A stretch of DNA of 64,000 nucleotides from an uncultured Acidobacteriaceae bacterium (lineage in GTDB: Bacteria > Acidobacteriota > Terriglobia > Terriglobales > Acidobacteriaceae): positions 3,522 to 67,521 of the forward strand of contig CAVWYS010000005.1 of NCBI GenBank assembly GCA_963759285.1, written 5' to 3'. The notes beneath the pieces are model-generated. The model was not told where the DNA came from, made no database searches, and saw only the letters and a program-made list of their open reading frames with translations. The position numbers and the translations under genes are program-made. Positions 1 through 64,000 of this stretch are shown here, in pieces; within the stretch, counting starts at the first letter, position 1; every line of letters starts with the position of its first letter.

Positions 1-375
1 CATCATCATGGTGCGATGCGTCAGGTTCCCGGCCGAATCGATGAGCCGGGCCACCTCCTGCTGGTCAAGTATGGTGGGCAGCCGCCTCTGGCGCTTGGGA
101 AATGGAATGTGATCGGGAAGATAGGCCCGGCGCAACGTCTTGACGAAGAGAAAACGCAATGCGGCAGTGCGGCCTTCGATGGTCCCGGGTGAAAGCTTGC
201 GTTCGCGAAACAGATACGCTTGGTACCGGCGGATATGGTCCGGGCCAAGCCGTTCCGGTGAACGATGGAAGTACTTCGCAAAGTCCTCCACCGCGTGGAT
301 ATAGGAACGAGTGGTGCTCTGAGAGTAGTTGCGACGCTGAAGTTCATCCAGCATCAACTGCCGAAGATGGGTCAC
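1..375 (-). CDS. Tyrosine recombinase/integrase, N-terminal part (SAM-like N-terminal domain); runs off the window start
   Basis: Manual translation from GTG at 375 (RBS AGGAGG at 382-387 on minus): MTHLRQLMLDELQRRNYSQSTTRSYIHAVEDFAKYFHRSPERLGPDHIRRYQAYL...LRFLFVKTL...FPKRQRRLPTILDQQEVARLIDSA..., open to base 1. Pattern typical of phage_int_SAM_4-type integrases. Absent from the ORF track because there is no stop inside the window. Confidence 0.85.
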   Translation of the reverse strand, partial: MTHLRQLMLDELQRRNYSQSTTRSYIHAVEDFAKYFHRSPERLGPDHIRRYQAYLFRERKLSPGTIEGRTAALRFLFVKTLRRAYLPDHIPFPKRQRRLPTILDQQEVARLIDSAGNLTHRTMMM

Positions 376-999
376 GGTAAACCTCCTGTGACCCAAACCT
401 TAAACCGGCGACAAAACTACTCGAAGGCCGACGCCGCAGCGTCCGTCGCGCCAGCGACTTAGTCCAAACGCCCAAGGTTCCTTTCATTGCCTCGTCAAAG
501 CATCTCTCCATCAAAAGCCAGGCTTGCCGAATATCCAGCAAACTGCTTCGCAAAAACTGACGCGAGCCGTCCAGGTTGCCAGTGTCAATGCCCCTTTATT
601 CCAATCCCGCCGTAACCTCCTCATTCCAGACGAAAGATTCTCGCGTCGCTTTTGCAGGTAATTTTCTTTGTCTGGAGCACAATGGAGTTACCAAGCGCGA
701 TGGCATCGGATGACTTACATTCCGGAAATCTCAAAACGCCGCCACAAATGCGGCATGCGCACAACAAGTCCACTGAAAATGCAGCACGCAACTCCTTTGC
801 TATGAAACCTCTACAGCTAAACTCAATCATCCCGATCCTTTGGCGACGCCTCTCCCGGTAAGCTCGTGAAAATAAATAACTAGCTCTAAGAGACCCCATA
901 ATAGGGGGGTGGGGATTCCGCAACCAGACGGTTGCATCCCGTTTCCTCACGAGGCAGATTGATATATCGTTAGCTGATCCGAACGACTGGAAGGACAAC

Positions 1000-1398
1000 A
1001 TGAGCCATCCCGACACCGCAACCCCAGCGGCCGTCCATCTCGATACCATCGGCCAGATCGCCATCACTGTCGATGATCTCGCCCGCGCCAGGGACTTCTA
1101 CCAGAACACCCTGGGCATGAAGTTCCTCTTCGCCGCCGGACGTCTCGCCTTCTTCCAGTGCGGTAGCATCCGCCTCATGCTCACCACGCCTGAGAAGCCG
1201 GAACCACGCGGCGGCACCATCCTCTACTACAAAGTCGACGACATTCACGTCGCCTGCGCTGCAATCAAGGCCCGCGGCATCGCGCTCCTCGAAGACCCGC
1301 ACCTCATCGCCAGAATGCCCGACCATGACCTGTGGATGGCGTCGCTCAAAGACCCCGCAGACAACATCCTCGGCATCATGTGCGAAGTCCGTACCTAG
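1000..1398 (+). CDS. VOC family (glyoxalase/bleomycin-resistance-like) protein
   Basis: IGQIAITVDDLARARDFYQNTLG ... LYYKVDDI ... LKDPADNILGI; RBS GGAAGGA upstream. Confidence 0.85.
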   Translation: MSHPDTATPAAVHLDTIGQIAITVDDLARARDFYQNTLGMKFLFAAGRLAFFQCGSIRLMLTTPEKPEPRGGTILYYKVDDIHVACAAIKARGIALLEDPHLIARMPDHDLWMASLKDPADNILGIMCEVRT

Positions 1399-1417
1399 CG
1401 CACAAAAGAGTTTTGAA

Positions 1418-1474
1418 AGGGCACGACTTTAGCCGTGCCGTAACCGCCAGAAAACATCAGAGGGCCTTTAGCCT
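1418..1474. repeat. Twin-hairpin REP-like element (family T), degenerate copy
   Basis: GCACGAC-TTTA-GCCGTGC, ~20-nt spacer, GGGCC-TTTA-GCC. Same layout as 8731-8794, 42061-42124 and 52389-52451. Confidence 0.7.
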
Positions 1475-1480
1475 TGCGCA

Positions 1481-2626
1481 CTAACGATCCTCCAGCGCAA
1501 GTACCGCATAGCTCGTCGCCGCATCGCTCATAAACATCCCTGCATCCGATTTCGGATCGCGGTTCTTGTTTAGCGACCACGCCGGCCACGCTCCGGTGTT
1601 TTTATCCTGATTGGCTTCAAGCCATGCAAGGCCACGCGCTACGTGCGGCTTCTTGTCCCCTGTTACCAGGCTCTCTTCAAGCACGAGCACCGCAAGTCCC
1701 GTCGCGTACCCATCCGATCGCGTTTCCAGCGGCGTGCCGTCCCGGCGCTTCCATGTCCCAAGATCCGTCAAACTCCAGCCCCCGTCCGGGTGCTGCAGCG
1801 CGTCCACTTGATCCACAAGCGCACGCATCTGGTCCAGCGTCAACAGGCCGGGAACATACTTCGCAGCCCACAACGCGACCATCTTGTTCACCAGTGGCTG
1901 TGCATCGTAGTGGCTCTGCAGATAGCCGCGCAACAAGGCCACGTTCGCCGAAATCTTCTTGTCGTTCCTGTACCCCTCGGGTGCGCTCCCCACTGCCATC
2001 GCCATCAACGCGGCCCAATGGTACTGCGATTCCTTTGACTCCCAGGGAGTGTAATCGAAGTTCTGCCAAACCCACGCGCCCGCATCCGGCCCAGACTTCG
2101 ACTGCAGTTCCCATGCATTGTCGAACGCCATCCGCGTCCGTTCGCTCAGATGCTCCTTCGGCGCGTCGTAACAAGCAAGAATGATGGCATTCAGCACGGC
2201 CTCCGCATTGCGCGACTCCACTTCCTTTCCCGCGCCGGAAACCGCATCGCTGTAGAAAGGCTGCACAATCTTCCAGTCGCGAACCCGCTTCTCCACGCTC
2301 GCCAGCATCACGAGCTCCTGCTCTGAAGGTTCACGCTCGCCCGATCGGCCGCGCAGCACTGGGCGTGCCATCGCGTAAGTCGCCTGCGTATGGCAACTCA
2401 CGCACAGCGTGCCATGATCCTTTTGCGCACGCTTCCACCCTTGCCACCACGTCTCTCTGCTATCGAGATACTGCGTAGCAGCCGCAGGATTCCAGCCAGG
2501 AGCCGTAACCGCGGGCTTGTCTGAAGCCTGCACATTCCCTCCCGGCACACGCATCACGCAGACACAGAACGCAACGCTCGCCGCGGCGACCAGCCTGGCC
2601 CCACCCCGCAGGAGTTTGTTTGTCAT
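1481..2626 (-). CDS. Exported prenyltransferase/squalene-oxidase-repeat (alpha/alpha barrel) protein with a CxxCH motif
   Basis: Signal-peptide-like N-terminus, QW-like motifs (LQHPDGGW, NQDKNTGAW), CVSCHT; no DXDD cyclase motif seen. Confidence 0.6.
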   Translation of the reverse strand: MTNKLLRGGARLVAAASVAFCVCVMRVPGGNVQASDKPAVTAPGWNPAAATQYLDSRETWWQGWKRAQKDHGTLCVSCHTQATYAMARPVLRGRSGEREPSEQELVMLASVEKRVRDWKIVQPFYSDAVSGAGKEVESRNAEAVLNAIILACYDAPKEHLSERTRMAFDNAWELQSKSGPDAGAWVWQNFDYTPWESKESQYHWAALMAMAVGSAPEGYRNDKKISANVALLRGYLQSHYDAQPLVNKMVALWAAKYVPGLLTLDQMRALVDQVDALQHPDGGWSLTDLGTWKRRDGTPLETRSDGYATGLAVLVLEESLVTGDKKPHVARGLAWLEANQDKNTGAWPAWSLNKNRDPKSDAGMFMSDAATSYAVLALEDR

Positions 2627-2804
2627 GCTCTCGACCTCCGAATCATTACCCTGACCGTTCCGCTTCGGACGCTTCTACTGCCAGCATACGTCGGCCCGTT
2701 CCAACGCCGCATAACTTTCCACAACCCTCCGCGGTTCAAAGGATGTTCCTTCACCGTTAACCGCGATCCTGCAAATGCACAGGCTCGCGCGTTATCCTCA
2801 CTGC

Positions 2805-3776
2805 ATGGTGCGGTTCACGGTACTGGCGTCGGGATCTAAGGGTAACTGCACGGTTGTCACCGGCGGCAATACCCGAATCCTGGTTGATGCCGGCCTTAGC
2901 TGCCGCGAACTCTTCCGGCGCATGCGCCTGGTCGATGAAGATCCCGCCACGCTCGATGCAATCATCATCACCCACGAGCACTCCGACCACGTTGCAGGCC
3001 TTGCCGTCACCGCCCGCAAACTTGGCATCCCGGTCTACTTCACCGAGGGCACACACCGCGCCTGGGTACGTTGGCTTTCGCCCCGCAAGCAGATGACCTA
3101 CACGCAATGGTTGGAGCAATGCCGCAAACAGGCCGCAGCGCGCATGGCCGAAGCCGATGCTGTCACATTGGAAGAATGCGATCCAGAAGACGTCGAATCA
3201 TGCGCGGATCCGGCACCCGCCGAAATCCCTGAGCCGACTCCAGTAAAAGCTGCCCCCGCAAAAGATCCTACCGCGCTGCCTTCACTCCAGTATTTCCAGG
3301 CTGGCAAGCCGCTCCAGATCGGCGACATCTCCGTCAGCCCGTTCACGATTCCCCATGACGCTGCGGACCCCGTCGGCTTCGTGTTCCAGGCAGAAGGCGT
3401 CCGCATGGCCGTCGCAACCGACCTCGGCTACATACCTCCCAACGTCAAAGCCCAGCTGAAGAGGGTTGATCTTCTGCTCCTTGAGTCCAATCACGACCTG
3501 GAGATGCTCCGCGACGGCCCCTACCCCTGGTCAGTCAAACAACGCGTCCTATCCCGCGTTGGCCACCTCTCCAACGAGGCCGCCGCCACTTTCCTCGAAT
3601 CCGAGTACGACGGTCAAGCCTCCTACGTCATCCTTGGGCATCTCTCTGAAAGCAATAACCTTCCCGAGCTTGCGCGCATTGCAGCCGAGCGTGCCCTCAA
3701 CGGACGAGCCAGTTTGTTAGCAAACCGGCTGTTGCTGGCAGAGCAACATGAACCCATGTCAACTATTTGTTTTTGA
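2805..3776 (+). CDS. MBL-fold metallo-hydrolase, YycJ/WalJ-like, with an acidic/Pro-rich insertion
   Basis: VLASGSKGN, LVDAG, THEHSDH, PHDAADP, TDLG, LESNHD, GHLSN, LGHLSESNN. Start moved to ATG 2805. Confidence 0.85.
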   Translation: MVRFTVLASGSKGNCTVVTGGNTRILVDAGLSCRELFRRMRLVDEDPATLDAIIITHEHSDHVAGLAVTARKLGIPVYFTEGTHRAWVRWLSPRKQMTYTQWLEQCRKQAAARMAEADAVTLEECDPEDVESCADPAPAEIPEPTPVKAAPAKDPTALPSLQYFQAGKPLQIGDISVSPFTIPHDAADPVGFVFQAEGVRMAVATDLGYIPPNVKAQLKRVDLLLLESNHDLEMLRDGPYPWSVKQRVLSRVGHLSNEAAATFLESEYDGQASYVILGHLSESNNLPELARIAAERALNGRASLLANRLLLAEQHEPMSTICF

Positions 3777-3988
3777 TGAAACTCGATTACAATCGTAAGA
3801 GGGAGTAATGGGCCCTTGCTGAGGGTTCCTCCTAATCTCTGCGACGTAAGTTTTGTCTTATCAGAAGGCTTTTAGTAATCCTGCATCATTCGGTACCCGT
3901 AAGGCATCCAATGGTGCGAACGGTTTTCGCGTTCTCCCGTGCAAAGCGCGACAACTTCCAGAATCTGCACAGAGCGAGTCTGAAGTCT

Positions 3989-4471
3989 ATGGCGAAAACT
4001 CCATGTACCGACCGCGTTGTGGGCGCTATTCTTGCCAGCTGGCGGTATGACATCTCAGGGATTTCCCCAGAAATGCGCAGGGATTATGAGCAGCATTTCG
4101 CGGATTGCAGCCGCTGCCGCGCTCGCCTCAAATTCCACCGCAGTCTCGACGTATCTCTCGTGGTTCTCACGTCTCTGTCGGTTTTCTTCTCCCTCTTTGC
4201 GCTCGCAGTCCTAAAGCACATCAAGCCACTGGAGCACGTAGCATTTAACGTGCTTGGTCTCGACAAGTTCGATACTTATCACATGCTGGTGTCAGCGGCG
4301 GTCGCCGGAGTCTGCTTCTCGGTAATTGCGTTTGTGTTGGTGCTCACCGCAACTCCCGTCCCGTCGTATCTTGGAGGAATCGCCGCCGAACGCGCCCGCA
4401 TCCTCGAACAGCGGCTACCTGAGGCCTTCGAACGCCTCCCCAACGCCATCAAATCCCTGCGTCCCCGCTAA
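3989..4471 (+). CDS. Membrane protein with an N-terminal zinc-finger-like (HxxxCxxC, zf-HC2-like) motif and two TM helices
   Basis: EQHFADCSRCR followed by two hydrophobic stretches; start at ATG 3989 within ORF 3911..4471. Confidence 0.6.
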   Translation: MAKTPCTDRVVGAILASWRYDISGISPEMRRDYEQHFADCSRCRARLKFHRSLDVSLVVLTSLSVFFSLFALAVLKHIKPLEHVAFNVLGLDKFDTYHMLVSAAVAGVCFSVIAFVLVLTATPVPSYLGGIAAERARILEQRLPEAFERLPNAIKSLRPR

Positions 4472-4494
4472 ACCGACCCCCGCTCCAAAATCAA

Positions 4495-4525
4495 AATGCC
4501 TCCCAAGCGGGAGGCATTCTCTTTT
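4495..4525. terminator. Intrinsic terminator, probably bidirectional, between convergent genes
   Basis: AATGCCTCCC-AAGC-GGGAGGCATT perfect 10-bp stem, CTCTTTT on the 3' side and AAAA on the 5' side. Confidence 0.75.
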
Positions 4526-4535
4526 AGGGCCCCCT

Positions 4536-6809
4536 TCATCGCGACATATGAAACCATTTGCGCAACAGAAAATATTCGTTGATCGGTTGATCGTCAGTGA
4601 GTTCCGGCACATTTGGATTCCGCTGAATCAATCTCTCAAGCGGGACTTCTCTTTCGAGCACAAGATTGAATTCCTTCTCAGCATTGGCAGCAGGTCCCCA
4701 CTCAACAAAGTCTGAAGCTGCCGCAAGCGGCATCCGCGACGCGAGATCCGCGGCCGAAAGAGCTGGCAGCGGCTTCATACTGGCCAGATAGTGAATTCCG
4801 AAGCTACCTTCGTAGGATCCAAACGCTCGGACATAAGGAAACGATTGCATCAGAGTTCTGGTAACAGAAGCCTCACTTGCATCGTCGCCAGTCGAAGATG
4901 GGTACCAGGTCTGAAAGATGCCGTCGGGACTGAGATGTCGTTTGATCACTTCGTAAAACTCGCGCGAGTACAGCAGGCTTGAACCAGGTGCGGCCACCGG
5001 AGGCGGTGGGTCCACTACAATCACATCGAAATGCTCATTTGACCCATCCAAAAATCTCCGGCCGTCATCGATCACGATCTTCGCAAGCGGCGATTTTTCA
5101 ACTTCAGGAGCATCTGCGTGAAAATAATTGAACAGCTTCGGAACACTTGGAATCAGATCAACAGCTGTCGTCGGAATACCCCAGGAAAGCATTGAGCGAA
5201 AGGTCGTGCCCATTCCAAAACAGATCACGAGTCCGTTCTTGGGACGGCGGCTCATCCACGCGAGAGGCAGATGCGCGATATACTTTGTGATTGGAGTCAT
5301 AAGCGTCATTCCATTTCCATTCACAAACAATCGCCGTTGCCATCCGTTGCCGGTTGCCATCACTGTTGCCGCATAATCTCTACGCACATCGCGTTGCTTG
5401 AATATGGTCTCGTAGTCGTCGCTTAGGCTGACCACCAATATTGCGATTCCGAAGGCAAGAATAAACGTGGACTTTGGGTGGCCTAATGCCTTCAATTGCT
5501 CGCCTGCAGAAGCTTTCCGAAACGCAATTACGCCTGCAATCGCAAAAAGAGGAATTGACAGCGCAAAGGTGGACCAGCGCTCACCCAGCCACGGTTCTAA
5601 CCAGAAGCCGGCAATGAGAGGTCCCACTATGCAGCCAAGGATGTTAAAGGCGTAAGCGGTTCCGGCACGATCTGCTTCTCCTCCTGACCACGAATCCACC
5701 AGCAGCGGCGTCAAAAAACCCGTCAGCGCGCAGAACAGAAGGATTGACAAAATACGCACTGCATTGAATTCATTTGGAAGAAATCGTGGACTGGCGACTG
5801 CGACCGGAATCAATATAGAAAGGGCAAGCACGGTCCATGTCTTCCCGCTTTGATTCAGCTGATGCGTTTCCGCCCAGCGCCTGTAATCACGTGCCCCCAC
5901 CGCCGTACCGAATAGGTAGGTGGCCAAAATTGCGGCGAATGCATAAACGAAATTGCCAAGATATGGAGTGAACTGCCGGATCCACACTACCTCCACTCCC
6001 ATGCTCACCAAGCCGGTTGTAAACAGGAGAATTGGAATCAGGGATTTCGGAAGTTGATACAGGCTGATCTCCCTTGCTCGTTTCTCACTCTTCAAGGATT
6101 CGAAGGACGATGAAGAGATCATCCGAATGCTTATCCTGAGCGCGAGCAGAGCAATCAAAGCGTTGAGGACAGCGGCGACATAGAGTGTCCGCTGGAACCC
6201 CAGCAATTCAATAATTACAAACGCCGACATTAGAGTGCCAAGCAGCGCTCCAATGACATTGGCAACGTAAAGATAACTGAAAGAACGATCCGACGCGGCT
6301 CCGCTGTCCTGCCGAATCACAGTCATCAAAAGCGGATAAGTCGCTCCTAGAAAGGTGCACCAGGGCACAAGTGTGATCGCAATCCAAACGCCCGCGATAA
6401 CATAATAGCTCCCTGATTGCCAGGTTCCGAAACTGCCCATGTGCAGCATAAGTTGGCGTCCCAGCCTGAGTTCCTTCGGCACCATGAGTGCCGAACATCC
6501 AATGAGGAGCTCTGCAATGGCATAGAAGCGCAGTCCCCGCCTTCCATTGGCTTTCAAGAGCGTGAGGGTAAGAGCCCCAGCGCCCCATGCTCCTAAGCCC
6601 ATTCCGGCCATGAAAAGCGACAAAACAATTGAAACGAGTGCCGTCGTTACGCCGAAACTTGCCATCGCTAGTCGGACCCAGATAACTTCATATACCAGGC
6701 CGCAAAATCCCGAAATAACAAAAAACACAAAGTACCATTTCATGTCCGATACTGTGGGACTTGAAGGCTCGGCGGGAGACGCTATTCTCGGCAAGGATAA
6801 AATCGACAT
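4536..6809 (-). CDS. Fused multi-TM/spermidine-synthase-like (SAM-dependent) membrane protein
   Basis: SGFCGLVYEVIWVRL and GLVSMGVEVVWIRQF duplicated TM modules; C-terminal LVICFGMGTT, IVIDDGRRFL, FDVIVVDPPPP, LYSREFY. ATG 6809 has GAGGA upstream; ATG 6743 is an alternative. Confidence 0.75.
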   Translation of the reverse strand: MSILSLPRIASPAEPSSPTVSDMKWYFVFFVISGFCGLVYEVIWVRLAMASFGVTTALVSIVLSLFMAGMGLGAWGAGALTLTLLKANGRRGLRFYAIAELLIGCSALMVPKELRLGRQLMLHMGSFGTWQSGSYYVIAGVWIAITLVPWCTFLGATYPLLMTVIRQDSGAASDRSFSYLYVANVIGALLGTLMSAFVIIELLGFQRTLYVAAVLNALIALLALRISIRMISSSSFESLKSEKRAREISLYQLPKSLIPILLFTTGLVSMGVEVVWIRQFTPYLGNFVYAFAAILATYLFGTAVGARDYRRWAETHQLNQSGKTWTVLALSILIPVAVASPRFLPNEFNAVRILSILLFCALTGFLTPLLVDSWSGGEADRAGTAYAFNILGCIVGPLIAGFWLEPWLGERWSTFALSIPLFAIAGVIAFRKASAGEQLKALGHPKSTFILAFGIAILVVSLSDDYETIFKQRDVRRDYAATVMATGNGWQRRLFVNGNGMTLMTPITKYIAHLPLAWMSRRPKNGLVICFGMGTTFRSMLSWGIPTTAVDLIPSVPKLFNYFHADAPEVEKSPLAKIVIDDGRRFLDGSNEHFDVIVVDPPPPVAAPGSSLLYSREFYEVIKRHLSPDGIFQTWYPSSTGDDASEASVTRTLMQSFPYVRAFGSYEGSFGIHYLASMKPLPALSAADLASRMPLAAASDFVEWGPAANAEKEFNLVLEREVPLERLIQRNPNVPELTDDQPINEYFLLRKWFHMSR

Positions 6810-6953
6810 GAATGTCCTCTGAACGATACTCGGTCGGACTGAGAAATGGCTTCTCTCCATGGTATGCCACCAATTGCACCTGAAAACCGAACAACTTGCC
6901 CCGAAGTAACATATAAACCTCAGTCCCAGCCTCTGAATCCCCTAAGACTGAAA

Positions 6954-6975
6954 GGCGAAGCTCTCAGGCTTCGCC
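6954..6975. terminator. Hairpin downstream of gpmI (possible terminator)
   Basis: GGCGAAGC-TCTCAG-GCTTCGCC perfect 8-bp stem; short T run on the minus strand. Confidence 0.45.
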
Positions 6976-7003
6976 CTCTGCAGACTGATCTCAAGCGCCA
7001 AGA

Positions 7004-8617
7004 CTATTTCGCGATCGGTACCCGCAGATCGCCCCCCGTCATCTCCTTCGGCAATCCAAGATGCAGCAGGTTCAGCAGCGTCGGCGAAATATCCCGCAGC
7101 GACCCATCCGGCCTCAGCAGATAATTCGGACCGTCTTCAGCGACGTAAATCATCGGCACTGGATTGGTAGTATGCGCCGTGTGAGGCCCGCCGGTCACCG
7201 GGTCGACCATCATCTCCGCATTGCCATGATCTGCCGTGATCAGCCAGCTTCCATTCTTCTCCTTGATCGCCTTGTAAATGCGCCCGAGCTGCGCGTCCAC
7301 GGCCTCGCACGCGCGGATCGTCGGCTCCAGCTTGCCCGAGTGGCCCACCATGTCTGCATTCGCAAAGTTCGCCACCACCAGGTCAAACGCGGTGTCATCA
7401 ATCGCCTTCACGATCGTGTCGCCAATCGCCTCGGCCTTCATCTCCGGCGCCAGGTCATACGTGGCCACCTTCAGCGAGGGAATCATCGTGCGATCCTCAC
7501 CCGGAAACGGCTTCTCGATCCCGCCATTGAAAAAGTACGTCACATGCGCAAACTTCTCCGTCTCCGCCACGCGCAGATTGCGCAGATTGTGCGCCGAAAG
7601 AATATTCGCCAGGATGTTGTCCATCGACTCCGGCAAAATAATCATCGGCAGCGCATACAGCTTGTCGTACTGCGTCATGCACAGGTAGTGCAGGTTCTTC
7701 GGAATCTCGCTGCGCGGAATCGTCTCATCCAGCGATTCCCATCCCTCCAGATTCTGTCCGCCATCCTTGTTCAACCCACTCTCACGCGCCAGCACCCGCG
7801 TAATCTGCCGCGCCCGATCGGCACGATAGTTGAAATTGATGCAGACATCTTCATCGCGAATCTGCCCCACCGGCTTCCCTGCCGCATCCACCACCACAAA
7901 CGGAATCACGAACTCATCGGTCACGCCGTTGTTGTAGCTTTCTTTGAGCCGCGCCACCGGGTCCGGATACGCCCCGCCCTCGGCCTTGCCGTTCACCATC
8001 GCATCGAAAGCCTTGCGCTCGCGCTCCCAGCGCTTGTCGCGATCCATCGCGTAGTAGCGCCCATTGATCGAGGCCACCTTCCCTACGCCGTACTCCCGCA
8101 TCTTCTGCTCAAGCTTCGCAATGTATCCCGCGCCGGAATCAGGTGCCGTGTCGCGCCCATCCATGAACGCGTGCACAAACACGTTGGGCAGTCCGTACTC
8201 CCGCGCCGTGCGCAACAGCGCATAAAGGTGCTCCTGGTGCGAGTGCACTCCCCCATCCGAGACTAGCCCGAACAGGTGCAGCGCGTGCCGCCCGTCTCGC
8301 GCCTTCTGCATCGCCTTCACAATCTCCGGCTCCTTCGAGAATTGTCCCGAAGCAATCAGCGCATCGATGCGCGTAATGTCCATCTGCACAATGCGCCCCG
8401 CGCCGATATTCAGATGGCCTACTTCGCTGTTCCCCATCTGCCCATCCGGCAACCCCACAAAATGATCCGAAGCTTGGATCAGCGTATTCGGAAACTCACG
8501 CAGCAGCTTGTCATAGTTAGGCTTGCGCGCCAGCGCAATCGCATTGTTGGCGGTTTCCGCGCGATATCCCCATCCATCGAGGATGGTCAGTACAAGAGGA
8601 TGTTTGCTTGAAGCCAC
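7004..8617 (-). CDS. gpmI: 2,3-bisphosphoglycerate-independent phosphoglycerate mutase
   Basis: [78 protein letters not shown]. Confidence 0.97.
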
Positions 8618-8730
8618 GAAGAAGATACCTCGTAATCGAGCGATTTACTTGATATCAGGATAAATGCTCGACATCTCCCGCCGCGTGGCACCCATCACAT
8701 CGCGGCACACAATGCAGAACCGAACACGGA

Positions 8731-8794
8731 GGGAGCAGCAGCCTTCAGGCTGCTTGACCGCATTCGCAGAGAGCGCCAGGCCTTTAGGCCTGGA
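8731..8794. repeat. Twin-hairpin REP-like element (family T)
   Basis: AGCAGCC-TTCA-GGCTGCT (8737-8754) and CCAGGCC-TTTA-GGCCTGG (8776-8793), both perfect 7-bp stems. Confidence 0.8.
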
Positions 8795-8821
8795 TTTTTG
8801 ATGTAATTGCCACAACCCAGG

Positions 8822-8919
8822 GTCTTGTCACCAAGCAGGAGTTGGCATCAAGCGACAGTTGGCATAAAGCGGGTCTTGTCATCAAGCGGCAGTTGTCATA
8901 AAGCGGGAGTATCAGGCGG
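8822..8919 (+). repeat. Degenerate 17-bp tandem repeat (5 full units + 1 partial) abutting a REP left end
   Basis: gtcttgtcaccaagcag / gagttggcatcaagcga / cagttggcataaagcgg / gtcttgtcatcaagcgg / cagttgtcataaagcgg / gagtatcaggcgg. Confidence 0.85.
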
Positions 8920-8923
8920 GAGT

Positions 8924-8980
8924 TGTCATCTTGAGCGGACCCTGAGTACAGCGAAGGGGGAGTCGAAAGATCTGCGGTTG
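8924..8980 (+). repeat. TGTCAT-type REP-like element (family G)
   Basis: TGTCATCTTGAGCGG...GTCGAAAGATCTGCGGTTG; shares ends with 16841, 16976, 28460, 47518 and 57660. Confidence 0.75.
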
Positions 8981-9030
8981 TCTTTGTGAATTTGCGGTGA
9001 GCACAAATGCCAATACTTCCGGTCAGGCGG

Positions 9031-9429
9031 TCACTCGCCCGCGATCAATACCAGCGGCAAGGCATCCTCAGAAAGAAAGAAGTGGCCCGGGTAAAACTCA
9101 ACATGCAGGTGATTCCGCGTCTGACGAACTTTCTCTGCTTGCGCATCCACAAGCCATTCGATATTCGCTGAAAAGAGGTCTAGTTTCTCCCTTGCACCGC
9201 ATATAAACAGCTGCTGGTCCGCTTCCCATATCCTTAGCAAGTTCGGCTCAACCGTAATAACCAACTCTTTGAGGTAGCGAAGCCCACGCTCGTCGGTACG
9301 GGCTGGAACCAACAACGGGATGCGGCGAAGACTCTCACATCCCTTTATGACTCGGGCCAGTTCCATTAAATCTGTTCGAGTTCCTTCGACTTCAACACCG
9401 GAACTGTCAAAAAGAGCAAATAGCATCAC
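9031..9429 (-). CDS. Hypothetical protein, loosely resembling polymorphic-toxin immunity proteins
   Basis: 132-aa ORF, lower GC than neighbours, C-terminal HLHVEFYPGHFFL motif; family call is from memory only. Confidence 0.5.
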   Translation of the reverse strand: MMLFALFDSSGVEVEGTRTDLMELARVIKGCESLRRIPLLVPARTDERGLRYLKELVITVEPNLLRIWEADQQLFICGAREKLDLFSANIEWLVDAQAEKVRQTRNHLHVEFYPGHFFLSEDALPLVLIAGE

Positions 9430-9508
9430 ACGATCCTAGCAAGCGAAGCGCGCCGTTCTGGACTGTAGTGGCAAAACCGGAAGTAGCCAGAATTGCGACC
9501 GAAGCCGT

Positions 9509-10774
9509 CTAGAAGCCCCCCACCGACCTCTGCGCCGCGCGCACCCCACGCTTCCGCGTTCCCCGATTCTTAGCCCGGACTCTCGTCGTTGTTCGAGCCA
9601 TATGCCGTCGCGCAATCCCTCGCCTCATCCGCGCATCCGGCAACGGTGGCAGCCCCGCAAGCGCCAACAACCCATTATTCGAAGCCTTGAAAAGATTGAA
9701 CCCCGGCATCCATCCGCCGGGCCGTCCTTCCGTCATCGCCACAAACAATGCAGTATGGCTTGCAGGATGAATCGCAATATATGTCGTAAACCCCGCTCCG
9801 CCTCCAGTCTTCTCAATGATGTGCGAAACATCCTCGTTCCCGCCTACATGCATCCATCCCAGCCCGATCCCGCTCGGTCTCCCCGCGTGGTCCAACCCGT
9901 ACTGGCCTTTCAGGCTTGCAGGCTGCAGATACACGCCGAGCGCATTGTCACCCTTCGACTCTGTTCGCGTGCTCTCGCCCACCAGGTACCTCAAAAACTT
10001 CACCATATCCGCCGGCGTCGAATACAGCCCGCTGCTTCCCTCCGTATTCGCCGTGATGGTGCACGGTCCCTCCTCGTGCGCGCCCGTCATCAGCCGTTCA
10101 CACTGTTCGGAGTTCGGATAGAAAGTTGTGTTCCACATTCCCAGCGGCTTCAGCGTGCGCGTATCCAGCAGCGCGGCATACGGCGTATGCGAAGCCTCCG
10201 CCAGCGCATCGCTCAACAGATCGAACCCCACGTTGGAGTAGAACGCCTTCGTTCCCGGAGTGAACTTCAGTTGCTCGCTCGCAAGCCAGTGCCACCGCGT
10301 CTCGTAGTCGGGATAGGAAAAGTGCGGTGTCCGTCGCGGCGCCGTTCCAATCTCACGATCCAGTCCCGCCGTATGTGTCGCCAGATCCTCCAGCGTGATC
10401 GGCGCATCTTTCTCCGGCACAACCGCTCCCTCCGGCGCATATTTCTTCAGCGGATCGTCCAGACGAACCTTCCCATCAGCCACAAGCTTCGCCATCAGAT
10501 CCGCGGTAAAGATTTTCGTCAGCGAGCAGAGCCGAACCTCTGTATTCATCGTCGGAGCTTCGTGCGATCCCGGCACCGCTTCTCCGTAGCCCTTGAAATA
10601 CATCTGGTCGCCGCGCACCACCACCAGCACCAGCCCCGTGGCCCTCGAGTTCGCGTAGAGATCGGCGCCCAGCGTCTCCGCTTCTTTCAAATCGTGCAAG
10701 GTCATCACAGGCGCCGTCTGCGCCGCGACTGGCAGCAGACTCAACAGGAAAAGGAAAGCCATAACAAAGCGCAT
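9509..10774 (-). CDS. ampH: D-alanyl-D-alanine carboxypeptidase/endopeptidase, AmpH-like serine hydrolase
   Basis: SxxK (CSLTKIFT), YxN (FYSNVGFDLL), KTG (EKTGGGAGFTTY); signal peptide from ATG 10774; basic C-terminal tail. Confidence 0.8.
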   Translation of the reverse strand: MRFVMAFLFLLSLLPVAAQTAPVMTLHDLKEAETLGADLYANSRATGLVLVVVRGDQMYFKGYGEAVPGSHEAPTMNTEVRLCSLTKIFTADLMAKLVADGKVRLDDPLKKYAPEGAVVPEKDAPITLEDLATHTAGLDREIGTAPRRTPHFSYPDYETRWHWLASEQLKFTPGTKAFYSNVGFDLLSDALAEASHTPYAALLDTRTLKPLGMWNTTFYPNSEQCERLMTGAHEEGPCTITANTEGSSGLYSTPADMVKFLRYLVGESTRTESKGDNALGVYLQPASLKGQYGLDHAGRPSGIGLGWMHVGGNEDVSHIIEKTGGGAGFTTYIAIHPASHTALFVAMTEGRPGGWMPGFNLFKASNNGLLALAGLPPLPDARMRRGIARRHMARTTTRVRAKNRGTRKRGVRAAQRSVGGF

Positions 10775-10913
10775 TGTTTTTAGTGTAGGCCCGGCCCCCG
10801 ACCTGCCGTCCATATCCCAAAAGTCAGGTATCAAAACAGCAAATCGTGCCTGCCATCCCGCTGGATCCAGGACGGAAAGCACGATCTGCAGTGAATACTT
10901 TGTACTTGCGAAT

Positions 10914-12542
<1,629 letters not shown>

Positions 12543-12591
12543 TTATCTGGCGCAATTTCTGCCGTACCCGTCGCCGCACTTCGCGTCTTGA

Positions 12592-12617
12592 GAACTTTTT
12601 CCCGCAGCGCGGGTCTA
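12592..12617 (+). promoter_or_regulatory. Candidate ECF (sigmaE/AlgU-type) promoter
   Basis: GAACTT-N16-TCTA, ~50 nt upstream of ATG 12666. Confidence 0.5.
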
Positions 12618-12665
12618 TATAAGCAGGGGGATTACCGCCTGCATCACATCAGAGGGGGATTTCGG

Positions 12666-13595
12666 ATGAATCGGCCGATTCTTGCATGTGCATTCTTCGC
12701 GTTGGCAACCACAGCCCTCGTGGCTCAGCAATCAAGTCAGACCAATCCCTACGAGGGAACCTCCAATCCGCCTCCTGACGACACCATTACCACCAGTGAG
12801 CAGCCTGTTCCCATCCCCAAGCCGCCCGCAGGCCACCCCATGCAGCAGGCGCCTGCAACTCAGCTGGCTCCGCAGGCCATGAACGGGTCAAACACTGGTC
12901 CCGTGCCCCAAACTTATGGCGACGCCACTGATGAGGGCATTGTCGGAGTCGCGCCTTCAGCTCCGGGATTGGTATCGCGCGCCGCGTCCACTGATCCTGA
13001 TGGCGATATTGTCCATCCCGCACCGCTTCCTCCGGGAACGCTGGGAGAGGGCACCCTCATCCGGGTACAGCTAATCAGCGAAATCTCAAGCGCATTGTCT
13101 GAACAGGGCGAGCCTTTCCGCAGCCGCGTGGCAACCGATGTACTGCAGGACGGCCGAGTCGTGATCCCCGCTGGCGCCGAGATCGACGGCAAAGTCGCCC
13201 AGGTCTCCACCGGCCACTTCGCCGGACACGGTTCCCTCCTTCTCGAGCCGGAGACCGTCACCCTTGAAAACGGCAGCAGATATCAACTTCATGCCATGGT
13301 CTCCTCCACTCCCGGCTCCAACCTCAAGGTCGGATCAGAAGGCGTCCTCACACCCGGCGCGCGCCTGAAAAAAGATGGCTATGAATACGCTGGGGTAGGC
13401 GGCGGCGGCATGATCGTTGGCGCTGCTCTCGGCGGCCCCGTTGGCATGCTCGCCGGCGGCATCATCGGAGCAGGCGTAGTGACCACGCACCTCCTCGTCA
13501 ACCATCCCCAGGCTAACCTTCAAACCGGATCCTACCTGATGCTCACCGTCACCGAGCAGGTGCGGCTCGTACCTGAAGGATCCCAGGGCAATTGA
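12666..13595 (+). CDS. Exported protein with a Pro/Gln-rich linker and a TrbI/VirB10-like C-terminal beta domain
   Basis: Signal peptide MNRPILACAFFALATTALVAQ; GTLIRVQL...GEPFRSRVATDV...IPAGAEIDGKV; glycine-zipper-like GGGGMIVGAALGGPVG. Confidence 0.6.
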   Translation: MNRPILACAFFALATTALVAQQSSQTNPYEGTSNPPPDDTITTSEQPVPIPKPPAGHPMQQAPATQLAPQAMNGSNTGPVPQTYGDATDEGIVGVAPSAPGLVSRAASTDPDGDIVHPAPLPPGTLGEGTLIRVQLISEISSALSEQGEPFRSRVATDVLQDGRVVIPAGAEIDGKVAQVSTGHFAGHGSLLLEPETVTLENGSRYQLHAMVSSTPGSNLKVGSEGVLTPGARLKKDGYEYAGVGGGGMIVGAALGGPVGMLAGGIIGAGVVTTHLLVNHPQANLQTGSYLMLTVTEQVRLVPEGSQGN

Positions 13596-13723
13596 TTTTT
13601 CAGATCTGGTCGGGTAACTCTGCGGCGCGGCTTCGGTCGCGCCGCTCTGATTGAGCCCCAAGCAGCAAAACTGGTCGCATCAATCGCCCTTCGAATCGCA
13701 GCCCCTGAAACATACCGACGCCA

Positions 13724-15658
13724 CTACCCTCCGCTTTCGGTTCCCAGTTTCGACTCCAGAGGCAGCCACATCGAGAACGTGGTTCCGCTGCGCTCGGCCG
13801 ACCGCTGGCTGCGCACACAGATCGTTGCCCGGTGCTTTCTTAGAATCTCCCGGCTCACCCAGAGTCCCAACCCAGTTCCGTTGTCGCCCTTCGTCGTAAA
13901 GAACGGTTCAAATAGTCGCTGCCGCGTGGTCTTGTCCATTCCAGCCCCGCTGTCGGCAATGGTCACCCGCACGCCCCGTTCTCTGCTCTGCGGATGTCGC
14001 GCATCCCGCGTCCGCATCACAACCCTGCCGCCCCGTTTCGATGCGTCAAACGAGTTGCCGATCAGGTTCGCGAACACTTGCCGCAACTCCGGACCAAAAC
14101 AAAAAACACTCTCCGCGTCCCGGTAATCGCGAAGAATCTCGATCCCTGCATCCCTCATGCGGGCCTGGTAAATTGCAACCGAACCCTCCAGCAACTCCGA
14201 TACCTTCTCTCGTGACGCCCCATCCGTCTGGCGATTGAACCGCAGCGTATGCGTGACAATATGAGACACGCGCGCCAGCTCCTGCTGCGCCGCCTCCCCA
14301 AACGCCCTCACCATTTCCTCATTTGAGTTCTCTTTGATCAGGTACAGGAGGTTCGTCACTGCCTCGAGCGGGTTGTTGATCTCGTGCGAGATTGTCGCAG
14401 CGAGACGGCCAACGACCGCGAGCTTCTCGCTCCGAATCAGTGCCTCGCGCGTCTGCTTCAACGCGGTCACGTCCTGCGTCACGCCGTCAAAGCGGATCGC
14501 CTGCCCAGCCGCGTCGTAAGCCGTGCGTCCCGTCGCCCTGATCCACTTCTGCTTCCCTTCCTTCGAAACTGTGCGGTACTCGATATCGTATTGCGTATGG
14601 TTCGCAATCGACTCCTCAATGGCCCACCGTGTGCGCTCGCGATCCTCCGGATGCAGCATCTCGTAAAAAAGCCGAATGTCCACATCCGCATTCGCAGGCA
14701 GCCAGAAATGCTCCTTCACACGCTCGTCCCAGAAGAGCTTGTCGAAAGGCAGGTCGCAAAACCAGTAGCCAATGTCGCCCGCATCCGCCGCAAATTCAAA
14801 TCGATCTCGCTGTTCACGCGCGATGCTTTCGGCTGCCCTGGCCTCTGTAATATCCAGCACCACTCCCACCAGCTGTGAACCTTTCCCCACGCGCCGGCCC
14901 TTGCTATAGAGCACCCTCTCCCCCCGCTCCGGGTGATTGTATCGGTACTCAATCTCCATGCTGCCGGTCCGCAGCGAATTCTTCATCATTCGACTGACGT
15001 TCACCCAGTCAGCCGGATGTACCCGCGATGACCATGTCTGGACTACCGCGTCCTCATCCATCTCCTCGCTTGTTCCGAACACACGATGCAGTTCCCGGGA
15101 CAGAGCGCGTGTATTTGCTTCCCCGTCCCATTCCCATGTACCGATCTGCGCTGCTTCATGTGCCAGGATCAGTCGCTCTTTGCTGGCTTCAAGCGCCCGG
15201 CGTCCCTCCACGCGTTCCGTGCGATCCACAGCATGAATAAAGATGCCGTCGAGTCCGCCGCCTGCGTCCAGCACCGGCTTGCAAACAAAGTCGAAATACC
15301 GGTCCCTGAGCTCGCCGCTTTCATATTGCAGAAAGGGAATCTTGACTTCGCGTCCGCAGAACTCCTGCCCGGTCGCCACCACCCCGTCAAGGATCTCGAA
15401 GATACCTGTCCCTTCCAGTTCCGGAAGTCCCTCTCGAAAAGTGCATCCCAGAAGCTGTTCTTCCGAGTTTCGCCCCGCGACGCGTACGGCGAGGTCGTTC
15501 ACATAGGAGCAGCGCAGCTCCGGTCCACTCAGAAAGGCGATCGCCGCCGGTGCGGACTTCAGCAATTCTTCAAACTGCGGCTGCCTCAGGCGCGGAACGG
15601 CTGGCACCGGTCTGCAGGGTCTCTCTTGGCCGTGCGCCTTACCTGGAATGGTTGCCAT
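13724..15658 (-). CDS. Cytoplasmic multi-PAS sensor histidine kinase
   Basis: Three PAS-like repeats (HPADW, HPEDRERT); H-box ISHEINNPLEAV; N-box RQVFANLIGNS; DSGAGM; LFEPFFTTK; GTGLGL. Confidence 0.92.
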   Translation of the reverse strand: MATIPGKAHGQERPCRPVPAVPRLRQPQFEELLKSAPAAIAFLSGPELRCSYVNDLAVRVAGRNSEEQLLGCTFREGLPELEGTGIFEILDGVVATGQEFCGREVKIPFLQYESGELRDRYFDFVCKPVLDAGGGLDGIFIHAVDRTERVEGRRALEASKERLILAHEAAQIGTWEWDGEANTRALSRELHRVFGTSEEMDEDAVVQTWSSRVHPADWVNVSRMMKNSLRTGSMEIEYRYNHPERGERVLYSKGRRVGKGSQLVGVVLDITEARAAESIAREQRDRFEFAADAGDIGYWFCDLPFDKLFWDERVKEHFWLPANADVDIRLFYEMLHPEDRERTRWAIEESIANHTQYDIEYRTVSKEGKQKWIRATGRTAYDAAGQAIRFDGVTQDVTALKQTREALIRSEKLAVVGRLAATISHEINNPLEAVTNLLYLIKENSNEEMVRAFGEAAQQELARVSHIVTHTLRFNRQTDGASREKVSELLEGSVAIYQARMRDAGIEILRDYRDAESVFCFGPELRQVFANLIGNSFDASKRGGRVVMRTRDARHPQSRERGVRVTIADSGAGMDKTTRQRLFEPFFTTKGDNGTGLGLWVSREILRKHRATICVRSQRSAERSGTTFSMWLPLESKLGTESGG

Positions 15659-15894
15659 CTCGTTCAGCTCTCATCGTTCTATACCGGCAAAGCGCAAAGA
15701 CTTACGCGCTCGCTTGCAATTGGCCTCTCCGGATTTCTTCAGAGAAAGGCGCCGCCAACTTTTATCCCCGTATGCACACTCTGAGTAAGAGCTAAGATGA
15801 GCCCCGCCGCGACAGGGTTGCTCCCCCCAAACTTGACCCGGCACAACGCGAGGGTCAACTGCTAAACTCCCATCTGCCTGGGAGGACTGCGCAC

Positions 15895-16752
15895 GTGGCA
15901 GATAAATACGCGATCGTCGTCGTCGGAGCAGGAACTATGGGCTCGGGGATTGCCCATGTTTTTGCCGGGTCCGGCTTTCAAGTCACGCTTTGCGACGTTG
16001 AGCAGCGATTTCTCGACCGAGCCCTCGCCTCCATCCGCACCAACCTCGGTCGCGAGGCCGCTAAAGGCAAGCTCCCTGCATCCGAAATCGAGCCAACCCT
16101 CAACCGCATCCGCACCACCGTCAACATGGAATCCCTCTCCGGCGCAGAGATCGCCGTTGAAGCCGCCCCGGAACGCCTCGATCTGAAATCCGAAATCTTT
16201 CGAGCTCTCGACCGCATCCTGCCCGCGCATGCAATCCTCGCCACAAACACCTCGTCGATCTCGATCACGAAAATGGCCGCGCTCACCCGTCGCCCCGCGC
16301 AAGTCATCGGCATGCACTTCTTCAATCCTGTCCCCGTCATGGCTCTCGTCGAAGTAGTCCGCGGCATGGCAACCAGTGACGCCACCTTCGCCGCGGTCCG
16401 CGACCTCGCCGTAAAACTCGGCAAGACGCCCGTCGAGGTCAATGATGCCCCAGGCTTTGTATCCAACCGCGTCCTGATGCCCCTGATCAACGAAGCCGCC
16501 TACGCCGTCATGGAAGGCGTCGCCACCCCTGAAGCCATCGACCAGGTCTTTAAGCTCGGCATGGCGCACCCCATGGGCCCCCTCACCCTCGCCGACTTCA
16601 TCGGCATCGATGTCTGCGTCGATATTCTGCGCGTCCTCCAGGATGGCTTCGGCGACCCCAAATACCGCCCCTGTCCGCTCCTCGTCCGCATGGTCGACGC
16701 CGGATGGCTCGGCCGCAAATCGGGCCGCGGCTTCTTCACCTACGCCAAATAG
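15895..16752 (+). CDS. hbd: 3-hydroxybutyryl-CoA / 3-hydroxyacyl-CoA dehydrogenase
   Basis: VVGAGTMGSGIA, VEAAPE, LATNTSSISIT, GMHFFNPVPVM, PGFVSNR, HPMGPLTLADFIGIDV, GWLGRKSGRGF. Confidence 0.93.
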   Translation: MADKYAIVVVGAGTMGSGIAHVFAGSGFQVTLCDVEQRFLDRALASIRTNLGREAAKGKLPASEIEPTLNRIRTTVNMESLSGAEIAVEAAPERLDLKSEIFRALDRILPAHAILATNTSSISITKMAALTRRPAQVIGMHFFNPVPVMALVEVVRGMATSDATFAAVRDLAVKLGKTPVEVNDAPGFVSNRVLMPLINEAAYAVMEGVATPEAIDQVFKLGMAHPMGPLTLADFIGIDVCVDILRVLQDGFGDPKYRPCPLLVRMVDAGWLGRKSGRGFFTYAK

Positions 16753-16800
16753 CAATGACGACTCCCGACCAACTCGCCTCGGCACTGCCCTTCCTGCTCA

Positions 16801-17023
16801 GCACCGTCATCTCAAATAACACTGTCATCTCAATCAGCACTGTCATTCCGAGCGACCAACGGGAGCCGAGGAACCTGCAGTTGCTCTTCGCCTCACTGCC
16901 ACACCCTCTGGGTGCCCCATCCATTCGGATGCTTTTGCCGAATGGGTGGGAAACCACGAGCCTAACCATCTCCACTGTCATTCCGAGCGACCAACGGGAG
17001 CCGAGGAACCTGCAGTTGCTCTT
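16801..17023 (+). repeat. BIME-like composite: two 18-bp stutter units, REP-G (16838-16888), REP-P (16910-16958), identical REP-G (16973-17023)
   Basis: Two identical 51-bp copies of CACTGTCATTCCGAGCGACCAACGGGAGCCGAGGAACCTGCAGTTGCTCTT flank GGTGCCCCATCCATTCGG-ATGCTTTTG-CCGAATGGGTGGGA. Confidence 0.9.
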
Positions 17024-17090
17024 TTAGCGCAGCATCAAACACGTTGAACCAGCATTCGACTTTCGCACCACCCTCACAAGGAGATTCAAC

Positions 17091-18236
17091 ATGCGCGCGA
17101 CCAATAAAATGGCAACACCTTGCATTCACCTTGCCCTCTTCGCATGTTTGCTCGCATCTCCCGGATCGGCCCAAACTCCCTCACCGCAGCAATCTCCGCG
17201 CCCCGCCTTCCCCATCCGCGATACCCACACCCCCGGCTACGTCTCCGCCACCCAGCTTCCCGACGGAGCCGTTCCTTCGCCCTCTGCCGACGGCAACTTC
17301 ATCATCGGCCCCACTCATCCCCCCGCGCCTGAAACCACCACGCCCGAACTCACCAACGGCTCCGTCGTCGAATTCACCATGAACTCCGCCGACAGCAAGT
17401 ACTACCCCGGCATCGCCCGCGACAAAGGCACCTTCGGCACTCCCGACCCCACCGACCCCGCCAGGCTCATCATCACCACGAGCCACCCGGCCCCCTACAC
17501 CCGCAAAGTCGCTGTGTATGTCCCCAGGGAATACGTCCCCGGCAGCGAAGCCCCTTTCATCGTCGGAGCCGACGGCCCCGACCGCATGCTCTTCACCGCA
17601 CTCGACAGCCTCATCGCCGAACACAAGCTCCCCGTCATGATCGCTATCTCCATCGGCAATGGCAGCGGCGATGCCCAGGGTAGCGAACGCGGCCTCGAAT
17701 ACGACACCATGTCCGGCAAGTACGCCGAGTTCGTCGAAAACGAGGTCCTGCCCCGCGTCGAATCCGAGGCCCACGTCAAGGTCACCCACAATCCCGATGG
17801 CCGTGCCACCATGGGCGGCAGCTCCGGTGGATCCTGCGCGCTCATCATGGCCTGGTACCACCCCGAGCTCTATCACCGCGTCCTCACCTACTCCGGAACC
17901 TACGTCAACCAGCAATGGCCCTACGACGCGAACACTCCCCATGGCGCATGGGAATTCCACGAACACCTGATTCCCCAAAGCAAACGCAAGCCGATCCGCC
18001 TCTGGATGGAAGTCGGCGATCGCGATCTCTACAATCCCAACGTCATGCGCGACAACATGCACGACTGGGTCGAAGCCAACGAGCGCATGGCCAAAGTGCT
18101 CGCCGCAAAAAAGTATCACTACCAGTTCGTCTTCGCTGAGAACGCGGGCCACGTCGATCACGCCGTCAAAGCCCAGACCCTCCCCGAAGCCCTCGAATAC
18201 CTCTGGCAAGACTACAAACCTCTGCACAAGAATTGA
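17091..18236 (+). CDS. Exported esterase, enterochelin-esterase-like alpha/beta hydrolase
   Basis: Signal peptide; VAVYVP; RGLEYDTMS; GGSSGG nucleophile elbow; ENAGHVD. Confidence 0.8.
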   Translation: MRATNKMATPCIHLALFACLLASPGSAQTPSPQQSPRPAFPIRDTHTPGYVSATQLPDGAVPSPSADGNFIIGPTHPPAPETTTPELTNGSVVEFTMNSADSKYYPGIARDKGTFGTPDPTDPARLIITTSHPAPYTRKVAVYVPREYVPGSEAPFIVGADGPDRMLFTALDSLIAEHKLPVMIAISIGNGSGDAQGSERGLEYDTMSGKYAEFVENEVLPRVESEAHVKVTHNPDGRATMGGSSGGSCALIMAWYHPELYHRVLTYSGTYVNQQWPYDANTPHGAWEFHEHLIPQSKRKPIRLWMEVGDRDLYNPNVMRDNMHDWVEANERMAKVLAAKKYHYQFVFAENAGHVDHAVKAQTLPEALEYLWQDYKPLHKN

Positions 18237-18394
18237 TCGCCCCGCGCAAACATAGTGTGAGCAGTGTGCAGGCTCGTGGAATCATGCGCAAAAAGAGAAA
18301 AGGCTTTGAACGCGACCGGATGCATCCTTGACGCACTCAACAGGCGAATAGCGCGAACAGAATACCGGCATCACTTAGCGCCGATCCTGATCCC

Positions 18395-19471
18395 ATGCAA
18401 TTTGTCCTGCTCATCTTCGCCGCTCTGACGATCGCTGGAGCCTATGCCGGCTGGCGAAAAAGTCCGCTCTATTCGCTTAAGGCCACTCTCAAACTCTTCG
18501 GTGCGTTTCTGCTCATCGTTGTTGTGGTAGTCGCCGTATCTCAGTTACTCCTCAACAGCAAAATCTTCCAATCGCAGATCGCACAGGGAATCGCGGCCTT
18601 CCTGTTCATCATTGTGGTCGGCAGCATCTCCAGCATTCTCATCGTTCGCATCACAGACTCCCATGTTGCCCAGCTGCCCCCATCAGCCAAGCTTGTCAGC
18701 TTCAATCGACACAAGGTCTACCGCTGGATCTGGCGCCTGGTAATCTTCCTGCTCATCAATGCAGCCGCTGCCCTCATCTTGCCCGCTTCCTTCACTTGGC
18801 TGCCCACCGGTCTCGGAGGATTCGTCCTCCTCCTGTGCGGTCCCATGTTATCCATCGGCTATATGATGGCGCGCCGAAACGATCGCGGCATGACCGCTGT
18901 CCTCGCCAACCCCTGGACGCATTGGCAATATTCCCCGGAGACATGGACGCGCTGGGCCCAGAACCAGCGCGACTGGGAAAAATCGCAGGAAGCGCCATTG
19001 CGCTGGAAACGTATGCCGCTTTTTGTCCTCTTTTGTGCCGGTCTTTTCTCGCTCGGCGCCCTCTTCTCCGGAGGGAGTTTCCAGGAAAACCTGTATATCA
19101 TCGCCGCACTCACTGCCTTCGTACTGACCATCCTGCTCGTGGCTTTCTGGTTTCAGCACACAAATTTCGATCGCCGCTATCGACGGCTACTCACCGCGGC
19201 GCCTGAGGCTTGGTTCGGAGATGAAGGCCTGTTCTGCAATGGCGCCTATATGCCCTGGAATCTCTCAGGAAGATATCTGCTTAAAGCCACCGTTGCCAAT
19301 GACTCGCCCGCGCACCTGACCCTGCTTTTCCAATCCTTCAACGGAACTGCCGCCGCATTGGTTACCCAGCGAATCCCCATTCCCCCAGAGCACATCTCCG
19401 ATCTGCCACTCCTCCAACAGAAGCTCAAATCCTATTGCCCCACCGCCTCTGTCAGCCTGGTTACGAAATAG
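18395..19471 (+). CDS. Hypothetical multi-pass membrane protein
   Basis: 358-aa ORF with about 7 hydrophobic segments and coding-like codon usage. Confidence 0.7.
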   Translation: MQFVLLIFAALTIAGAYAGWRKSPLYSLKATLKLFGAFLLIVVVVVAVSQLLLNSKIFQSQIAQGIAAFLFIIVVGSISSILIVRITDSHVAQLPPSAKLVSFNRHKVYRWIWRLVIFLLINAAAALILPASFTWLPTGLGGFVLLLCGPMLSIGYMMARRNDRGMTAVLANPWTHWQYSPETWTRWAQNQRDWEKSQEAPLRWKRMPLFVLFCAGLFSLGALFSGGSFQENLYIIAALTAFVLTILLVAFWFQHTNFDRRYRRLLTAAPEAWFGDEGLFCNGAYMPWNLSGRYLLKATVANDSPAHLTLLFQSFNGTAAALVTQRIPIPPEHISDLPLLQQKLKSYCPTASVSLVTK

Positions 19472-19621
19472 CGGAAATCGTCGCCTCGACAACCTTCGTG
19501 GATGACGCCATTCCCCGTCACCTGGTCGCTTCCTGATTGCTCCACGGAACGAACCAGGACTTTTCTTCCCCTCATGAAGCGTCCTCCTTCGCATTGGCGC
19601 GTACATTGCAGGAGATTTCTC

Positions 19622-20134
19622 ATGCGCCCACACTTCGCCCATCGACTTGTCTGCTCCCTCGCTGCTCTCACCGTACTTGTGACTTCCTGTCCACTCATGC
19701 ACGCTCAGACTCCTGGAACCAGATATCAAGATCCTCATGGCCGCTACTCGCTCAATGTGCCGAACGGATGGACTGCTGAACCGCAGGCGGATTCCGGCGT
19801 ACTCCAGGTATCTTACGGACCCAATTGGGCGATGCTCCTCGCAGGCGGCGGCTCAGTTCCAGGCGACGTCAATCATCAGGTCACCCAGCAGATCGAGGCT
19901 CAGTTCAAGGATTTCAAATTGCTCAATGAAGGCGACCTCCAGATCAATGGCCGTCCTTCCCACGGCACCACCGCAACTGGAATTAACCCCAAGGGCGAGC
20001 GCGTCTCCGTCCTGGTGCTAAGCATCAATGCCGGCAGCGGACACTTCCTCACTATCATCTCGTCTTCCCCTAACGATCAGGCAAAGCAAGTCAATGCCAC
20101 GATTATGCAGATGGCTAGGAGCATCCAGTTCTAA
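19622..20134 (+). CDS. Exported PsbP/DcrB-like hypothetical protein
   Basis: RBS AGGAG before ATG 19622; signal peptide; YQDPHGRYSLNVPNGW ... LQINGRP. Confidence 0.6.
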   Translation: MRPHFAHRLVCSLAALTVLVTSCPLMHAQTPGTRYQDPHGRYSLNVPNGWTAEPQADSGVLQVSYGPNWAMLLAGGGSVPGDVNHQVTQQIEAQFKDFKLLNEGDLQINGRPSHGTTATGINPKGERVSVLVLSINAGSGHFLTIISSSPNDQAKQVNATIMQMARSIQF

Positions 20135-20172
20135 AGGAAGCGATGAAGTCCCTTCGATCAAAGCTTTCAGAT

Positions 20173-21549
20173 TCATCGCTTTTTCGCCGGAATGTTTTGT
20201 CCACCCTGATGCAAAATAAGCGAGCCGGTCGCACCACTGGTATCCGGTACAAATTCGATCTCCGCGTTGACCTGCGCAATAAAGAAACGCGGATGCCCGT
20301 CTTTCACGCCCTGGTACATCATCGCAATCGCCGGCTGCCCCGTTCCCTGCCCCGTAAGGTGATCGCCGGCAATCGCGATGGTTAGCGAAAATGTCGGCGC
20401 GAGATCGTAGACACCCACAAACTTCGCCATCTCTTCCTTCGAGATCGGTACGGCCTTGTGTTCGTTCGCCAGCACCACAGGCTTGCCGAGCACAGTATCC
20501 ATCAGCTGATCGCCCATTGCACCGGGTGCGCTGCCATTCACGTTGCTCAGGACAACAACGGCAATCTGTTTTTCCGGTGCGAACATCAGGTTGGTGTTGA
20601 ATCCCTCGATACCGCCGCCGTGGCTGACAATGCGTACGCCGTCCCTGTTCTGTATGAAGACGCCCAGCCCATAGTCGCCCTTCCCCGGTGTCGTCATCAA
20701 CTTCAGTGACTCCGCGTTCAGAATCTTGCCCCCGAACAGCCCGTGCTCCCATTTCAGCAGATCGCCGGTAGTCGAATAAATTGATCCCGCAGACCACGGA
20801 ATAGTCATCGATTCGGACCGAGCCAATTCAATTCCATGCGCGCCTGGCCGATATCCTTCCGCCCGCTTCGGAAGTACAAGCTCGTCGCTATCCAGCCCGG
20901 AATCCTTCATCCCAAGCGGCTCGAAAATCCGCTCACGCAGAAGATCGCCATATTTCTTCCCACTCACCTTCTCGATCACCACACCAAGCACGATGAAGTT
21001 TGAATTGCTGTAATCGAATTTGCTTCCCGGTTCAAAGTCCAGCGGCTTGTCGCGAAACAGCGCAATTTCCTCTTGCTGCGTGTGCGGACTCATGCTCCAG
21101 GTTGGAAACTCCTTGAATCCCGTAAAGCTTGGAATGCCCGACGTATGCCCCAGCAGATTCGCCAGCGTAATCTTCGCCCACGCCGGCGGCGAGTCGGGTA
21201 AATATTTGCTGACAGGATCGTTGATATTGAGCTTCCCATCCTGCTGCAGCAGCAGAACGAGCGTCGCTGTGAACTGCTTGGTCAGCGATCCAAGACGGAA
21301 CTTCGCTTCAGGCACATTCGGCACCTGCCACTCGAGACTCGCCATCCCGTATCCCTTGTCAAGCAGAACGTTGTCGCCCTCCACTACCAGAACCGTACCC
21401 ATAAATGCGTTGTCCGGGGTGTAGGAGTTGGCGATCTGCTCTAGACGAGCTTTCGTGGCCGCCTCGTCTTTCCCCTGCGCACCGCTGTTGATCGTGCCGC
21501 CAAAGACAAGCACCAATGCGAATAAAGCAACAAACATCCGACGCACCAT
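20173..21549 (-). CDS. Serine hydrolase (beta-lactamase class C-like) with a C-terminal DUF3471-like domain
   Basis: FRLGSLTKQFT, FDYSNSNF, SHGGGIEGF; signal peptide. Confidence 0.88.
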   Translation of the reverse strand: MVRRMFVALFALVLVFGGTINSGAQGKDEAATKARLEQIANSYTPDNAFMGTVLVVEGDNVLLDKGYGMASLEWQVPNVPEAKFRLGSLTKQFTATLVLLLQQDGKLNINDPVSKYLPDSPPAWAKITLANLLGHTSGIPSFTGFKEFPTWSMSPHTQQEEIALFRDKPLDFEPGSKFDYSNSNFIVLGVVIEKVSGKKYGDLLRERIFEPLGMKDSGLDSDELVLPKRAEGYRPGAHGIELARSESMTIPWSAGSIYSTTGDLLKWEHGLFGGKILNAESLKLMTTPGKGDYGLGVFIQNRDGVRIVSHGGGIEGFNTNLMFAPEKQIAVVVLSNVNGSAPGAMGDQLMDTVLGKPVVLANEHKAVPISKEEMAKFVGVYDLAPTFSLTIAIAGDHLTGQGTGQPAIAMMYQGVKDGHPRFFIAQVNAEIEFVPDTSGATGSLILHQGGQNIPAKKR

Positions 21550-21630
21550 AAACTCTTCCTCTCTTGCTCAGTGAATAATTCCGTTTCTGAACCGGCCGCA
21601 CCCAGGCCGCACTCAATGTCCGTGCGATTC

Positions 21631-23862
21631 TTACTCCTTATCCAACCGAAACGCCGCCGCCTGGAAATCCCCTTTGAAATCCTCACTCATCTCCAGCCCA
21701 TGATTCATCCACCACGCTCCACTTGCCGTCATCAGGCTTCCCTTCTTCAATGCGCCCTCAATCGGCGTCAGCGCGTACTCCGCCTTCGGATCGAGCCCCT
21801 CCAGCTTCAGCAGCGGAAACCCGCGCCCCTCCTGCGTTGAATGGATAAACGCAAACACTACCGACTGGCTCTTGTCGTGATTCACCGTCTGCGTCGCCGA
21901 GAACTCGCTCCCGTTCCGCGGCGAAATCAGCCGGTACAGATCCCCCTGCACAATCGTCCTCTGCGCCTGGTGATACGCCGCGATCAGCCGCTTGGCCGTC
22001 GCCATCTCCTCGTCGTTCCACTTGCTGATGTTCGCGCCAATACCCAGCGAGCCCTGCATTGAGCTCAGCATCCGGTACTGCAGCGAAGTAACACGCCGTT
22101 GTCCCTCCAGCGTATGCGGCGAGTCCGTCACCCACGCCATCATGATCTGCGGCGTATACGCATAGGTGAACCCGTCCTGCTGCGTCAGTCGGTCAAACGG
22201 ATCAGTATTGTCCGACGGCCAAACTTCATCCGCATACTGCAGAATTCCCAGGTCGACGCGTCCTCCACCCCCAGAACACGACTCCAACTCCACCTTCGGA
22301 TGCCGCTTCTTCAACTCCGCAAAAATCGCGTACAGGTTTCGCGTGTACTCCACGTAAACTTTCTTCTGCTCCGCCGGCGGAAGCTGATCCCAGCCCGGCT
22401 CGCTCCAGTTCCGGTTGTAATCCCACTTCAGAAATGCAATATCGTTCTCCGTAAGCAGCTTGTCGAGGAATCCGAGAATGTAATCCCGCACATCCGGCCG
22501 CGCAAGGTTCAACACAAGCTGATTCCGCTGCTCCGACCGTGGCCTCCCCGGAAAATTAAGCACCCACTCCGGATGCTTCCGATACAAATCAGAGTCCGGA
22601 TTCACCATCTCCGGCTCGACCCACAGCCCAAAATCCATCACCAGCGCATGCACCTTATCGATCAACGGCTTCAGCCCGTGCGGAAACTTCGTCGAGTTCA
22701 CATACCAGTCGCCCAGCCCAGCGTGATCGTCCTTCCGCTGTCCAAACCACCCATCGTCCATCACAAACCGATCGACACCCAACTCCGCCGCCTTCTCCGC
22801 CAGCGCCTTCTGCCCGTCTTCGGTAACGTTGAACTCCGTCGCCTCCCACGAGTTGTAGATCACCGGCCGCGGCTTGGGAGCAGCATCCTCCCCTTCGCCC
22901 ACTCGATGCGGTAGCACGTGCGCAATCTCGTAGTGATGCAAAATCCGCGAAGCCCCGCCCAGTCCATGCGCGCTATACCCGCCATAAAAAATGGGCGACT
23001 CCAGCTTCTCCCCCGGCTTCAGCACGTACCCAAAATCAAAAGGATTGAACCCACCCGTCACACGAACCCCGTCCAACTGGTCCTGCTCGACGGTGATCCT
23101 CCACGAACCACTCCACGCCAGCGCCCCAAACCACACCTCGCCGGCATTCTCATCCGGCCGGTCGCCCGCCTCAATCGCAAACCACGGGTTCGCCTGGTGC
23201 CCTGTCGACCCTCGACGGCTCTCAATCACGCGCGCTCCAGGATGCAGCGTCTCCTGCGTCAGCGTCCACTCGCCCGCCCATCGCCCGGTCAGATAATTCA
23301 GCGTGTAATGCGCCGCCGGCAGAGCCCACGACGCCGCAGCCGCCTGCTCAATCGTGATCGGTTGCGCCTCCTTGTTCTCAATCGTCGCCGACCGCGCCAG
23401 AATCCCGCTCCCTGCATCCATCGAGTAGTGCAGCGTCACGAAAACCTGCCGTTTGATGTCCTTGAGAACAATATTGAAACCATCCGATGTGCTCTCATGC
23501 CGCTCGTAATGCAGCACCAGGTCGCGATTCCCATCCGCAAACGTCACCTTCAGCGCCGGCTCCACAAACAACCCCGCGCCCCATCCCGCGTACTCCTGCG
23601 GTGTCGTCGTATTCGACGAGTCAAACGAAGCCCATTCGCGCGCAGGTACCGCCTGCGGAATCCGATCCGCAGCCCCCAACCGCCCGCCCCAGTAAAGCTG
23701 CTGCAATTCCCCACGCGCGTTCACGCCAAACGCATACGTAACATTGCCTCCGTCCAGCCGAAACACCTTACTGCCGTCGTCAAACGCAGCCCCGGAAGTC
23801 TGCGCCTGAGCAGCAAATGCAGAGGAAAGAAGCACAAGGACCGAAAACATTCTGCGCAGCAT
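21631..23862 (-). CDS. Exported alpha-galactosidase, glycoside hydrolase family 36
   Basis: IYNSWEA, FVMDDGWFGQR, GLGDW, FGLWVEPEMVN, FLKWDYNR, ESCSGGGGRVD, WPSDNTD; start ATG 23862 with AGGAAAG RBS. Confidence 0.93.
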   Translation of the reverse strand: MLRRMFSVLVLLSSAFAAQAQTSGAAFDDGSKVFRLDGGNVTYAFGVNARGELQQLYWGGRLGAADRIPQAVPAREWASFDSSNTTTPQEYAGWGAGLFVEPALKVTFADGNRDLVLHYERHESTSDGFNIVLKDIKRQVFVTLHYSMDAGSGILARSATIENKEAQPITIEQAAAASWALPAAHYTLNYLTGRWAGEWTLTQETLHPGARVIESRRGSTGHQANPWFAIEAGDRPDENAGEVWFGALAWSGSWRITVEQDQLDGVRVTGGFNPFDFGYVLKPGEKLESPIFYGGYSAHGLGGASRILHHYEIAHVLPHRVGEGEDAAPKPRPVIYNSWEATEFNVTEDGQKALAEKAAELGVDRFVMDDGWFGQRKDDHAGLGDWYVNSTKFPHGLKPLIDKVHALVMDFGLWVEPEMVNPDSDLYRKHPEWVLNFPGRPRSEQRNQLVLNLARPDVRDYILGFLDKLLTENDIAFLKWDYNRNWSEPGWDQLPPAEQKKVYVEYTRNLYAIFAELKKRHPKVELESCSGGGGRVDLGILQYADEVWPSDNTDPFDRLTQQDGFTYAYTPQIMMAWVTDSPHTLEGQRRVTSLQYRMLSSMQGSLGIGANISKWNDEEMATAKRLIAAYHQAQRTIVQGDLYRLISPRNGSEFSATQTVNHDKSQSVVFAFIHSTQEGRGFPLLKLEGLDPKAEYALTPIEGALKKGSLMTASGAWWMNHGLEMSEDFKGDFQAAAFRLDKE

Positions 23863-24042
23863 AAAGTCTTTCCTGAAGTGATTTTTCAAACCGCCCATCA
23901 TAGCATCGGTTTGCACACTTCGCCGCACTTGACCACCAGCCATTCGCCGTTCACCCAGCCGCCATACCGCTTCACAACACTTGTTAACAGCCTTCAACCC
24001 AGGTATGGGCTATCCTGAAGCTGACCCAGCCGGAGGTTCAGG

Positions 24043-25488
24043 ATGCTCTCCCCAACCCTAACCGCGCCAGCCTGTCCCACTCCCGCCGAAACCATCGCGG
24101 CCGCGATTGATCGCATCGTTCCCTTGCAGGGACTTCCCTTCGAAGACCGCCTCTGGCTCGCACAAAACGGCGAAGAGGTCGTCGCGCAGCCAGGCGACAT
24201 CCTCTTTGAAGAAGGCCAGCCCGCCGATCGCATGATCCTCATCCTCAAAGGAGAAATTCACGTCCGCCGCCAGCGCGGTGGACCCATGGAGCTCTTCATT
24301 GGCCGCACCGGTCAGATGACTGGCCTCCTTCCCTTCTCCCGCATGAAGATGTCAGGCGGCCAGGGTTTCGCCATCACACCGGTCTGGGCCTTGCTCGTCA
24401 TGAAGGAAAAATTCCCTGAGATGCTCGAGGCCATTCCCTCGATGACCCAGCGCGTCGTCTCCACTCTGCTCGACCGCGTGCGCGAAGTCACCCGCATCGA
24501 GCAGCAGGCTGAAAAGCTCACCGCCCTCGGCAAGCTCGCCGGCAATCTGGCTCACGAACTCAACAATCCCGCATCGGCCGCCCAGCGCGCTGCCTCCAGC
24601 CTTGTCATGGAGCTCCGCTCCAACCGCGAAAACCGCTTCAAGCTCGTCAACCTCTGCCTCTCCGACAAACAGATCCAGGGCGTCGAAGCCTGGGAACAAA
24701 AGATGATCGGCCGGTCGATTCGCCTGGATCCGCGCGATACCGGCGCGCAGATCCAGCTCGAAGAAGAACTCCGCAACTGGCTCACCTCTCTCCCCTGCGA
24801 AGGAGCATGGGAAGTGGCCGCCCAGCTCGCGGAGCAACGCACCACCGTCGCCGACCTCGAGGATCTTCGCGAACTCATCGGCGCCAGCGAAAGCTGTGTA
24901 TCCCTCCAGTACTTCGCGCGCTACCTGCGCTCCACACGCTCCGTCGATACCCTGCTCAATTCAACCGCGCGCATCTTCGATCTCATCAGCGCCGTCAAGG
25001 CCTACTCCTACATGGACCGCGCTCCCATTCTCGAAGTCGACGTACCCGCAGGCCTCGACGCAACCATTCAGATGCTCCAGTCGCGCATGAACAACGTCAT
25101 CGTCGAGCGCAACTACCAGCCCGATCTGCCCCGCATCAGCGCCTATGGCAGCGAACTGAACCAGGTCTGGACCGCGCTCATCGAAAACGCACTCGACGCC
25201 CTCGCAGAAACCGACCATGGCGGCAGATTAAAACTCACCTGCCGCCTCGAAGGCGAAATGATGCTGGTCGAAATCTGGGACACGGGTCCCGGCATTCCTC
25301 CCGAGTTGCAGGACCGGATCTTCGAACCCTTCTTCACCACCAAGGCGCCCGGCCAGGGTCTCGGCCTCGGCCTCGACAACGCCATGCGCATCGTGCGAAA
25401 GCATCGTGGCCACCTGAGCGTCCGTTCCGATCCGGGGTCAACCTGCTTCCGCGTTCGCCTCCCGCTCGATCAACTTCAGGCCTACTGA
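24043..25488 (+). CDS. Histidine kinase with an N-terminal cyclic-nucleotide-binding domain
   Basis: GDILFEEGQPADRMILILKGEI (cNMP fold); LAHELNNPASAA; ELNQVWTALIENA; DTGPGIP; IFEPFFTTK; GLGLGL. Confidence 0.9.
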   Translation: MLSPTLTAPACPTPAETIAAAIDRIVPLQGLPFEDRLWLAQNGEEVVAQPGDILFEEGQPADRMILILKGEIHVRRQRGGPMELFIGRTGQMTGLLPFSRMKMSGGQGFAITPVWALLVMKEKFPEMLEAIPSMTQRVVSTLLDRVREVTRIEQQAEKLTALGKLAGNLAHELNNPASAAQRAASSLVMELRSNRENRFKLVNLCLSDKQIQGVEAWEQKMIGRSIRLDPRDTGAQIQLEEELRNWLTSLPCEGAWEVAAQLAEQRTTVADLEDLRELIGASESCVSLQYFARYLRSTRSVDTLLNSTARIFDLISAVKAYSYMDRAPILEVDVPAGLDATIQMLQSRMNNVIVERNYQPDLPRISAYGSELNQVWTALIENALDALAETDHGGRLKLTCRLEGEMMLVEIWDTGPGIPPELQDRIFEPFFTTKAPGQGLGLGLDNAMRIVRKHRGHLSVRSDPGSTCFRVRLPLDQLQAY

Positions 25489-25581
25489 TCACTGTTCTTT
25501 TCTCCCCATGTTCTGCACGGCAATCGCAATTCCTGAGACCAAGCAGCCCAGGAACTGCGACCTCACCATAGGAGAACTCCA

Positions 25582-26001
25582 ATGGCAAAATCCGTGTCTA
25601 GCGAACAGAAAGTTGAAAGGACCGTCACCACCCTGCTGAATGTCCGGCGCGGCGCCGAGGCAATCGATTTCTACACGCGCGCATTTGGTGCCAAAACATT
25701 GTCGCGTATGGACGCCGAAAACGGCAGCATCGTGGCACACCTCTCCGTCGGCAAAGGCGATTTCTGGGTCGCCGACGAATCGCCCGCGCATCAGAACTTC
25801 AGCCCTGAAACCCTGGGCGGCAGCAGCATGCGCATGGTGATCATTGCGGACGACCCGCACGCCCTCTTCGACCAGGCCATCGCCGCTGGGGCCTCGTCTA
25901 TCTGCCCCGTCAGGGATGAGTCTTATGGCTGGCGTATCGGCCGCGTGCTCGATCCGTACGGGCATCACTGGGAAATCGGTAAACCACTCGTGGAGGGTTG
26001 A
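25582..26001 (+). CDS. VOC family protein (PhnB-like)
   Basis: AIDFYTRAFGA, FWVADE, YGWRIGRVLDPYGHHWEI. Confidence 0.88.
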   Translation: MAKSVSSEQKVERTVTTLLNVRRGAEAIDFYTRAFGAKTLSRMDAENGSIVAHLSVGKGDFWVADESPAHQNFSPETLGGSSMRMVIIADDPHALFDQAIAAGASSICPVRDESYGWRIGRVLDPYGHHWEIGKPLVEG

Positions 26002-26005
26002 CTGA

Positions 26006-26566
26006 GTGACGTCTGGCGCAGCGAAAGCTCCGGAACTTATCGAGACCGAACGCCTGCTCCTGCGCCGCCCCAAACGCAGCGACGCCCAGGCCGTCTTTCA
26101 CCGCTACGCCTCCGATCGCGATGTCACGCGCTACCTCAGTTGGCCCACCCACCGCAGTGTTGCCGACACCCTCGCCTTCCTCGCCATGAGCGACGACGAG
26201 TGGCAGCGCTGCCCCGCGGGTCCCTACCTCGTGCTCACACGCGACAACGGCGCCGCCGCCTCGCTCATCGGCAGCACCGGCCTCTTCTATAAAGGCCAAG
26301 CCCGCGCCATCACCGGCTATGTTTTTGCCAGCGATGCCTGGGGCCTCGGCTACGCCACTGAAGCTCTCCAGGCCATGGTCGACATCGCGCGCCAGACCGG
26401 AGTCCAGCGTCTCGAAGCCATCTGCCACGCCGAGCACACCCCCTCCGTCCGCGTCCACGAAAAGTGTGGCTTCTCCCGCGAAGAAGTCCACCGCGAGCAC
26501 TTCGTCTTCCCCAACCTCAAGCCCCAAAAGAAAAGCGACGTCTTCAGCTACGTCCACTGCTTCTGA
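26006..26566 (+). CDS. GNAT family N-acetyltransferase (RimJ/RimL-like)
   Basis: IETERLLLR, GYVFASDAWGLGYATEAL, PSVRVHEKCGF. Confidence 0.88.
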   Translation: MTSGAAKAPELIETERLLLRRPKRSDAQAVFHRYASDRDVTRYLSWPTHRSVADTLAFLAMSDDEWQRCPAGPYLVLTRDNGAAASLIGSTGLFYKGQARAITGYVFASDAWGLGYATEALQAMVDIARQTGVQRLEAICHAEHTPSVRVHEKCGFSREEVHREHFVFPNLKPQKKSDVFSYVHCF

Positions 26567-26669
26567 GCCCGCAGTGCATATATGAACCATCTGACTCTCG
26601 TCTTTAACGCCGGCCTCGAAATGCAAGATGTCGCTCGTGTTCCCATCGCATTTCCCCCGCCCGACACAT

Positions 26670-28361
26670 TTACTCCGCCTTCATCAGCGTCGCAATCAGA
26701 GAATCTCTGCGTTGGTTTGCGTTGTCATCCGAATAGTGCAACACACGCAACCACGCAAAAAACGCGCTCGCTGCCAACACCAGAAATATCGGTACAGGCA
26801 GCCATTTTTCCTTAAGAAACCAGCAAAGCCAAAAGACCAATACTCCCACGCCAAGCACTCCCAATTGAATAAACGTGGCCGGCAGATTGTTGGCCTGCGA
26901 TCCAGCCGGCCGCGTGATGCGACCCGGATTGATGCGGTACGGCGTTGTGAGTGAAAAAATGATTCCTGCGGCCAGATTGCACAGCAACGCAAAAACAAGC
27001 CATGCGCCGGTATCCGCCAGCACCACCAGCGGCGGTACTCCCAACCGAAGACAGGCCAAAACGCCCGCCGCGAATCCCACCAGCGCAAACAGAATCGAAT
27101 GCAGAACATTCTTGGCCAGCAACACAGTCCTGATCGGTGTCGGAGAAAGAAACAACAACTGAATCCCGGCTCCCTCAGCGCCCAGGTTGTTGTAAAACAA
27201 TCCCGTAAATCCAAGCAGCGCGTAAGCCACGCACAAGGGAAACGCATACGGAAACGAATTCCCCGACGTGCTCTTAGGGAAAACGCCTGCAATAAAAGGC
27301 ACAATCAGCGCAGGTATGCAGATCGCCCATAGCAAGGGCATCGTGCGCGAGAGTGAGCGTATCTCCTTCTCCAAAATTGCGACAAACGGACCGGAGCCCC
27401 CCAATGTCCAGCCGCTATCCTTTCGCGTGGCTTTGCCTCGCCTCGGAGCCCAACTCAAATTCTGTCCGCGATACTCAGCCTTCAAACGGCTCGCCAACCC
27501 GCTTCCCGCAAGAACCACCCAGAACCCGAGCACGCTCAGGAATGCCAACCCCTTTGCAGGTTTTTGCTCAACAGCCTCCTGCAATATGCGCGCCCCCGCT
27601 CCCGGCGGCAGCCATTGTTGCATTTGTTCTAAAGGTTGAACAATCGGCGCATACTTCGCCAGCGCATCGTGGAATGGCGCCGTCCCCCCGGGGTGGTGCA
27701 TCGACCTCTGGACTCGCTGCCGATTCCACTCGGAATTAACCGTCAGCAGGCCGACAAAACAAATCATGAACAGCGCCCCCAGAATCTCCCGAGTCTTTCT
27801 TTGCGCCAGCCATCGGTCGATCCACGCAAATACGCCACGCACCAGCAGAATATTGAATACCGCGAAAACCGACAGTGCAAGAGCCGTCCACAACCACAAA
27901 TCGGATCGTGCGATAAAGATTCCCAGCCAGACTCCCAAACAACACAACGCACCCACAATGGTGGAAGCGTCCATCAGCCCGGAGATTAAATTCAGCAGGA
28001 AGTACGATCCAAAACGAATCGGAAAGCAGAGGATAAGTCCAAGGTTGGCCTGCTCTTGAAACGACGCCACCATCATCGGAAACATCAGCCACAGGATGCT
28101 GATCGCCCAAAACAAAACTGGCAAATATTGCCAGGACGAATGCGATGCGACCGAGTAAGCCGCAGCGCATAAGCCAAGTCCCATCCCCAGCCCCATCACG
28201 GAATACAACAGCCACGCAATGCCCGTGGCGCCAAGATCGAACAAGCCGTGAATCGAGCGAAGACCGTTGACGAACATGCACCACCGCAACCGCGCCATCG
28301 CCGCATACTGCGTCCGCGCTTCCCGGCCAAACATTCCTCCCCTGGCCTCTTCCATACCCAC
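26670..28361 (-). CDS. Multi-pass membrane protein, ABC-2-type permease-like
   Basis: 563 aa, about 12 TM segments, FYNNLGAEGAGIQLLFLSP...VLLAKN motif; no ATPase partner adjacent. Confidence 0.65.
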   Translation of the reverse strand: MGMEEARGGMFGREARTQYAAMARLRWCMFVNGLRSIHGLFDLGATGIAWLLYSVMGLGMGLGLCAAAYSVASHSSWQYLPVLFWAISILWLMFPMMVASFQEQANLGLILCFPIRFGSYFLLNLISGLMDASTIVGALCCLGVWLGIFIARSDLWLWTALALSVFAVFNILLVRGVFAWIDRWLAQRKTREILGALFMICFVGLLTVNSEWNRQRVQRSMHHPGGTAPFHDALAKYAPIVQPLEQMQQWLPPGAGARILQEAVEQKPAKGLAFLSVLGFWVVLAGSGLASRLKAEYRGQNLSWAPRRGKATRKDSGWTLGGSGPFVAILEKEIRSLSRTMPLLWAICIPALIVPFIAGVFPKSTSGNSFPYAFPLCVAYALLGFTGLFYNNLGAEGAGIQLLFLSPTPIRTVLLAKNVLHSILFALVGFAAGVLACLRLGVPPLVVLADTGAWLVFALLCNLAAGIIFSLTTPYRINPGRITRPAGSQANNLPATFIQLGVLGVGVLVFWLCWFLKEKWLPVPIFLVLAASAFFAWLRVLHYSDDNANQRRDSLIATLMKAE

Positions 28362-28458
28362 TCCGTTCGCGCCCGCTGCCCATCCCTGATGCTTTCAAGG
28401 ATGGGAGAGCACAAATCTCAATCGCTCTCCGCTCAGTCAACCACTCCTGGCGATAACG

Positions 28459-28503
28459 CTGTCATTCCGACCGACCAACGGGAGCGGAGGAACCTGCAGT
28501 TGC
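28459..28503 (+). repeat. REP-G copy
   Basis: CTGTCATTCCGACCGACCAACGGGAGCGGAGGAACCTGCAGTTGC; 2 compensatory-looking differences from the 16838 copy. Confidence 0.9.
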
Positions 28504-28581
28504 CTTTCCTCGGTCAAGCAGAAAAAGCCACACAAAAACGCAGAATCCCTAACCTTCGAGTTCGGCACACAACTGACCGAC

Positions 28582-29187
28582 CTAAATCTCGATCGCATTC
28601 AACGAAAAGTTCGCCGCGAAGATGCGCAAATACGCTTCCGACTCAGGCCGACCCGGCTCGTCGCAATACCAATTGATGAAGTCGTAGCGCTTCACTCCGT
28701 CGACATCCGTAGGTGCCTCGCTCAACGCGTACAGTTCCATATCTTCCGGCGACGACATTTCAACATTCGTGACACCGTGAAAGCATACGACGTATTCCTT
28801 ACCGGTATCTCCCTCAACCGTTACGCACGCTTCATCATCTACATGCAGAACGGCTCGAACAAATCCATCGTGGAAATCGGGTGAACCCACGTAAGTTATC
28901 GCTGGGTTGTGTTCTTGCAGAAGCCGTTCGCAAATTGCCCGCACTTCTGGACCGTAATTCTCTTCACATTGCGCGATCTGCCGATCCTTCTCGACAAGCG
29001 CCTCAGGCAGCCATTCCCTTCGCACTACCCCCAGCGGCAAGTCATCTTTCTCACTGGCAACACCGAGTAGAGTATTGAGATCTTCCTGGGAAAGAAGCGC
29101 AGAGTCTGCATGGGCAAAGGACACGAGACAGCGCGCTGCCTCGATCGCGCTGATTCGCTTCGAAATCAAATCCCTGGCGATTCGCAC
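28582..29187 (-). CDS. Hypothetical two-domain protein (N-terminal DUF2489-like)
   Basis: ISAIEAAR...GVASEKDDLPLG..R..W..EAL.EKD..I pattern, then a separate YVGSPDFHDG... domain. Confidence 0.55.
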   Translation of the reverse strand: MRIARDLISKRISAIEAARCLVSFAHADSALLSQEDLNTLLGVASEKDDLPLGVVRREWLPEALVEKDRQIAQCEENYGPEVRAICERLLQEHNPAITYVGSPDFHDGFVRAVLHVDDEACVTVEGDTGKEYVVCFHGVTNVEMSSPEDMELYALSEAPTDVDGVKRYDFINWYCDEPGRPESEAYLRIFAANFSLNAIEI

Positions 29188-29225
29188 AGCTACCCTTCAT
29201 CGAGATTCCCGCTTGCTCGCCAAGC

Positions 29226-29687
29226 TCAGAACGAAACATCCGCCGCTTCCGTCACCCGCATCACCGACTGGTCCCCCGTCTTCAGCTTCCACGCCGACCG
29301 AATCGCTTCAATCTTCGCGCGATTCTCCGCCGTATCCAGGTAGTCGATAATCAGCATCTTCGACCTTAATCGCTCCGGCACGGTCTGGTCTTTCCCCTGC
29401 CACTGCCCGTACACGTCCAACACGCTCAGCCCGTCCGGAAAACGCGGCGTCACCTCCCGGTCGAGGAATCGCCGCCAGTCCCCTTCACTCACTCCCTTTT
29501 CCGGATGCTCCGCCGGTCCCAGGCCAAAATACAGCTTCGTATCCACCCAGCCCTTCGTCTGGCCGGGATGCGCCGCGTCCCCCTGCAAGGTAGGCGCGGT
29601 AACTGCGGAAGGCGTGATCGGTGTGTGCGCACAAGCTGCCAGCACAAGCGCCAGGAATGACGCGAGAAATACGCGACGGACGTGCAT
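29226..29687 (-). CDS. DUF3574 family lipoprotein
   Basis: Lipobox LAAC; LYFGLG; WRRFLDREVTPRFPDGLSVLD; GDQSVMRV. Confidence 0.85.
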   Translation of the reverse strand: MHVRRVFLASFLALVLAACAHTPITPSAVTAPTLQGDAAHPGQTKGWVDTKLYFGLGPAEHPEKGVSEGDWRRFLDREVTPRFPDGLSVLDVYGQWQGKDQTVPERLRSKMLIIDYLDTAENRAKIEAIRSAWKLKTGDQSVMRVTEAADVSF

Positions 29688-29727
29688 TTAAGGCTCCAGA
29701 GACCGAAAAAGATCTACAGGGGAAAAC

Positions 29728-30012
29728 CTATTTTTCTACTTCAACTCCACGCCAGAAAGCCACATATCCCTTGATCTTGCGGGCCGCAGGCTTTGGGTCG
29801 GGATAGTACCAGGCCGCATCAGGATTATCCTGCCCATCGATCAGCAGGCTCAAATACCGCGCCTGCCCCTTCCACGGACATGTAGAGGTGGTGCTGCTCG
29901 GCCGGAAGTACTCCCGCTTCAGGCTGTTTTCCGGGAAATAGACGTTTCCCTCAACGATCTCTGTAGTTTCGCTTTCGGCAACAACTTTGCCGTTCCAGAC
30001 TGCTTTTGCCAT
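29728..30012 (-). CDS. DUF427 family protein
   Basis: MAKAVWNGKVVAES..VEGNVYFP; STCPWKGQARY; AAWYYPDP; YVAFW. Confidence 0.9.
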   Translation of the reverse strand: MAKAVWNGKVVAESETTEIVEGNVYFPENSLKREYFRPSSTTSTCPWKGQARYLSLLIDGQDNPDAAWYYPDPKPAARKIKGYVAFWRGVEVEK

Positions 30013-30443
30013 AATCTTTCGCACCGGCATTCGCCACATCGCTTTACCACTCGGGCGAACGCTAACCGTTAGAACAGTAACAGAGATTAGATTCCATGGC
30101 GAGTCAACTGGATGCGAGCGTCCTGGTCTTCCTGGACTGGCTTCTCCCTGACTGACGCCCTTATTCCGAGTGAACGGGGCACAACACGAAGTTCATGCGC
30201 AGTCAAGCCCCGTTGCCACAACTTCGCCCCTAAACCCCTCAATCCAAACGGAAAATAGATTTTTGGTTTTTGCAGGTTATTTCGCGGATCTCGCTATGCT
30301 TGATCTATCCATGAAACTCCTGCGCCGCGTCCGTCGGCCCTGAGAATCCGGAGATCGAACAAGATGCCCAAACCTGCCAAAAATACGCGCCAAAACGCCA
30401 AATCGAATTGCGCATCGCCCAAAGCCCGCCGTCAGAATGCCCC

Positions 30444-30539
30444 TAAGTCCTTTGCTGAGACGACTGTGTGGCTAACCCCAATCCTAAGAAGACTTTGGCC
30501 GGGACGCGCCCTCGTAAATCTATTAGATGGACGACTTTG
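30444..30539. repeat. Array of three quasi-palindromic TAA(G)TC-N12-GACT(T)TG sites
   Basis: TAAGTC-12-GACTGTG (30444), TAACCC-12-GACTTTG (30473), TAAATC-12-GACTTTG (30515). Confidence 0.6.
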
Positions 30540-30551
30540 CAGAAAAAGTAC

Positions 30552-30640
30552 GGGGGGGGGGAATCCCCTGGGGTATCCCCTGGGGGTATCCCCCCGGTTT
30601 CGTAGGAAGGAACGGGGATGGAGTCTCCATTCCCGTTCCC
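30552..30640. repeat. G10 run, three tandem GGGG-WAT-CCCC mini-palindromes, then a long hairpin
   Basis: GGGG AAT CCCC T GGGG TAT CCCC T GGGGG TAT CCCCCC; GGAACGGGGATGGA-GTC-TCCATTCCCGTTCC (30609-30639). Confidence 0.8.
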
Positions 30641-30669
30641 GAAACCATCCGTACCCAGCCGACGCGATC

Positions 30670-30993
30670 CTACTTGGCCGCTTCGATCGAATCGATGTGC
30701 ACTGACTTCTTGTCGCCGTCCGCCGTCGCCTTCACCGTCACATGATCGCCGTAGTACTTCTTTACGGCATCGGGATTGTCGATGGTCCAGACTTCCTTCT
30801 TACCTTCATCCACGAACACCGGAGCCATGCCGCCTTCGATGCACTTCTTCACACAAGCTGATCCCGATCCTGCGTGCTTGGCGCCGCACATGGAGTCGGA
30901 TATCCAGCCGTTAATGGTCTTGGAATCAGCAGCATTCGCCGCTACAGCAGCAAATGCGAGAGCAACTACAAGCATTCCGATGGTACGTTTCAC
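30670..30993 (-). CDS. Small exported Cys/His-motif protein (DUF5818-like)
   Basis: GTG 30993 with GGAGGT RBS; signal peptide; GWISDSMCGAKH...CVKKC; GDHVTVKA. Confidence 0.65.
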   Translation of the reverse strand: MKRTIGMLVVALAFAAVAANAADSKTINGWISDSMCGAKHAGSGSACVKKCIEGGMAPVFVDEGKKEVWTIDNPDAVKKYYGDHVTVKATADGDKKSVHIDSIEAAK

Positions 30994-31084
30994 TTGTGAC
31001 CTCCATGGGATAACTGAACCCTGATCATGCGCTAATCCCCGCACTTTGCACAAGGCTGAACCAAATGCGATTCGCCCCTATGAA

Positions 31085-31546
31085 CTACTTCATCTGCAGT
31101 CCTTGACCGGACTGCATCCTCTCGCGCCGTGCCTCCACATTCTTCAAAACCCCCTCGTAACGCGCCGAAGCCGCTGTAAACCGGTTCACCAGTTCCGAAG
31201 TCTTGTTCAAAAAAGTCGGCATCTTCTCGCGGATTGGTTCCAGAATGTGCGCAAACTTCGCAAGAAGGAAGAACCCTTCTGCATTGCAGTCAACAAACAG
31301 CTCGGCCGAAACAGCCCCGTGCAGCACCATCGCCGCTGCCATCTCCCAGTACGTCAACACCTGCCGGAAAAATGCATTGTGCGGATCGGCCGGATTCTGC
31401 GCCACCGCAAAGAATTCCTCGGGCGTGTTCGGCCAGAATTCTCCCGTCATCCAGGCCCTCGCCTGGCGCATCAGCGGTTCAGTGCGCAATTCATATAGCC
31501 TGAGAATGATTTCGGCATCGGCGGGAGTAGCGAGCATCCGTTCCAT
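31085..31546 (-). CDS. Conserved hypothetical protein (DUF4760-like)
   Basis: ADAEIILRLYELRTEPLMRQAR.W ... RQVLTYWEMAAAMVLHGA; start ATG 31546 or 31537. Confidence 0.7.
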   Translation of the reverse strand: MERMLATPADAEIILRLYELRTEPLMRQARAWMTGEFWPNTPEEFFAVAQNPADPHNAFFRQVLTYWEMAAAMVLHGAVSAELFVDCNAEGFFLLAKFAHILEPIREKMPTFLNKTSELVNRFTAASARYEGVLKNVEARRERMQSGQGLQMK

Positions 31547-31666
31547 TTCGTGATAGGTCTCCGCTGCCAATGGTAACGGATTACATCGAGTGGTGCTGCC
31601 CGATTCAACCACAATGAAAATGCGGCGCGACCCAAATGATCGCGCCGCACTCGGATTCACACAATT

Positions 31667-34384
31667 TCACGCCGGCTGCAGCTCCTTCTTCGCGTCGGGC
31701 TTCTCCAGCACCGGTCCATGCGTCTCAACGGTCGGCGGCGCGGGTGCATCGCCAATCCGCTTGGAGTAGTGGCATACGATTGCAGCGCCGGGTTCAGGTT
31801 CAGCGATCTTCTTGCCGCGCTTCTTGGGCTTAACCTCTTCTTCCGCCCCCTTCTTCTTGTTGGGACACTCGAGGAAGATACCGCTCTTGAGCGTCTTCTC
31901 CACAAGGTACGCGTTGCCGCACTCCGGGCACTTCTGCGCCACCGGCTTGTAGTTCGAGGTAAAGTCGCACTTCGGATAATTGGTGCAACCCCAGAAAATG
32001 TTGCCCCGCCGCGCCTTGCGCTCGGCAATGTCCCCTTCGCCGCACTTGGGACACTTCATCCCCTCAATCAGGTTCTGCTTGATGTACTTGCACTTCGGAT
32101 ATCCCGAGCACGACACAAACTCGCCGTACGCCCCCTGCCGCAGCACCAGCGGCTTGCCGCAAACTGGGCAAGCTTCCCCCGTGGGCTCAGGGGGCTTCTG
32201 CTGCTGCTTCTGGCTCAGCTTGCGGATCGTCTTGCACGGCGGATCCTCGTTGTACCCCGGGCAGCTCATGAAAGGTCCGAATGGGCCCCGGCGCAGCACC
32301 ATCACGCGTCCGCAGTTCTCGCAATATTCTTCCGTGTCGCCGGCTTCCTGCGCCTCGGGCGTATTCATATCCGGCTTGGCTGCGATGTTCTCTTTTGTAA
32401 ATGTGCAGCTCGTCGGGTCCTTTTTGTTGTAGGCAGAACATGCATAAAAACTGCCGAATTTACCCCACTTCAGCAGCAGCGGCGATCCGCAAACATCGCA
32501 CTTCTCCGTCGTCTTCTGCTCCATGCGCTTGATGTCGCGCATAGTCTTGCTCGCATCCTTGAGCTCATCTTCGAAGTGGTCGTAGAAACCGTTCAGCAGA
32601 TCGGTCCACTTCTCCTTGCCCTCTTCAATATCGTCCAGTTCCTCTTCCAGCTTCGCTGTGTACTTGGTATCGAAGATATACGGAAAGCTCTCCACCAGAA
32701 GATCGCAGACCACCATCCCGATCTCGGTCGGATAAAAGCGTCCGCGCGAGCCGCCATGTTTCACCACGTACTCGCGATCCTGAATCGTGTTGATGATCGA
32801 CGCATACGTCGAAGGCCGCCCGATGCCCCGCTCTTCCAACTCCTTCACTAGCGACGCTTCGTTGTAGCGCGGCGGCGGTTCGGTAAAGTGCTCCTCGGGC
32901 AGAAGCTCCTCCAGTTCCAGTCCCTTTACGCCGTCCAGATTCGGCAGTTTGTTCGCCAGCGAGTCTTCGTCGTCGTCAGCCTTCTTCTCTTCCGTAACTT
33001 CGTACACCTTGAGAAAACCGTCAAAGCGTAGCACGGAGCCGCTCAGGCGGAAATCGTAAGTCTTGCCATTCAGCGCGGATTTCGCCTCAATCTTCGCTGT
33101 CGTCACATCGTAGACCGCAGGCACCATCTGCGAAGCAATGAAGCGTCTCCAGATCAGCGTGTACAGCTTCAATTGTTCATCGCTGAGATAGCGCGCCATC
33201 GATTCCGGCGTCCGCGAAGCATCCGTCGGCCGAATCGCCTCGTGAGCATCCTGCGCATCCTTCTTGCCCTTGTATGCGTTGGGCGTCTCCGGCAGATACT
33301 GCTTGCCGAGTTCCTTGGCGATCCAGGCTCGCGCACTCTCCTTCGCGTCAGGCGATACACGCGGTGAGTCGGTACGCATATATGTAATCAGACCCGTCGT
33401 GCCCTCATCGCCGATGTCGATGCCTTCGTACAGCCGCTGCGCAACGCCCATCGTCCGGCGAACGTTAAAGCCCAGCTTGCTGGCCGCATCGCGCTGCAGC
33501 TGGCTGGTGATAAAGGGTGCAAGCGGGCGCCTCTGCTGCTCGCGATATTGCACGGATGCAAGCGTCCACGTCGCCTTCTCAAGCGCAGCGAGAGCCGTAT
33601 CCATCGACTTCTTGTCGGGCAGCGCGCTCCCGATAAATTGATCCTTGCCGTCCTTGTCCTTGCCGTTGGGTACGCGTGCGGCCTCACCATCGATGCCAAC
33701 AAACTTGGCCTTGAAGTTCTTGTCCGACTGGCGCAACAACGGGGTACCCGCGGACCTGTTCATGTCTGCGGGGTGTAATTGTGCTTCCAGCGTCCAATAT
33801 TCAACCGGCTTGAACCCCGCAATCTCGCGTTCACGTTCCACGATGAGCCGCACCGCAACCGTTTGCACCCGGCCCGCAGAAAGACCTCGCCGCACCTTGT
33901 CCCACAGCAGCGGAGAAATCTGGTACCCCACAAGCCGGTCGAGAACCCGCCGAGTCTGCTGCGCGTCCACAAGATTCTCGTCAATGTCGCGGGCGTGCTT
34001 GAATGCTTCCTGCACGGCCTTCTTGGTGATCTCGTTGAACGTCACGCGGCGAATCTTCTTGCGTTCCTTGGCATTGGTGCCAAGCTGCAGAGCAAGATGC
34101 GCGGCAATCGCTTCCCCTTCCCGGTCAGGGTCAGGCGCAAGGAAGATCTCATCCGCCTTCAGCCCGGCCTTCTTTAATTGATCGACAACTTTCTCTTTAC
34201 CCGGCGAAACTACCAGCTCGGGTACAAACGTGCGGTTCTTTAGTTCCACGCCAATGTCATTCTTGGGCAAATCCATAATGTGCCCGATTGACGCGCGGAC
34301 CTCGAAACCTTTGCCTAGATACTTTTCGATCGTCTTCGCCTTCGCAGGAGATTCGACGATCACGAGTGATTTGGTCATTTCCAT
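31667..34384 (-). CDS. topA: DNA topoisomerase I (type IA) with C-terminal zinc ribbons
   Basis: LVIVESPAKAKTI, APDPDREGEAIA, SAGRVQT, LITYMRTDS (catalytic Tyr), GIGRPSTYA, repeated CxxC..CS.YP.C ribbons. Confidence 0.98.
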   Translation of the reverse strand: MEMTKSLVIVESPAKAKTIEKYLGKGFEVRASIGHIMDLPKNDIGVELKNRTFVPELVVSPGKEKVVDQLKKAGLKADEIFLAPDPDREGEAIAAHLALQLGTNAKERKKIRRVTFNEITKKAVQEAFKHARDIDENLVDAQQTRRVLDRLVGYQISPLLWDKVRRGLSAGRVQTVAVRLIVEREREIAGFKPVEYWTLEAQLHPADMNRSAGTPLLRQSDKNFKAKFVGIDGEAARVPNGKDKDGKDQFIGSALPDKKSMDTALAALEKATWTLASVQYREQQRRPLAPFITSQLQRDAASKLGFNVRRTMGVAQRLYEGIDIGDEGTTGLITYMRTDSPRVSPDAKESARAWIAKELGKQYLPETPNAYKGKKDAQDAHEAIRPTDASRTPESMARYLSDEQLKLYTLIWRRFIASQMVPAVYDVTTAKIEAKSALNGKTYDFRLSGSVLRFDGFLKVYEVTEEKKADDDEDSLANKLPNLDGVKGLELEELLPEEHFTEPPPRYNEASLVKELEERGIGRPSTYASIINTIQDREYVVKHGGSRGRFYPTEIGMVVCDLLVESFPYIFDTKYTAKLEEELDDIEEGKEKWTDLLNGFYDHFEDELKDASKTMRDIKRMEQKTTEKCDVCGSPLLLKWGKFGSFYACSAYNKKDPTSCTFTKENIAAKPDMNTPEAQEAGDTEEYCENCGRVMVLRRGPFGPFMSCPGYNEDPPCKTIRKLSQKQQQKPPEPTGEACPVCGKPLVLRQGAYGEFVSCSGYPKCKYIKQNLIEGMKCPKCGEGDIAERKARRGNIFWGCTNYPKCDFTSNYKPVAQKCPECGNAYLVEKTLKSGIFLECPNKKKGAEEEVKPKKRGKKIAEPEPGAAIVCHYSKRIGDAPAPPTVETHGPVLEKPDAKKELQPA
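33740..33776. repeat. Intragenic REP-like hairpin module, in frame within topA
   Basis: CGGGGTA-CCCGCGGAC-CTGTTCAT-GTCTGCGGG-GTG; 9-bp stem, 8-nt loop, same flanks as the inner module at 57676-57708. Confidence 0.65.
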
Positions 34385-34686
34385 CCTTGATTCCGTATTA
34401 CTCTACTCCATCCGGCCTGTTGGACTCCGCAGGAGATCGTTCTGTTGCCAGGTTCTCTCAGAGAAATGTTTACAGAAAATGCGCTTCGTATCAGTCTTGC
34501 CCCGCCGCCTTCTCCGTAAATGGGCTGCAAGATTTGCAAGCTAACATGGAAGGCATCTTTGTTTCCACCCCAAATCGGCCTCTCCAGAAGCCGGATGGCT
34601 CGAATAGTAACGCGCAAAGTTTCTGAAATGTGTGGCTCATCGCTTCTTGCAATCTATCGAAAATATTGCGCTAATTTCGTCGACCC

Positions 34687-35880
34687 TTACAGTGTGCGTA
34701 CGTAGTTCTTGCCTGGTAGGCATCGGATCCGTCCGCTCATCTCCAGTTCAAATAAGGCCGTAAACACCTCCGACGACGTCAACTGCGTCTCAAGCTTTTC
34801 AAGCAACTCATCGATTTGGAGCGACTCATCGGCGCGTAATGCGTGCAGCACAATCGCCTCTTCCCCCCGCAGCACGGGGTCAGCCAGAAGAGATGCCGTC
34901 ACCTCAGGTTTGGATTCAGCTCCCGCTTCCCGCTCCAGTTGTAACCTGACCTGCGAAGGCAGATCCTCCCACACGTCTTCCCAACTCGCCACAAGCTTTG
35001 CGCCTTGTTTAATCAGTGTGTTAGGCGTCCACGAATTCTTGCCGGTCACGTTTCCTGGAACCGCATAAAGGTCCCGATCCTGCTCTGCCGCGCAGCGTGC
35101 CGTCACCCGTGTGCCGGAGTTCTCGCTGGCTTCCACCACCAGCACGCCAATACTCAGTCCGCTGATGATCCGGTTGCGGCGCGGGAAGTTCTGCGGCGCC
35201 GGAAAGGTACCAATCGGCACTTCGCTCACAATCGTTCCGCCCGTCGCGATGATCTCGTCTGCGAGCTTCCTGTTTTCCTTGGGATAGACCACGTCGATAC
35301 CGGTGCCCCAAACAGCAATGGTCGCAGTGCGCGCCGCAAGCGCACCTCTGTGCGCGCAGGTGTCGATTCCGCGTGCCATCCCGCTTACAATTACCAGGCG
35401 TCGCGCTGCCAGGTCGCGCGACAACATCTCCGCCACACTCGTTCCATACGGCGAGGGATGACGCGTCCCCACAACCGCGATCGACGGCCGCGCCAGCAGT
35501 TGCACGCTTCCTCGAATCCACAGCACCGGAGGTGGATCGTATATCTCTTTCAATCGCTCGGGGTACTCCGCGCATGCCAGTGTGACGATCGAGCCACCCT
35601 GCTGCACTATCTTTCCCCACTCCTCGTCGGCTGCGTGCCGTGCCTTGCCGTCAAATATGAACTGCGCAGCATCCGCCGGAAGGCGGAGCCCCTCAAGCTC
35701 GGTTAGCGTCAGGGCAAAAATCTGGTCCGGCGCGCGCAACTGCGAAATCGCATCAACAATGCGCTTCGGACCAAGATTGGGGGTCAGCGCCAAGGCCAGC
35801 ATGGCTAGTTGGCTTTCATCGATCTTCGTTCTGGATGGCGTTGCCAGGGAGTTTCTAGTCTTTTCGTTCAATATTGACAT
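34687..35880 (-). CDS. dprA: DNA-processing protein DprA (Smf)
   Basis: YPERLKEIYDPPPVL, IAVVGTR, VSGMARGID, FPRRNRIISGLS, SGTRVTA, YAVPGNV, TLIKQGA; start uncertain (35880 or 35925). Confidence 0.95.
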   Translation of the reverse strand: MSILNEKTRNSLATPSRTKIDESQLAMLALALTPNLGPKRIVDAISQLRAPDQIFALTLTELEGLRLPADAAQFIFDGKARHAADEEWGKIVQQGGSIVTLACAEYPERLKEIYDPPPVLWIRGSVQLLARPSIAVVGTRHPSPYGTSVAEMLSRDLAARRLVIVSGMARGIDTCAHRGALAARTATIAVWGTGIDVVYPKENRKLADEIIATGGTIVSEVPIGTFPAPQNFPRRNRIISGLSIGVLVVEASENSGTRVTARCAAEQDRDLYAVPGNVTGKNSWTPNTLIKQGAKLVASWEDVWEDLPSQVRLQLEREAGAESKPEVTASLLADPVLRGEEAIVLHALRADESLQIDELLEKLETQLTSSEVFTALFELEMSGRIRCLPGKNYVRTL

Positions 35881-36060
35881 CAACATACGCGCTTGATGCG
35901 CAGGCACACGTACGCTTTCCTTCAAAGTAGCCTAAAGAAATCTCTTTAGTATTTGAGGCTCACATTAAGCTGATGAGTCTTGGAAGTCAAGGCGCAGAGT
36001 GTGAGTTGCAGCACCCATGTGCGGAATCCCATAGCCTGGGTTGATAGTCTAAAGAGCAGA

Positions 36061-36927
36061 GTGAATTCAACTTCGCACAGTAAGCTTCGTGTCGCCGCTA
36101 TTCGTTTTCTGAACCCCGCGCCTCTGATGTGGGACTTCGAACATCCGCCCCTCAACACCAAACTTGACAAGCGCTATGACGTCCAGTGGATGCTGCCTTC
36201 CGAATGCGCGGACCGATTGGCTGGGGGCGCTGCGGATATCGGCCTTGTTCCCATTGCATCTCTGGCCACGACGCCGGGGCTGCGCATCCTCCCCGGATGC
36301 ACCATCGCTTCAAAGGGCCGCGTACGCTCGCTCCTTCTGGTGCGTCGCGCAAATCAACCTCTTGCCGACCTGCGCGGCATCGCCGCCGACTCCGCAAGCC
36401 GCACCACCCTGGAATACACTCGCATCATGTTGCACAAGTGGGGCAATCCCAACGTGCCCTACGTTCCCATGGCCGCAGACCTCGATGCCATGCTCGACCG
36501 CGCCGACGCCGCAATCCTCATTGGCGATCCGGCTCTGATGGCATTGGAAGAGCGTGCAAATCGCTTCGAGCGCACCGGCGAAGAGCTCGTCTATTACGAC
36601 CTGGCCGAAGAATGGCGAAAGCTAACCGGCCTTCCCTTTGTCTCCGCCGTCTGGGCAGCTGCGCCGGGCTGCGCTTTGGATGACGATGTCGAAATGGATC
36701 TCGTTCGCTCGCGCAATCACGGCCTTGAAAACATCGGCGCACTAGTCGCGCAATGGTCGCGGCAAATGCCGCTCTCCGAAGAAACGATCCGCGCATACCT
36801 GACGACAAATATTCACTACGTTCTCGATGAGGAATGCATCGAAGGCATGCGGGGCTTTTTCCGGATCGCCGCAGAAACAGGCGTGCTGCCGGAGTACGAC
36901 TTTCCGAAAAGCACCTTGACCGAATAG
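36061..36927 (+). CDS. mqnA: Chorismate dehydratase MqnA (futalosine menaquinone pathway)
   Basis: RVAAIRFLNPAPL, PSECADRL, G.VRSLLL, SASRTT, AAILIGDPAL, DLAEEW.KLTGLPFVSAVW. Confidence 0.85.
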   Translation: MNSTSHSKLRVAAIRFLNPAPLMWDFEHPPLNTKLDKRYDVQWMLPSECADRLAGGAADIGLVPIASLATTPGLRILPGCTIASKGRVRSLLLVRRANQPLADLRGIAADSASRTTLEYTRIMLHKWGNPNVPYVPMAADLDAMLDRADAAILIGDPALMALEERANRFERTGEELVYYDLAEEWRKLTGLPFVSAVWAAAPGCALDDDVEMDLVRSRNHGLENIGALVAQWSRQMPLSEETIRAYLTTNIHYVLDEECIEGMRGFFRIAAETGVLPEYDFPKSTLTE

Positions 36928-36999
36928 AAGTGCGAGGCCCAACGCGTGAAATCCTGGCATGCAGGGACAAGCTGATCGCTAAAAACTAATGGCTGCTCC

Positions 37000-38016
37000 C
37001 TATATCTCCCAGCGAAGGAGCGCGGTGCCCACAGTAAACCCAGCCCCCACCGCTGCAATCAAAACCAGGTCGCCCTTCTTCAGCTTCCCTTCCTCAACCG
37101 CTGTCTCCATCGCCAGGGGGATTGTTCCCGCCGAGGTATTGCCGTACTTCTCAATATTGATAATCACGCGATCCGCAGGCATACCGAGCCTGTCAGCGGT
37201 CGAGGTAATGATCCGCTTGTTCGCCTGGTGCGGAATAAAGCAGCCAAGATCCGCGCCCGTTACTCCGTTGCGCTCGAGCAACTTCGTCGTCGCTTCCGCC
37301 ATTTTGCGCACAGCGAACTTGTAAACGGCCTGGCCATCCTGGTGGATGAAATGCATCTTCTTATCGATGGTCTCGTGTGTGGGCGGATTCAAGCTGCCGC
37401 CGGCGGGAAGGTTCAGCGAAACGCCTCCAGAACCGTCGATCTCGTGGACAAAATCGATCATGCCGATCTCGCCCTCTTCCGCAGGTTCAATCAGCACCGC
37501 ACCGCCGCCATCGCCAAACAGAACACAGGTTGAGCGGTCGGTGTAGTCGGTCATGCGCGTGTTGGCGTCAGCGCCGCAAACGAGAACCTTGGACTGCGCT
37601 CCGCTCTCAACAAGCTTTACGCCTGCCTGTAGCGCGAACACGAATCCCGAGCATCCCGCCGAAACGTCGAATCCCCAGGCTCCTTTGGCGCCAATCTTGT
37701 CCTGCACCAGGCATGCCGTCGAGGGAAACATCATGTCCGGCGTTACCGTGCCCACGATGATCACTTCCACTTCGCCAGGCTCGATGCCGCGCGCTGCCAG
37801 ACACTTCTTTGCAGCCTCAACGCAAATGTCGCTCACGCCTTTGCCGGCGGCCAGTACATGCCGTTCCTTGATGCCGGTGCGCTCCACGATCCATTGATCG
37901 TTGGTGTCCACCATTTTTTCGAGGTCTTTATTCGTAAGAATTTTGGGGGGGACGTAAGTTCCGAGGGCGCTTATCTTGGCGCGCCTGCCCACGATGGGAC
38001 GCACGGAAAGGCTCAA
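37000..38016 (-). CDS. fabH: 3-oxoacyl-[ACP] synthase III
   Basis: [20 protein letters not shown] (Cys), [16 protein letters not shown] (His), [10 protein letters not shown] (Asn); TTG 38016 with AAGGAG RBS. Confidence 0.96.
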
Positions 38017-38345
38017 TGCATTTCTCCTTGCGGCACGAGGTCCGGCAACACCGGCTCGCACTCATCACTGCTGCTGATCTCTGGTTTGCCCGCGCTGTTT
38101 CCCAGGCTCCGCCTCAACCAAAGGATAGAAGCGCCCGCGGCGCCAAAAAAGTACCGGGTGACCTACTGCGCCCGTACTAGCCCGTTACCGTTGCTTCCTT
38201 CCGGACCTGGCGGGATTGGCGGGATTACGTCGCGTAGGACCCGGCACTGACTGATTTTATCACCTTGGACGGTAGTCATCTGCACCGCAAAAGGTGCAGC
38301 GGCCGAATCAGATGATTGCAGCCGCTGCGGTGATCAGGGAATCAG

Positions 38346-41231
38346 CTATTTCTCTGGTCCACTGGTCCACTTCAAGGTAAAGCTGTAGGTCGGATGGTAG
38401 TACTCACGCTGGATCGGATACTGCGATGATCCCTGGTAGAAGCCGAAGACCTCGTTATTCAGATCGAGTCCTGAGGCGGCCAACTTGAATCCCAACGGAA
38501 GCGTATAGCCGATCTCTGTGTCGTACTGGATGTGGCTGTAAAAGTAGTTGTCACCGGTTGGTCCCTTGGGACCGTTCGCGGTGGTGTCACCCGGAACCCC
38601 CTGCCAGTTGTAGGCATAGATGTTCGTCTCGTTATAGCTCACGCCTAACCGCACCGAGAGATTCTTCAAATCGTAGGTCGGGTTCAGGTTGAATGTGTTG
38701 GGCGCCTGGCGAGGAAGGGCGCGGCTGTCGGTTGCGGAGACATTATTGCCGCTGACCGGATCCTGGTAGACCCAGGAGTATTGCGCCTGCGAAAACGAAT
38801 AGCCGTAGTTCGCAAAAATCCCAAGACCGTGCATCGCTCCAGGAAGCGTCTTGAAGTGCTGCTCCCATGCCAGTTCAATGCCGCCGATGTGTGCTCCGCC
38901 GGAAAGGTTGATCGGCTGTGAGACTTTCCAGACCTGCGAGGGATATCCCGGAACCGTAAGTGTCGCAAGATGGAAAGTTGTCACGATCGGGTTGGATATC
39001 TGTTTATAGAAGAAACCACCCTGAATCACGCCTACGGTGTTGAAGTAGTGCTCGGCGAGAATGTCGAAGTTGTTGGCGCGCGTGGGCAGCAACGCCGAGT
39101 TGCCTTCGTTGATCTGATGCGAGGTTCCGTTGGGAGTGAATGTCGGCACAAGGTCACCATAATTCGGACGCGCAATCCCTCGTCCGTAAATGGCGCGGAT
39201 ATTCGTATTGTTATTGAAGTTGTAACGAATCTGCGCGTTCGGCATGAAATCGACATAGGAGGAAGTCTGTTTACCCAGACTGTCCGTCGGTGCTGAGAGG
39301 TTGTTGAAGTTGAAGTCCGAGATTGTCTCTTCCAGGCGAATTCCAGCTACGAAGCGAACACGCCCCACATCGATCGTATTCATGAAGTACTGCGCCGGAA
39401 TCAACTCATGGAGGTTGAATACGTATTGGTTTGCCGAACCGGCCGTGAACGCTCCGGCGTCGCTCTTCATCTCGGCCAGAATCTTGCCCCAGTTCGACAC
39501 ATGTCCTTTTGTGTAGTAATCGAACGATCCGTTATAGTAATCGGACGTGTGGTACGGATCCTCCACTGCCGCCAGGGTAATGGAACCATCGGAGCTGTAA
39601 CCCGTGTCCTCTACGTCGTCAAACTTGTGAGCGTTGCGCACCTTCGCGCCCGCCTGCCAGGTGCCCATGTGCCCATTCCAGTTATAACTCTGCGAAAGAT
39701 CGACCTGGCCCTGCAGATTGACCTGCGCAGAATGATCGTTGGTCAGGCTTACCGACTGCAACGAGTACTGGGTGGGGTCATAAATGTTGTCGCCCGGATT
39801 CGCGTAAGAGGTGATATTGAAGTGCGGCCGAAACGGATTCGAATTGTCCACACTGAACGACATCCCGGAAGGTCCCTGGAAACCGGCGTTGGGAAAGTTC
39901 TCGTTGTTGGCCCGCGAACGGGAGAACGCGATGGCTGTATTAAGCAGCCATGGCCCGAAGGCGCGCGAGTAGGTGGTTGAGATGTTGCCGATCTGATAAT
40001 CCGGGTTACGCGGAGAATCGGTAAACGTAAAGTTGTTTGCCGGATCAGAAGAGGTCGTCGGCGTATCGAAAGAGTTGATGTTCGGTGTGTAGATCCACTT
40101 TCCGCCGTAATCCTGGAATTCCGAGAACAGGCCGCGGATGAAGAGAACCGATCCCGGGCCAAATTGGTAGTCAGCGGTGCCGGCAAAACCGATGCGGCGC
40201 CGATCGTAGTGATACTCGCGATAGTCCGCCGTCGGCAACACCGCGTAGTACGGCCCGCTGCCAGGCTCGCCATTCAACTGCGTTGTACCGGGTGCGGGCT
40301 CGATGTCGTCAATGCCCCGCCCGTTGTAGTCGTAACTGGCGCCGAGGAAAAGTCCAAAGCGTTTGTTCGCACCAAAGCGCTGCCCGATTGCAGCCGTGAA
40401 CTGGTCGATGTTGCTCGAGCCGTCGGAGATGATTGGCGTGTGCCCGCCCATGACGGAGACGCTGTAAAAAGGCTGATCGGTAGCGGCCCGCGTGACCAGA
40501 TCCACGGTGCCGCCGATGGCGTCGCCATCCATGCTCGGCAATAGCGTCTTGCTCACCTGGATGGAACCCACCAGTGCCGCAGGAATGGTGTCGAGTTTGA
40601 TGTTGCGAACCGCCGACTCCGGCGCCGGAATGTTGATGCCGTTCACGGTCAGGTCGCTCAATCGCGGCTCGGTTCCGCGGATCTGCACATACTTGCCTTC
40701 GCCCTCGTCGCGCTCCAGCGTGACGCCCGGTAGCCGCCCCACTGAGTCGGCGATGTTGACGTTCGGCAGGCTGGTTATTACATCCTGGGGCAGAACCTCG
40801 AGGATATTGTCCGCCGACTGCTGGATGTTCATGGCTTCTACTTCGCCCTTTTCACGGCCGGCATATACTTGGACGTTTTCCTGGGTGGCGGAAATCCTCA
40901 TCACCGCATGTGTCTCGGCCGTGGAGCCCCCGTTGACAGTTACTGGCTGGGAGAAATCCTCAAATCCAAGCGCGGCAATCTTTACCGTGTACGATCCTGC
41001 GGCAAGATTGGTAAATAGAAAGTTGCCCTGGCCGTCCACGACCGCATTCTGCCCGCCCGGATCAACCGTGATACGCGCGCCCGGCAAAATACCTCCGCCG
41101 GCATCGGCAACCGTTCCGGCAAGGCTGCCGCGGGCTGGCGCGCTCTGCGCGGCAACTGGCATCGACAGTGAGAATACTGACAAGAGAGCGACGAAGAGAA
41201 AACTCTTCCATATCCAAGTGGACTTACGCAC
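38346..41231 (-). CDS. TonB-dependent outer-membrane receptor with an N-terminal carboxypeptidase-regulatory-like domain
   Basis: Signal peptide; plug VGRLPGVTLERDEGEGKYVQIRG...DGDAIGGTVDL; beta-barrel-like remainder; AAGGAGG RBS. Confidence 0.93.
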   Translation of the reverse strand: MRKSTWIWKSFLFVALLSVFSLSMPVAAQSAPARGSLAGTVADAGGGILPGARITVDPGGQNAVVDGQGNFLFTNLAAGSYTVKIAALGFEDFSQPVTVNGGSTAETHAVMRISATQENVQVYAGREKGEVEAMNIQQSADNILEVLPQDVITSLPNVNIADSVGRLPGVTLERDEGEGKYVQIRGTEPRLSDLTVNGINIPAPESAVRNIKLDTIPAALVGSIQVSKTLLPSMDGDAIGGTVDLVTRAATDQPFYSVSVMGGHTPIISDGSSNIDQFTAAIGQRFGANKRFGLFLGASYDYNGRGIDDIEPAPGTTQLNGEPGSGPYYAVLPTADYREYHYDRRRIGFAGTADYQFGPGSVLFIRGLFSEFQDYGGKWIYTPNINSFDTPTTSSDPANNFTFTDSPRNPDYQIGNISTTYSRAFGPWLLNTAIAFSRSRANNENFPNAGFQGPSGMSFSVDNSNPFRPHFNITSYANPGDNIYDPTQYSLQSVSLTNDHSAQVNLQGQVDLSQSYNWNGHMGTWQAGAKVRNAHKFDDVEDTGYSSDGSITLAAVEDPYHTSDYYNGSFDYYTKGHVSNWGKILAEMKSDAGAFTAGSANQYVFNLHELIPAQYFMNTIDVGRVRFVAGIRLEETISDFNFNNLSAPTDSLGKQTSSYVDFMPNAQIRYNFNNNTNIRAIYGRGIARPNYGDLVPTFTPNGTSHQINEGNSALLPTRANNFDILAEHYFNTVGVIQGGFFYKQISNPIVTTFHLATLTVPGYPSQVWKVSQPINLSGGAHIGGIELAWEQHFKTLPGAMHGLGIFANYGYSFSQAQYSWVYQDPVSGNNVSATDSRALPRQAPNTFNLNPTYDLKNLSVRLGVSYNETNIYAYNWQGVPGDTTANGPKGPTGDNYFYSHIQYDTEIGYTLPLGFKLAASGLDLNNEVFGFYQGSSQYPIQREYYHPTYSFTLKWTSGPEK

Positions 41232-41431
41232 AATTCCTCCTTAAAAACACCTGCAATTGGTCATCGCAAACCGATCAGAGGTCGGTTTGGGGTTCGAAGA
41301 GAAACATTGGTCGACAAGGTCGTCGACATCGTCTCAGCGTCGGATTTTCTGAACGTGAATTCTGGCGTCTTGTCGGATTTTGATGGGGAAAGGCCTGTGT
41401 CTTCAGAGTGATGGAGCAATGTAGACTTGCG

Positions 41432-41459
41432 GTTACATGCGGATGACGTTTACATGACG
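41432..41459 (-). promoter_or_regulatory. PHO-box-like (OmpR/PhoB family) direct repeats upstream of the TonB receptor
   Basis: Minus strand CGTCAT-GTAAA-CGTCAT-CCGCA-TGTAAC; half-sites at exact 11-bp spacing. Confidence 0.55.
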
Positions 41460-41584
41460 AATTCTTCTCTGAGAGTTCATGATTGGCGGGTGCCCCTTGT
41501 TACACAAAGCTTGTAAATTGAGGCCTAATCGGGAATTGCATGCAAATTGCACCGCCGAAATCGCAATCCCGGTACAATAGAACC

Positions 41585-43177
41585 GTGAGCAAAAGTTCCC
41601 AACCCACGGCTCCCACCGTGGGCTTTGTTTCGTTAGGCTGCCCCAAGAATCTGGTCGACTCCGAAGTGATGATGGGGTTGCTGGACCGCGGTGGGGCGCG
41701 CCTGACTTCCCACCCCGAAGAGGCCGATATCCTCGTCGTCAATACCTGCAGCTTTATCGACACCGCCAAGCAGGAATCCGTGGACACCATCCTCGAAATG
41801 GCGCGCTTCAAAACCTCGGGCTCCGCCAAAAAGCTAATCGTCGCCGGTTGCCTCGTTGAGCGCTACCGCGACGAAATTCGCAAAAGTATTCCCGAAGTCG
41901 ATGCCGTCGTGGGTACAGGGGAGCTCGAATCAATTCTTGAGGCAGCAGGGATTGCTCCATCGCATTCCACCGCCCCCTCGCCCTTCAACATCCTCACCGC
42001 AAACAGCCACGCTGAGGTCCGCGCCGGACAAGAGTCTCTGTCGGGAAGCCACAAAGTGTCAGGGCGCGACTTCAGTCGTGCTGAAACAACGGCACAAATG
42101 ACGGGGGCTTTAGCCCCTGAGGGAAACTTCCGCCCTGAAGGCAATCTCCGCGAACAGCAAGGCCGCTTCAGCCGCGAAGACTGGCATGGCGCAGCGCACA
42201 TGCTGCCGACCTACCTCTATAACGAAAACACTCCGCGTTACATCTCGACCGGCAGAACATCGGCCTACATCAAGATCGCTGAGGGTTGCGACCATCCCTG
42301 CACCTTCTGCGTCATTCCCAATCTGCGCGGCAAGTTTCGCTCCCGCCGCTTCGAGTCCGTTGTGGCGGAAGCACAACAACTGGTCGCCGCCGGCGTACAG
42401 GAAATCACCCTCATCGGCCAGGACACGACCTGCTACGGCGAAGACCTGGGCATCAAAGACGGCCTGGCTACTCTGCTCGATTCCCTCGCCGGAATCCAAG
42501 GCCTGCGCTGGCTCCGCTTCCTGTATGCGTATCCCAATCGCATCACCGGCAAACTTCTCGACACCATCGCGAAGCACGATAACATTTGCAAATATCTCGA
42601 CGTGCCCCTGCAACACGCTTCACCCGACGTGCTCAAGCGAATGAAGCGTGGGGCCGGTGCCGACATTTTCCTCAAAACGCTCGAAAAAGTCCGCGCAATC
42701 GTGCCCGGAATAGCACTGCGCACTTCCTTTATCGTCGGTTTCCCCGGAGAGTCCTCCGTCGACTATGAAGTTTTGGAGCAGTTCATCAGCCACGCAAAAT
42801 TCGACTGGCTCGGCGTGTTCAATTACTCCGACGAAGAAGGTTCGAAAGCCCACGTACTCGACGCCAAGCTTCCAAAGCGCACCATCGAGTCCCGTAAGCG
42901 CAAGCTGATGAAGTTGCAGCAAAGGATCTCAAAGCGCGCCAAGCAGCAGTGGGTCGGTCGCGAACTCGTAGTTCTCGCCGAAGGCGAAAGCGAAGAGACT
43001 CCGCTACTTTGGGAAGGCCGTACCGAATTCCACGCTCCGGAAATCGACGGCAAGGTCTACATCAACGACTTCGGCGATCTTCAAGCCTTGGAAGCCGGAA
43101 AATTCTACCGCGCCCAGATCACCGAGGCCCATGACTACGACCTCGTCGCACGAATCATGTCGGGACCCCTTTCCTGA
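41585..43177 (+). CDS. rimO: Ribosomal protein S12 methylthiotransferase RimO, with an internal insertion
   Basis: VSLGCPKNLVDSE, NTCSFI, VAGCL, radical SAM CDHPCTFC, QDTTCYG, C-terminal TRAM-like GRTEFHAPEIDG; start GTG 41585. Confidence 0.97.
   Translation: MSKSSQPTAPTVGFVSLGCPKNLVDSEVMMGLLDRGGARLTSHPEEADILVVNTCSFIDTAKQESVDTILEMARFKTSGSAKKLIVAGCLVERYRDEIRKSIPEVDAVVGTGELESILEAAGIAPSHSTAPSPFNILTANSHAEVRAGQESLSGSHKVSGRDFSRAETTAQMTGALAPEGNFRPEGNLREQQGRFSREDWHGAAHMLPTYLYNENTPRYISTGRTSAYIKIAEGCDHPCTFCVIPNLRGKFRSRRFESVVAEAQQLVAAGVQEITLIGQDTTCYGEDLGIKDGLATLLDSLAGIQGLRWLRFLYAYPNRITGKLLDTIAKHDNICKYLDVPLQHASPDVLKRMKRGAGADIFLKTLEKVRAIVPGIALRTSFIVGFPGESSVDYEVLEQFISHAKFDWLGVFNYSDEEGSKAHVLDAKLPKRTIESRKRKLMKLQQRISKRAKQQWVGRELVVLAEGESEETPLLWEGRTEFHAPEIDGKVYINDFGDLQALEAGKFYRAQITEAHDYDLVARIMSGPLS
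42059..42124. repeat. Intragenic twin-hairpin REP-like element (family T), in frame within rimO
   Basis: GCGCGAC-TTCA-GTCGTGC ... GGGGC-TTTA-GCCCC; translated as SGRDFSRAETTAQMTGALAPEG. Confidence 0.8.
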
Positions 43178-43272
43178 CCGAGGTGCACGCTATGAAACCT
43201 GCGCTGGCGCAGGCAGGCATCTGCTCTGAGCGTTACCATATCCAAGACAGGTGAACGTACAAAATTATCCAG

Positions 43273-43500
43273 ATGCCTCCAAAGAAAAAATCCGCAAAAC
43301 TCCTCCACTGCCCCACCTGCGGCATGCTGGTCACCGCCAAAGACGAAGACTTCCCCTTCTGCAGCGACCGATGCCGCAAGATAGACTTGGGCAAATGGGC
43401 GACCGGCGTCTATAAGATCAGCTCGCCGATCCTCGATCCCGAGGTCCTTGAAGATCTTGGAGAAATCGGCCGTCAACGCGGGAGCCAGGATGACCAATAG
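43273..43500 (+). CDS. yacG: DNA gyrase inhibitor YacG (zinc finger)
   Basis: CPTCG...FPFCSDRCRKIDLGKWATGVY.I. Confidence 0.92.
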   Translation: MPPKKKSAKLLHCPTCGMLVTAKDEDFPFCSDRCRKIDLGKWATGVYKISSPILDPEVLEDLGEIGRQRGSQDDQ

Positions 43501-44008
43501 TCCGGCAACCATCCCGATGCCGCCCGAAAAACGGCGGCGGTCGCCGTGGGCTTGGACAATCGCAACCTTCTTCGGCGCGGGCCTTGGCCGTCCTGGACCC
43601 GGAACGTGGGGATCGATAGCAGCACTCCTGCTGTGGAGCGCTGTCGCCTGGCTCTTCCACCCGACGCCAAAGGGCCTTTTACTTGTTGTATTTATAGGGA
43701 TTGTTTTATCGATTACTTCCGGTGTTCCTGCCGCCTCCATCGCCGCTCGCGAGAGTGGCCGCCATGACCCCCAATTCGTCGTCATTGACGAGGTAGCCGG
43801 TCAGTGGATCGCGCTCATCGGAAGTCCGGCTGACTTCCGTCACGGCATAATTGCGCTTATCCTCTTTCGTTTATTTGACATCACCAAACCCTTCCCGGCG
43901 CGACAACTCGAGCGATTACCAGAAGGCTGGGGCATCGTCTTCGATGACGTGGCTGCTGGGCTGTATGCTTTGGGTGTGGCGTCGCTTCTGCGTATATGGA
44001 TCCACTGA
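43490..44008 (+). CDS. pgpA: Phosphatidylglycerophosphatase A
   Basis: GPGTWGS, HDPQFVVIDEVAGQW, LFRLFDITKPFP, GWGIVFDDVAAG. Confidence 0.92.
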   Translation: MTNSPATIPMPPEKRRRSPWAWTIATFFGAGLGRPGPGTWGSIAALLLWSAVAWLFHPTPKGLLLVVFIGIVLSITSGVPAASIAARESGRHDPQFVVIDEVAGQWIALIGSPADFRHGIIALILFRLFDITKPFPARQLERLPEGWGIVFDDVAAGLYALGVASLLRIWIH

Positions 44009-44016
44009 GAACGTAA

Positions 44017-45069
44017 ATGACGCGAACACACCTTCAATCCGCACGGGAACAAATAATCCCGGAGCCCCGCATCGACGAGGTCCAGCCGGCGGCAGCTCTG
44101 CCGCTCGGTGAAGTGGAGCTCATCGGATCCAATCTCGGCCCCAATCCCTACGGACCACCTGTCGTGGTCCTCGGTACGCATCCAGCCCAGGTACTCATGA
44201 GCCGGCCTGGGCGCGTCGCCTTCCGCATACCCGAGAAAGCTAGCTCCGGACTCATCGAGGTCAGAACGCCGGCCGGCGTCAGTAATGCTGCACCCATTCG
44301 CATCGCACGCGAGCTTTCGAGCGGTTTACATCCCGTTACAAGTCCCGCAGTCAGCCGTTCAGGCATGATCTACGCCACGATTTCCGGACAGCGCGGCAAG
44401 CAAACGCCGGTTTCTGTAGTTCGCGTGAGTCCCGATGGACGTGGAACCCCGTTTGTGACCGGAATCTTGAATGCGACCGGATTGGCCTTCAGTCCTGAAG
44501 GCGACTTGTTCGTGACCTCGCGCGCAGAGGGAAACGTCTACCGCATCGATGGCGCCGGCGAATCCACTCTCTACGCCGAGGGCATGGGTGTCGCCACCGG
44601 CGCAGCATTTGACTCGCATGGCAATCTCTTCGTCGGCGATCGCAGCGGCACAATTTTCAAAATCGATCCGCAGCGCAAAATCTTCGTCTACGCAACCATG
44701 GAGCCGAGCATCTCCGCCTATCACCTCGCCGTGGATACCGAAGGCACGCTTTTTGTCGCTGGCCCAACGCTCTCTTCGAACGATGCCATCTGGGCAATCA
44801 ATACGCACGGTGAGGCGCGCGTCTGGCATCGCGGCCTGGGGCGCCCGCAAGGTCTTGCACTCGCGGCAAACGGAGATGTCTACGTAACCGCAAGCCTCCA
44901 TGGACGTCGCGGGCTGATCCGCGTGACCCCCGACGGCGATACCGCCATCGTCGTTGCCGGAGTAAACCTCGTCGGCGTCGCGTTCTCTCCTCTGGGAACC
45001 ACGATCTTAGCCGATAACGATGCCGTTTATGATCTGGAGTTGGATGTGCAAGGGATGACGATCTTGTAG
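44017..45069 (+). CDS. IPT/TIG-like N-terminus plus NHL/SMP-30-type beta-propeller protein
   Basis: Repeated GLAF/GAAF..G.L(F/Y)V blades (ATGLAFSPEGDLFVT, ATGAAFDSHGNLFVG, PQGLALAANGDVYV). Confidence 0.75.
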   Translation: MTRTHLQSAREQIIPEPRIDEVQPAAALPLGEVELIGSNLGPNPYGPPVVVLGTHPAQVLMSRPGRVAFRIPEKASSGLIEVRTPAGVSNAAPIRIARELSSGLHPVTSPAVSRSGMIYATISGQRGKQTPVSVVRVSPDGRGTPFVTGILNATGLAFSPEGDLFVTSRAEGNVYRIDGAGESTLYAEGMGVATGAAFDSHGNLFVGDRSGTIFKIDPQRKIFVYATMEPSISAYHLAVDTEGTLFVAGPTLSSNDAIWAINTHGEARVWHRGLGRPQGLALAANGDVYVTASLHGRRGLIRVTPDGDTAIVVAGVNLVGVAFSPLGTTILADNDAVYDLELDVQGMTIL

Positions 45070-45169
45070 CATCCACCAGCTCGGTCGCGCAACAGCAGAA
45101 AGTCGCAGAGTGCGAAATCCATCATCTAAAGTTTCGCTAAACTAGAGGCTAGGAGCTGAAAGCTGCCCC

Positions 45170-46414
45170 ATGAAATCCGAGATCATCGCAGTCGGCTCCG
45201 AAATGCTTACGCCACACCGCCAGGACACTAACTCCCTCTACTTGACTGAAAAACTCAACAAGATCGGCGTTACGGTTGCTTTCAAGACAATTGTCGGCGA
45301 CCGCAAAAAAGACCTCGTCGGCGCAATCCGCAATGCGCTCGCACGCACCGACATCGTGATCCTCATGGGCGGCCTCGGTCCCACTGAAGACGACCTCACG
45401 CGCGAAGCCGTCGCAGAAACTCTCTCCCTGAAACTCAAACGCGATGCTCCCCAGGTAGCCGCACTGCACGCGCGCGCCGCCACCTGGCGCATCTCCATGC
45501 CCGAAAACAACCTCAAGCAAGCCGACTTAATCGAAGGCGCGATATTCCTTGACAATCCCAATGGCAGCGCCCCCGGGCAGTGGCTTGAAACCATTTACTC
45601 GGGTTATCGCAAACTCATCATTCTCGTCCCCGGCCCCCCCCACGAGTGCAAACCCCTTTTCGAGGACGAGTGTCTGCCGCGTCTCCGCGAGATTGTTCCC
45701 GAGCGCCATCTCGCCCAGCGCACCCTCAAGGCGGCCATGATCCCCGAGTCGCAAGCCGACAAACTCCTGGCGCCCATCTACACGGCCTACACCGACGTAG
45801 AAACAACCATCCTCGCCCACGCCGGCGACATCCAGCTCACTCTGCTCTGCACCAAAAAGGACAAGGACCTAGCCGAACAGCGCGTCGAAGAGCTTGCCAC
45901 CAAGCTTGAAGAAGCCCTCGATGACTGGATGTACTCCGCGGAAGGCGAAACGTTGGAGCAGATCGTTCTCTACTACCTCGGCCTGCGCCAAGCCACCCTT
46001 GCTGTCGCCGAAAGTTGCACAGGCGGCATGGTCGCGCAGCGCATCACTTCCGTGCCAGGAAGTTCGCGATCGTTCCTCGGAAGCGTCGTGGTCTACTCGA
46101 ACGAAATGAAGACAGCCTTCGCCGACGTCCCTGCCGAATTGATTGAGCAGTTCGGTGCGGTGTCGTCAGAAGTGGCTTGCGCGCTCGCCGAAGGCATCCG
46201 CAAACGCACAGGCGCAACCCTTGGGCTCGGCGTCACCGGAATCGCCGGCCCCACCGGCGCCACAGAAACCAAGCCGGTGGGTCGCGTCTACATTGCTGTG
46301 AGCGATGCCCAGACAACCGATTCCTTCGAACGAAACTTCCGCGGAACCCGCGACCGCATCCGCGAGTGGGCCAGCCAGCAGGCCCTCGACCTCGTCCGCC
46401 GCCGGTTAATGTAA
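45170..46414 (+). CDS. cinA: Competence/damage-inducible protein A (MocF-like + PncC domains)
   Basis: EIIAVGSEML, DTNS, GGLGPTEDDLTRE, NPNGSAPG, AVAESCTGG, PGSSRSF, GAVSSEVA, GVTGIAGPTG. Confidence 0.95.
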   Translation: MKSEIIAVGSEMLTPHRQDTNSLYLTEKLNKIGVTVAFKTIVGDRKKDLVGAIRNALARTDIVILMGGLGPTEDDLTREAVAETLSLKLKRDAPQVAALHARAATWRISMPENNLKQADLIEGAIFLDNPNGSAPGQWLETIYSGYRKLIILVPGPPHECKPLFEDECLPRLREIVPERHLAQRTLKAAMIPESQADKLLAPIYTAYTDVETTILAHAGDIQLTLLCTKKDKDLAEQRVEELATKLEEALDDWMYSAEGETLEQIVLYYLGLRQATLAVAESCTGGMVAQRITSVPGSSRSFLGSVVVYSNEMKTAFADVPAELIEQFGAVSSEVACALAEGIRKRTGATLGLGVTGIAGPTGATETKPVGRVYIAVSDAQTTDSFERNFRGTRDRIREWASQQALDLVRRRLM

Positions 46415-46529
46415 GCAGCCGGCTCTCGAATTTCACAGGCAATTTTCGAATCTGTTGAACTCCATCGATTATCTTCACTAACGAGCAACGGTATCTTCCA
46501 ACCATCGTCGCCACGAACGGAGCTTCCCC

Positions 46530-47477
46530 ATGCCACTTCCCCAGGATGAACGCATTGTCGCTCTCGCCAACGAGCTATTGGCTGTCTTTCACAGCATCTT
46601 CGGCTCCCACCCAGGCTTTCGCCCCGCACACGCCAAAGGCTTGATGCTGACCGGAACATTCACGCCCCCACCCGGCGCCACCGCACTCACCCGCGCACCA
46701 CATATCACGCGCAGTTCCACACCGGTCACCGTCCGGTTCTCCAACTCGACCGGCCTGCCCTCCATCCCGGACAATGCGCCCGATGCCAATCCCCGCGGCT
46801 TCGCCATTCGCTTCAATCTCGCAGACCATGTCCACACCGACATCGTCAGCCACTCAACAGATGGCTTCCCTACCCGCGATGGCTATGAGTTCCTCGAATT
46901 TCTGAAAGCTGCCCGGGCCAGCGGCCCCGAGGTTCCGTCACCCAAACCCATTGAGCAGTTTCTCGGCTCGCATCCAGCCGCCCTCCGCTTCGTGCAGACC
47001 CCCAAGCCCTTTCCCTCAAGCCTGGCCCGCGATACGTTCTACGGCGTAACCGCCTTCCGCTTCACCAACGCCAACGGCGAAAGCAAATACGGCCGCTATC
47101 GCATTGTTCCCAACGCTGGCAGCGACTACTTGACTGAGGACGCCGTTTCCCATCTCGCCGCCGACTACCACTACGAGGAACTCGCGCGCCGCGTCAAACA
47201 AGCACCGATCCGTTTCAACGTGCTCGTCCAGGTCGCCGCGCCCGGCGATGTCACCGACGACGCCACCATCCACTGGCCGGAAGACCGCAAGATCGTCGAA
47301 CTCGGCACCATCGAACTCACCGAAGTGCTCGAAGACAGCCTCGCTCAGCAAAAGCACATCATCTTCGATCCCATCCCCCGCGTCGACGGCATTGAACCCT
47401 CCGCCGACCCGCTCCTCGAACTGCGCGCCGCCATCTATCTCCTCAGCGGTCGCGAACGCCGCACCGCCAAAGCATAG
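46530..47477 (+). CDS. Catalase-related heme peroxidase (SrpA-like)
   Basis: GFRPAHAKG, VTVRFSNSTG, PRGFAIRF, IIFDP, DPLLELRAAIYLLS. Confidence 0.88.
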   Translation: MPLPQDERIVALANELLAVFHSIFGSHPGFRPAHAKGLMLTGTFTPPPGATALTRAPHITRSSTPVTVRFSNSTGLPSIPDNAPDANPRGFAIRFNLADHVHTDIVSHSTDGFPTRDGYEFLEFLKAARASGPEVPSPKPIEQFLGSHPAALRFVQTPKPFPSSLARDTFYGVTAFRFTNANGESKYGRYRIVPNAGSDYLTEDAVSHLAADYHYEELARRVKQAPIRFNVLVQVAAPGDVTDDATIHWPEDRKIVELGTIELTEVLEDSLAQQKHIIFDPIPRVDGIEPSADPLLELRAAIYLLSGRERRTAKA

Positions 47478-47517
47478 CCGGGCTCATTCTCGAAGGATCG
47501 AGGAAAAAGTTGACGGT

Positions 47518-47612
47518 GTCATTCTGAGCGAACGTGCCCCCAAACGTACCAGGGCCCCGAAGAGCGATTAGCTCTCCGGGGTAGGTTCGGGGGTGGTGGA
47601 CGAAGAATCTGC
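47518..47612 (+). repeat. REP-G with nested hairpin modules
   Basis: TGTCATTCTGAGCGAA-[CGTGCCCCCAAAC-[GGGCCCCGAAGAGC-GATTA-GCTCTCCGGGGT]-AGGTTCGGGGGTGG]-TGGACGAAGAATCTG. Confidence 0.8.
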
Positions 47613-47725
47613 TTTTTCGCACTTTCCGGGCGTCGCCGGGTGCCGCTTTCATGCGCGTTGTTTGCGCATGAGTGGGATAGCACAATATTGACCCTGCTAC
47701 ATCGAGTCTGAAAAACTCGCTCTAT

Positions 47726-48436
47726 ATGCGATACAGCGGCAGGGTTGAGTATGCGGACGCCCGAACGATGCGAACCCGCAACAAGGGATATTACCGGGTG
47801 CTCCACTGGCCCATTTGGATCTGGGTCTTTTTCCTGGCGCCCGGACCGCTCGTCTTCAGCCTTTTCGCGCACGGCTTCAGTGTCGCCAATGGCGCTTGGC
47901 TCGCCCTCGTGCTCCTCGGCACCGGAATCGCCGGCATCTATGGCCAGTTACCCGGAGTCGAGCCCGCCCCCTACATCCTCCGCTTTGACGAAGACCGCCC
48001 CAATCCCCTCTATCGCAAAGTCTGCTACACCTTCGCGTGGAACGCGGCAATCAACTTCGCGCTCCTCAACCTCATCGGCCTCGTCATCGCCGTCGTCACC
48101 GGCGTATGGACCATGAAGCAGCTCTACCAGTACGTCTACTTCCCTCTCGCCATCTTGATCCTGCTGCTCGGTGCACTCGGCAAACTTCCGCGCGTCGGCA
48201 AATCGACAAAGAACGAAGGCATCGAGCGCCGCTACTTTTACGGCACCGTGTGGGCAGTCACCATCTCGCAAACCGTACTGATGGTCCTATGGAAGACTCT
48301 TCCGCTCACGCGCACCGGAAGCCTCATCAAACTTGCCGTTTACGCGGGGATGCTCTTCGCCATGGGCGCAGCGGCATATAACGGCGCTCTTCCCCGCACT
48401 CGGCCGATCCTGCCCGGCGAACTGATGGTTGATTAA
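47726..48436 (+). CDS. Conserved hypothetical membrane protein
   Basis: 236 aa, about 6 TM segments, HWPIWIWVFFLAPGP and PRTRPI motifs, strong coding-like codon usage. Confidence 0.75.
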   Translation: MRYSGRVEYADARTMRTRNKGYYRVLHWPIWIWVFFLAPGPLVFSLFAHGFSVANGAWLALVLLGTGIAGIYGQLPGVEPAPYILRFDEDRPNPLYRKVCYTFAWNAAINFALLNLIGLVIAVVTGVWTMKQLYQYVYFPLAILILLLGALGKLPRVGKSTKNEGIERRYFYGTVWAVTISQTVLMVLWKTLPLTRTGSLIKLAVYAGMLFAMGAAAYNGALPRTRPILPGELMVD

Positions 48437-48509
48437 ATCTCCGGATCAATAGAGTGGCCGGCTAAACTGAACATGCGCCGGCCAACTTCACTCGAATTCA
48501 AACCGTGCG

Positions 48510-48839
48510 CTACTTTTCTGCGACCGGCTTATACCCCGATCCCCCCGCCTTCTTCATCGCTGTAATGCCCTCCTCCACCGAGAGCAATGGAGTCGTCTTC
48601 ACAGCGCTGCAAGAACCACCCGCACTGATCGCCATGGCGAACGCCGCCGCACTCACGTTGTCCGGCATCTCCACCAGCACAACAGTGTCATAATCGCCAA
48701 AAGTCAACCACGCCTCTTTCAACGAACCGCCAAGCTTCGCAACTGCCTTGCCGACAACCGATGCACGGTCATGCGGCTTTTTAATCATCGCCGCCATGGC
48801 TTCTGACGTGTACGCAACCTGCACGAGATAACTGGGCAT
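48510..48839 (-). CDS. GYD domain protein
   Basis: MPSYLVQVAYT, KLGG, LTFGDYDTVVLVEMPD, VKTTPLLS; start ATG 48839. Confidence 0.88.
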   Translation of the reverse strand: MPSYLVQVAYTSEAMAAMIKKPHDRASVVGKAVAKLGGSLKEAWLTFGDYDTVVLVEMPDNVSAAAFAMAISAGGSCSAVKTTPLLSVEEGITAMKKAGGSGYKPVAEK

Positions 48840-48925
48840 TGTCGTTCGCCTTTCATGGAAACTCACACCGGGGAATCCGGCGAGGACGAAGTATACATGC
48901 GAGGCAAGACATCTGGCCCTGTTCT

Positions 48926-49879
48926 TCAATCTCTCCTCGCGGCGCCAGCCACTGCCCTCGCCTCGTCCTCTATCCATTGCCGCAGCAAATCCGGCTCGAC
49001 AACGCGAACCGCTGAACCCAGTCCGAGGACAATAAATCGCGCTTCCCGATCGTTGTCGAAATCAACCTGCAGCATCACTCGTCCGGCCTCTGCAGTCCCA
49101 GCCGCAAGGGATTTCGTAACGCACCACGTCTGCACCCGCCTGGCCGCATCCTCGGTCAGTGAAAGAACCACGCGATAACCGGCTCTCTTGCGATTCAGTT
49201 CTGTAGTGGACGACTTCCAGTGCTCTTGGAGATCGAATCGCGCGGGCCGTTCGAATCCAACCGCCAGCGCCGCCACACGTTTCATCCTCGACACGCGAAA
49301 CGTTCGCATCCCCTTCGCCGTCCGCGCCACAAGGTACCAGGTCAGCCCCTTCGACACCAGGCCCAGCGGGTCGACCGTCCGGCTCGATTGCTCCCCATCG
49401 GCCTTCGTGTAATCAAATGTCAGCTTGCGGTCGCGAGCCACCGCATCCTGCACCGCCGCCAGCATCGACAAATCCTCGCCCGTGTCGCGCCAGCCGGTGG
49501 GATCCACATGTAGCCGCTGCTGCAGGTGCGCCGCTTGCGCCTTCATCGGTTCGGGCATCGCCGCCATCAGCTTGTTCAGCGCGCTTTGCGCCGCTGCCGC
49601 CAGCCTTGCATTGCCCAGCCCACGCGGTTGGGCCATCAGAAGCGCATTGAGTTCCGCTTCATCGAGGCCCGGCACATGCGTGCGCCAGCCTTTTTCCAGT
49701 TGCCATCCCCCCTGTGCGCCGCGAATAGCCGAGACCGGAATTCGCGACGCACTCAGAGATTCAAGATCCCGATGAATCGTCCGCTGCGACACCTCAAGCT
49801 GCTCGGCAAGTTCTCGTTCTGTAACTTGCCCCCGAGCCTGCAGCAACAGCAGCACCGACATCAGTCGATCGGCTTTCAC
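48926..49879 (-). CDS. WYL-domain transcriptional regulator (YafY/YobV type: wHTH + WYL + WCX)
   Basis: KADRLMSVLLLLQARG, LEVSQRTIHRDLESL, GAQGGW, RTVDPLGLVSKGLTWYLVA, RTFRVSRM. Confidence 0.93.
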   Translation of the reverse strand: MKADRLMSVLLLLQARGQVTERELAEQLEVSQRTIHRDLESLSASRIPVSAIRGAQGGWQLEKGWRTHVPGLDEAELNALLMAQPRGLGNARLAAAAQSALNKLMAAMPEPMKAQAAHLQQRLHVDPTGWRDTGEDLSMLAAVQDAVARDRKLTFDYTKADGEQSSRTVDPLGLVSKGLTWYLVARTAKGMRTFRVSRMKRVAALAVGFERPARFDLQEHWKSSTTELNRKRAGYRVVLSLTEDAARRVQTWCVTKSLAAGTAEAGRVMLQVDFDNDREARFIVLGLGSAVRVVEPDLLRQWIEDEARAVAGAARRD

Positions 49880-49921
49880 GTGCACTCACTTTCTTTCAAC
49901 ATTTCTAACTTTCTCAAATCA

Positions 49922-49944
49922 TATATGACACCGGCTGTCATATA
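49922..49944. promoter_or_regulatory. Perfect inverted repeat, candidate WYL-regulator operator
   Basis: TATATGACA-CCGGC-TGTCATATA (9-bp arms, 5-nt spacer) between divergent starts. Confidence 0.7.
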
Positions 49945-49983
49945 ACGTGAGCGATCATCGTTTTATCGATGGAGGTCATCCCG

Positions 49984-50607
49984 ATGAACACCCGCAATGT
50001 TCACCTTTTCGTTTTCGACTCGATGGCAGATTGGGAAGTAGCATTCGCGATCGCCGGAATCAACAATCCTCAATTCCAGCGCACTCCGGTCCGGTATCGC
50101 GTCGTTACGGTCGGAGCGGCCACTCGGCCCGTCACGACCATGGGCGGAGTTCGCATCCTGCCCGATGTCAGCCTGTCCGAGATTGACCCCAATCAAAGCG
50201 CCATGCTCATTCTTCCTGGCGGCGACCAGTGGGAACGGTGTGGCAACGTCGAAGCCATTCAAGTCGCTCGCGCATTCTTCGTCGAAGCCATTCCCCTCGC
50301 AGCCATTTGCGGCGCCTCGCTGGCACTTGCCCGCGCAGGAATGCTCGACGACTTTCACCACACCAGCAACAGCCGCGAATATCTCGCTGCAAGCGGGTAC
50401 CGCGGAGGCAGCTTCTACTGTGACGCACCCGCCGTCACCGACGAGGGCGTCATCACCGCTTCCGGAATTGCCCCGATCGAATTCGCCCGTGAAATCTTCC
50501 GCACGCTCGGACTCTACAGCCGCGAAGCCCTCGACGCGTGGTACGCGCTCTATCGCTTCGGCGATGTCTCCCGTTACTCCGACCTTCTCGACTGCGTCAG
50601 CCAATAA
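49984..50607 (+). CDS. DJ-1/PfpI family protein
   Basis: ADWEVAF, VTTMGGVRILPD, LILPGG, AAICGAS, VITASG..PIEFA. Confidence 0.9.
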   Translation: MNTRNVHLFVFDSMADWEVAFAIAGINNPQFQRTPVRYRVVTVGAATRPVTTMGGVRILPDVSLSEIDPNQSAMLILPGGDQWERCGNVEAIQVARAFFVEAIPLAAICGASLALARAGMLDDFHHTSNSREYLAASGYRGGSFYCDAPAVTDEGVITASGIAPIEFAREIFRTLGLYSREALDAWYALYRFGDVSRYSDLLDCVSQ

Positions 50608-50721
50608 CTCGTCAGCAAACACCAACCCGGCACCGAAGAAAACTGGAATGTACATCGCCGCATTTCCCTGAAGACGGCGTCTCAAAATCCACCCGCCTCA
50701 CCTGCTAAACTCTGTTTCGTC

Positions 50722-51366
50722 ATGCTCCTTGCAGTTCTCTTGATTGTGGCCCTCGCTTACCTGCTGGGTTCGGTGCCAACCGGATACCTGCTCGTCAAGC
50801 TTTTTCGCCATGAGGACATACGTTCGGTCGGCAGCGGCAACATCGGCGCCACCAATGTGCTCCGTTCGGGCGGCAAGGGCCTCGGCGCTGCCACTTTTCT
50901 GCTGGACACTCTCAAAGGCGCCGCTGCGGTCTGGCTCGGTGCCTTGGTGGCATCCGTCCTGCTGTCCTCCATGCCCTTTCGCGACGCACAGGCCATTGCA
51001 GCGGTTGCTGCCGTTCTCGGCCACATGTTCCCCGTGTGGCTTAAGTTCCGTGGCGGGAAAGGTGTCGCAACGGGGTTCGGTGTCTTCCTCGTCGCCGCTC
51101 CGCTTGCAGCCCTGGCAGCCATCGGCCTGTTCGCAATTGTCCTGATCCTCACTCGCTATGTATCGCTCGCCTCGATCCTGGGCGCCGGCAGCTTCCCCGT
51201 CTTTGCCTGGTTCCTCGTTCGCGGGGACAGGCCTGCACCCTATATCGCTGCACAAGTCATCGTCGCTTCCCTCATCATCCTCAAGCACCACCAGAACATT
51301 CGCCGCCTCGCCGCCGGAACAGAAAGCAGATTTGGCGCGCACACGCACGAGAGGAAAACCGCATGA
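50722..51366 (+). CDS. plsY: Glycerol-3-phosphate acyltransferase PlsY
   Basis: YLLGSVPTG, GSGNIGATNVLR, LDTLKG, LGHMFPVWLKFRGGKGVAT, KHHQNIRRL. Confidence 0.96.
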   Translation: MLLAVLLIVALAYLLGSVPTGYLLVKLFRHEDIRSVGSGNIGATNVLRSGGKGLGAATFLLDTLKGAAAVWLGALVASVLLSSMPFRDAQAIAAVAAVLGHMFPVWLKFRGGKGVATGFGVFLVAAPLAALAAIGLFAIVLILTRYVSLASILGAGSFPVFAWFLVRGDRPAPYIAAQVIVASLIILKHHQNIRRLAAGTESRFGAHTHERKTA

Positions 51367-52370
51367 GCCGGATTGTTGTCCTTGGCGCCGGCGCTTGGGG
51401 AACCGCCATCGCTCTGTCGCTCTCCCGTCGCGGCGGTCACGAAACCATCCTCTGGGCGCACAACGCTGAAGAGGCGCAGGTCATCAACAACGCTCGTGAA
51501 AATACATTATTTCTACCGGGATTCCCGCTGCCCGCCGATCTGGTCGTCACCGCGGAATTGGCGCCGATCGAATCCGCCGACATCGTTGTCTCGGTCATTC
51601 CTTCCGAATTTCTCCGGTCCACCTTGCTCCGCATCAAGACGCACCTGCGCAGCGGGCAATTCGTCGTTAGCGCCACCAAAGGCATCGAAAAAGAAACCCA
51701 CCTTCGCATGACCGAGGTGATTTCGCAAACCCTCGAGTCTGCCGGACTGCTGCTCTCCATCGGCGCATTCTCGGGCCCGAGTTTTGCCATCGAAGTCGCC
51801 CAGGCTCAACCCACCGCCGTCACCATCGCCTTCAGCGATCCGCAGATCTCCACGCTCATCCAGCAGGAGTTCTCCTCCGAAACGCTTCGGCTCTACACTT
51901 CAACCGACGTCATCGGCGTCGAATTGGGCGGCGCGCTCAAAAATGTAATCGCAATCGCCGCGGGCATCGCTGCAGGCGTAGGGTTGGGCCACAACTCGAC
52001 GGCCGCCCTTATCACCCGCGGCATCGCCGAAATCACGCGTCTCGCCGTGGCCTGTGGCGGCCAGCGCGAAACTCTAGCCGGCCTCAGTGGCGTCGGTGAC
52101 CTTGTGCTCACTTGTACAGGCTCACTCTCGCGCAACCGCACTGTCGGTCAGGCACTCGGACAGGGCCGCAAGCTTCCCGAAATTCTTGAAAGCCTTGGCG
52201 GCAAAGTCGCTGAAGGTGTGCTCACCACGCGCGCCGCCCTGGGCCTGGCACGCGAACACGATATCGAGATGCCCATCACTGAGCAGATGGAGTTGATCCT
52301 CGAAAGAGGGAAAGACCCGCGCGAGGCAATTCGCGAACTCATGCTCCGCCCCGGCAAAGGCGAACACTAG
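51363..52370 (+). CDS. gpsA: NAD(P)H-dependent glycerol-3-phosphate dehydrogenase
   Basis: LGAGAWGTAIA, ATKGIE, SGPSFAIEV, GVELGGALKNVIAIAAG, LSGVGDLVLTC..SLSRNR, VAEG. Confidence 0.96.
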   Translation: MSRIVVLGAGAWGTAIALSLSRRGGHETILWAHNAEEAQVINNARENTLFLPGFPLPADLVVTAELAPIESADIVVSVIPSEFLRSTLLRIKTHLRSGQFVVSATKGIEKETHLRMTEVISQTLESAGLLLSIGAFSGPSFAIEVAQAQPTAVTIAFSDPQISTLIQQEFSSETLRLYTSTDVIGVELGGALKNVIAIAAGIAAGVGLGHNSTAALITRGIAEITRLAVACGGQRETLAGLSGVGDLVLTCTGSLSRNRTVGQALGQGRKLPEILESLGGKVAEGVLTTRAALGLAREHDIEMPITEQMELILERGKDPREAIRELMLRPGKGEH

Positions 52371-52388
52371 ACTTCATGCAATGATTCG

Positions 52389-52451
52389 GAGGGAGCAGTG
52401 GCCTTCAGGCCACTGGATACCAACAATTAAGTTTCTGGCATTTAGGCCCGG
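52389..52451. repeat. Twin-hairpin REP-like element (family T)
   Basis: GAGGGAG-CAGTGGCC-TTCA-GGCCACTG (perfect 8 bp) ... GGCA-TTTA-GGCCCGG; same 5' flank as 8731. Confidence 0.75.
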
Positions 52452-52473
52452 TTTCTAGTTCCCGACTCAAGCT

Positions 52474-52515
52474 TGAGTGCCCCCGATCCCTCTTGGGGAC
52501 CGCGGATACGAGTCA
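52474..52515. repeat. Degenerate REP-P-like element
   Basis: GAGTGCCCCCGATCCCTCTTGGGGACCGCGGATACGA resembles the GGTGCCCC...GGGA.ACGA element at 16910. Confidence 0.4.
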
Positions 52516-52522
52516 GGGACGA

Positions 52523-52852
52523 TCAGCCCCCCGCAATCGCTCCAATAATCAGCAGCGGCTCCTTGCCTTCAGCCACCGCCCCGGGCAGGGCCAAATCAGG
52601 CGACTGATGCGATAGATCTTCCTCGCACGCAAAGAACCGCAGAAACGGCCGCCTCTTGAGCGTGTCGTGATCGCGAATGGTTCCGCAAAGCATGGGATAA
52701 CGAGCCTCCAGCGCATCCAGCACCGAACGCAGCGTGACAGGCGCCGCAACCTCCAGCGTGATTACGCCATCGACGCGCGCAAGATTCCGCAGATGATACG
52801 GAATCTCTACGCGCACCGTGCTCGTCTTACCGCTCGCTCCAGATTCACCCAT
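52523..52852 (-). CDS. MoaD/ThiS family ubiquitin-like protein
   Basis: [35 protein letters not shown]-terminal GAIAGG di-glycine. Confidence 0.9.
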
Positions 52853-52918
52853 ACCGATTAAATAGCGCTATCCTAACTGTTCTCTGTTCACTGTCCACTG
52901 ATCACTGTCCACTTGCCC

Positions 52919-54100
52919 TTACGCCAATGTCTGCACTTCAACCGACAGCACCGCCGGCAGATCGTGCACAATCGCGTTCCACGAGTCGCCGCCATCCGGC
53001 GACACATACACCTGTCCGCCCGTGGTGCCGAAGTACACGCCGCACGTATCCAGCTTGTCCACAGCCATCGCGTCGCGCAGCACATTCACGTAGCAATCTT
53101 TCTCCGGAAGCCCTTTGGCAAGTTCCTCCCACTCGTTGCCGCCGGTTTTGCTGCGATACACGCGAAGTTTCCCATCGAGCGGAAAATGCTCCGAGTCGCT
53201 CTTGATCGGCACCACGTAAACCGTCTCCGGCTCATTCGAATTGATGTCAATCACAAATCCGAAATCGGTCGGCAGGTTGCCGCTGATCTTCGTCCAGTTA
53301 TCGCCCGCATCGTCTGAACGCATTACGTCCCAGTGCTTCTGCATGAAAAGCGTTCCGGGCCGTGCGGGATTCATCGCGATGTGATGAACGCAGTGCCCGA
53401 CGTCTGCCATCGGATTAGGAATGTACTTCGAATACAGTCCCTTATTGATCGGCTTCCACGAATTACCGCCATCATCGGTGCGAAACGCCCCCGCCGCCGA
53501 AATAGCAATGTATATCCGTTCGGCATTGCTCGGGTCGAGGATGATCGAATGCAGACACATCCCACCCGCGCCCGGCTGCCAGTCAGGGCCGGTGCCATGT
53601 CCGCGCAGCCCCGGCATTTCGTGCCAACTCTCCCCGCCGTCGATCGAACGGAAAATGGCCGCGTCTTCCACGCCCGCGTATACCGTCTTCGCGTCCGTAA
53701 GCGAAGGCTCCACATGCCACACCCGCTTGAACTCCCATGGCTTCTGCGTGCCGTCGTACCACTGGTGCGTTGTCAGCGGCTTGCCGGTTGCGTCCGAAGA
53801 GTCGTACACGAAGCGATTGCTTTTCACGGGCGGCCACTGCGGTGGACCTTCTTGCGGCTTCACGCCAGGCTGAAACCACGTCTTGCCCCCATCCGTCGAT
53901 GCCTGAAATAGCTGGCCAAACCATCCGCTAGTCTGCGAAACGTAGATGCGTTCCGGATCCACTGGCGAGCCCTTCATGTGGTAGATCTCCCACCCCGCAA
54001 AGAAGGGTCCGTTGACGTCCCATTTGTCTCGCTTTCCGTCCGACGAAAGAATAAAAGCGCCTTTCTTCGTACCAACCAATACACGAACCTGACTCATCAT
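52919..54100 (-). CDS. BNR/Asp-box repeat beta-propeller (sialidase-like fold, function unknown)
   Basis: [10 protein letters not shown]; Asp-boxes [48 protein letters not shown]; no signal peptide. Confidence 0.85.
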
Positions 54101-54238
54101 TTTCCTCCCCCGCGCGTTAAACATCTGGGAATCCGCGGGCCGCTTCGAGATTCTTCCTCAATCACGCACGTCAGTTCAAGTCAAAACTGTGCAAATGTTT
54201 TGAGCCGGTCGATCTTCGAGAGGAAGCGGCAAGCTGAA

Positions 54239-56458
54239 TCAGGGTTGCCAAGTGACGTTGATACCACCCACTCCAATGACCGGGATCGCATACGCGTGGT
54301 TCATCCCACCTTCCCAGGTTAACGATCCATTCGCCTGCAGAATAAAAAATTTGAATTCCGCCCTCACCCCCGCCGGAACTGAGACCGTAAGGAGCGCATT
54401 GCCACCAGACGGAATCACCGCCGGCCCATCGGCACCATCCCACGTCGTCGACCAGTTGCCCAGTTCAGTCACGCTGCCCGTGAGCATCACCGCATCTCCG
54501 GCGCCGAGCGCAGGTACACCGGTCACGAAGAAATTGACGGGGACAAGCTTCCCCGTGCTCACAATGAAAGGAGCCCGATTGGAAGCCGATACACCTCGAC
54601 CGACGATCACCTCAACCGGTCCCGCTCGGACGGATGGTACGTCCGCAGTGATCACGCCATCGGCCCAATTCGCCACTTTCGCGGGCACCTTCAGGCCGCC
54701 CGCCACAAAGGTCACACGTCCTGCCGCGCTTCCAAACCCCATCCCCGCGATCGTCACCGGTGCACCCGCATTCGCCACGCGCGGTGTAATGCTCCCGATC
54801 GCCGGCCCGGTCCCGCCTGCCGCGACCCAGATCGACACGCTTCGATGCGGTAGCGTGAAATTCGCTGTGGCGTCGTTCTCTCCCCCTGTCCCGGTCACCG
54901 TAAGCCCGAGCCCACCCAGCGTTCCCTTCAGGTAGTCGTTAAACTTCCCCGGCGCGAGCGAAGTCAGCAGACCGCTGATCTCCTGGTCATTCGTCTCGCT
55001 CTTGTTGATGGCCACCAGCACCACATTCCCGCCCAGCCTGCGCTCGTAGATGTACACATCGTCGTTGATCCAGCGTTGTTGCATCGTTCCATAGGCGATC
55101 GCAGGATTTGATGCCCGCAGCGCCGCCAGGTACCGGATCAGCGTCACCGCATCCGTCGTCCCGAAGCTTGTCATCGCGTTGCGATCGTAGGGATCGTTAC
55201 CGCCGCCGGTATCGTTGTGCAGATACTGCTCGTCGCCGTAATACACCACCGGCACACCCCTGCACGTGAAAATAAAGCTCAACGCAAGCTTCACCGCCAT
55301 TGCATCCGAGCCCATCGACTGGATCCGTGGATTGTCATGGTTGTCAAAAAATGTAACCAGGTCGTTCGGCTGCGCGAAACCCTCAGCACTCGCATTGCCA
55401 AGCCGCTCAAGATTCAATTCATCGTCAATCTCTTTGAAGCTTTTACCTTTCGCAAACACATCCACAATCGGCCCATACAGCGGATAGTCCAGCAGGTTCA
55501 TTCCGCTGCGATTCGAGAACTTCACCGAATCCGCATACAACGGATCGCCCGACCCCTCCAGCCACTCGCCAAATACAAACGGCCGTACCATTGCAGTCGG
55601 AAGCGTATCCGCACCGCTCCAGTTTGCAATCGAATTCTCCAGGCTATATTCCCATCCCCAGTTCACGTGCTTCACCGCATCGAACCGAAACCCATCCGCT
55701 CCGTGCGCCAGCAACTGCGCAACCGCCGCCTTGATGTATTTATCCACCCATGGATTTGTCTGATCCAGATCGGCCAACCCAAACAACGTGTCGTACTGCA
55801 ACTGGTACCGATCTTCGAAATCCGTCATGTTTGGCGTGTGATGGTAGTACGGAGTGGCCCCCGTGTCGCTCGAATAGTCCGTCACCTTCGCTCCGTTGTT
55901 GTAGAGTGCGCCATTCTCGCCTACACCAATGTCATTGGTATGGTTCGCAACAAAATCAACAATCACTTTGATCCCATTCGCGTGCGCCGTCGCCGTCAGC
56001 TCGTCGAACGCCTCCCAACTATTCGCCGCATCCCCAAAGTGTTCTTCGATCCGCATCATGTCGCGCGGCCAATATCCGTGATATCCAGAAGCCCCTCCGC
56101 CGTCCGGCTTGTTCGCATTATCGATCGGCGGAGAAATCCATATCGCCGCCACGCCCATCGATTTCAGATACGCCATCTTCCGCGTAATGCCCGCCAGATC
56201 GCCTCCCCAGTAGTCGCGCCAGTTCGTCGGCTTCGCAAATCCATGGGCATCGAACTCCCCCGCACTCTGCGGTGGATTATCGTTATTCGCATCCCCGTTA
56301 AAGAACCGGTCCGTCACAATCTGGTAAATAAATCCCTGGTGAATGTCATGCACCGTCGGAATTGGCGGCGCTCCGGGCGGATTCTGCGCAATCACCCGCG
56401 ATGTCGATGCGATCAAAAGGATGACGGCAATCAGACCGGCGCTTTTCATCTTCAGCAT
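54239..56458 (-). CDS. Exported GH13 enzyme with CGTase/maltogenic-amylase architecture (catalytic + C + TIG + CBM20)
   Basis: IYQIVTDRF, WGGDLAGI, YHGYW, FRFDAVKH, FGEW, FFDNHD; TIG-like VTIAGMGFG; CBM20-like TGSVTELGNW...EFKF...TWEGG.NH. Confidence 0.88.
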   Translation of the reverse strand: MLKMKSAGLIAVILLIASTSRVIAQNPPGAPPIPTVHDIHQGFIYQIVTDRFFNGDANNDNPPQSAGEFDAHGFAKPTNWRDYWGGDLAGITRKMAYLKSMGVAAIWISPPIDNANKPDGGGASGYHGYWPRDMMRIEEHFGDAANSWEAFDELTATAHANGIKVIVDFVANHTNDIGVGENGALYNNGAKVTDYSSDTGATPYYHHTPNMTDFEDRYQLQYDTLFGLADLDQTNPWVDKYIKAAVAQLLAHGADGFRFDAVKHVNWGWEYSLENSIANWSGADTLPTAMVRPFVFGEWLEGSGDPLYADSVKFSNRSGMNLLDYPLYGPIVDVFAKGKSFKEIDDELNLERLGNASAEGFAQPNDLVTFFDNHDNPRIQSMGSDAMAVKLALSFIFTCRGVPVVYYGDEQYLHNDTGGGNDPYDRNAMTSFGTTDAVTLIRYLAALRASNPAIAYGTMQQRWINDDVYIYERRLGGNVVLVAINKSETNDQEISGLLTSLAPGKFNDYLKGTLGGLGLTVTGTGGENDATANFTLPHRSVSIWVAAGGTGPAIGSITPRVANAGAPVTIAGMGFGSAAGRVTFVAGGLKVPAKVANWADGVITADVPSVRAGPVEVIVGRGVSASNRAPFIVSTGKLVPVNFFVTGVPALGAGDAVMLTGSVTELGNWSTTWDGADGPAVIPSGGNALLTVSVPAGVRAEFKFFILQANGSLTWEGGMNHAYAIPVIGVGGINVTWQP

Positions 56459-56618
56459 GGATCTCTCCTGGACCAGCAGAACCGCACCCCTGAGTCCCCC
56501 AACATCCTAGTGCACAACGCCATGAGCGCACGCATCGCCGCGAACACATGCCCTCTCTCCGTGCCCCATTCGCTCCAAACTCCGCAATGCTCTAGACTCA
56601 AGACTGGAACCCTACGCG

Positions 56619-57623
56619 ATGATTACGCTATTTACCGGCTACGACGAAGAACCGAAAGACAAAAAGAAAGAGCAGGAAGGCCAGGCCGCCGAAGAGGAGT
56701 CGCCTCAGAAGTCGGGATTCTTCTCGCGCATGCGCCAAGCCGTTGCGCGTACCCGCGAGACGTTTTCGACCCGCATCAACGACATCGTTGCCCTTGCCCG
56801 CGATGTCGACGAGTCCTCTCTCGAGGAGCTTGAGACCGCGCTGATCATGAGCGACATCGGCGTCCAGACCACCAACGAAATCATCCAGGCTCTCCGCGAG
56901 CGCGCCCGCAAACAGGCTATCGCCGGCGGCGAAGAACTCCGCGACTTGCTGAAAGCGCAACTCCGCGGAATTCTCGAAGCCCCGATGCGGCCCGTCATCA
57001 CACCCGCCACTCCGCCCAAAGTCAGCTTCCTCGTCGGCGTCAACGGAACCGGCAAAACCACCACCAGCGGCAAGCTCGCCGCATGGTATCGCGCGCAGCA
57101 GAAATCCGTCCTCCTCTGTGCCGCCGATACCTTCCGCGCCGCGGCTATCGAACAGCTCGAAGTCTGGGCTGGGCGCAGCGGCGTCGAAATGATCAAGACC
57201 CGCCAGGGAGGCGACCCCGCCGCCGTGCTTTACGACGCAGCCAGCGCCGCCAAAACCCGCAACATCGACGAACTCATCGTTGACACCGCCGGACGCCTCC
57301 ACACCAAGTCCGGCCTCATGGACGAACTCGACAAGATGCGCCGCACCGCTTCGAAGCTCGTCCCTGGCGCTCCCCACGAAGTCCTCCTCGTCATGGATGC
57401 CACCACCGGCCAGAACGGCCTTCAGCAGGCGCGCCAGTTCACGCAGTCAGCCGGAGCCACCGGAATCGTCCTCACCAAGCTCGACGGCACCGCAAAAGGC
57501 GGCATCGCCGTAGCCATCGCCCGCGAACTCAATCTCCCAGTAAGATTCGTAGGCGTCGGTGAGCAGATGGGCGACCTGCTCGAATTCTCCCCCGAAGCCT
57601 TCGTAGACGCGCTTCTGGGTTAG
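56619..57623 (+). CDS. ftsY: Signal recognition particle receptor FtsY
   Basis: GVNGTGKTTT, ADTFRAAAIEQL, DTAGRLHTK, DATTGQNG, TKLDGTAKGG, GVGEQMGDL. Confidence 0.97.
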   Translation: MITLFTGYDEEPKDKKKEQEGQAAEEESPQKSGFFSRMRQAVARTRETFSTRINDIVALARDVDESSLEELETALIMSDIGVQTTNEIIQALRERARKQAIAGGEELRDLLKAQLRGILEAPMRPVITPATPPKVSFLVGVNGTGKTTTSGKLAAWYRAQQKSVLLCAADTFRAAAIEQLEVWAGRSGVEMIKTRQGGDPAAVLYDAASAAKTRNIDELIVDTAGRLHTKSGLMDELDKMRRTASKLVPGAPHEVLLVMDATTGQNGLQQARQFTQSAGATGIVLTKLDGTAKGGIAVAIARELNLPVRFVGVGEQMGDLLEFSPEAFVDALLG

Positions 57624-57659
57624 TAATCGCACGAAATACACACTTCCACAATTCGCGGG

Positions 57660-57723
57660 TGTCATCCTGAGCGCACGGGGCCCCAAGCGCACTTCAGCTT
57701 GGGGGTGGTAACCGAAGGATCTG
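57660..57723 (+). repeat. REP-G with a nested CCCC..GGGG hairpin module
   Basis: TGTCATCCTGAGCGCA-CGGGG-CCCCAAGC-GCACTTCA-GCTTGGGG-GTGG-TAACCGAAGGATCTG. Confidence 0.85.
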
Positions 57724-57808
57724 TTTCTCCCCCGAAGCCTTCTCAACGCGCTGCTGGGATAGGATCGGGGACCCGAATTGTTAGAATCGCGCTCGGGAAG
57801 GTGATGCA

Positions 57809-58049
57809 ATGCTGAACGGAGTCCAGCCCGGAGGGACGCCGCTCCCGGGATATCAACTGGTGCTTCTGATACTGTTCGGACCTCCGATAATGACATCGCT
57901 CTGGTGGGTGATGGCCGGGGGCCTTGTCGAAGACCAAAACTAAGGTGGTTCAGAATGTCACCGACCGGGTCGCGTTTCTGACCATTCTGATCCTCACCTT
58001 TGCCGTTGCGATCTCAGCGGCGGTTTATGCTCACTACACACGACGCTGA
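57809..58049 (+). pseudogene. Small two-TM membrane protein interrupted by a +1 frameshift near 57923
   Basis: MLNGVQPGGTPLPGYQLVLLILFGPPIMTSLWWVMAGG, continuing one base over as LSKTKTKVVQNVTDRVAFLTILILTFAVAISAAVYAHYTRR*; total 241 nt = 3n+1. Confidence 0.5.
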
Positions 58050-58126
58050 ATGAAGCAGGTTCCATCGCTCCAGGCTCAGTAAGCCCAATTGTGCATCGTG
58101 CGACGATCTCTCGGAGACAGCTACAC

Positions 58127-59269
58127 GTGAATGCGGAGGAAACACTGGACAAAGACACCCACCGGATGCAGCGCGCCCTCGAACTAGCCCGCCGCGGCAT
58201 CGGTGTCGCCTCGCCAAACCCCGCCGTTGGCTGCGTCATCCTCGACCGCGCCAGCCAGGTAGTCGGCGAAGGCTGGCACGAATACGAACTTCGCGACCAC
58301 GCAGAAGTTGTCGCCCTCAACGAAGCCAGACAGCATGCCGGAGACCGCCTTAAAGGCGGAACCGCCTACGTCACCCTCGAACCCTGCAATCACACCGGCC
58401 GCACCGGCCCCTGCACCCAGGCCCTCATCGCCGCCGGACTCGCCCGCGTCGTCGCCGCGACCGGCGATCCCAATCCCAACGTCACAGGCCACGGTATGGA
58501 AGCCCTGCGCGCAGCCGGCCTCCAAACTACGCTTGGCGTCTGCGAAACCGAAGCCCGCCGCATCAACGAAGGCTTCGCCCGCTGGATTCAGCACAAGCGC
58601 CCCTTCGTCCTGATGAAGGTTGCCATGACGCTCGATGGCCGCATCGCGCCGCCACCCGGTTTCCATACGGCGCGCGAACCCTACTGGATCACCAGCGAAC
58701 TCGCGCGCGCCGCCGTGCAAACCCTCAGATGGCAGGCCGACGCAGCACTCACCGGCGTCGACACCGTCCTCGCGGACGACCCCATGCTCACCGACCGCAG
58801 CGGCCTCCGCAGACGCCGCCCCCTCCTCCGCGTCGTCCTCGACTCCGCCCTCCGCATGCCGCTCGATTCGAAGATGGTGCGCGATGTTCAGAACGATGTC
58901 GTCGTCTTCACCGTCTCCAAAGACGAAACCCGCATCAACGAACTTCGCACCCGCGGCGTCCGCGTCGAGGTTCTCCAACCGGAGAAAGGCCGCGTCTCCA
59001 TCAGCGCTGTCCTCGACAAACTCGGCGAAGAAGGCATCCTTACCCTGCTCACCGAAACCGGCACCCGCCTGAACACCGCCCTCCTCGCCAGCACCACGGT
59101 CGACCGCGTCCACATCTTCGTCGCTCCCCAGATCATGGGCTCCGACGCGGTCCCGGCGTTCAAAGGCATGCCCAGCGCAATCCAGATGGCCGAAGTGGAA
59201 GTGGAGCGCTACGGCAACGACGTGGGCCTGTGCTCCCTTCTCCGCGACCCCTGGCGGACTCAGAACTGA
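58127..59269 (+). CDS. ribD: Bifunctional diaminohydroxyphosphoribosylaminopyrimidine deaminase/reductase RibD
   Basis: SPNPAVGCVI, HAEVVAL, VTLEPCNHTGRTGPC, KVAMTLDGRIA, TVLADDP.LT.R; start uncertain (58091-58166). Confidence 0.96.
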   Translation: MNAEETLDKDTHRMQRALELARRGIGVASPNPAVGCVILDRASQVVGEGWHEYELRDHAEVVALNEARQHAGDRLKGGTAYVTLEPCNHTGRTGPCTQALIAAGLARVVAATGDPNPNVTGHGMEALRAAGLQTTLGVCETEARRINEGFARWIQHKRPFVLMKVAMTLDGRIAPPPGFHTAREPYWITSELARAAVQTLRWQADAALTGVDTVLADDPMLTDRSGLRRRRPLLRVVLDSALRMPLDSKMVRDVQNDVVVFTVSKDETRINELRTRGVRVEVLQPEKGRVSISAVLDKLGEEGILTLLTETGTRLNTALLASTTVDRVHIFVAPQIMGSDAVPAFKGMPSAIQMAEVEVERYGNDVGLCSLLRDPWRTQN

Positions 59270-59462
59270 AACAAACCAACTTATCGAGCAAAGAATAATC
59301 AGCTGAATCAGATGTTTACCATTCAGTAAAAATACTGTAAAAATCCTGCTTACTCACGCGACAACCCCGCGCCAACCCGTCACGTCCAATTCCATGCGCG
59401 TTCCGGGCCGCACTACGTTGGTTCGTGCCGGTCGGTTTGGGGACAGGGGGACCCTTCGGGCC

Positions 59463-59903
59463 ATGCTGCACCATACACTCAATTTTCTTGGAATCGGCGT
59501 CTTGTCGGCCGTGCTCGCTGTCGCCGCTATCATCTGTACCGCATTGCGCATCGATAAAGATCCCGCCGTCGACGGACCTCGCGCCCTCATTTCCGAATTC
59601 ATCGGCCTCTGGCTCGCATTCACTTGCCTCGCCTGGAGTTTCATGATCGCAGGTCCAGCAAACCTTCAATGGACCTTGCGCGCATTCGCCGTCGCTGCCG
59701 CCTTGATTGCCTTCATATTCGCTGCGTACTTCGCCGGAACACCCGAAGTGCGGGTCACCCTCGACCAGGAGCCAAGCGGCTTCGACAACCCAACCACCAG
59801 CCTCAAGCTCGATTCGACACCGGTGCCACTTCCTTCCGGACCTGATTCTCAGAGCCGCAGCCGCACCTGGTCAGAGTCAGAGTTCGACAAGACGACGAAC
59901 TAG
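59463..59903 (+). CDS. Hypothetical membrane protein (3 TM, polar C-terminal tail)
   Basis: Hydrophobic segments from MLHHTLNFLGIG; overlaps the ggt stop by 4 nt. Confidence 0.55.
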   Translation: MLHHTLNFLGIGVLSAVLAVAAIICTALRIDKDPAVDGPRALISEFIGLWLAFTCLAWSFMIAGPANLQWTLRAFAVAAALIAFIFAAYFAGTPEVRVTLDQEPSGFDNPTTSLKLDSTPVPLPSGPDSQSRSRTWSESEFDKTTN

Positions 59904-61606
59904 TGTTCGACCGGGACTTTTGAAAAGTCCGGCTGCTCCGGAATGGCCGCGCCGTCAGCGCGCGGATCCGATGCGCCGAAATTCATGCCCGTACTACTGT
60001 CGTGCAGCACCGCCTGCCCACGTCCCATCTGCGACGTGTAATCCGGATGCACTTGCAGTACATGACCCATCTTCGTCAGAGCATCCAGCGACTCCGGCCC
60101 CACGCGTGATTCGATCACGATCTTGCAGGCCAGTTGCTGCCGATCGGTAAAGCGCGGCTCTTCCATCGCAGCCTGGATGTTCATGTGGTAATCCACCACG
60201 TTCGACACAAACTGCGCGTGGGCCAGCGGCTGATTCAATCCGCCCATAATGCCGAACCCAATGTGCTGGTCTCCATGCTGCATAAACGCCGGAATGATCG
60301 TGTGAAACGGCCTCTTCCGGCCCGCCAGCGCGTTCGGTGATCTAGGATCGAGCGAAAATAATCCGCCGCGATCCTGCAAAGCGAACCCCATCCCCTGCAC
60401 CGTGATCTGCGATCCGAAATTCTCGTAGTTGCTTTGAATGATCGAAAGAATGTTCCCCTCTCGATCCACCACGCTGAAGTACGTCGTATCGCTCTTCGCC
60501 AGCGCTCCCGGCGGAACCGTGCAATTCGCGCGTTCCGGATCGATCAAAGCAGCGCGCTTCGCTGCATACTCCTTCGACAAAAGCTCGCCCACCGGAATCT
60601 TGCTGAACCGCGGATCGCCGTCATATGCCTTCACATCCGCGTACGCCAGCTTCATCGCCTCGATACGATGGTGCACTTCGCCCGGACTGTGCGGACCAGC
60701 AGGATCCGCCGGAAATCGCTCCATGATGTTCAGCATCTCCAGCGCCGCAATGCCATCGCCATTCGGCGGCAACTCATAAACCGTCCAGTCCCGATACGTG
60801 GTGTGGACCGGCTCAACCCATTCCGCTGAATACGACGCAAGATCGTCAGCGGTCATCGTTCCGCCCAGTTCGTTCGAAGTCTTCAAGATTGCCTTCGCAA
60901 TCTTGCCCTTGTAAAACGCCGACTCGCCCTGTTCCGCAATCAGCCTGAACGCATGCGCCACATCGGGATTGCGAAATAGTTCTCCGGTCCCCGGCACCTT
61001 GCCGCCCGGCAGAAAGACGCGCTGGCTCTCCGCATTGGTCAGCAGACCCTTCTCATCACCCGCCCACCACGCATGGATAATCTCCCCGACCGCGAATCCG
61101 TGTTCCGCATAAAATATCGCCGGCTGAAACAGGTCGCGCCACGGCAGTCTGCCCCACCGTTCGTGCAGCTTCGTCCATCCGTCCACCACCCCCGGCACGG
61201 TCACTGAGTCGATCCCGAACTGCGGCATCGCTGTGTCGCCCTTTGCCCGCAGGTGGTCAATAGTCAGCGCCCTCGGCGCCCATCCGCTCGCATTCAGCCC
61301 GTAAAGCTTCCCTGTCTTCGCATCCCAGTAAATCGCAAACAGGTCCCCACCCATCCCGTTTGTATCCGGCTCCGTGACGTTGAGAACCGCGTTTGCTGCG
61401 ATTGCCGCGTCGATCGCCGAACCGCCCTGTTCCAGTACCCGAGCCCCTGCCTGCGAAGCCGATACCTGGCTCGTCGCAACAATGCCATATTGCGTAGCAA
61501 CCACCGATCGCCCATACGACCGGTCCTGCGCGCCTACCCTCACGGCCGACACCAATCCGGTTGAGAAAAGTGCGAGACAAAGCAACGCAGATCGAAACGC
61601 AGTCAT
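59900..61606 (-). CDS. ggt: Gamma-glutamyltransferase
   Basis: GGSAIDAAIA, NGMGGDLF, SVTVPG, LPPNGDG, SDTTYFSVVD (catalytic Thr), KRPFHTIIP, FGIMGG, GASDPRADG; start ATG 61606. Confidence 0.95.
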   Translation of the reverse strand: MTAFRSALLCLALFSTGLVSAVRVGAQDRSYGRSVVATQYGIVATSQVSASQAGARVLEQGGSAIDAAIAANAVLNVTEPDTNGMGGDLFAIYWDAKTGKLYGLNASGWAPRALTIDHLRAKGDTAMPQFGIDSVTVPGVVDGWTKLHERWGRLPWRDLFQPAIFYAEHGFAVGEIIHAWWAGDEKGLLTNAESQRVFLPGGKVPGTGELFRNPDVAHAFRLIAEQGESAFYKGKIAKAILKTSNELGGTMTADDLASYSAEWVEPVHTTYRDWTVYELPPNGDGIAALEMLNIMERFPADPAGPHSPGEVHHRIEAMKLAYADVKAYDGDPRFSKIPVGELLSKEYAAKRAALIDPERANCTVPPGALAKSDTTYFSVVDREGNILSIIQSNYENFGSQITVQGMGFALQDRGGLFSLDPRSPNALAGRKRPFHTIIPAFMQHGDQHIGFGIMGGLNQPLAHAQFVSNVVDYHMNIQAAMEEPRFTDRQQLACKIVIESRVGPESLDALTKMGHVLQVHPDYTSQMGRGQAVLHDSSTGMNFGASDPRADGAAIPEQPDFSKVPVEH

Positions 61607-61700
61607 GCACGCCCTCCTGAATTTGTGAGCGAAAAATAGGGAAATCCGCTGATCTAAAAACCTATCAGAGCCAGCCTCGTCGTCGTAGTACATTGGCGTT

Positions 61701-62498
61701 GTGCGTTTGCTCCTCACCATCTTTTCTGCCTTCGTGATCGCCCAAGTCTCCTCCGCGCAAAGGCACGTTTCCTTCGCCACCGAAGACGGCGGCATGGTAG
61801 CCGCCAACCTCTACGGCCACTCAGAACGCGCGGTGCTCCTCGTCCACGGAGGCCCCTTCACCAAGGAAAGCTGGGCTCTGCAGGCGCCAATTCTCGTTGC
61901 GGCCGGCTATCAAGTCCTCGCCATCGATCTTCGCGGACACGGCCAGTCGCACGGCCCCGGCGAAGCCGATCCATCTGATGCCCAACTCGCACTCGATGTC
62001 CTTGCAGCGGTCCGCTACCTCCACAGCCATGGTGCAAAGACCGTGTCCATCGTCGGCGGAAGCATGGGCGGAGGGGCAGCCGGCGACGCCTCCATCACCG
62101 CGCGCCCCGGTGAGATCGATCGCATCGTGATGCTTGGAGCAGCGCCGAACCTGCCGGCTGACAAGCTCAAATCCGCCGCCCTCTTCATCGTTGCCCATGA
62201 CGACACCAGCGGCGACGGCCCGCGCCTTCCGGGAATCCGGGCGCAATACGAAAAAGCTCCGCCGCCTAAAAAGCTGATCATCCTCGAAGGCTCCGCCCAC
62301 GCACAGTATTTGTTCCAGACCGACCAGGCCGACCGCGTGATGCGCGAAATCCTGCAGTGGCTCTCATGGAAGATAAGACCATTCCCGCGTTCACTATCGT
62401 CCCGCCTCACCACAGCGGAGCCACGGGCTGTTCTTGAAACATGGCTTCGGTCATTGCTGTTTGAAAGATGCAACAGGCTCAGGTACGACTTGGCCTGA
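61701..62498 (+). CDS. Exported alpha/beta hydrolase; C-terminus may be extended by a frameshift
   Basis: VLLVHGG, LAIDLRGHGQS, VGGSMGG, LEGSAHAQYLF; out-of-frame TAA at 62374-62376 just after the last helix. Confidence 0.75.
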   Translation: MRLLLTIFSAFVIAQVSSAQRHVSFATEDGGMVAANLYGHSERAVLLVHGGPFTKESWALQAPILVAAGYQVLAIDLRGHGQSHGPGEADPSDAQLALDVLAAVRYLHSHGAKTVSIVGGSMGGGAAGDASITARPGEIDRIVMLGAAPNLPADKLKSAALFIVAHDDTSGDGPRLPGIRAQYEKAPPPKKLIILEGSAHAQYLFQTDQADRVMREILQWLSWKIRPFPRSLSSRLTTAEPRAVLETWLRSLLFERCNRLRYDLA

Positions 62499-63439
62499 GG
62501 GTCGTAGGTGACCGTAATGCTGCCGCCACGGCCTGCCGATCCGTCCATGCCATTTTGGCCGTCGCTGCCGTCCCTTCGATTCGAACCGCTGGGTGATCCC
62601 GATCCGCCGATACCACCGTGGCCGCGACGGCCTCCTCTACCTCCCGAGCCACCTGGACCGCGATCCGCATTCACGCTCAGCGAGCTGCGATTAGGATCGA
62701 CGAGATAGTAGCGCTTGTGGCCGGCAGCGAAGACGCTAAATTGCACGAGAGCATGCGGCTCGGCTTCGACTGCCATCTGGATTTGTACCGCAGGCGCATC
62801 GCCTCTCGGACTTCTATCCTGTCTGTTCGTGCCGTCGGTCCCGTTAACACCATCGCTGCCGGGTGAAGGATTATCCGGGTCCATGGAGCCAACGCTGCCG
62901 GGTGAGCCGTGACTGTCCATGCTGCGTTCATGGCTGGCGCCGGTACTTCCTGAGAAGTTCGTCTTGAATGCGTAGTCGTAGCGCAAGGGAATATCCAGAT
63001 CGGCATGAAGATCGGGATGGCTCGGAACTGTGATGCTGACATCTGGCAACTTGCCCGCCGTCGCGCGCGGATCGTGGCGAAGCGAGATAACGCCTTTCTT
63101 GTTTACTGTCACGACGCTTGAGGTAACGGCAAGATCGCGCCACATGATTTTCCTGTGTCCTGCGCCTTCAGTCGTCAGGATCTTGCCATCTGGCTGCGTG
63201 AACGTTGCGATGAGCGAAGATTTCTGGCTCGGCCCAATACCGGGAGCCTTTTCCAGGCGAATCTCAGAGGCGCTTACTGGAACTTTGCTGAGGTTCACTT
63301 TCATTCCAAGTTTCACCTGGACGGCGGCGCATCTGCTGATGAGCAGGGTTGCGGCACACGCGAGCACGAGGCTGAGTTTTGTTAGGGAGGAGAACTGTAT
63401 GGAGGTGCGGAGGAGAGATCTTGCAACGTTCGGGCCCAT
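62407..63439 (-). pseudogene. Gly-rich (collagen-like GxxG repeat) exported/lipoprotein-like gene, apparently damaged
   Basis: GxxG repeat tracts (GSDGVNGTDG, GSDGQNGMDGSAGRGG) interrupted by R/S at Gly positions; a plausible terminus FQEQPVAPLW* lies in another frame ending at 62407. Confidence 0.5.
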
Positions 63440-63578
63440 GACGAACCATCACCTTTCAGGCTGTCTACGACTCAACTGGATGAAACCTGCCTGTCCGTAA
63501 TGACGCGAAAAGCGGTACACAAGTCGCGGTCTCGCTTCGTTTTTCTCGCGATGGTCTTGAGCCGCTTAAAATGAATCC

Positions 63579-64000
63579 ATGTTCACCGGCATCATCGAGC
63601 AGACCGGAACCCTCATCAGCCTCACCGACCGCGGCGGCGTCCGCTGCATTACCGTCGAAGCCCCCGGCATCGCCGAACCGTCTCCGCGAAGGTGATTCCC
63701 TCGGCGATCTCCGGAGTCTGCCTGACCGCGCTCGATGTCGACCCGACTTATTTCCACGCCGACCTCGCCCAGGAAACGTTCGATCGCACCTCTCTCGGCG
63801 CGCTCAAAGCCGGCGCAAAGGTGAATCTCGAACTGCCCACCGCCGCCGGGAGTCCTCTCGGCGGCCACATCGTCCAGGGCCACGTAGACGGCACCGGCAT
63901 CATGACCGCGTTCGATCCCGTGATCCCGGAGTCGAGTCCCGATTTCAATCGCGAGACAACTGACTGGACCCTCAAAGTCCGCATTCCCGAAAATCTCCGC
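63579..64000 (+). pseudogene. ribE: Riboflavin synthase (alpha subunit) with two +1 frameshifts; runs off the window end
   Basis: MFTGIIE from ATG 63579; RLREGDS in the +1 frame; AISGVCLT..QETFDRTSLG..VNLE..LGGHIVQGHVDG in the +2 frame. Confidence 0.85.

Follow-up and report, generated by a model that had tools for sequence, protein, structure and literature searches.

Short hairpin repeats of REP type in an acidobacterial genome: a RAYT-linked family, in-frame insertions and replichore polarity

Background

The window analyzed here, a stretch of 64,000 nt from a soil acidobacterium, contains numerous short palindromic repeats that recur inside each other and, in two cases, inside housekeeping genes, which raises the question of what these repeats are and by what route they spread. 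A sequence-only reading of the window had distinguished three REP-like families, denoted G, P and T, and a CCCC/GGGG hairpin module, here denoted H; every site that it listed indeed harbors the respective element, and all these elements are repeated genome-wide. Two known kinds of repeats are pertinent to this question, namely, the REP/RAYT elements, reportedly described by Nunvar in 2010, and the Rickettsia palindromic elements (RPE), which Ogata et al. in 2000 are said to have found in frame in conserved protein genes, where they are tolerated as surface peptides.

Results

The repeats of the window and the two genes that host them are as follows (window coordinates).

1412..1473, + strand: family T copy, two hairpins with TTTAG loops, between convergent genes (nhmmer, C5:4933-4994, E 4.7e-12)
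8727..8793, + strand: T-like sister subtype, GGAGGGAGCAG-stem-TTCA-stem ... CCAGGCC-TTTA-GGCCTGG; the subtype is also in the rimO linker of the relative L011
8820..8923, + strand: tandem 17-nt units that are truncated G left ends ("stutter")
8924..8986, + strand: family G copy, basal stem ATCTT/AAGAT
16801..16840, + strand: partial duplication of a G left end (CACTGTCATCTCAATCAG)
16841..16888, + strand: short-subtype G copy with a 37-nt core and a CAGTTGCTCTT tail
16907..16962, + strand: typical family P copy, flanked on both sides by G copies (nhmmer match)
16976..17023, + strand: G copy, short subtype
28460..28507, + strand: G copy, short subtype
31667..34384, - strand: topA (DNA topoisomerase I), host of an H insertion (Pfam Toprim, Topoisom_bac, Zn_ribbon_Top1)
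33741..33774, + strand: H hairpin GGGGTACCCGCGGAC-loop-GTCTGCGGGGT, alone in topA; minus-strand in-frame reading (P)ADMNRSAGTPL
41585..43177, + strand: rimO (ribosomal protein S12 methylthiotransferase), host of a T copy (Pfam UPF0004, Radical_SAM, TRAM_2; best PDB match 4jc0, RimO)
42056..42127, + strand: T copy of 72 nt, in frame (VSGRDFSRAETTAQMTGALAPEGN), in the rimO inter-domain linker (T HMM, orthologues)
47518..47612, + strand: G copy in its 95-nt form (fold -39 kcal/mol); two H-type hairpins are nested in it
52387..52451, + strand: T-like sister subtype copy
52474..52512, + strand: P copy in degenerate form, subtype CCCCCGGTCCC..GGGGACCGGGG, which is the one flanking RAYT genes
57660..57723, + strand: G copy in its 64-nt form; a single H-type hairpin is nested in it

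Across the 5.6-Mb genome, there are approximately 67 copies of G, at least 160 of P, 62 of T and 34-50 of H; for all families, these numbers are modest, from tens to low hundreds. The ends of family G are GTCATYCYGAGCG ... CGAAGRRTCTGC, and its 5' motif occurs 67 times in the genome, compared to less than one occurrence expected by chance. The G copies come in length classes of 37, 64 and 95 nt, their basal stem shows perfect covariation (at one pair, T-A in 31 copies and C-G in 30), and the stem is followed by CTGCTTTT at the end of the element. The six G copies that had been placed on the plus strand of the window, at 8924, 16841, 16976, 28460, 47518 and 57660, are all confirmed in this orientation. 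The "stutter" that had been ascribed to the family is real inasmuch as left ends are duplicated at 8820-8923 and 16801-16840, but it is rare genome-wide, being seen in 4 of the 67 G copies, and cannot be considered a general property of G.

Family P has the layout GGGTGCCCC-stem-loop-stem-GGGAAAGCACGAAC, with 193 exact occurrences of the head and 160 nhmmer matches in the genome; the element at 52474, previously listed as "perhaps" P, belongs to the RAYT-linked subtype in a degenerate form. Family T consists of two hairpins with TTYA loops; its copies were counted with a 72-position HMM, for which nhmmer yielded the 62 genomic copies, including the matches at 1412-1473 and 42056-42127. The T hairpins are 90% paired, with compensatory changes at 10 of 13 pairs, and the stems of both G and T tolerate G-U pairs on the written strand. 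The sister subtype (8727, 52387) is smaller but retains the T architecture. The H module (consensus GGGGYCCC..GGGGT) spans 36-42 nt, amounts to little more than two terminal inverted repeats and contains no stop codon in any of the six frames. Each family has a conserved foot, namely, GGGTGCCCC in P, GTCAT in G, GGGCAC in T and GGGGT in H.

Sequence-anchored definitions were used for P and H because purely structural scans were too noisy, with 476 matches versus 195 in the control for P and 143 versus 77 for H. T did not stand out when all tetraloop hairpins were surveyed. An Rfam scan of the window detected only the SRP RNA at the gathering score and no family for G, P or T, and a permissive scan (E up to 10) around 16700-17100 produced no credible match. 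The possibility that G is widespread across phyla was discarded after an exact-pattern scan of 121 Acidobacteriota genomes, in which it is present only in the family of the host.

The mobilizer had been proposed to lie outside the window, and for P, this is indeed the case. Four Y1_Tnp genes are present in the genome; the product of the gene at C4:125729 is a full-length match to REP_Tyr_transpos (NF047646, 104 bits, cut-off 80) with HVHLL and YIHRNP motifs, and the RAYT genes at C6:114529 and C7:1705681 are truncated or frameshifted and score below the cut-off. Each of these three genes is preceded by P copies and followed by a P copy in inverted orientation. In the relatives G102 and G151, the distance between P copies and RAYT genes is 14-750 nt, different paralogues being accompanied by different stems, and both P and the close RAYT homologues are restricted to a single bacterial family, that of the host. 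P is a true REP family that partners RAYT (HUH-Y1) genes in REPtrons. The search for RAYT or IS200-like genes flanked by each family that the sequence-only reading had suggested succeeded for P; for G, T and H, it revealed no flanked transposase gene, RAYT or otherwise, in the genome. An IS200-like gene at C4:574675 was rejected as the mobilizer: its flanks are unlike G, P, T and H, and match only a handful of other sites. From shared behavior, we infer that G, T and H are mobilized by a RAYT acting in trans; the active strand of the elements is likewise inferred.

The modular, nesting character of the repeats, also anticipated from the sequence, is borne out by H modules nested in the loops of G (47518-47612, 57660-57723) and of P, in addition to the solitary H in topA. 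Direct repeats of at least 5 nt flank 4 of 34 H copies versus 0.3 expected, and one of these four is a tandem array. H plus GG has AAAACC on its flanks in acnA, TTTGGTAC at C6:733805, and (A)GCGAA(G) where it lies in a G loop. For P, T and G, flanking direct repeats are not above chance. The search for a fixed target next to the elements revealed no constant flank beyond the elements' own ends and no fixed tetranucleotide.

Both in-frame modules that had been reported in housekeeping genes hold up in comparisons with orthologues. In topA, the net insertion amounts to 33 nt (11 aa), is absent from 29 orthologues (23 from the same genus and 6 from other families) and forms an unaligned loop relative to PDB 6ozw. 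In rimO, 72 nt are added in the inter-domain linker, as judged against 4jc0; in 23 congeners, the site either lacks an insert or has a different one. It is empty in L020, L021, L023 and L024, and it carries other T or P copies in L006, L007, L010, L011 and L022. A third insertion, of 42 nt in acnA, was also confirmed against orthologues. Beyond topA and rimO, there are approximately 30 candidate intragenic copies, and the Pfam-confirmed hosts include acnA, uvrC, ftsK and an S9 peptidase (four copies), with Pfam domains of host genes interrupted or spaced by the elements. The presence of elements is polymorphic between species. Hence, the intragenic copies are not limited to the two originally noticed, the alignments reveal true insertions, and the families are multi-copy; the expectation that such repeats would be a source of new peptide loops is realized in the 11-26 residues that in-frame copies add to proteins such as TopA, RimO and AcnA.

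The distribution of the copies is far from uniform. Only 3%-16% of them lie inside genes, compared with approximately 83% coding DNA in the genome; copies are rarer between divergent genes and more common after gene ends. Of the intergenic ones, 73-82% lie past the end of a gene in the same orientation. In the gaps of tandem genes, the sense strand is preferred (30:7 for G, 30:11 for T, 17:4 for H), which hints at an additional effect at the RNA level or one linked to transcription.

The test of strand bias against the replichore proposed in the sequence-only reading gave a very strong positive result. Among 306 pooled loci, of which 295 could be scored, 266 are oriented opposite to the sign of the local GC skew and 29 with it (p 4e-49), and this bias is present on every large contig. 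It is seen in each family (58/62 for G, 57/62 for T, 142/154 for P, 39/48 for H) and with the P head alone (162:27). By contrast, genes are co-oriented with the skew in 48% of the cases, and tRNAs split 19:25, so the direction of transcription cannot account for the polarity of the elements. Polarity of approximately 90% combined with the lack of gene bias suggests that all four families spread in single-stranded form, coupled to replication. The leading strand is generally G-rich, and the leading-strand assignment, which draws on this rule and on one rRNA operon, is provisional because dnaA is non-canonical and the orientation of tRNAs is uninformative as a marker. Specifically, dnaA, which was tried and rejected as the origin marker, is located at a + to - skew switch, not at a canonical one, and contigs have many skew switches.

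Discussion

Taken together, we consider it likely that the repeats of the window comprise at least four families of short, non-autonomous, REP-type hairpin mobile repeats, with P as the partner of RAYT, and G, T and H following the same route. Under this scheme, a single-stranded hairpin would be recognized and moved at the replication fork, and for G, T and H, this step is proposed by extension; movement at the fork would fix the orientation of the new copy relative to fork direction. Most surviving copies would be those that landed past the ends of genes or within the loop of another element, and insertion into such loops would give rise to the modular, nested G and P variants. The occasional survivors in coding sequences would be those with a net length gain divisible by three, no stop codon and a position in a linker or a surface loop, and their retention would add the extra residues to proteins such as TopA, RimO and AcnA. 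A bolder version, which strikes us as rather unlikely, holds that one fork-coupled single-strand mechanism spreads four unrelated hairpin families in trans with approximately 90% polarity, with H as a minimal coding-compatible mobile element, spaced in 14-codon units and capable of entering hairpin loops and essential genes, that leaves 6-8-bp target duplications, or, alternatively, that polarity itself is functional and the elements are a chromosome-orientation signal.

The excess of direct repeats of at least 5 nt around H (the 4 of 34 copies versus 0.3 expected) and the near-complete reduction of this module to terminal inverted repeats are what would be expected if H, and perhaps G, were tiny MITEs, mobilized independently of RAYT by a transposase of the cut-and-paste or copy-in type with a target duplication of 6-8 bp. 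To our knowledge, direct repeats resembling target duplications do not result from HUH-Y1 transposition. However, most H copies lack a duplication, one of the four cases is the tandem array, no transposase was identified whose ends match, and the 39/48 polarity of H, which is like that of the other families, is unexpected for double-strand cut-and-paste; accordingly, we deem this explanation unlikely. It is distinctly unlikely that the elements are not mobile but are functional RNA structures (intrinsic terminators, 3'-end stabilizers or small RNAs) selected at gene ends. Although the prevalent location downstream of co-oriented genes, the mostly sense written strand between tandem genes, the CTGCTTTT after the G stem and the covarying stems with G-U tolerance on the written strand all fit such a role, approximately 90% of the orientations are opposite to the GC skew, a bias that genes and tRNAs do not show, and the in-frame genic copies, nesting, RAYT flanking, polymorphic presence between species and lack of an Rfam match speak against it.

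The polarity might also reflect a host function, with the conserved heads or hairpins acting as KOPS- or Chi-like chromosome signals oriented by replication or segregation, or survival on one template strand, hairpins on the other strand being deleted. A 90% bias is on par with that of known polar motifs, it extends to the P head alone, and it is the same in four unrelated families. Nevertheless, some 300 unevenly spread loci in 5.6 Mb are few for a guidance motif, the families are lineage-restricted and variable between congeners, and the RAYT association accounts for P without any host function, so this explanation appears very unlikely. The orientation bias could also result from the loss of hairpins on one strand instead of from insertion in a set orientation.

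Assuming, then, REP-type mobility, how do these repeats compare to known systems? With REPs, BIMEs and REPINs and their RAYTs (Bertels and Rainey 2011, PMC3116915; Ton-Hoang 2012, PMC3333891), they share short imperfect palindromes that number in the tens to hundreds and lie for the most part outside genes, on their downstream side, and with the REPtrons of Escherichia, Pseudomonas and Stenotrophomonas, inverted copies flanking a RAYT gene and family- or species-specific stems; the original "REP-like" label holds. Unlike described REPs, they carry no GTAG or CGTC tetranucleotide at the hairpin foot in P, G, T or H, with the head GGGTGCCCC in its place, and appear to be mostly single hairpins instead of inverted doublets (the copies in the window and those sampled elsewhere are mostly singlets or mixed clusters). 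Furthermore, the genome combines four families of different structure, their copies are often nested or in frame within genes, and there is the approximately 90% replichore polarity, which is not reported in PMC3116915 or PMC3333891. IS200/IS605 elements, including the miniature forms derived from them (Ton-Hoang 2010, as cited in PMC3333891 and PMC6006769), offer a parallel in single-strand transposition with orientation bias relative to replication (here, 266 versus 29, p 4e-49, with the leading-strand assignment tentative); the present elements differ in being single or double hairpins of 35-95 nt without a transposase or a fixed target tetranucleotide that we could find, and the one IS200-like gene of this genome (C4:574675) has other flanking sequences.

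Within Acidobacteria, Di Nocera et al. 2013 (PMC3733652) described a TIRYT/"TIRtron" group in T. saanensis, K. versatilis, A. capsulatum and G. mallensis, that is, RAYT-like tyrosine transposases with flanking inverted repeats, some forming moderately abundant families. Because such transposases were already listed there, the present system is a lineage-specific variant of the established REP/RAYT kind rather than a kind of its own. That paper does not feature G, T, H, genic insertions or strand polarity, which, as far as the descriptions go, sets the two apart, and no matching sequences are present in its supplements. The RPE resemble the present repeats in being palindromes that are in frame in conserved genes and tolerated as extra peptides, but the sequences and host phyla are unrelated, and the families described here are mainly intergenic, nest in each other and include one with an identifiable transposase partner.

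Conclusions

A single-strand mechanism has been proposed for REPs, and so has coupling to the lagging-strand template (PMC3333891). The dissemination of REPs by RAYTs is still unsettled, and lagging-strand coupling is difficult to discern in E. coli and Pseudomonas, the model organisms, in which most REPs form inverted pairs. Single-hairpin families with approximately 90% polarity, for which gene orientation is no explanation, provide a directly testable signature of replication coupling. The repeated, species-specific filling of one rimO linker, along with the clean insertions in topA and acnA, offers material for the study of how loops are tolerated or exploited in essential enzymes. There is also a practical warning in that, on account of these repeats, annotations of Acidobacteria contain false small ORFs and exaggerate the variation in protein length.

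Repeat families and their folding

The source genome (5.6 Mb, 58% G+C, eight contigs, of which C4 to C7 are referred to here) harbors four families of short hairpin repeats, denoted G, P, T and H, and every site listed in the sequence-only reading is present in the window, which spans C5:3522-67521. In the G elements, a variable interior is enclosed by the conserved ends GTCATYCYGAGCG ... CGAAGRRTCTGC, with a T-rich or AGTTGCTCTT tail thereafter; there are 67 genome-wide occurrences of the 5' motif versus less than one by chance, and all six copies in the window are, as had been claimed, on the plus strand. The P elements open with GGGTGCCCC and close with GGGAAAGCACGAAC, and between the two lies a looped hairpin with a 10-16-bp stem; across the genome, nhmmer detected 160 copies, the 9-mer head is found 193 times, and P words rank among the commonest 12-mers. 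The 72-position T unit starts with (TTTGAAA or TGTNTCA)GGGCACGAC-TTYA-GTCGTGCC and continues with about 20 A-rich bases, GGGGC-TTTA-GCCCC and TGAGGGA. There are 62 T copies in the genome, and two elements in the window, at 8727 and 52387, represent a small sister subtype that shares this architecture. The "CCCC/GGGG" module, H, with the layout GGGGYCCC-stem-loop-stem-GGGGT, is found both within G and alone, in the latter case as a uniform 34-nt core with 20 strict copies. These counts bear out the multi-copy status proposed for the families. An Rfam scan found no family matching G, P, T or H; the sole RNA gene found in the window was:

38149-38246, minus strand: bacterial small SRP RNA (Rfam RF00169, 69 bits)

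Separately, the commonest 12-mers of the genome come from tandem arrays of the heptamers CACTGTT, CACTGAC and CACTGAT, which occupy about 115 intergenic loci (for example, C4:630859 and C7:1747095) and show a weak bias with respect to GC skew (73:41); GGGACATAGGGACA tandem repeats are frequent genome-wide as well.

In the five-pair basal stem of G, one pair covaries without exception (T-A 31, C-G 30) and another nearly so (T-A 40, C-G 19, mismatches 2). In the T stems, 90% of the cells are paired and compensatory changes are seen at 10 of the 13 pairs, a result matched by none of 500 shuffles. The G elements fall into length classes of approximately 37, 64 and 95 nt, and in the two longer classes the loop of the short hairpin houses one or two nested H-type hairpins, of which the first is bracketed by a repeated GAGCGA. 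H is also present in the loops of some P copies, which substantiates the proposed modularity and nesting, and in a related genome, G151, a G-like piece lies within P. The "stutter" described at the left end of G was confirmed at 8820-8923 and 16801-16840; it is not a family trait, being found in only 4 of the 67 copies. Adjoining a G copy and its stutter array is a small ORF (9031-9429, minus strand) that encodes an Imm32 immunity-protein domain and was missed by our crude gene caller.

RAYT genes and phyletic distribution

The genome encodes four Y1 transposases: a full-length RAYT, or REP-associated HUH-Y1 tyrosine transposase (C4:125729; 104 bits against NCBIfam REP_Tyr_transpos, cut-off 80; HVHLL and YIHRNP motifs), two broken RAYTs (C6:114529 and C7:1705681) and an ordinary IS200-like gene (C4:574675). 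All three RAYT genes are preceded by P copies and followed by one in inverted orientation, and the subtype of the P stem varies from one paralog to another. The expectation that RAYT genes are flanked by the repeat families thus holds for P but not for G, T and H, for which no link to any specific enzyme was found. A weak lead to a possible G-RAYT link, judging from sequence, is that both P copies upstream of the intact RAYT (C4:125535-125640) end in TCGAAGAATC/TCGAAGAATCAC, similar to the conserved right end of G, CGAAGAATCTGC. The flanks of the IS200-like gene (C4:574495-575176), GC-rich CCCGGAGGG.. and GCCCAGGGTGAAGCGAAGCGAAGCCCTGGG, recur at about five other sites and form a separate small family.

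Among 121 Acidobacteriota genomes, P is abundant solely in the bacterial family of the source organism, to which the exact G pattern is likewise confined. RAYT homologs were detected in all seven same-family genomes tested (the match in G115, which lacks P, is weak) and in neither of the two genomes tested outside the family; in two of the compared genomes, G102 and G151, RAYT genes lie 14-750 nt from P copies. Given the RAYT flanks and this co-distribution, P qualifies as a REP family as the term is generally accepted although, in contrast to the known REP superfamilies, it carries neither a GTAG nor a CGTC tag.

Strand polarity

The orientation of the elements was compared with the sign of the local GC skew (20-kb bins, smoothed). 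Orientation was opposite to the skew sign at 58 of the 62 scored loci for G, 57 of 62 for T, 142 of 154 for P and 39 of 48 for H. For pooled non-overlapping loci, the counts are 266 opposite versus 29 with the skew sign (p = 4e-49), so the bias relative to the replichore, for which a test had been proposed, is pronounced. The direction is identical on every large contig, and element orientation flips wherever the skew flips.

The skew itself is very strong, at about 15%, and because it shows at the third codon positions of plus- and minus-strand genes alike, it reflects a regional, replication-type asymmetry. Neither the genes (48% co-oriented with the skew) nor the tRNAs (19:25) follow it, so co-orientation with transcription cannot produce the polarity. 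The intergenic copies, independent of skew, avoid divergent promoters and favor the position after a co-oriented gene, a REP-like trait that may add a transcription-linked component to the orientation. The many skew switches, in the absence of gene-strand or tRNA bias, suggest many inversions, assembly joins or an unusual replication architecture.

The leading strand is usually the G-rich one, which here also carries the single rRNA operon (C4:~875 kb); by these guides, the complement of the written element would lie on the lagging-strand template, the strand used by IS200/IS605 transposases. This assignment is provisional because dnaA (C4:537893) is located at a plus-to-minus skew switch and many switches lie within contigs.

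Copies within genes

Both in-frame insertions in housekeeping genes noticed in the window are supported by comparison with orthologs:

31667-34384, minus strand: topA, host of an H hairpin at 33741-33774
41585-43177, plus strand: rimO, host of a 72-nt T copy at 42056-42127

In topA, exactly 33 nt are missing from 23 of 23 other same-genus orthologs and six from another family; the H residues, ADMNRSAGTPL, form an unaligned loop relative to the solved TopA 6ozw. The T copy in rimO sits in the linker joining the UPF0004 and radical-SAM domains, which comprises about 100 residues compared with 25 in T. maritima RimO. Congeners have at this site either a minimal linker (GTHK-x-RPEGD) or other T copies whose stems are compensated, with P plus T in one case; the site has therefore undergone repeated filling or turnover.

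Nor are genic copies limited to these two: with the crude gene caller (4,439 genes, 83% coding), some 30 candidates were found genome-wide well within high-scoring genes. Pfam confirmed all seven host genes scanned, including aconitase, FtsK, UvrC, a CCG-domain oxidoreductase, penicillin amidase and the following:

C6:239868-242336, minus strand: S9 prolyl-oligopeptidase-type gene with three P copies and one T copy
C6:282900-286232, plus strand: alpha-L-rhamnosidase gene with tandem H units 42 nt apart

The three P copies in the peptidase (aa 111-189) split the propeller domain match, and T occupies aa 563-586; the rhamnosidase H units, which read as HPTDKDLSAGTPGL repeats, separate the N-terminal Ig domain from the domain that follows. 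The aconitase gene, acnA, contains a clean 42-nt insertion missing in all aligned orthologs, the three closest included. H has no stop in any of the six frames, and T is open in one sense and one antisense frame; all five genic T copies are in the orientation of the gene, four of them in one reading, GHDFSRA..GALAP.

Origin and mobility of the elements

As a whole, the set is best read as a REP/RAYT system specific to this lineage. The partnership with RAYTs is demonstrable for P; G, T and H share the distribution, nesting and polarity of P, from which we infer that they are mobilized in trans at the fork, by way of single-stranded intermediates. This reading leaves unexplained which enzyme moves G, T and H, as well as the direct repeats of at least 5 nt that flank 4 of 34 H copies versus 0.3 expected (AAAACC in acnA and TTTGGTAC at C6:733805 are examples); we know of no such repeats produced by HUH transposition. 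The alternatives, namely, that the elements are RNA elements, that they are DDE-type MITEs, or that they are functional polar motifs or owe their polarity to strand-specific loss, each fit fewer of the observations than does the REP/RAYT reading.

RAYT-like genes of Acidobacteria with inverted repeats on their flanks have already been grouped (Di Nocera et al. 2013, PMC3733652), so this kind of element is known, and the novelty claimed for Acidobacteria is narrowed to G, T, H, the genic copies and the polarity, none of which was found described for Acidobacteriota in a search of the available literature library. To our knowledge, the variant with four coexisting modular families, strong single-hairpin replichore polarity and recurrent in-frame landing sites is undescribed. 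In such a REP/RAYT system, the RAYT-partnered P would be accompanied by three further hairpin families mobilized in trans, and the genic copies would be the survivors of purifying selection, those of 3n length, free of stops and located in loops or linkers.

Follow-up and report, generated by a model that had tools for sequence, protein, structure and literature searches.

The hairpin segment of the DNA topoisomerase I gene (topA) in the window, namely the whole 64-kb stretch of DNA analyzed here, is very likely what remains of a mobile palindromic element of very small size. It had been proposed in the first-pass annotation of this DNA that a dispersed palindromic repeat had become protein sequence in topA, and that idea is supported both by a 33-nt insertion in the gene and by the homology of the inserted sequence to a 36-nt element found in most genomes of the genus. 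The element landed at one precise position in topA, independently in several lineages. In the lineage considered here the insertion would have occurred once the closest known relative had diverged, drifted near-neutrally, and then lost 9 nt that included the second His-Pro-Glu, such that the direct repeat that could have permitted clean excision is gone. By itself the insert probably contributes no function to TopA and may be regarded as selfish DNA tolerated in a variable-length loop. Listed in Table 1 are the coordinates of the relevant features.

Table 1. Features of the window discussed in the text
Feature	Position	Strand	Basis or remark
topA, DNA topoisomerase I, 905 aa	31667..34384	-	ORF list and translation
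12 codons ADMNRSAGTPLL in place of one ancestral Glu codon (net +33 nt/+11 aa)	33734..33769	-	
6-nt target duplication, presumed remnant of its 3' copy, coding G-TTG-TT	33735..33740	-	
Probable decayed copy of the 36-nt palindromic element	33741..33776	-	Profile match, positional homology
Hairpin, left arm CCCGCGGAC	33747..33755	+	
Hairpin, 8-nt loop CTGTTCAT	33756..33763	+	
Hairpin, right arm GTCTGCGGG	33764..33772	+	One G.T versus left arm
Different dispersed repeat, short 69-nt form (module of the first-pass annotation)	57658..57726	+	nhmmer family, about 80 copies
Same different family, long 100-nt form with a second hairpin nested in its loop	47517..47616	+	nhmmer, about 70 copies

The hairpin segment and the insertion in topA

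The topA gene is present in single copy, with one match in the genome, and its reading frame is unbroken. Its product matches TopA entries in the PDB with an E-value of 1e-152. The + strand from positions 33740-33776 reads CGGGGTACCCGCGGACCTGTTCATGTCTGCGGGGTGT and is translated in an open frame as ...LEAQLHPADMNRSAGTPLLRQSDKNFKAKF..., with the peptide across the insert being ...LHPADMNRSAGTPLLR.... The hairpin described in the first-pass annotation, with its 9-bp stem and 8-nt loop, is indeed located within the gene, and both the intact frame and the peptide given there are correct. Of the nine base pairs, one is G.T on the + strand, which becomes an A.C mismatch in the mRNA. The calculated DNA folding energies are -9.0 kcal/mol (z -2.2) for the + strand and -6.5 kcal/mol (z -1.2) for the coding strand.

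By itself, the hairpin is within chance expectation, which is ∼2 for a gene the size of topA. When the cut-off is set at a 9-bp stem with no more than one mismatch and a loop of 4-10 nt, hairpins occur across the window at a density of 1.27 per kb, and topA contains one of this quality versus 1.9 ± 1.8 in shuffled versions of the gene. A search of the window against Rfam revealed the SRP RNA and nothing else. The significance of the hairpin derives instead from its position on a lineage-specific 33-nt insertion and from its homology to a dispersed element.

Alignments of both the DNA and the protein sequences demonstrate that 20 of 20 aligned topA orthologues from the same genus lack exactly 33 nt at this site. 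None of them carries the segment at the same length, and the gap anticipated in relatives is thus observed, with a size of 11 residues rather than the predicted ∼12-15. The insert is absent from the closest known TopA, referred to as P0015, which shares 95% amino acid sequence identity with the protein and reads EALLHPERESDK. An insert of 42 nt at the identical nucleotide is found in 13 of the 120 best database TopAs, the present one not counted, and in three of ∼165 genomes of the genus. These inserts hold a perfect or near-perfect palindrome, CCCCGCGGAC-AAAGACCT-GTCCGCGGGG, and they belong to the more distant relatives of this TopA, not to its nearest ones. At the point of insertion, the CT of a Leu codon precedes the element and (N)CAC CCC follows it.

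The insertion site corresponds to the turn of a β-hairpin in domain D2, and it tolerates variation in length. Indeed, within the genus the region spans 177, 189, 192, 210, or 219 nt, and the alignment with a solved TopA from Streptococcus displays a 14-residue gap at this location. In a model generated with AF2 from a 44-sequence alignment (pLDDT 48.7), which was employed only for the secondary structure near the insert, the inserted residues form, with low confidence, a turn between the β-strands delineated by residues 196-206 and 224-232.

A dispersed 36-nt palindrome in Terracidiphilus

The 36-nt consensus of the element is CCAC-CCCRCGGAC-GAAGACCT-GTCCGYGGG-GACCCC. A strict palindrome pattern was located in 195 of 201 genomes of the genus, with up to 35 copies in each, versus 0-3 for a reversed control pattern. 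A second pattern, free of the stem, gave 14-42 copies in the genomes of the genus with 0 for the control, and it revealed no element in ∼140 other Acidobacteriota genomes. The element is found in Terracidiphilus, which is the genus name in public records, and sparsely in neighboring genera of the Acidobacteriaceae. Its copy number ranges across genomes from 0 to over 40, and the present genome contains at least 25 copies.

The stem of the element is 10 bp in length, with 94% of the stem cells paired. There are 48 compensatory cells versus 19.8 in shuffled alignments, a count that none of 500 shuffles reached. Each of the four variable stem pairs changes on both sides, with the loop and the flanks remaining constant while the stem pairs covary. 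The hairpin structure is under selection. Copies are found in both orientations and in both intergenic and intragenic locations, and tandem arrays with a 42-nt repeat unit are observed inside genes.

Of 31 near-perfect copies from 30 genomes, 15 are positioned within long ORFs whose codon usage resembles that of coding sequence, with four of the six frames in use. Pfam-confirmed hosts include RNase R, AlaRS, an M20 peptidase, a HemN-like protein, GatB, a CysN-like GTPase, and PriA in the relatives, and aconitase and a rhamnosidase in the present genome. The aconitase gene contains 42 extra nt in comparison with its three closest relatives, with AAAACCGG on either side. Note that none of the six reading frames of the element contains a stop codon, and that 36 nt plus a 6-nt duplication amounts to 14 codons, so that the frame of the host gene survives.

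The probable decayed copy and repeated insertion at one nucleotide

The coding strand of the topA copy reads A-CAC-CCC-GCAGAC-ATGAACAG-GTCCGC-GGG-TACCCC. Its identity is ∼71% with the consensus of the family and 75% with the topA insert of one relative, L040, to which 27 of 36 positions match in a fixed register. A profile of the element, built solely from non-topA copies, matches this copy weakly, with a score of 13.9 bits over model positions 3-43 (E 0.0018 among 15 topA loci and E 0.17 genome-wide). The same profile gives 34-50 bits for the inserts of the relatives, which share site, strand, and frame with the present one, and nothing at the insertion site where topA is free of the insert. 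On the + strand the loop of the family reads AGGTCTTC, from which the topA loop differs at six of eight positions, whereas the stem arms differ at one position of 18. Its assignment to the family is based on the homology, in both position and sequence, that it shows to inserts found in TopAs other than its nearest relatives and, judged from its sequence, the copy appears to be old and element-derived. Its age can be compared with that of the host gene. Between this topA and that of P0015, 46% of the four-fold degenerate sites differ (K about 0.7), such that a neutral insert acquired after the two had split would be ∼30% diverged, and the observed divergence agrees with this value.

The first-pass annotation had anticipated many intergenic matches to the 37-mer. 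A BLASTN search of the genome gave a best match of 14 nt (E 0.76), and BLASTN-short with a 57-mer against the same genome yielded nothing past 14-nt chance matches. By itself the 37-mer search would wrongly reject the idea, because the family is visible only via the better-preserved topA inserts of the relatives. Were the segment instead to have arisen by chance as a hairpin within a variable loop, or through template switching as a local duplication, and to be unrelated to any repeat family, then the missing BLASTN relatives, the frequency at which such hairpins arise by chance, and the variation in loop length within the genus would all be as expected. Such an origin is scarcely credible, however, given the 27 matching positions in a fixed register, the extent of the profile match, and a site, strand, and frame identical to those of bona fide element insertions. 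A local tandem or inverted duplication, considered on account of the resemblance of GCGGACAAR to the downstream Ala-Asp-Lys codons, was dropped once the dispersed family had been found.

The segment had also been placed in one repeat family with the intergenic modules at 57676 and 47552. These modules belong to the 69-nt and 100-nt forms of a different family, for which there is no match in Rfam. Common to both families is a generic layout, CGGGG(N)CCCC-stem, 8-nt loop, and stem-GGGGTGG, and the L040 insert shares an 11-nt string, AACGGGGCCCC, with the 69/100-nt consensus. Yet profiles of the 69/100-nt family, built from about 150 copies, have no match in any topA locus, and the element profile has no significant match in 151 copies of that family. 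The stem and loop sequences are unlike, and the outer arms (GTCATTCTGAGCG...CGAAGAATCTG) are missing from topA. The GGGGTG that had been taken for a module flank is ancestral coding sequence, representing His-Pro codons that are also present in relatives without the insert. Membership in that family is therefore highly improbable.

In topA and aconitase, where the empty sites could be rebuilt, the gain is 42 nt, which consists of the 36-nt element and a 6-nt target duplication. Direct repeats of the target sequence, 6-8 nt in length, accompany the aconitase insert and four of the topA inserts. As can be seen from the latter, the 6-nt duplications are perfect but unlike one another (GGTGCT, GATGCT, GATTCT, and GCTGCT), and each copies the codon that in its own sequence lies just upstream of Leu-His-Pro, a position that is variable in TopA. 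Four inserts with different perfect duplications signify that topA was hit independently at one site. In a tree of TopA sequences, the presence of the insert requires at least six changes on strongly supported branches. With regard to the family as a whole, an early sample contained 13 of 39 copies with a duplication identical at five or more of six positions. A larger and unbiased sample, drawn from many genomes, comprised 125 non-tandem copies, of which ∼6-10% displayed a perfect in-register direct repeat of 4-6 nt, a frequency 25 times that of the control. In light of this low percentage a universal 6-nt target duplication was rejected, and the demonstration of the 36 + 6 rule is limited to the 42-nt tandem arrays and to insertions that are young or can be reconstructed.

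For the copy under study, the target duplication is no longer recognizable, with two of six nucleotides matching. Following the presumed remnant of the duplication is the junction TTG TT[A CAC CCC GA]G CGC, at which 9 nt appear to have been deleted with loss of the second Leu-His-Pro-Glu. This deletion is suggested by comparison with the 42-nt inserts, that of L040 reading ...CCG TTG CTG CAC GCG GAG..., and also by the closest insert-free relatives, which read A-L-L-H-P-E. The net length of 33 nt would then correspond to a 42-nt insert less the additional 9 nt.

The distribution of the inserts could also be envisioned as the result of one ancient insertion in an ancestor of the genus followed by many precise losses between the direct repeats (CTS CAC CCS), with the present copy having survived through deletion of the second repeat. 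Slippage deletion classically acts on hairpins such as this one, flanked by 13-nt near-repeats, and leaves exactly the sequence that was there before, and the patchy distribution of the insert fits loss as well as gain. Moreover, the present copy lacks the second repeat, and those duplications that match at only 2-4 of six positions (L036, L039, L040, L108, and the present one) look old. We nevertheless consider this scheme unlikely. The four perfect duplications repeat an upstream codon (Val, Met, Ile, and Leu) that varies among TopAs, and a single old insertion would require matching changes in both copies of the duplication on four occasions. In addition, the neutral divergence between this gene and its insert-free neighbor suffices to account for the decay of the copy.

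Selection at the level of the protein is another matter to be weighed, namely that a loop motif, HPxDxDLSAGTP, has a role in TopA and other enzymes and was spread by recombination, with the palindrome as a by-product. In keeping with this are the repeated use of the same topA site, the preference of the coding copies for two of the six frames, HPTDEDLSAGTP and GAPADRSSSAGW (13 of 16), and the better preservation of the stem arms than of the loop in the present copy. We judge it very unlikely all the same, as translation in different genes makes use of four frames and both orientations, approximately half of the copies are intergenic, and most TopAs of the genus manage without the insert. Furthermore, the covariation of the stem at the DNA level alters the peptide (HPTD, HPSD, HPND, HPTN, and others), and the target duplications and 42-nt tandem arrays are signatures of events at the level of DNA.

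Comparison with known repeats and possible mobilization

In-frame palindromic repeats in essential genes are something of a textbook curiosity, known mainly from Rickettsia. The Rickettsia palindromic elements, as portrayed in later accounts of the work of Ogata et al. 2000 (PMC10969869, PMC3733652), are ∼100-150 bp in length and occur in obligate intracellular α-proteobacteria. Insofar as these accounts describe them, they are the closest analogue of the element reported here. They too are dispersed palindromes, found in intergenic DNA and, for nearly half of the cases, in frame within unrelated housekeeping genes that remain open; they insert where the protein fold tolerates it and have no known transposase of their own. 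The Terracidiphilus element differs in its length of 36 nt (42 nt with the duplication), its unrelated sequence, and its free-living soil hosts among the Acidobacteriaceae, as well as in the 6-nt target duplication of the reconstructable cases, the 42-nt tandem arrays, and the repeated hits at one nucleotide of topA. The element works like a Rickettsia palindromic element but, on the basis of size and sequence, is not a member of that group.

The REP elements are palindromes tagged by GTAG or CGTC that are associated with RAYT transposases, some of them intragenic (Di Nocera et al. 2013, PMC3733652). Similarities to the present element include a G+C-rich hairpin of 20-40 bp, tens of copies, compensatory changes that maintain the hairpin, and an intragenic location of some copies, many in genes for DNA replication or repair. 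The element does not, however, display a terminal GTAG or CGTC, the nearest equivalent being a GTGG 3' of the hairpin on the other strand. It also differs from the REP/RAYT system in that no copies of it flank the genome's four genes for Y1 (IS200-like) transposases (PF01797), the nearest copies being 13-88 kb away. Enzymes of the IS200/IS605 type insert without target-site duplication, whereas the reconstructable insertions of this element carry one. Described bacterial MITEs are usually 50-500 bp in length (review PMC10969869). They are likewise non-autonomous, with inverted-repeat ends, here the two arms, a short target duplication, and the potential for in-frame fusions, but the present element is far shorter and consists in its entirety of one hairpin.

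Behavior like that of the Rickettsia elements is thus encountered in soil bacteria that are abundant and free-living and for which hundreds of genomes have been sequenced, and the element involved is much smaller. Palindromes that colonize genes raise the old question of selfish DNA as a source of new protein loops. With empty and filled sites side by side, dating by synonymous divergence, and repeated hits in topA, the choice of target, the rates of gain and loss, and the tolerance of proteins become testable. On a practical note, the element creates indels of 11-14 residues in marker genes (topA, alaS, gatB, priA, and acnA) as well as spurious small ORFs, both of which can mislead annotation and alignment-based phylogeny of the Acidobacteriaceae.

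As to how the element is moved, the Y1 transposases were dropped as candidates given that no copies adjoin the four genes. On contig C7 two copies are separated by 1.4 kb and were considered as possibly flanking a transposase, but they flank moeA/moaC instead, and neither the Y1 genes nor this nearby copy pair yielded a parent insertion sequence that shares the ends of the element. A duplication of fixed length, 6 nt, suggests that the element is moved in trans by a transposase that makes staggered cuts. Conceivably, although we offer this tentatively, the family is a still-active and undescribed class of ultra-small transposable hairpin, below the size of described MITEs and adapted to coding DNA, with targets that either mimic its own ends or lie in hairpin loops. 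Its stop-free geometry of 14 codons would be suited to coding DNA, and topA would have been struck at least four or five times at the same nucleotide. Mimicry by the target would explain the latter, since the Leu-His-Pro sequence CTS-CAC-CCC resembles the 5' end of the element. Finally, in view of the strand-asymmetric A.C/G.T position, the enzyme that moves it might be one that acts on single strands.

The topA hairpin and its place in the protein

The hairpin lies in an intact frame of topA, with a predicted peptide of LHPADMNRSAGTPLLRQ. One of the nine pairs between its arms is a G.T (A.C, hence mismatched, on the mRNA strand), and the loop comprises 8 nt. Its presence in an open frame, as originally reported in the first-pass annotation, is confirmed. 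Its quality alone is not remarkable. The + strand DNA folds at -9.0 kcal/mol with a modest z of -2.2, and the coding strand folds with a z of -1.2. Hairpins of comparable quality occur at 1.27 per kb across the window, and topA contains one such hairpin versus 1.9 +/- 1.8 in shuffled topA.

Coordinates of the features (in the window unless a contig is named)
Feature	Position	Strand	Remarks
Hairpin segment CGGGGTACCCGCGGACCTGTTCATGTCTGCGGGGTGT	33740-33776	+	sequence read
Left arm CCCGCGGAC	33747-33755	+	9-position pairing with right arm
Right arm GTCTGCGGG	33764-33772	+	9-position pairing with left arm
topA	31667-34384	-	905 aa, sole copy in the genome
Aconitase gene with reverse-oriented element copy	C4:320592-321425		contig C4 of the same genome, outside window
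69/100-nt repeat copies	57658-57726 and 47517-47616		about 150 copies genome-wide
Third-family twin-hairpin repeat in a rimO-like 551-aa ORF	about 42061-42118	+	in frame as ...SGRDFSRAETTAQMTGALAPEG...; loops CTTTAG/CTTCAG
Further copies of the third-family repeat	about 1418, 8731 and 52389
Bacterial small SRP RNA	38149-38246	-	Rfam RF00169, 69 bits

TopA was aligned with its orthologues in 20 further genomes of its genus, named Terracidiphilus in public records; these are 68-83% identical across the 150-residue stretch. All 20 read ...LHPE(K/R)Q(A/S)DK... at the insert site, and at the DNA level exactly 33 nt are absent from every orthologue. The segment is likewise missing from P0015, the closest TopA in a large protein collection (95% amino acid identity). 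On the basis of these alignments, the insertion is judged to be real. The gap predicted for relatives is thus present, at 11 residues rather than the 12-15 expected. A region-restricted protein search revealed a 14-residue insert at the same site, LHP-ADKDLSAGTPVLHP-EKQ, in 13 of the best 120 TopAs besides ours. The DNA of these inserts, CAC CCC GCG GAC AAA GAC CTG TCC GCG GGG ACC CCG GTG CTG CAC CCG, forms a perfect or near-perfect palindrome, CCCCGCGGAC-AAAGACCT-GTCCGCGGGG, in a register identical to ours.

In the alignment, the insert lies in a beta-hairpin turn of TopA domain D2. In the solved Streptococcus TopA, a 14-residue alignment gap falls exactly at the insert point, and the E. coli loop is longer there. 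An AlphaFold2 model, which is poor (mean pLDDT 48.7), has strands 196-206 and 224-232 on either side of the insert, and its residues 208-220 are of low confidence. This loop displays at least five lengths within the genus, and thus the insert is read as a tolerated passenger that would make no functional addition. In the topA of six genus genomes (G013, G019, G041, G180, G196, and G208; e.g. loci L031 and L032) the loop is five residues longer, ...ILQSPGSASNKSQPETF..., an extension unrelated to the element; loop length thus varies for other reasons as well.

A dispersed palindromic element

The palindrome was searched for in 201 genomes of the genus, allowing up to two mismatches and using the reversed pattern as a control. 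It was matched in 195 of these, with up to 35 copies per genome as compared to 0-3 for the control. The consensus of the 36-nt element, from thirty loci in thirty genomes, is (c/t)CCAC-CCCRCGGAC-GAAGACCT-GTCCGYGGG-GRCCCCGG. The flanking sequences are unrelated among these loci, and the orientation is both ways. With the inner stem left free, 14-42 copies were found in genomes of the genus (control 0). Two sister genera yielded a few copies, and about 140 further Acidobacteriota genomes practically none, with one single-mismatch match. When one genome per prokaryotic species was scanned, at least 120 loci were found; among the matches listed, 80 have titles, and nearly all of these name Terracidiphilus or Acidobacteriaceae, with Tunturibacter and Silvibacterium in addition. 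At least 25 copies reside in the genome containing the window. In addition, 19 contigs catalogued as viral (IMG/VR; loci L235-L253), putative Acidobacteriaceae phages or host fragments, carry an exact-pattern copy, with identical flanks in several.

The inner stem covaries (CGGAC/GTCCG, GCGAC/GTCGC, ACGAC/GTCGT, CAAAC/GTTTG, TCGAC/GTCGA, and others), and the loop and flanks are constant. Of the stem cells, 94% are paired, and 48 are compensatory versus 19.8 in shuffles, with none of the 500 shuffles as high. Note that at stem position 5 (column 7 with 26 of alignment A2) 16 of 40 copies have A.C, corresponding to G.T on the opposite strand, and only 1 of 40 has G.T on this strand. This asymmetry hints that the folding strand may be the one reading CCGGGGTCCCC...GGGGTGG.

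A profile built from non-topA copies only scores the relatives' topA inserts at 34-50 bits and our copy at 13.9 bits (model positions 3-43); in insert-free topA, the insertion site gives no match. Our copy has about 71% identity to the consensus and shares 27 of 36 positions with the insert of L040, a topA locus from another genome. Judged by the profile match, our copy is thus a decayed member of the element family. That a dispersed palindromic repeat had been turned into TopA protein sequence was correctly proposed in the first-pass annotation, as the profile and the relatives' inserts indicate. The family to which the module had been assigned was the wrong one. The intergenic modules at 57676-57708 and 47552-47582 are true dispersed repeats (a 69-nt form with about 80 copies, a 100-nt form with about 70), and their profiles match nothing in topA; this repeat was rejected as the source. 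The GGGGTG flank invoked for the assignment represents ancestral His-Pro codons, present in insert-free relatives. Many intergenic relatives had been expected for the 37-mer; a BLASTN-short search with the hairpin and 10-nt flanks against the 5.6-Mb genome gave only 14-nt chance matches, an apparent refutation that the inserts of the relatives then overturned.

Copies within genes and the mode of insertion

The element contains no stop in any of its six reading frames. In a sample from 30 genomes, 15 of 31 near-perfect copies lie deep within long ORFs of coding-like codon usage; those outside long ORFs are intergenic or at gene ends. Four of the six frames are used by the ORF-internal copies, the commonest peptide being HPTDEDLSAGTP, or GAPADRSSSAGW in reverse. 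Pfam-confirmed hosts in relatives include RNase R, alanyl-tRNA synthetase, an M20 peptidase, a HemN-like radical-SAM enzyme, GatB, PriA, and a CysN-like GTPase (L065) with three tandem copies in frame. In our genome, Pfam identifies aconitase and an alpha-L-rhamnosidase (contig C6:283209), the latter with two and a half tandem copies in frame. Tandem arrays of up to six copies with a 42-nt period are seen both within genes and elsewhere. In L162 (Terracidiphilus MAG SPRUCE 47, 3688-3932) six copies lie head to tail with an exact 42-nt period.

The aconitase reads KTFKTG-VPSDRSSSLGWKTG-PITTTV, and its three closest relatives read KTFKTG-PITTTV, exactly 42 nt shorter. The copy, a 34-nt core with AAAACCGG on each side, is by this comparison a young insertion, and the 42 nt can be read as the 36-nt element plus a 6-nt target duplication. 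The relatives' topA inserts follow this rule as well: in four of them, the six bases before CCAC equal the six bases after ...CCCC. These duplications differ (GGTGCT, GATGCT, GATTCT, and GCTGCT), each repeating that sequence's own codon (Val, Met, Ile, or Leu) just before Leu-His-Pro, a position that is variable in insert-free TopAs, mostly Gln or Leu. Such codon-copying duplications are as expected if the target was duplicated anew in each lineage, and they mean at least four independent insertions at one topA nucleotide in one orientation. In agreement with this, insert presence on the TopA tree requires nine changes, at least six of them on strongly supported branches. A single old insertion followed by repeated clean excisions is a less probable reading, conceivable for our copy; it leaves the four distinct duplications unexplained. 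The target, ...CT|S CAC CCC GAG, looks like the 5' end of the element itself (CCACCCC), and this mimicry would be the likely cause of the hot spot.

A larger, unbiased census covered 125 non-tandem copies from many Acidobacteriaceae genomes (loci L115-L234). A minority of these, 6-10%, have a flawless direct repeat of 4-6 nt in register, about 25 times the control. What the comparisons demonstrate is a 36 + 6 rule for insertions that are young or reconstructable, not one for all copies. Inverted repeats of at least 7 nt surround 23 of the 125 copies versus 2.9 in the control, so that each lies within the loop of a second hairpin repeat or of a terminator-like hairpin (e.g. GGTGGCTTTT...AAAAAGCCAC). 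This suggests that the element may prefer hairpin loops or single-stranded targets.

The coding strand of our copy, GCA CAA TTA CAC CCC GCA GAC ATG AAC AGG TCC GCG GGT ACC CCG TTG TTG CGC CAG, is 9 nt shorter than the 42-nt inserts, of which L040 has an example (...CCG TTG CTG CAC GCG GAG AAG CAG). Removal of A CAC CCC GA from TTG TTA CAC CCC GAG CGC leaves exactly TTG TTG CGC, as found in our topA. The nearest insert-free relatives read A-L-L-H-P-E, which fits a duplication that included the Leu codon still seen 3' in our copy. The element would have inserted into topA of our lineage, the copy would have drifted, and 9 nt within it would then have been deleted. Four-fold degenerate sites differ by 46% between our topA and that of P0015 (~0.7 substitutions per site), and a neutral insert postdating that split is expected to show about 30% divergence, as observed.

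Relation to known repeats

According to PMC10969869 and PMC3733652, the Rickettsia palindromic elements are dispersed palindromes of which nearly half sit in frame within unrelated metabolic genes. For several bacteria, lists of intragenic REPs exist, with genes of replication and repair as frequent hosts (PMC3733652). The element behaves like the Rickettsia palindromic elements as a dispersed palindrome with in-frame gene copies, but at 36 nt and with an unrelated sequence it belongs neither to these nor to the REPs. Unlike REPs, it lacks a GTAG or CGTC tag and produces a target duplication; none of the four Y1 transposase genes of our genome is flanked by element copies. Classed as a MITE, it would be far shorter than the described ones. 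A description of the family was not found in the literature, and as far as found, the topA case is one instance of a wider, apparently unpublished phenomenon, in which a tiny hairpin element adds 14 codons per insertion, many housekeeping genes of the genus are colonised, and topA is a recurrent hot spot.

The 69/100-nt repeat has the consensus GTGTCATTCTGAGCGAACGGGGCCCCAAACG-TTTTCA-GTTTGGGGGTGGTGAGCGAAGAATCTGCTT, and no matching family was found in Rfam. Its outer stem covaries (ATTCT/AGAAT with ATCCT/AGGAT), and in the 100-nt form a second hairpin is nested within the loop. On contig C6, a Y1 transposase gene has one copy upstream of it, at a distance of about 170 nt.

Follow-up and report, generated by a model that had tools for sequence, protein, structure and literature searches.

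Rickettsia palindromic elements (RPEs) are repeats of approximately 100-150 bp, which are described as confined to Rickettsia in the excerpted account of Ogata et al. 2000/2002 given in PMC10969869. A related group of cases is formed by the REP-decorated proteins. According to the sections of Di Nocera et al. 2013 (PMC3733652) that treat them, REPs of several species also lie within coding regions, where they frequently form dimers and encode 20-30 residues, and the host genes include those for excinuclease ABC subunits and tRNA synthetases. The same sections describe frequent G.T pairs in REP stems, a preference for positions downstream of genes, and superfamilies that are marked by a GTAG or CGTC tag and associated with RAYT or TIRYT genes. 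Their Acidobacteria-specific content concerns the TIR repeats and TIRYT genes of Koribacter versatilis.

Selfish DNA inside genes is already known, and it is the repeated occupation of one rimO site in related species that sets the present case apart. The repeat described here is located in a stretch of 64,000 nucleotides from an uncultured soil bacterium of the Acidobacteriaceae, referred to as the window. The rimO stretch belongs to a non-autonomous, interspersed repeat of the Terriglobia with two hairpins, and it is most probably carried as a near-neutral passenger at a recurrently occupied linker site. The features involved are listed in Table 1.

Table 1. Host genes, parts of the rimO copy and related copies in the window.
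Feature	Position	Strand	Description
rimO, ribosomal protein S12 methylthiotransferase	41540..43177	+	545 aa, intact ORF; homologues named RimO by their sources
Complete element copy	42056..42127	+	72 nt, in-frame in rimO, read as VSGRDFSRAETTAQMTGALAPEGN
Element 5' arm remnant	42056..42061	+	GTGTCA; family consensus g.ttTgTGtcA (flank logo, 128 copies, other genomes)
Hairpin 1	42062..42083	+	GGGCGCGAC / TTCA loop / GTCGTGCTG
Spacer	42084..42102	+	19 nt, A-rich, variable; not conserved in orthologous copies
Hairpin 2	42103..42118	+	GGGGGC / TTTA loop / GCCCCT; encodes GALAP
Element 3' tail	42119..42127	+	GAGGGA (family consensus CTGAGGga), then AAC
Intergenic copy, same subfamily as rimO copy	1405..1482	+	Hairpin 1 with A.C mismatch
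CGGAGGGAG-subfamily copy	8727..8793	+	Two-hairpin TTCA/TTTA design
Second CGGAGGGAG-subfamily copy	52387..52451	+	Hairpin 2 degraded
In-frame hosts besides rimO, this genome			MtaB-like gene, uvrC, S9 peptidase, CCG Fe-S protein

The Copy in rimO and Its Host Gene

When the empty allele K-TE-F is taken as a reference, the insertion corresponds to the complete copy in Table 1, with a net gain of 22 residues; its 72 nt would be read through as 24. A covariance model of the family matches window positions 42048-42125 over this copy with 72 bits. On the sense strand, hairpin 1 consists of six Watson-Crick pairs and two G.U pairs, and the hairpin sequences and spacer length given in the initial annotation were found as described when the sequence was re-read. 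That annotation had also aligned the element end to end with an intergenic copy around position 1418, which is borne out over 1405-1482, where the copy fills an 82-nt gap between convergent genes at 1000-1398 (+) and 1481-2626 (-). Its further claim, that the stems in rimO are better paired than those of the 1418 copy, is backed by folding of the sense RNA (-29.7 kcal/mol, z -2.9, vs. -16.8 kcal/mol, z -0.1). A degenerate hairpin-1 pattern occurs at exactly two places in the window, namely in these two copies. Chance similarity was rejected on the basis of shuffles, from which 0.01 occurrences are expected, and of the covariation described below.

The RimO protein, whose known target is the conserved aspartate of S12, contains the Pfam domains UPF0004 (residues 27-125), Radical_SAM (245-412) and TRAM_2 (472-539). 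Its ORF is uninterrupted and retains these domains as well as the CxxxCxxC motif. The element-encoded stretch covers residues ~173-197, and these Pfam coordinates agree with the in-frame placement first proposed for it, in the linker between the N-terminal UPF0004 domain and the radical-SAM domain. The linker is predicted to be disordered, as the AlphaFold2 model of residues 141-230 (~90 residues) has pLDDT values of less than 50 and hardly any secondary structure. Hairpin 2 and the tail have only one stop-free sense frame, which reads GALAPEG. Around a tryptic cut, the predicted element-derived peptide would read ...DFSR / AETTAQMTGALAPEGNFRPEGNLR...

Compared with four element-bearing relatives, RimO has a dN/dS of 0.046-0.069 at a dS of 0.65-1.12. 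Strong purifying selection thus acts on the folded domains (dN/dS ~0.05), and the gene therefore works with its passenger. The insert itself has a dN of 0.25-0.40, which is 5-8 times that of the domains, and the element peptide is probably near-neutral. The intact and strongly constrained ORF suggests that the element is translated as part of RimO.

A Repeat Family of the Terriglobia

The family to which this copy belongs has a unit length of ~75 nt and at least 65 copies in the genome (E<=0.01). These were obtained with a covariance model built on the main subfamily, with which 150 of 1380 first-look candidates were scored. As 59 of the 65 matches lie outside called genes, the family is mostly intergenic, and the original reading of the rimO segment as a copy of an interspersed repeat is upheld. 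The family has also been observed at no fewer than 120 loci across Terriglobia MAGs, and different families of the Terriglobia share the exact sequences of its hairpins. An Rfam scan of the window at the gathering threshold matched the SRP RNA alone, with nothing at the rimO or the 1418 copy.

Each element is composed of a short 5' arm, a hairpin of 8-9 bp with a CTTYAG loop, a variable spacer of ~20 nt, a second hairpin of 4-6 bp (GGGGC-TTTA-GCCCC) and the tail CTGAGGGA. The family consensus is g.ttTgTGtcA-GGGCACGAC...GTCGTGCC, followed by GGGGCTTTAGCCCC-TGAGGga. Hairpin 1 measures 22 nt and hairpin 2 measures 14-16 nt, and in 128 copies the conservation stops ~10 nt 5' of the former and ~6 nt 3' of the latter. 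In an alignment of 24 genomic copies, 98% of the cells in hairpin 1 and 83% of those in hairpin 2 are paired. Seven pairs have changed on both sides, a number reached in 0/500 shuffles.

Two other places in the window, 8731 and 52389, had been likened to the rimO element. The shared TTCA/TTTA two-hairpin design is confirmed, but both copies belong to a separate subfamily with a CGGAGGGAG 5' arm, which is also found at the rimO site in G014 and G002. Neither 8727-8793 nor 52387-52451 is listed by the main-subfamily model at E<=0.01, for which 150 of the 1380 candidates were scored. That the element is, or has been, mobile is suggested by its copy number, by pairs of copies whose spacers are almost the same, and by the existence of filled and empty sites.

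Copies in other coding sequences of the genome, for whose peptides a search had been proposed in the initial annotation, are present in four further genes. All five in-frame copies, including that in rimO, are located between Pfam domains, and in the MtaB-like paralogue the copy occupies a linker homologous to that of RimO. In other genomes, in-frame hosts include AlaS, MoaA and an ArsR-methyltransferase fusion.

Occupancy of the rimO Site in Relatives

The position between THK and FRPEG is filled by an element in 58 of the 117 closest RimO clusters and empty in a further 42; the other 17 have short segments there, some of which are recognisable remnants of the element. Three subfamilies are found at this site, with the peptide readings GHDFSRA, GTGFSPY and GQGFSPD. 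Ten of the filled clusters contain several hairpin-1 modules and two contain the element in antisense; an antisense copy, a tandem pair and a remnant have been confirmed at the DNA level. In the other family sampled, the element is absent from 11 of the 11 full-length RimO proteins. The absence that had been expected in sister RimO proteins is found in this other family and in many congeners, but not in the 58 filled clusters.

The 5' arms and stems of the rimO copies are specific to a subfamily, with one type in G006, another in G014/G002 and a third in G000/G001/G017. Multiple copies of the G006-type subfamily are present in G006, G001, G014 and G017, but none in G000, which indicates that it is truly different subfamilies that occupy the same rimO site. 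Genomes with and without the element are intermixed on the RimO tree. In five of the six genus genomes the distance from hairpin 2 to TTCCGCCC is 9 nt, which makes for a constant 3' junction. By these comparisons, the THK/FRPEG position is a recurrent landing pad and not the site of a one-off event. In addition, same-site copies of the same length (72 nt) are present in RimO genes at a dS of 0.65-1.1. Given this distance and the filling of about half of the closest RimO clusters, the recent arrival that had been suggested for the rimO copy is not supported.

Constraint on the Hairpins

Stem sequences hardly vary among the five 72-nt copies at this site, even at third codon positions. The spacers of these copies are only ~45-55% identical, whereas the coding sequences are 81-86% identical. 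One same-site copy (P0015) has decayed. Across 12 rimO-resident copies, 96% of the cells are paired and seven of the eight hairpin-1 pairs change on both sides, which none of 500 shuffles reached. These patterns in the stems indicate that the hairpins are conserved and the peptide is not. Of the two explanations offered earlier for the good pairing in rimO, selection on the fold is the one that agrees with a nucleotide-level constraint on the stems, as seen both in the same-site copies and in the 12-copy covariation. An inert passenger would not be expected to keep its stems conserved at synonymous sites at a dS of ~1, and such conservation requires selection at the host level or, failing that, gene conversion or replacement that has taken place repeatedly.

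Strand Polarity and GC Skew

The hairpins of this genome contain G.T and A.C pairs in a raw ratio of 15:7, or ~15:3 after mis-registered composite copies were set aside by eye. In other genomes the ratio is 17:1, with two positions left free in the search pattern. This bias shows that only one of the two strands folds into the hairpins. In 62 of the 65 copies of this genome, the sense strand is the C-rich one; the same is true of 13 of 14 copies from G007, which is a complete genome, and of 85/122 copies in 8-kb loci of other genomes. Copy polarity is tied to the local skew, which is patchy. A simple two-replichore polarity was considered for G007 and rejected, as orientation and local skew flip sign repeatedly and ignore the position of dnaA at 5.32 Mb. 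Between co-directional genes, 25 copies are sense and 16 antisense. An account of the strand bias by RNA only is not favoured, because the orientation relative to the flanking genes is so weak. At the rimO locus L155, which has an antisense copy, the GC skew is ~0, with no clear inversion. Polarity against a strong, patchy GC skew is likewise seen in nearly all other repeat families of the genome.

How the Copy Came to Be in rimO

In the most probable scenario, a copy landed in a genus-specific, disordered linker of RimO and has since been read through as extra residues of the protein. It would persist there because its sense frame is stop-free and the enzyme is undisturbed. The same position would have been filled repeatedly in relatives, by different subfamilies and in both orientations, and copies would have multiplied in tandem, decayed and been lost. 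Since the hairpins fold on one particular strand, almost always the C-rich one, some factor probably recognises the element in single-stranded form, as ssDNA or as RNA, and mobilisation may proceed through a single-stranded intermediate.

The repeated filling could instead be apparent, if a single ancient insertion in the ancestor of the genus gave rise to the present forms by compensatory substitution and loss, with no re-insertion. The constant 3' junction 9 nt before TTCCGCCC in five of six genus genomes is in line with this, and the five 72-nt copies are indeed best read as orthologues. Evolution in place was nevertheless judged unlikely, given that the G006 and CGGAGGGAG types also exist elsewhere as separate copies and that the element is reversed in two of the RimO clusters. 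With the subfamily-specific arms and stems in the rimO copies of G006, G014/G002 and G000/G001/G017, the tandem arrays at the site, and the interleaving of filled and empty genomes on the RimO tree, a single insertion is very improbable. It is scarcely credible that rimO is broken or that the segment lies outside the protein, be it through a pseudogene, a split gene or a repeat assembly artefact: the 545-aa ORF is intact with its three domains and CxxxCxxC, dN/dS is ~0.05, and in dozens of independent assemblies the same-site elements are always stop-free and a multiple of three.

The element may instead have been exapted, with hairpins in mRNA or ssDNA, or the peptide, serving RimO or the host, so that host-level selection keeps it in rimO. 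Possible variants are ribosome pausing at the domain boundary, which could aid co-translational folding or loading of the Fe-S cluster, and a binding site for a host factor. Stems conserved at synonymous positions in same-site copies at a dS of 0.65-1.1, exact hairpin sequences shared across Terriglobia families, and a G.T bias that marks one strand as folded all speak for such a role. The position of all five in-genome coding copies at domain boundaries does so as well, but tolerance explains this location equally well. The element is missing from 42/117 close RimO clusters and from 11/11 full-length RimO proteins of the other family, the P0015 same-site copy and several remnants have decayed, and dN in the insert exceeds that in the domains by a factor of 5-8. 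In addition, the different subfamilies at the site, the tandem arrays and both orientations look like turnover and not like a fixed function, which makes exaptation unlikely. A broader proposal is that the hairpins are host-relevant, strand-specific nucleic-acid signals, kept by selection even in coding sequences, within a set of polar genome-structuring repeats by which the rimO and mtaB linkers are targeted. It is derived from the invariance of synonymous sites in the stems at a dS of ~1 and from the near-exceptionless orientation, shared with nearly every other repeat family of the genome, to a very strong local strand asymmetry, and is regarded as doubtful. If true, the repeats of the Terriglobia would together make up a polar system that structures the genome and has a link to replication, repair or segregation, and the linkers of rimO and mtaB would be hit by targeting rather than by tolerance alone.

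Significance

With the near-neutral passenger as the preferred reading, the rimO copies provide a well-documented case of in-frame palindromic repeats in conserved enzymes beyond Rickettsia and Proteobacteria. The comparative depth is considerable, as one codon-level site can be followed in empty, filled, tandem, inverted and decayed states across more than 100 lineages. The site can therefore be used as a natural experiment on target choice or survival, on the rate of decay, and on the protection of stems by selection vs. conversion. For the annotation and structure prediction of Terriglobia proteins, repeat-derived disordered inserts of the type GHDFSRA...GALAPE are to be expected, with PQGLKP...GTAEAVPF as the motif of inserts read from the other strand. 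A separate lead, on the genome architecture of this group, is the almost absolute polarity that all repeat families show against the strong, patchy GC skew.

Comparison with Known Systems

Multiple features of the element are those of REPs. Its hairpins are GC-rich stem-loops in the manner of the short imperfect palindromes of 20-40 bp that are typical of REPs, it is mainly extragenic, and its copy number, at least 65, is at the low end for REPs. The consensus contains no GTAG or CGTC tag on either strand. Four PF01797 matches are present in this genome, none of which is a RAYT (Y1 HUH) gene with an inverted pair of the element; two are flanked by other repeat families and one has a single truncated element copy ~110 nt upstream. 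The label REP, used in the initial annotation, is therefore appropriate for palindrome, copy number and extragenic location, but not for the tag or an element-flanked RAYT gene. In the logo of 128 independent copies there is no conserved tetra- or pentanucleotide target motif in the flanks, and these copies have no terminal inverted repeats, no ends that are inverted copies of each other and no target-site duplication, as would be seen in MITEs. A TnpA with matching end hairpins was not found in this genome.

In IS200/IS605 elements, the active strand is the G-rich, lagging-template strand. Their model is not directly transferable, because the strand folded here is C-rich, which is the opposite polarity. 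The palindrome-associated elements of this group do share two subterminal hairpins with related loops and the lack of TIRs and TSDs with the Terriglobia element (PMC6006769). Folding on a specific strand, an orientation coupled to the asymmetry of the strands, and the repeated use of one insertion site may also be compared with their single-strand 'peel and paste' mechanism (PMC6006769). Unlike IS200/IS605, the element has neither a conserved target tetranucleotide nor, in this genome, a linked tnpA. By analogy, the likeness may serve as a lead, and not as a sign of membership.

REP/BIME-RAYT systems and REPINs are similar in their short GC-rich hairpins, in copy numbers of tens to hundreds and in the presence of subfamilies; they likewise occur in clusters and tandem arrangements, show compensatory changes in their stems and persist vertically for a long time (PMC2817692, PMC3116915). 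REPINs are inverted pairs of the same REP, whereas two different hairpins in direct order and with fixed polarity are found here, and the cognate element-flanked RAYT gene of REP-RAYT systems is absent from this genome. The intragenic REPs treated in the sections of PMC3733652 on coding regions share kinds of host gene with the element, which is carried by uvrC here and by alaS in other genomes and which differs from tagged REPs in having no GTAG/CGTC tag and no linked RAYT or TIRYT gene in this genome.

Like the RPEs in the excerpt of PMC10969869, the element is a short palindromic interspersed repeat that is present both between genes and in-frame in unrelated housekeeping genes. RPEs encode a conserved peptide judged compatible with the fold of the host protein (PMC10969869, in the same excerpt); here, in-frame copies are found in five unrelated conserved genes at fold-compatible sites, with a linker in RimO that is predicted to be disordered. 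Recurrence at a single site in one gene and strand polarity are not among the RPE features in that excerpt. On this account the resemblance would be functional only, and the element is set apart by taxon, length and architecture, as it is Terriglobia-wide, ~75 nt long and composed of two separate hairpins.

The rimO element and its host protein

The rimO gene carries an in-frame two-hairpin palindromic element as a 72-nt insertion. This feature is real; it was seen correctly in the initial annotation, and the interpretation given there is mostly correct. The described layout, two hairpins separated by 19 nt of spacer, was recovered, and the element does lie in the proposed linker, between the Pfam matches to the N-terminal UPF0004 and the radical-SAM domains. 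The likeness to an intergenic element of the window (the 1418 copy) also holds: the two can be aligned end to end over their whole length, and a degenerate hairpin-1 pattern matches only these two in the 64-kb window, against a chance expectation of 0.01. As had been stated, the intragenic copy folds better, at -29.7 kcal/mol as sense RNA (z -2.9) versus -16.8 (z -0.1) for the 1418 copy. The elements at 8731 and 52389 are related to the rimO element, as proposed, but form a separate sister subfamily.

Close homologues of the host ORF are labelled RimO in their source records; the ORF is intact and CxxxCxxC is present. In comparisons with four relatives whose copy is equally long, dN/dS of the folded domains is 0.046-0.069 at dS 0.65-1.12, and the insert shows dN of 0.25-0.40. 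Since the ORF is intact and its domains evolve at low dN/dS, these alignments strongly imply that the element is translated as part of RimO. An AlphaFold2 model, with an 80-sequence alignment as input, gives the three domains moderate to high confidence; residues 141-230 have pLDDT below 50 and nearly no secondary structure. The extra linker segment of about 90 residues is genus-specific and missing in the neighbouring family. The linker directly 3' of the element includes two stretches, CCTGAAGG and GGCCGCTTCAGCCGCG, that look like decayed hairpins with CTTCAG loops, and the peptide GRFSRE resembles GHDFSRA. Speculatively, the entire extra linker may be made of older, decayed insertions.

Coordinates and parts of the element, its copies and associated loci
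Feature	Position	Description
rimO	41540-43177	Pfam (residues): UPF0004 27-125, Radical_SAM 245-412, TRAM_2 472-539
rimO copy	42056-42127	UPF0004 to radical-SAM linker
rimO hairpin 1	42062-42083	GGGCGCGAC-TTCA-GTCGTGCTG
rimO hairpin 2	42103-42118	GGGGGC-TTTA-GCCCCT
Linker 3' of element	42128-42185	FRPEGNLREQQGRFSRED; genus-specific
1418 copy	1405-1482	intergenic
Sister-subfamily elements	8727-8793 and 52387-52451	5' arm CGGAGGGAG
Element, 5' arm		short; g.ttTgTGtcA or TTTTGAAA
Element, hairpin 1		stem 8-9 bp, loop TTYA
Element, spacer		A-rich, variable; 19-24 nt in nearly all copies
Element, hairpin 2		GGGGC-TTTA-GCCCC
Element, 3' tail		CTGAGGga; conservation ends with it
MtaB-like methylthiotransferase	C4:352230-353720 (-)	composite variant SVSGHDSGNPRNGSS...GASAPP; linker homologous to that of RimO
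UvrC	C3:74847-76958 (+)	between Pfam domains
S9 peptidase	C6:239868-242414 (-)	between propeller and catalytic domain
CCG/4Fe-4S oxidoreductase		between Pfam domains
MtaB-like paralogue, relative G001	G001:C3:56171-56193	GGTACGGGC-subfamily copy between UPF0004 and radical-SAM matches
TonB-dependent receptor gene	38346-41231 (-)	GC3 skew sign opposite to all neighbours
Y1 HUH (RAYT-like) gene	C6:114342-114777	other palindrome on both sides (CCCCACTCATGCGC...GCGCATGAGTGGGG)

The repeat family

The element is a unit of about 75 nt. Fuzzy matching across the full 5.6-Mb assembly returned about 40 hairpin-1 copies, and a covariance model built on 24 full copies and applied to 150 of 1380 candidates found at least 65 copies at E<=0.01. 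Among the 24 genomic copies, 7 of 13 pairs changed on both sides, and the observed covariation was reached by none of 500 shuffles. An exact-pattern scan with one genome per species gave at least 120 loci, nearly all in Terriglobia; Terracidiphilus, Acidobacteriaceae, Ca. Sulfotelmatobacter and Korobacteraceae were among the matches listed. No corresponding family was found in Rfam.

Age of the rimO copy and constraint on its stems

The rimO copy was suggested to be a recent arrival or to be under selection on its fold. The former is not supported, given the same-site 72-nt copies, with identical junctions, in the relatives' rimO entries P0002, P0009, P0013 and P0015 (CDS 81-86% identical), at dS 0.65-1.12; from their alignment, all five copies are most simply orthologues. 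Three of these four relatives have the family consensus hairpin 1 and an intact hairpin 2, and P0015 has lost both stems. The copy studied here carries two substitutions relative to the consensus hairpin, both yielding G.U pairs. Identity of the 20-nt spacer among same-site copies is 45-55%, about the dS expectation for free sites. By hand count in the four intact copies, 2 of 28 stem positions vary versus roughly 16-17 of 20 in the spacer, and third-codon positions inside the stems are unchanged in 7 of 8. Because the stems and their third positions are near-fixed and the spacer varied, constraint acts on the stem nucleotides and not on the peptide. In a set of 12 copies residing in rimO of different species, base pairing holds in 96% of cells, and 7 of 8 hairpin-1 pairs have changed on both sides. 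This stem protection supports either selection on the fold or homogenisation against other genomic copies.

Occupancy history of the rimO site

The segment was expected to be absent from sister species, which is partly the case. At the site, between the peptide motifs THK and FRPEG, the element is missing from 10 of 16 genomes of the genus and from 11/11 full-length RimO sequences of the other family, but it is present in 6 of the 16. One of the ten, G003, has a short insert starting CACGAAGCG, possibly left over from the 5' arm of the element. In the RimO tree, element carriers and empty genomes are interleaved.

Among 117 parsed RimO cluster representatives (>=78% identity), 58 hold at least one element, with subfamilies reading GHDFSRA, GTGFSPY and GQGFSPD; ten of these 58 have two or three hairpin-1 modules and two are in reverse orientation. 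Another 42 show the empty K-TE-F state, and 17 have short segments, some of them visible remnants (e.g., ...TSAPEVSF). The DNA behind three of these representatives bears out one antisense copy, one tandem pair and one remnant. The stem variant in rimO of relative G006 belongs to a subfamily that is multicopy in G006, G001, G014 and G017 and has no close match in the genome studied here, and the site in G014 and G002 is occupied by the CGGAGGGAG subfamily, so that one codon-level position has been taken by different family members. These subfamilies, together with the reversed copies, argue against a single insertion that evolved in place and argue for a history of repeated insertion or replacement. 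The 3' junction is constant, with 9 nt from hairpin 2 to TTCCGCCC in five of six genomes, which hints that a resident hairpin 2 may gain further modules beside it, as in REP clusters. In the G017 linker (L015), the two-hairpin element is directly preceded on its 5' side by another palindromic repeat that is unrelated to it (LGAPHLDSEMWE, GTGCCCCACATCTCGATTCTGAGATGTGGGA) and likewise in frame.

Copies inside other genes

Copies of the element in other coding sequences, for which a search had been proposed, were found in the MtaB-like, UvrC, S9 peptidase and CCG/4Fe-4S oxidoreductase proteins. Six of the 65 copies lie inside called genes, every one sense-oriented; five, including that of RimO, are in the interior of well-supported proteins, each between Pfam domains, and the sixth is upstream of the probable start of a CMD-family protein. 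One more copy, intergenic by gene calls, is located 5' of where a DivIC-like gene probably starts, inside the longer stop-to-stop frame of that gene. All sense copies in coding sequences use one frame because the other sense frames meet a stop in hairpin 2 or the tail; GALAPEG is the sole stop-free sense frame there. In other Terriglobia, in-frame elements occur in AlaS (two copies in tandem), in an ArsR-methyltransferase fusion and, antisense, in MoaA; the antisense-frame peptide is PQGLKP...GTAEAVPF. Judged by inspection, elements also appear to be in frame in a putative Lhr-like helicase and a putative RluB-like protein. The S9 peptidase bears extra in-frame inserts of other repeat families (GAPFMAQSYRDMSG, GAPFMAAALSLSRMG, VPHVPLGTWETSK), as does UvrC with one of another family (KGAPGPSPLGTGDP). 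The coding sequence of this genome is invaded by several repeat families.

Strand specificity and genome polarity

One-sided stem changes mostly give G.T on the strand reading GGGCAC.... The G.T:A.C ratio in this genome is 15:7 raw and about 15:3 after mis-registered hairpin copies were removed by eye; in other genomes, with two positions left free in the search pattern, it is 17:1 (p=1.4e-4). Local mutational bias would be expected to act opposite to this G.T excess. The same strand is the C-rich one in 62/65 copies (10-20 kb skew windows; p about 1e-15), in 13/14 copies of the complete genome G007 and in 85/122 copies in 8-kb loci of other genomes. Genes show no bias relative to GC skew (49.9%) and are split 50:50 between strands, and element orientation relative to neighbouring genes is weakly biased (25:16). 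From the one-strand G.T bias and the polarity relative to skew, it is probably in single-stranded form that the element is recognised or selected, and DNA seems more likely than RNA. In IS200/IS605, the reported skew direction of top strands is opposite to that of the two-hairpin element.

The asymmetry of the genome is very strong (mean absolute GC skew 0.09 in 10-kb windows); GC3 skew on the plus strand of the window is -0.2 to -0.6, independent of gene orientation, and the skew sign changes between blocks that are tens to hundreds of kb long. In G007 (loci L162-L175), skew blocks do not follow the dnaA position. The opposite sign of GC3 skew in the TonB-dependent receptor gene hints that it was inverted or acquired recently. 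Among the genome's other high-copy 14-mers, drawn from several unrelated REP-like families, nearly all have near-absolute polarity relative to local GC skew (AGGGACATAGGGAC 42:1, CATGAATGGGGCAC 41:0, CGGGTGCCCCATCC 0:29). Polarity is a general property of the repeats of this genome and not just of the two-hairpin element.

Comparison with known systems

Conserved genes of Rickettsia are known to carry palindromic repeats in frame (RPE), as summarised in PMC10969869. In-frame copies of GTAG/CGTC REPs in conserved genes of several phyla are described in PMC3733652, where excinuclease subunits and tRNA synthetases are among the hosts and stem G.T pairing is noted. The two-hairpin element behaves like both in residing in frame in conserved genes. 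However, it has neither the GTAG nor the CGTC tag that defines REPs, and no RAYT gene flanked by it was found in this genome; on both counts it departs from REPs in the strict sense. It also departs from MITEs, which have terminal inverted repeats and target site duplications: conservation analysis of the copies' flanks found no inverted termini, flank duplication or target motif at the element ends. The Y1 HUH gene has a truncated hairpin-1 copy of the two-hairpin family about 110 nt upstream; this locus is possibly a REPtron of another repeat family. Full-text literature searches turned up no account of the two-hairpin family, nor of repeats inside genes of Terriglobia. The two-hairpin element is a new family within the known phenomenon of in-frame palindromic repeats, and what goes beyond the routine is the recurrent use of one rimO site and of a paralogous linker, the protection of stems at the nucleotide level within coding sequence, and the strong polarity common to the repeat families of the genome.
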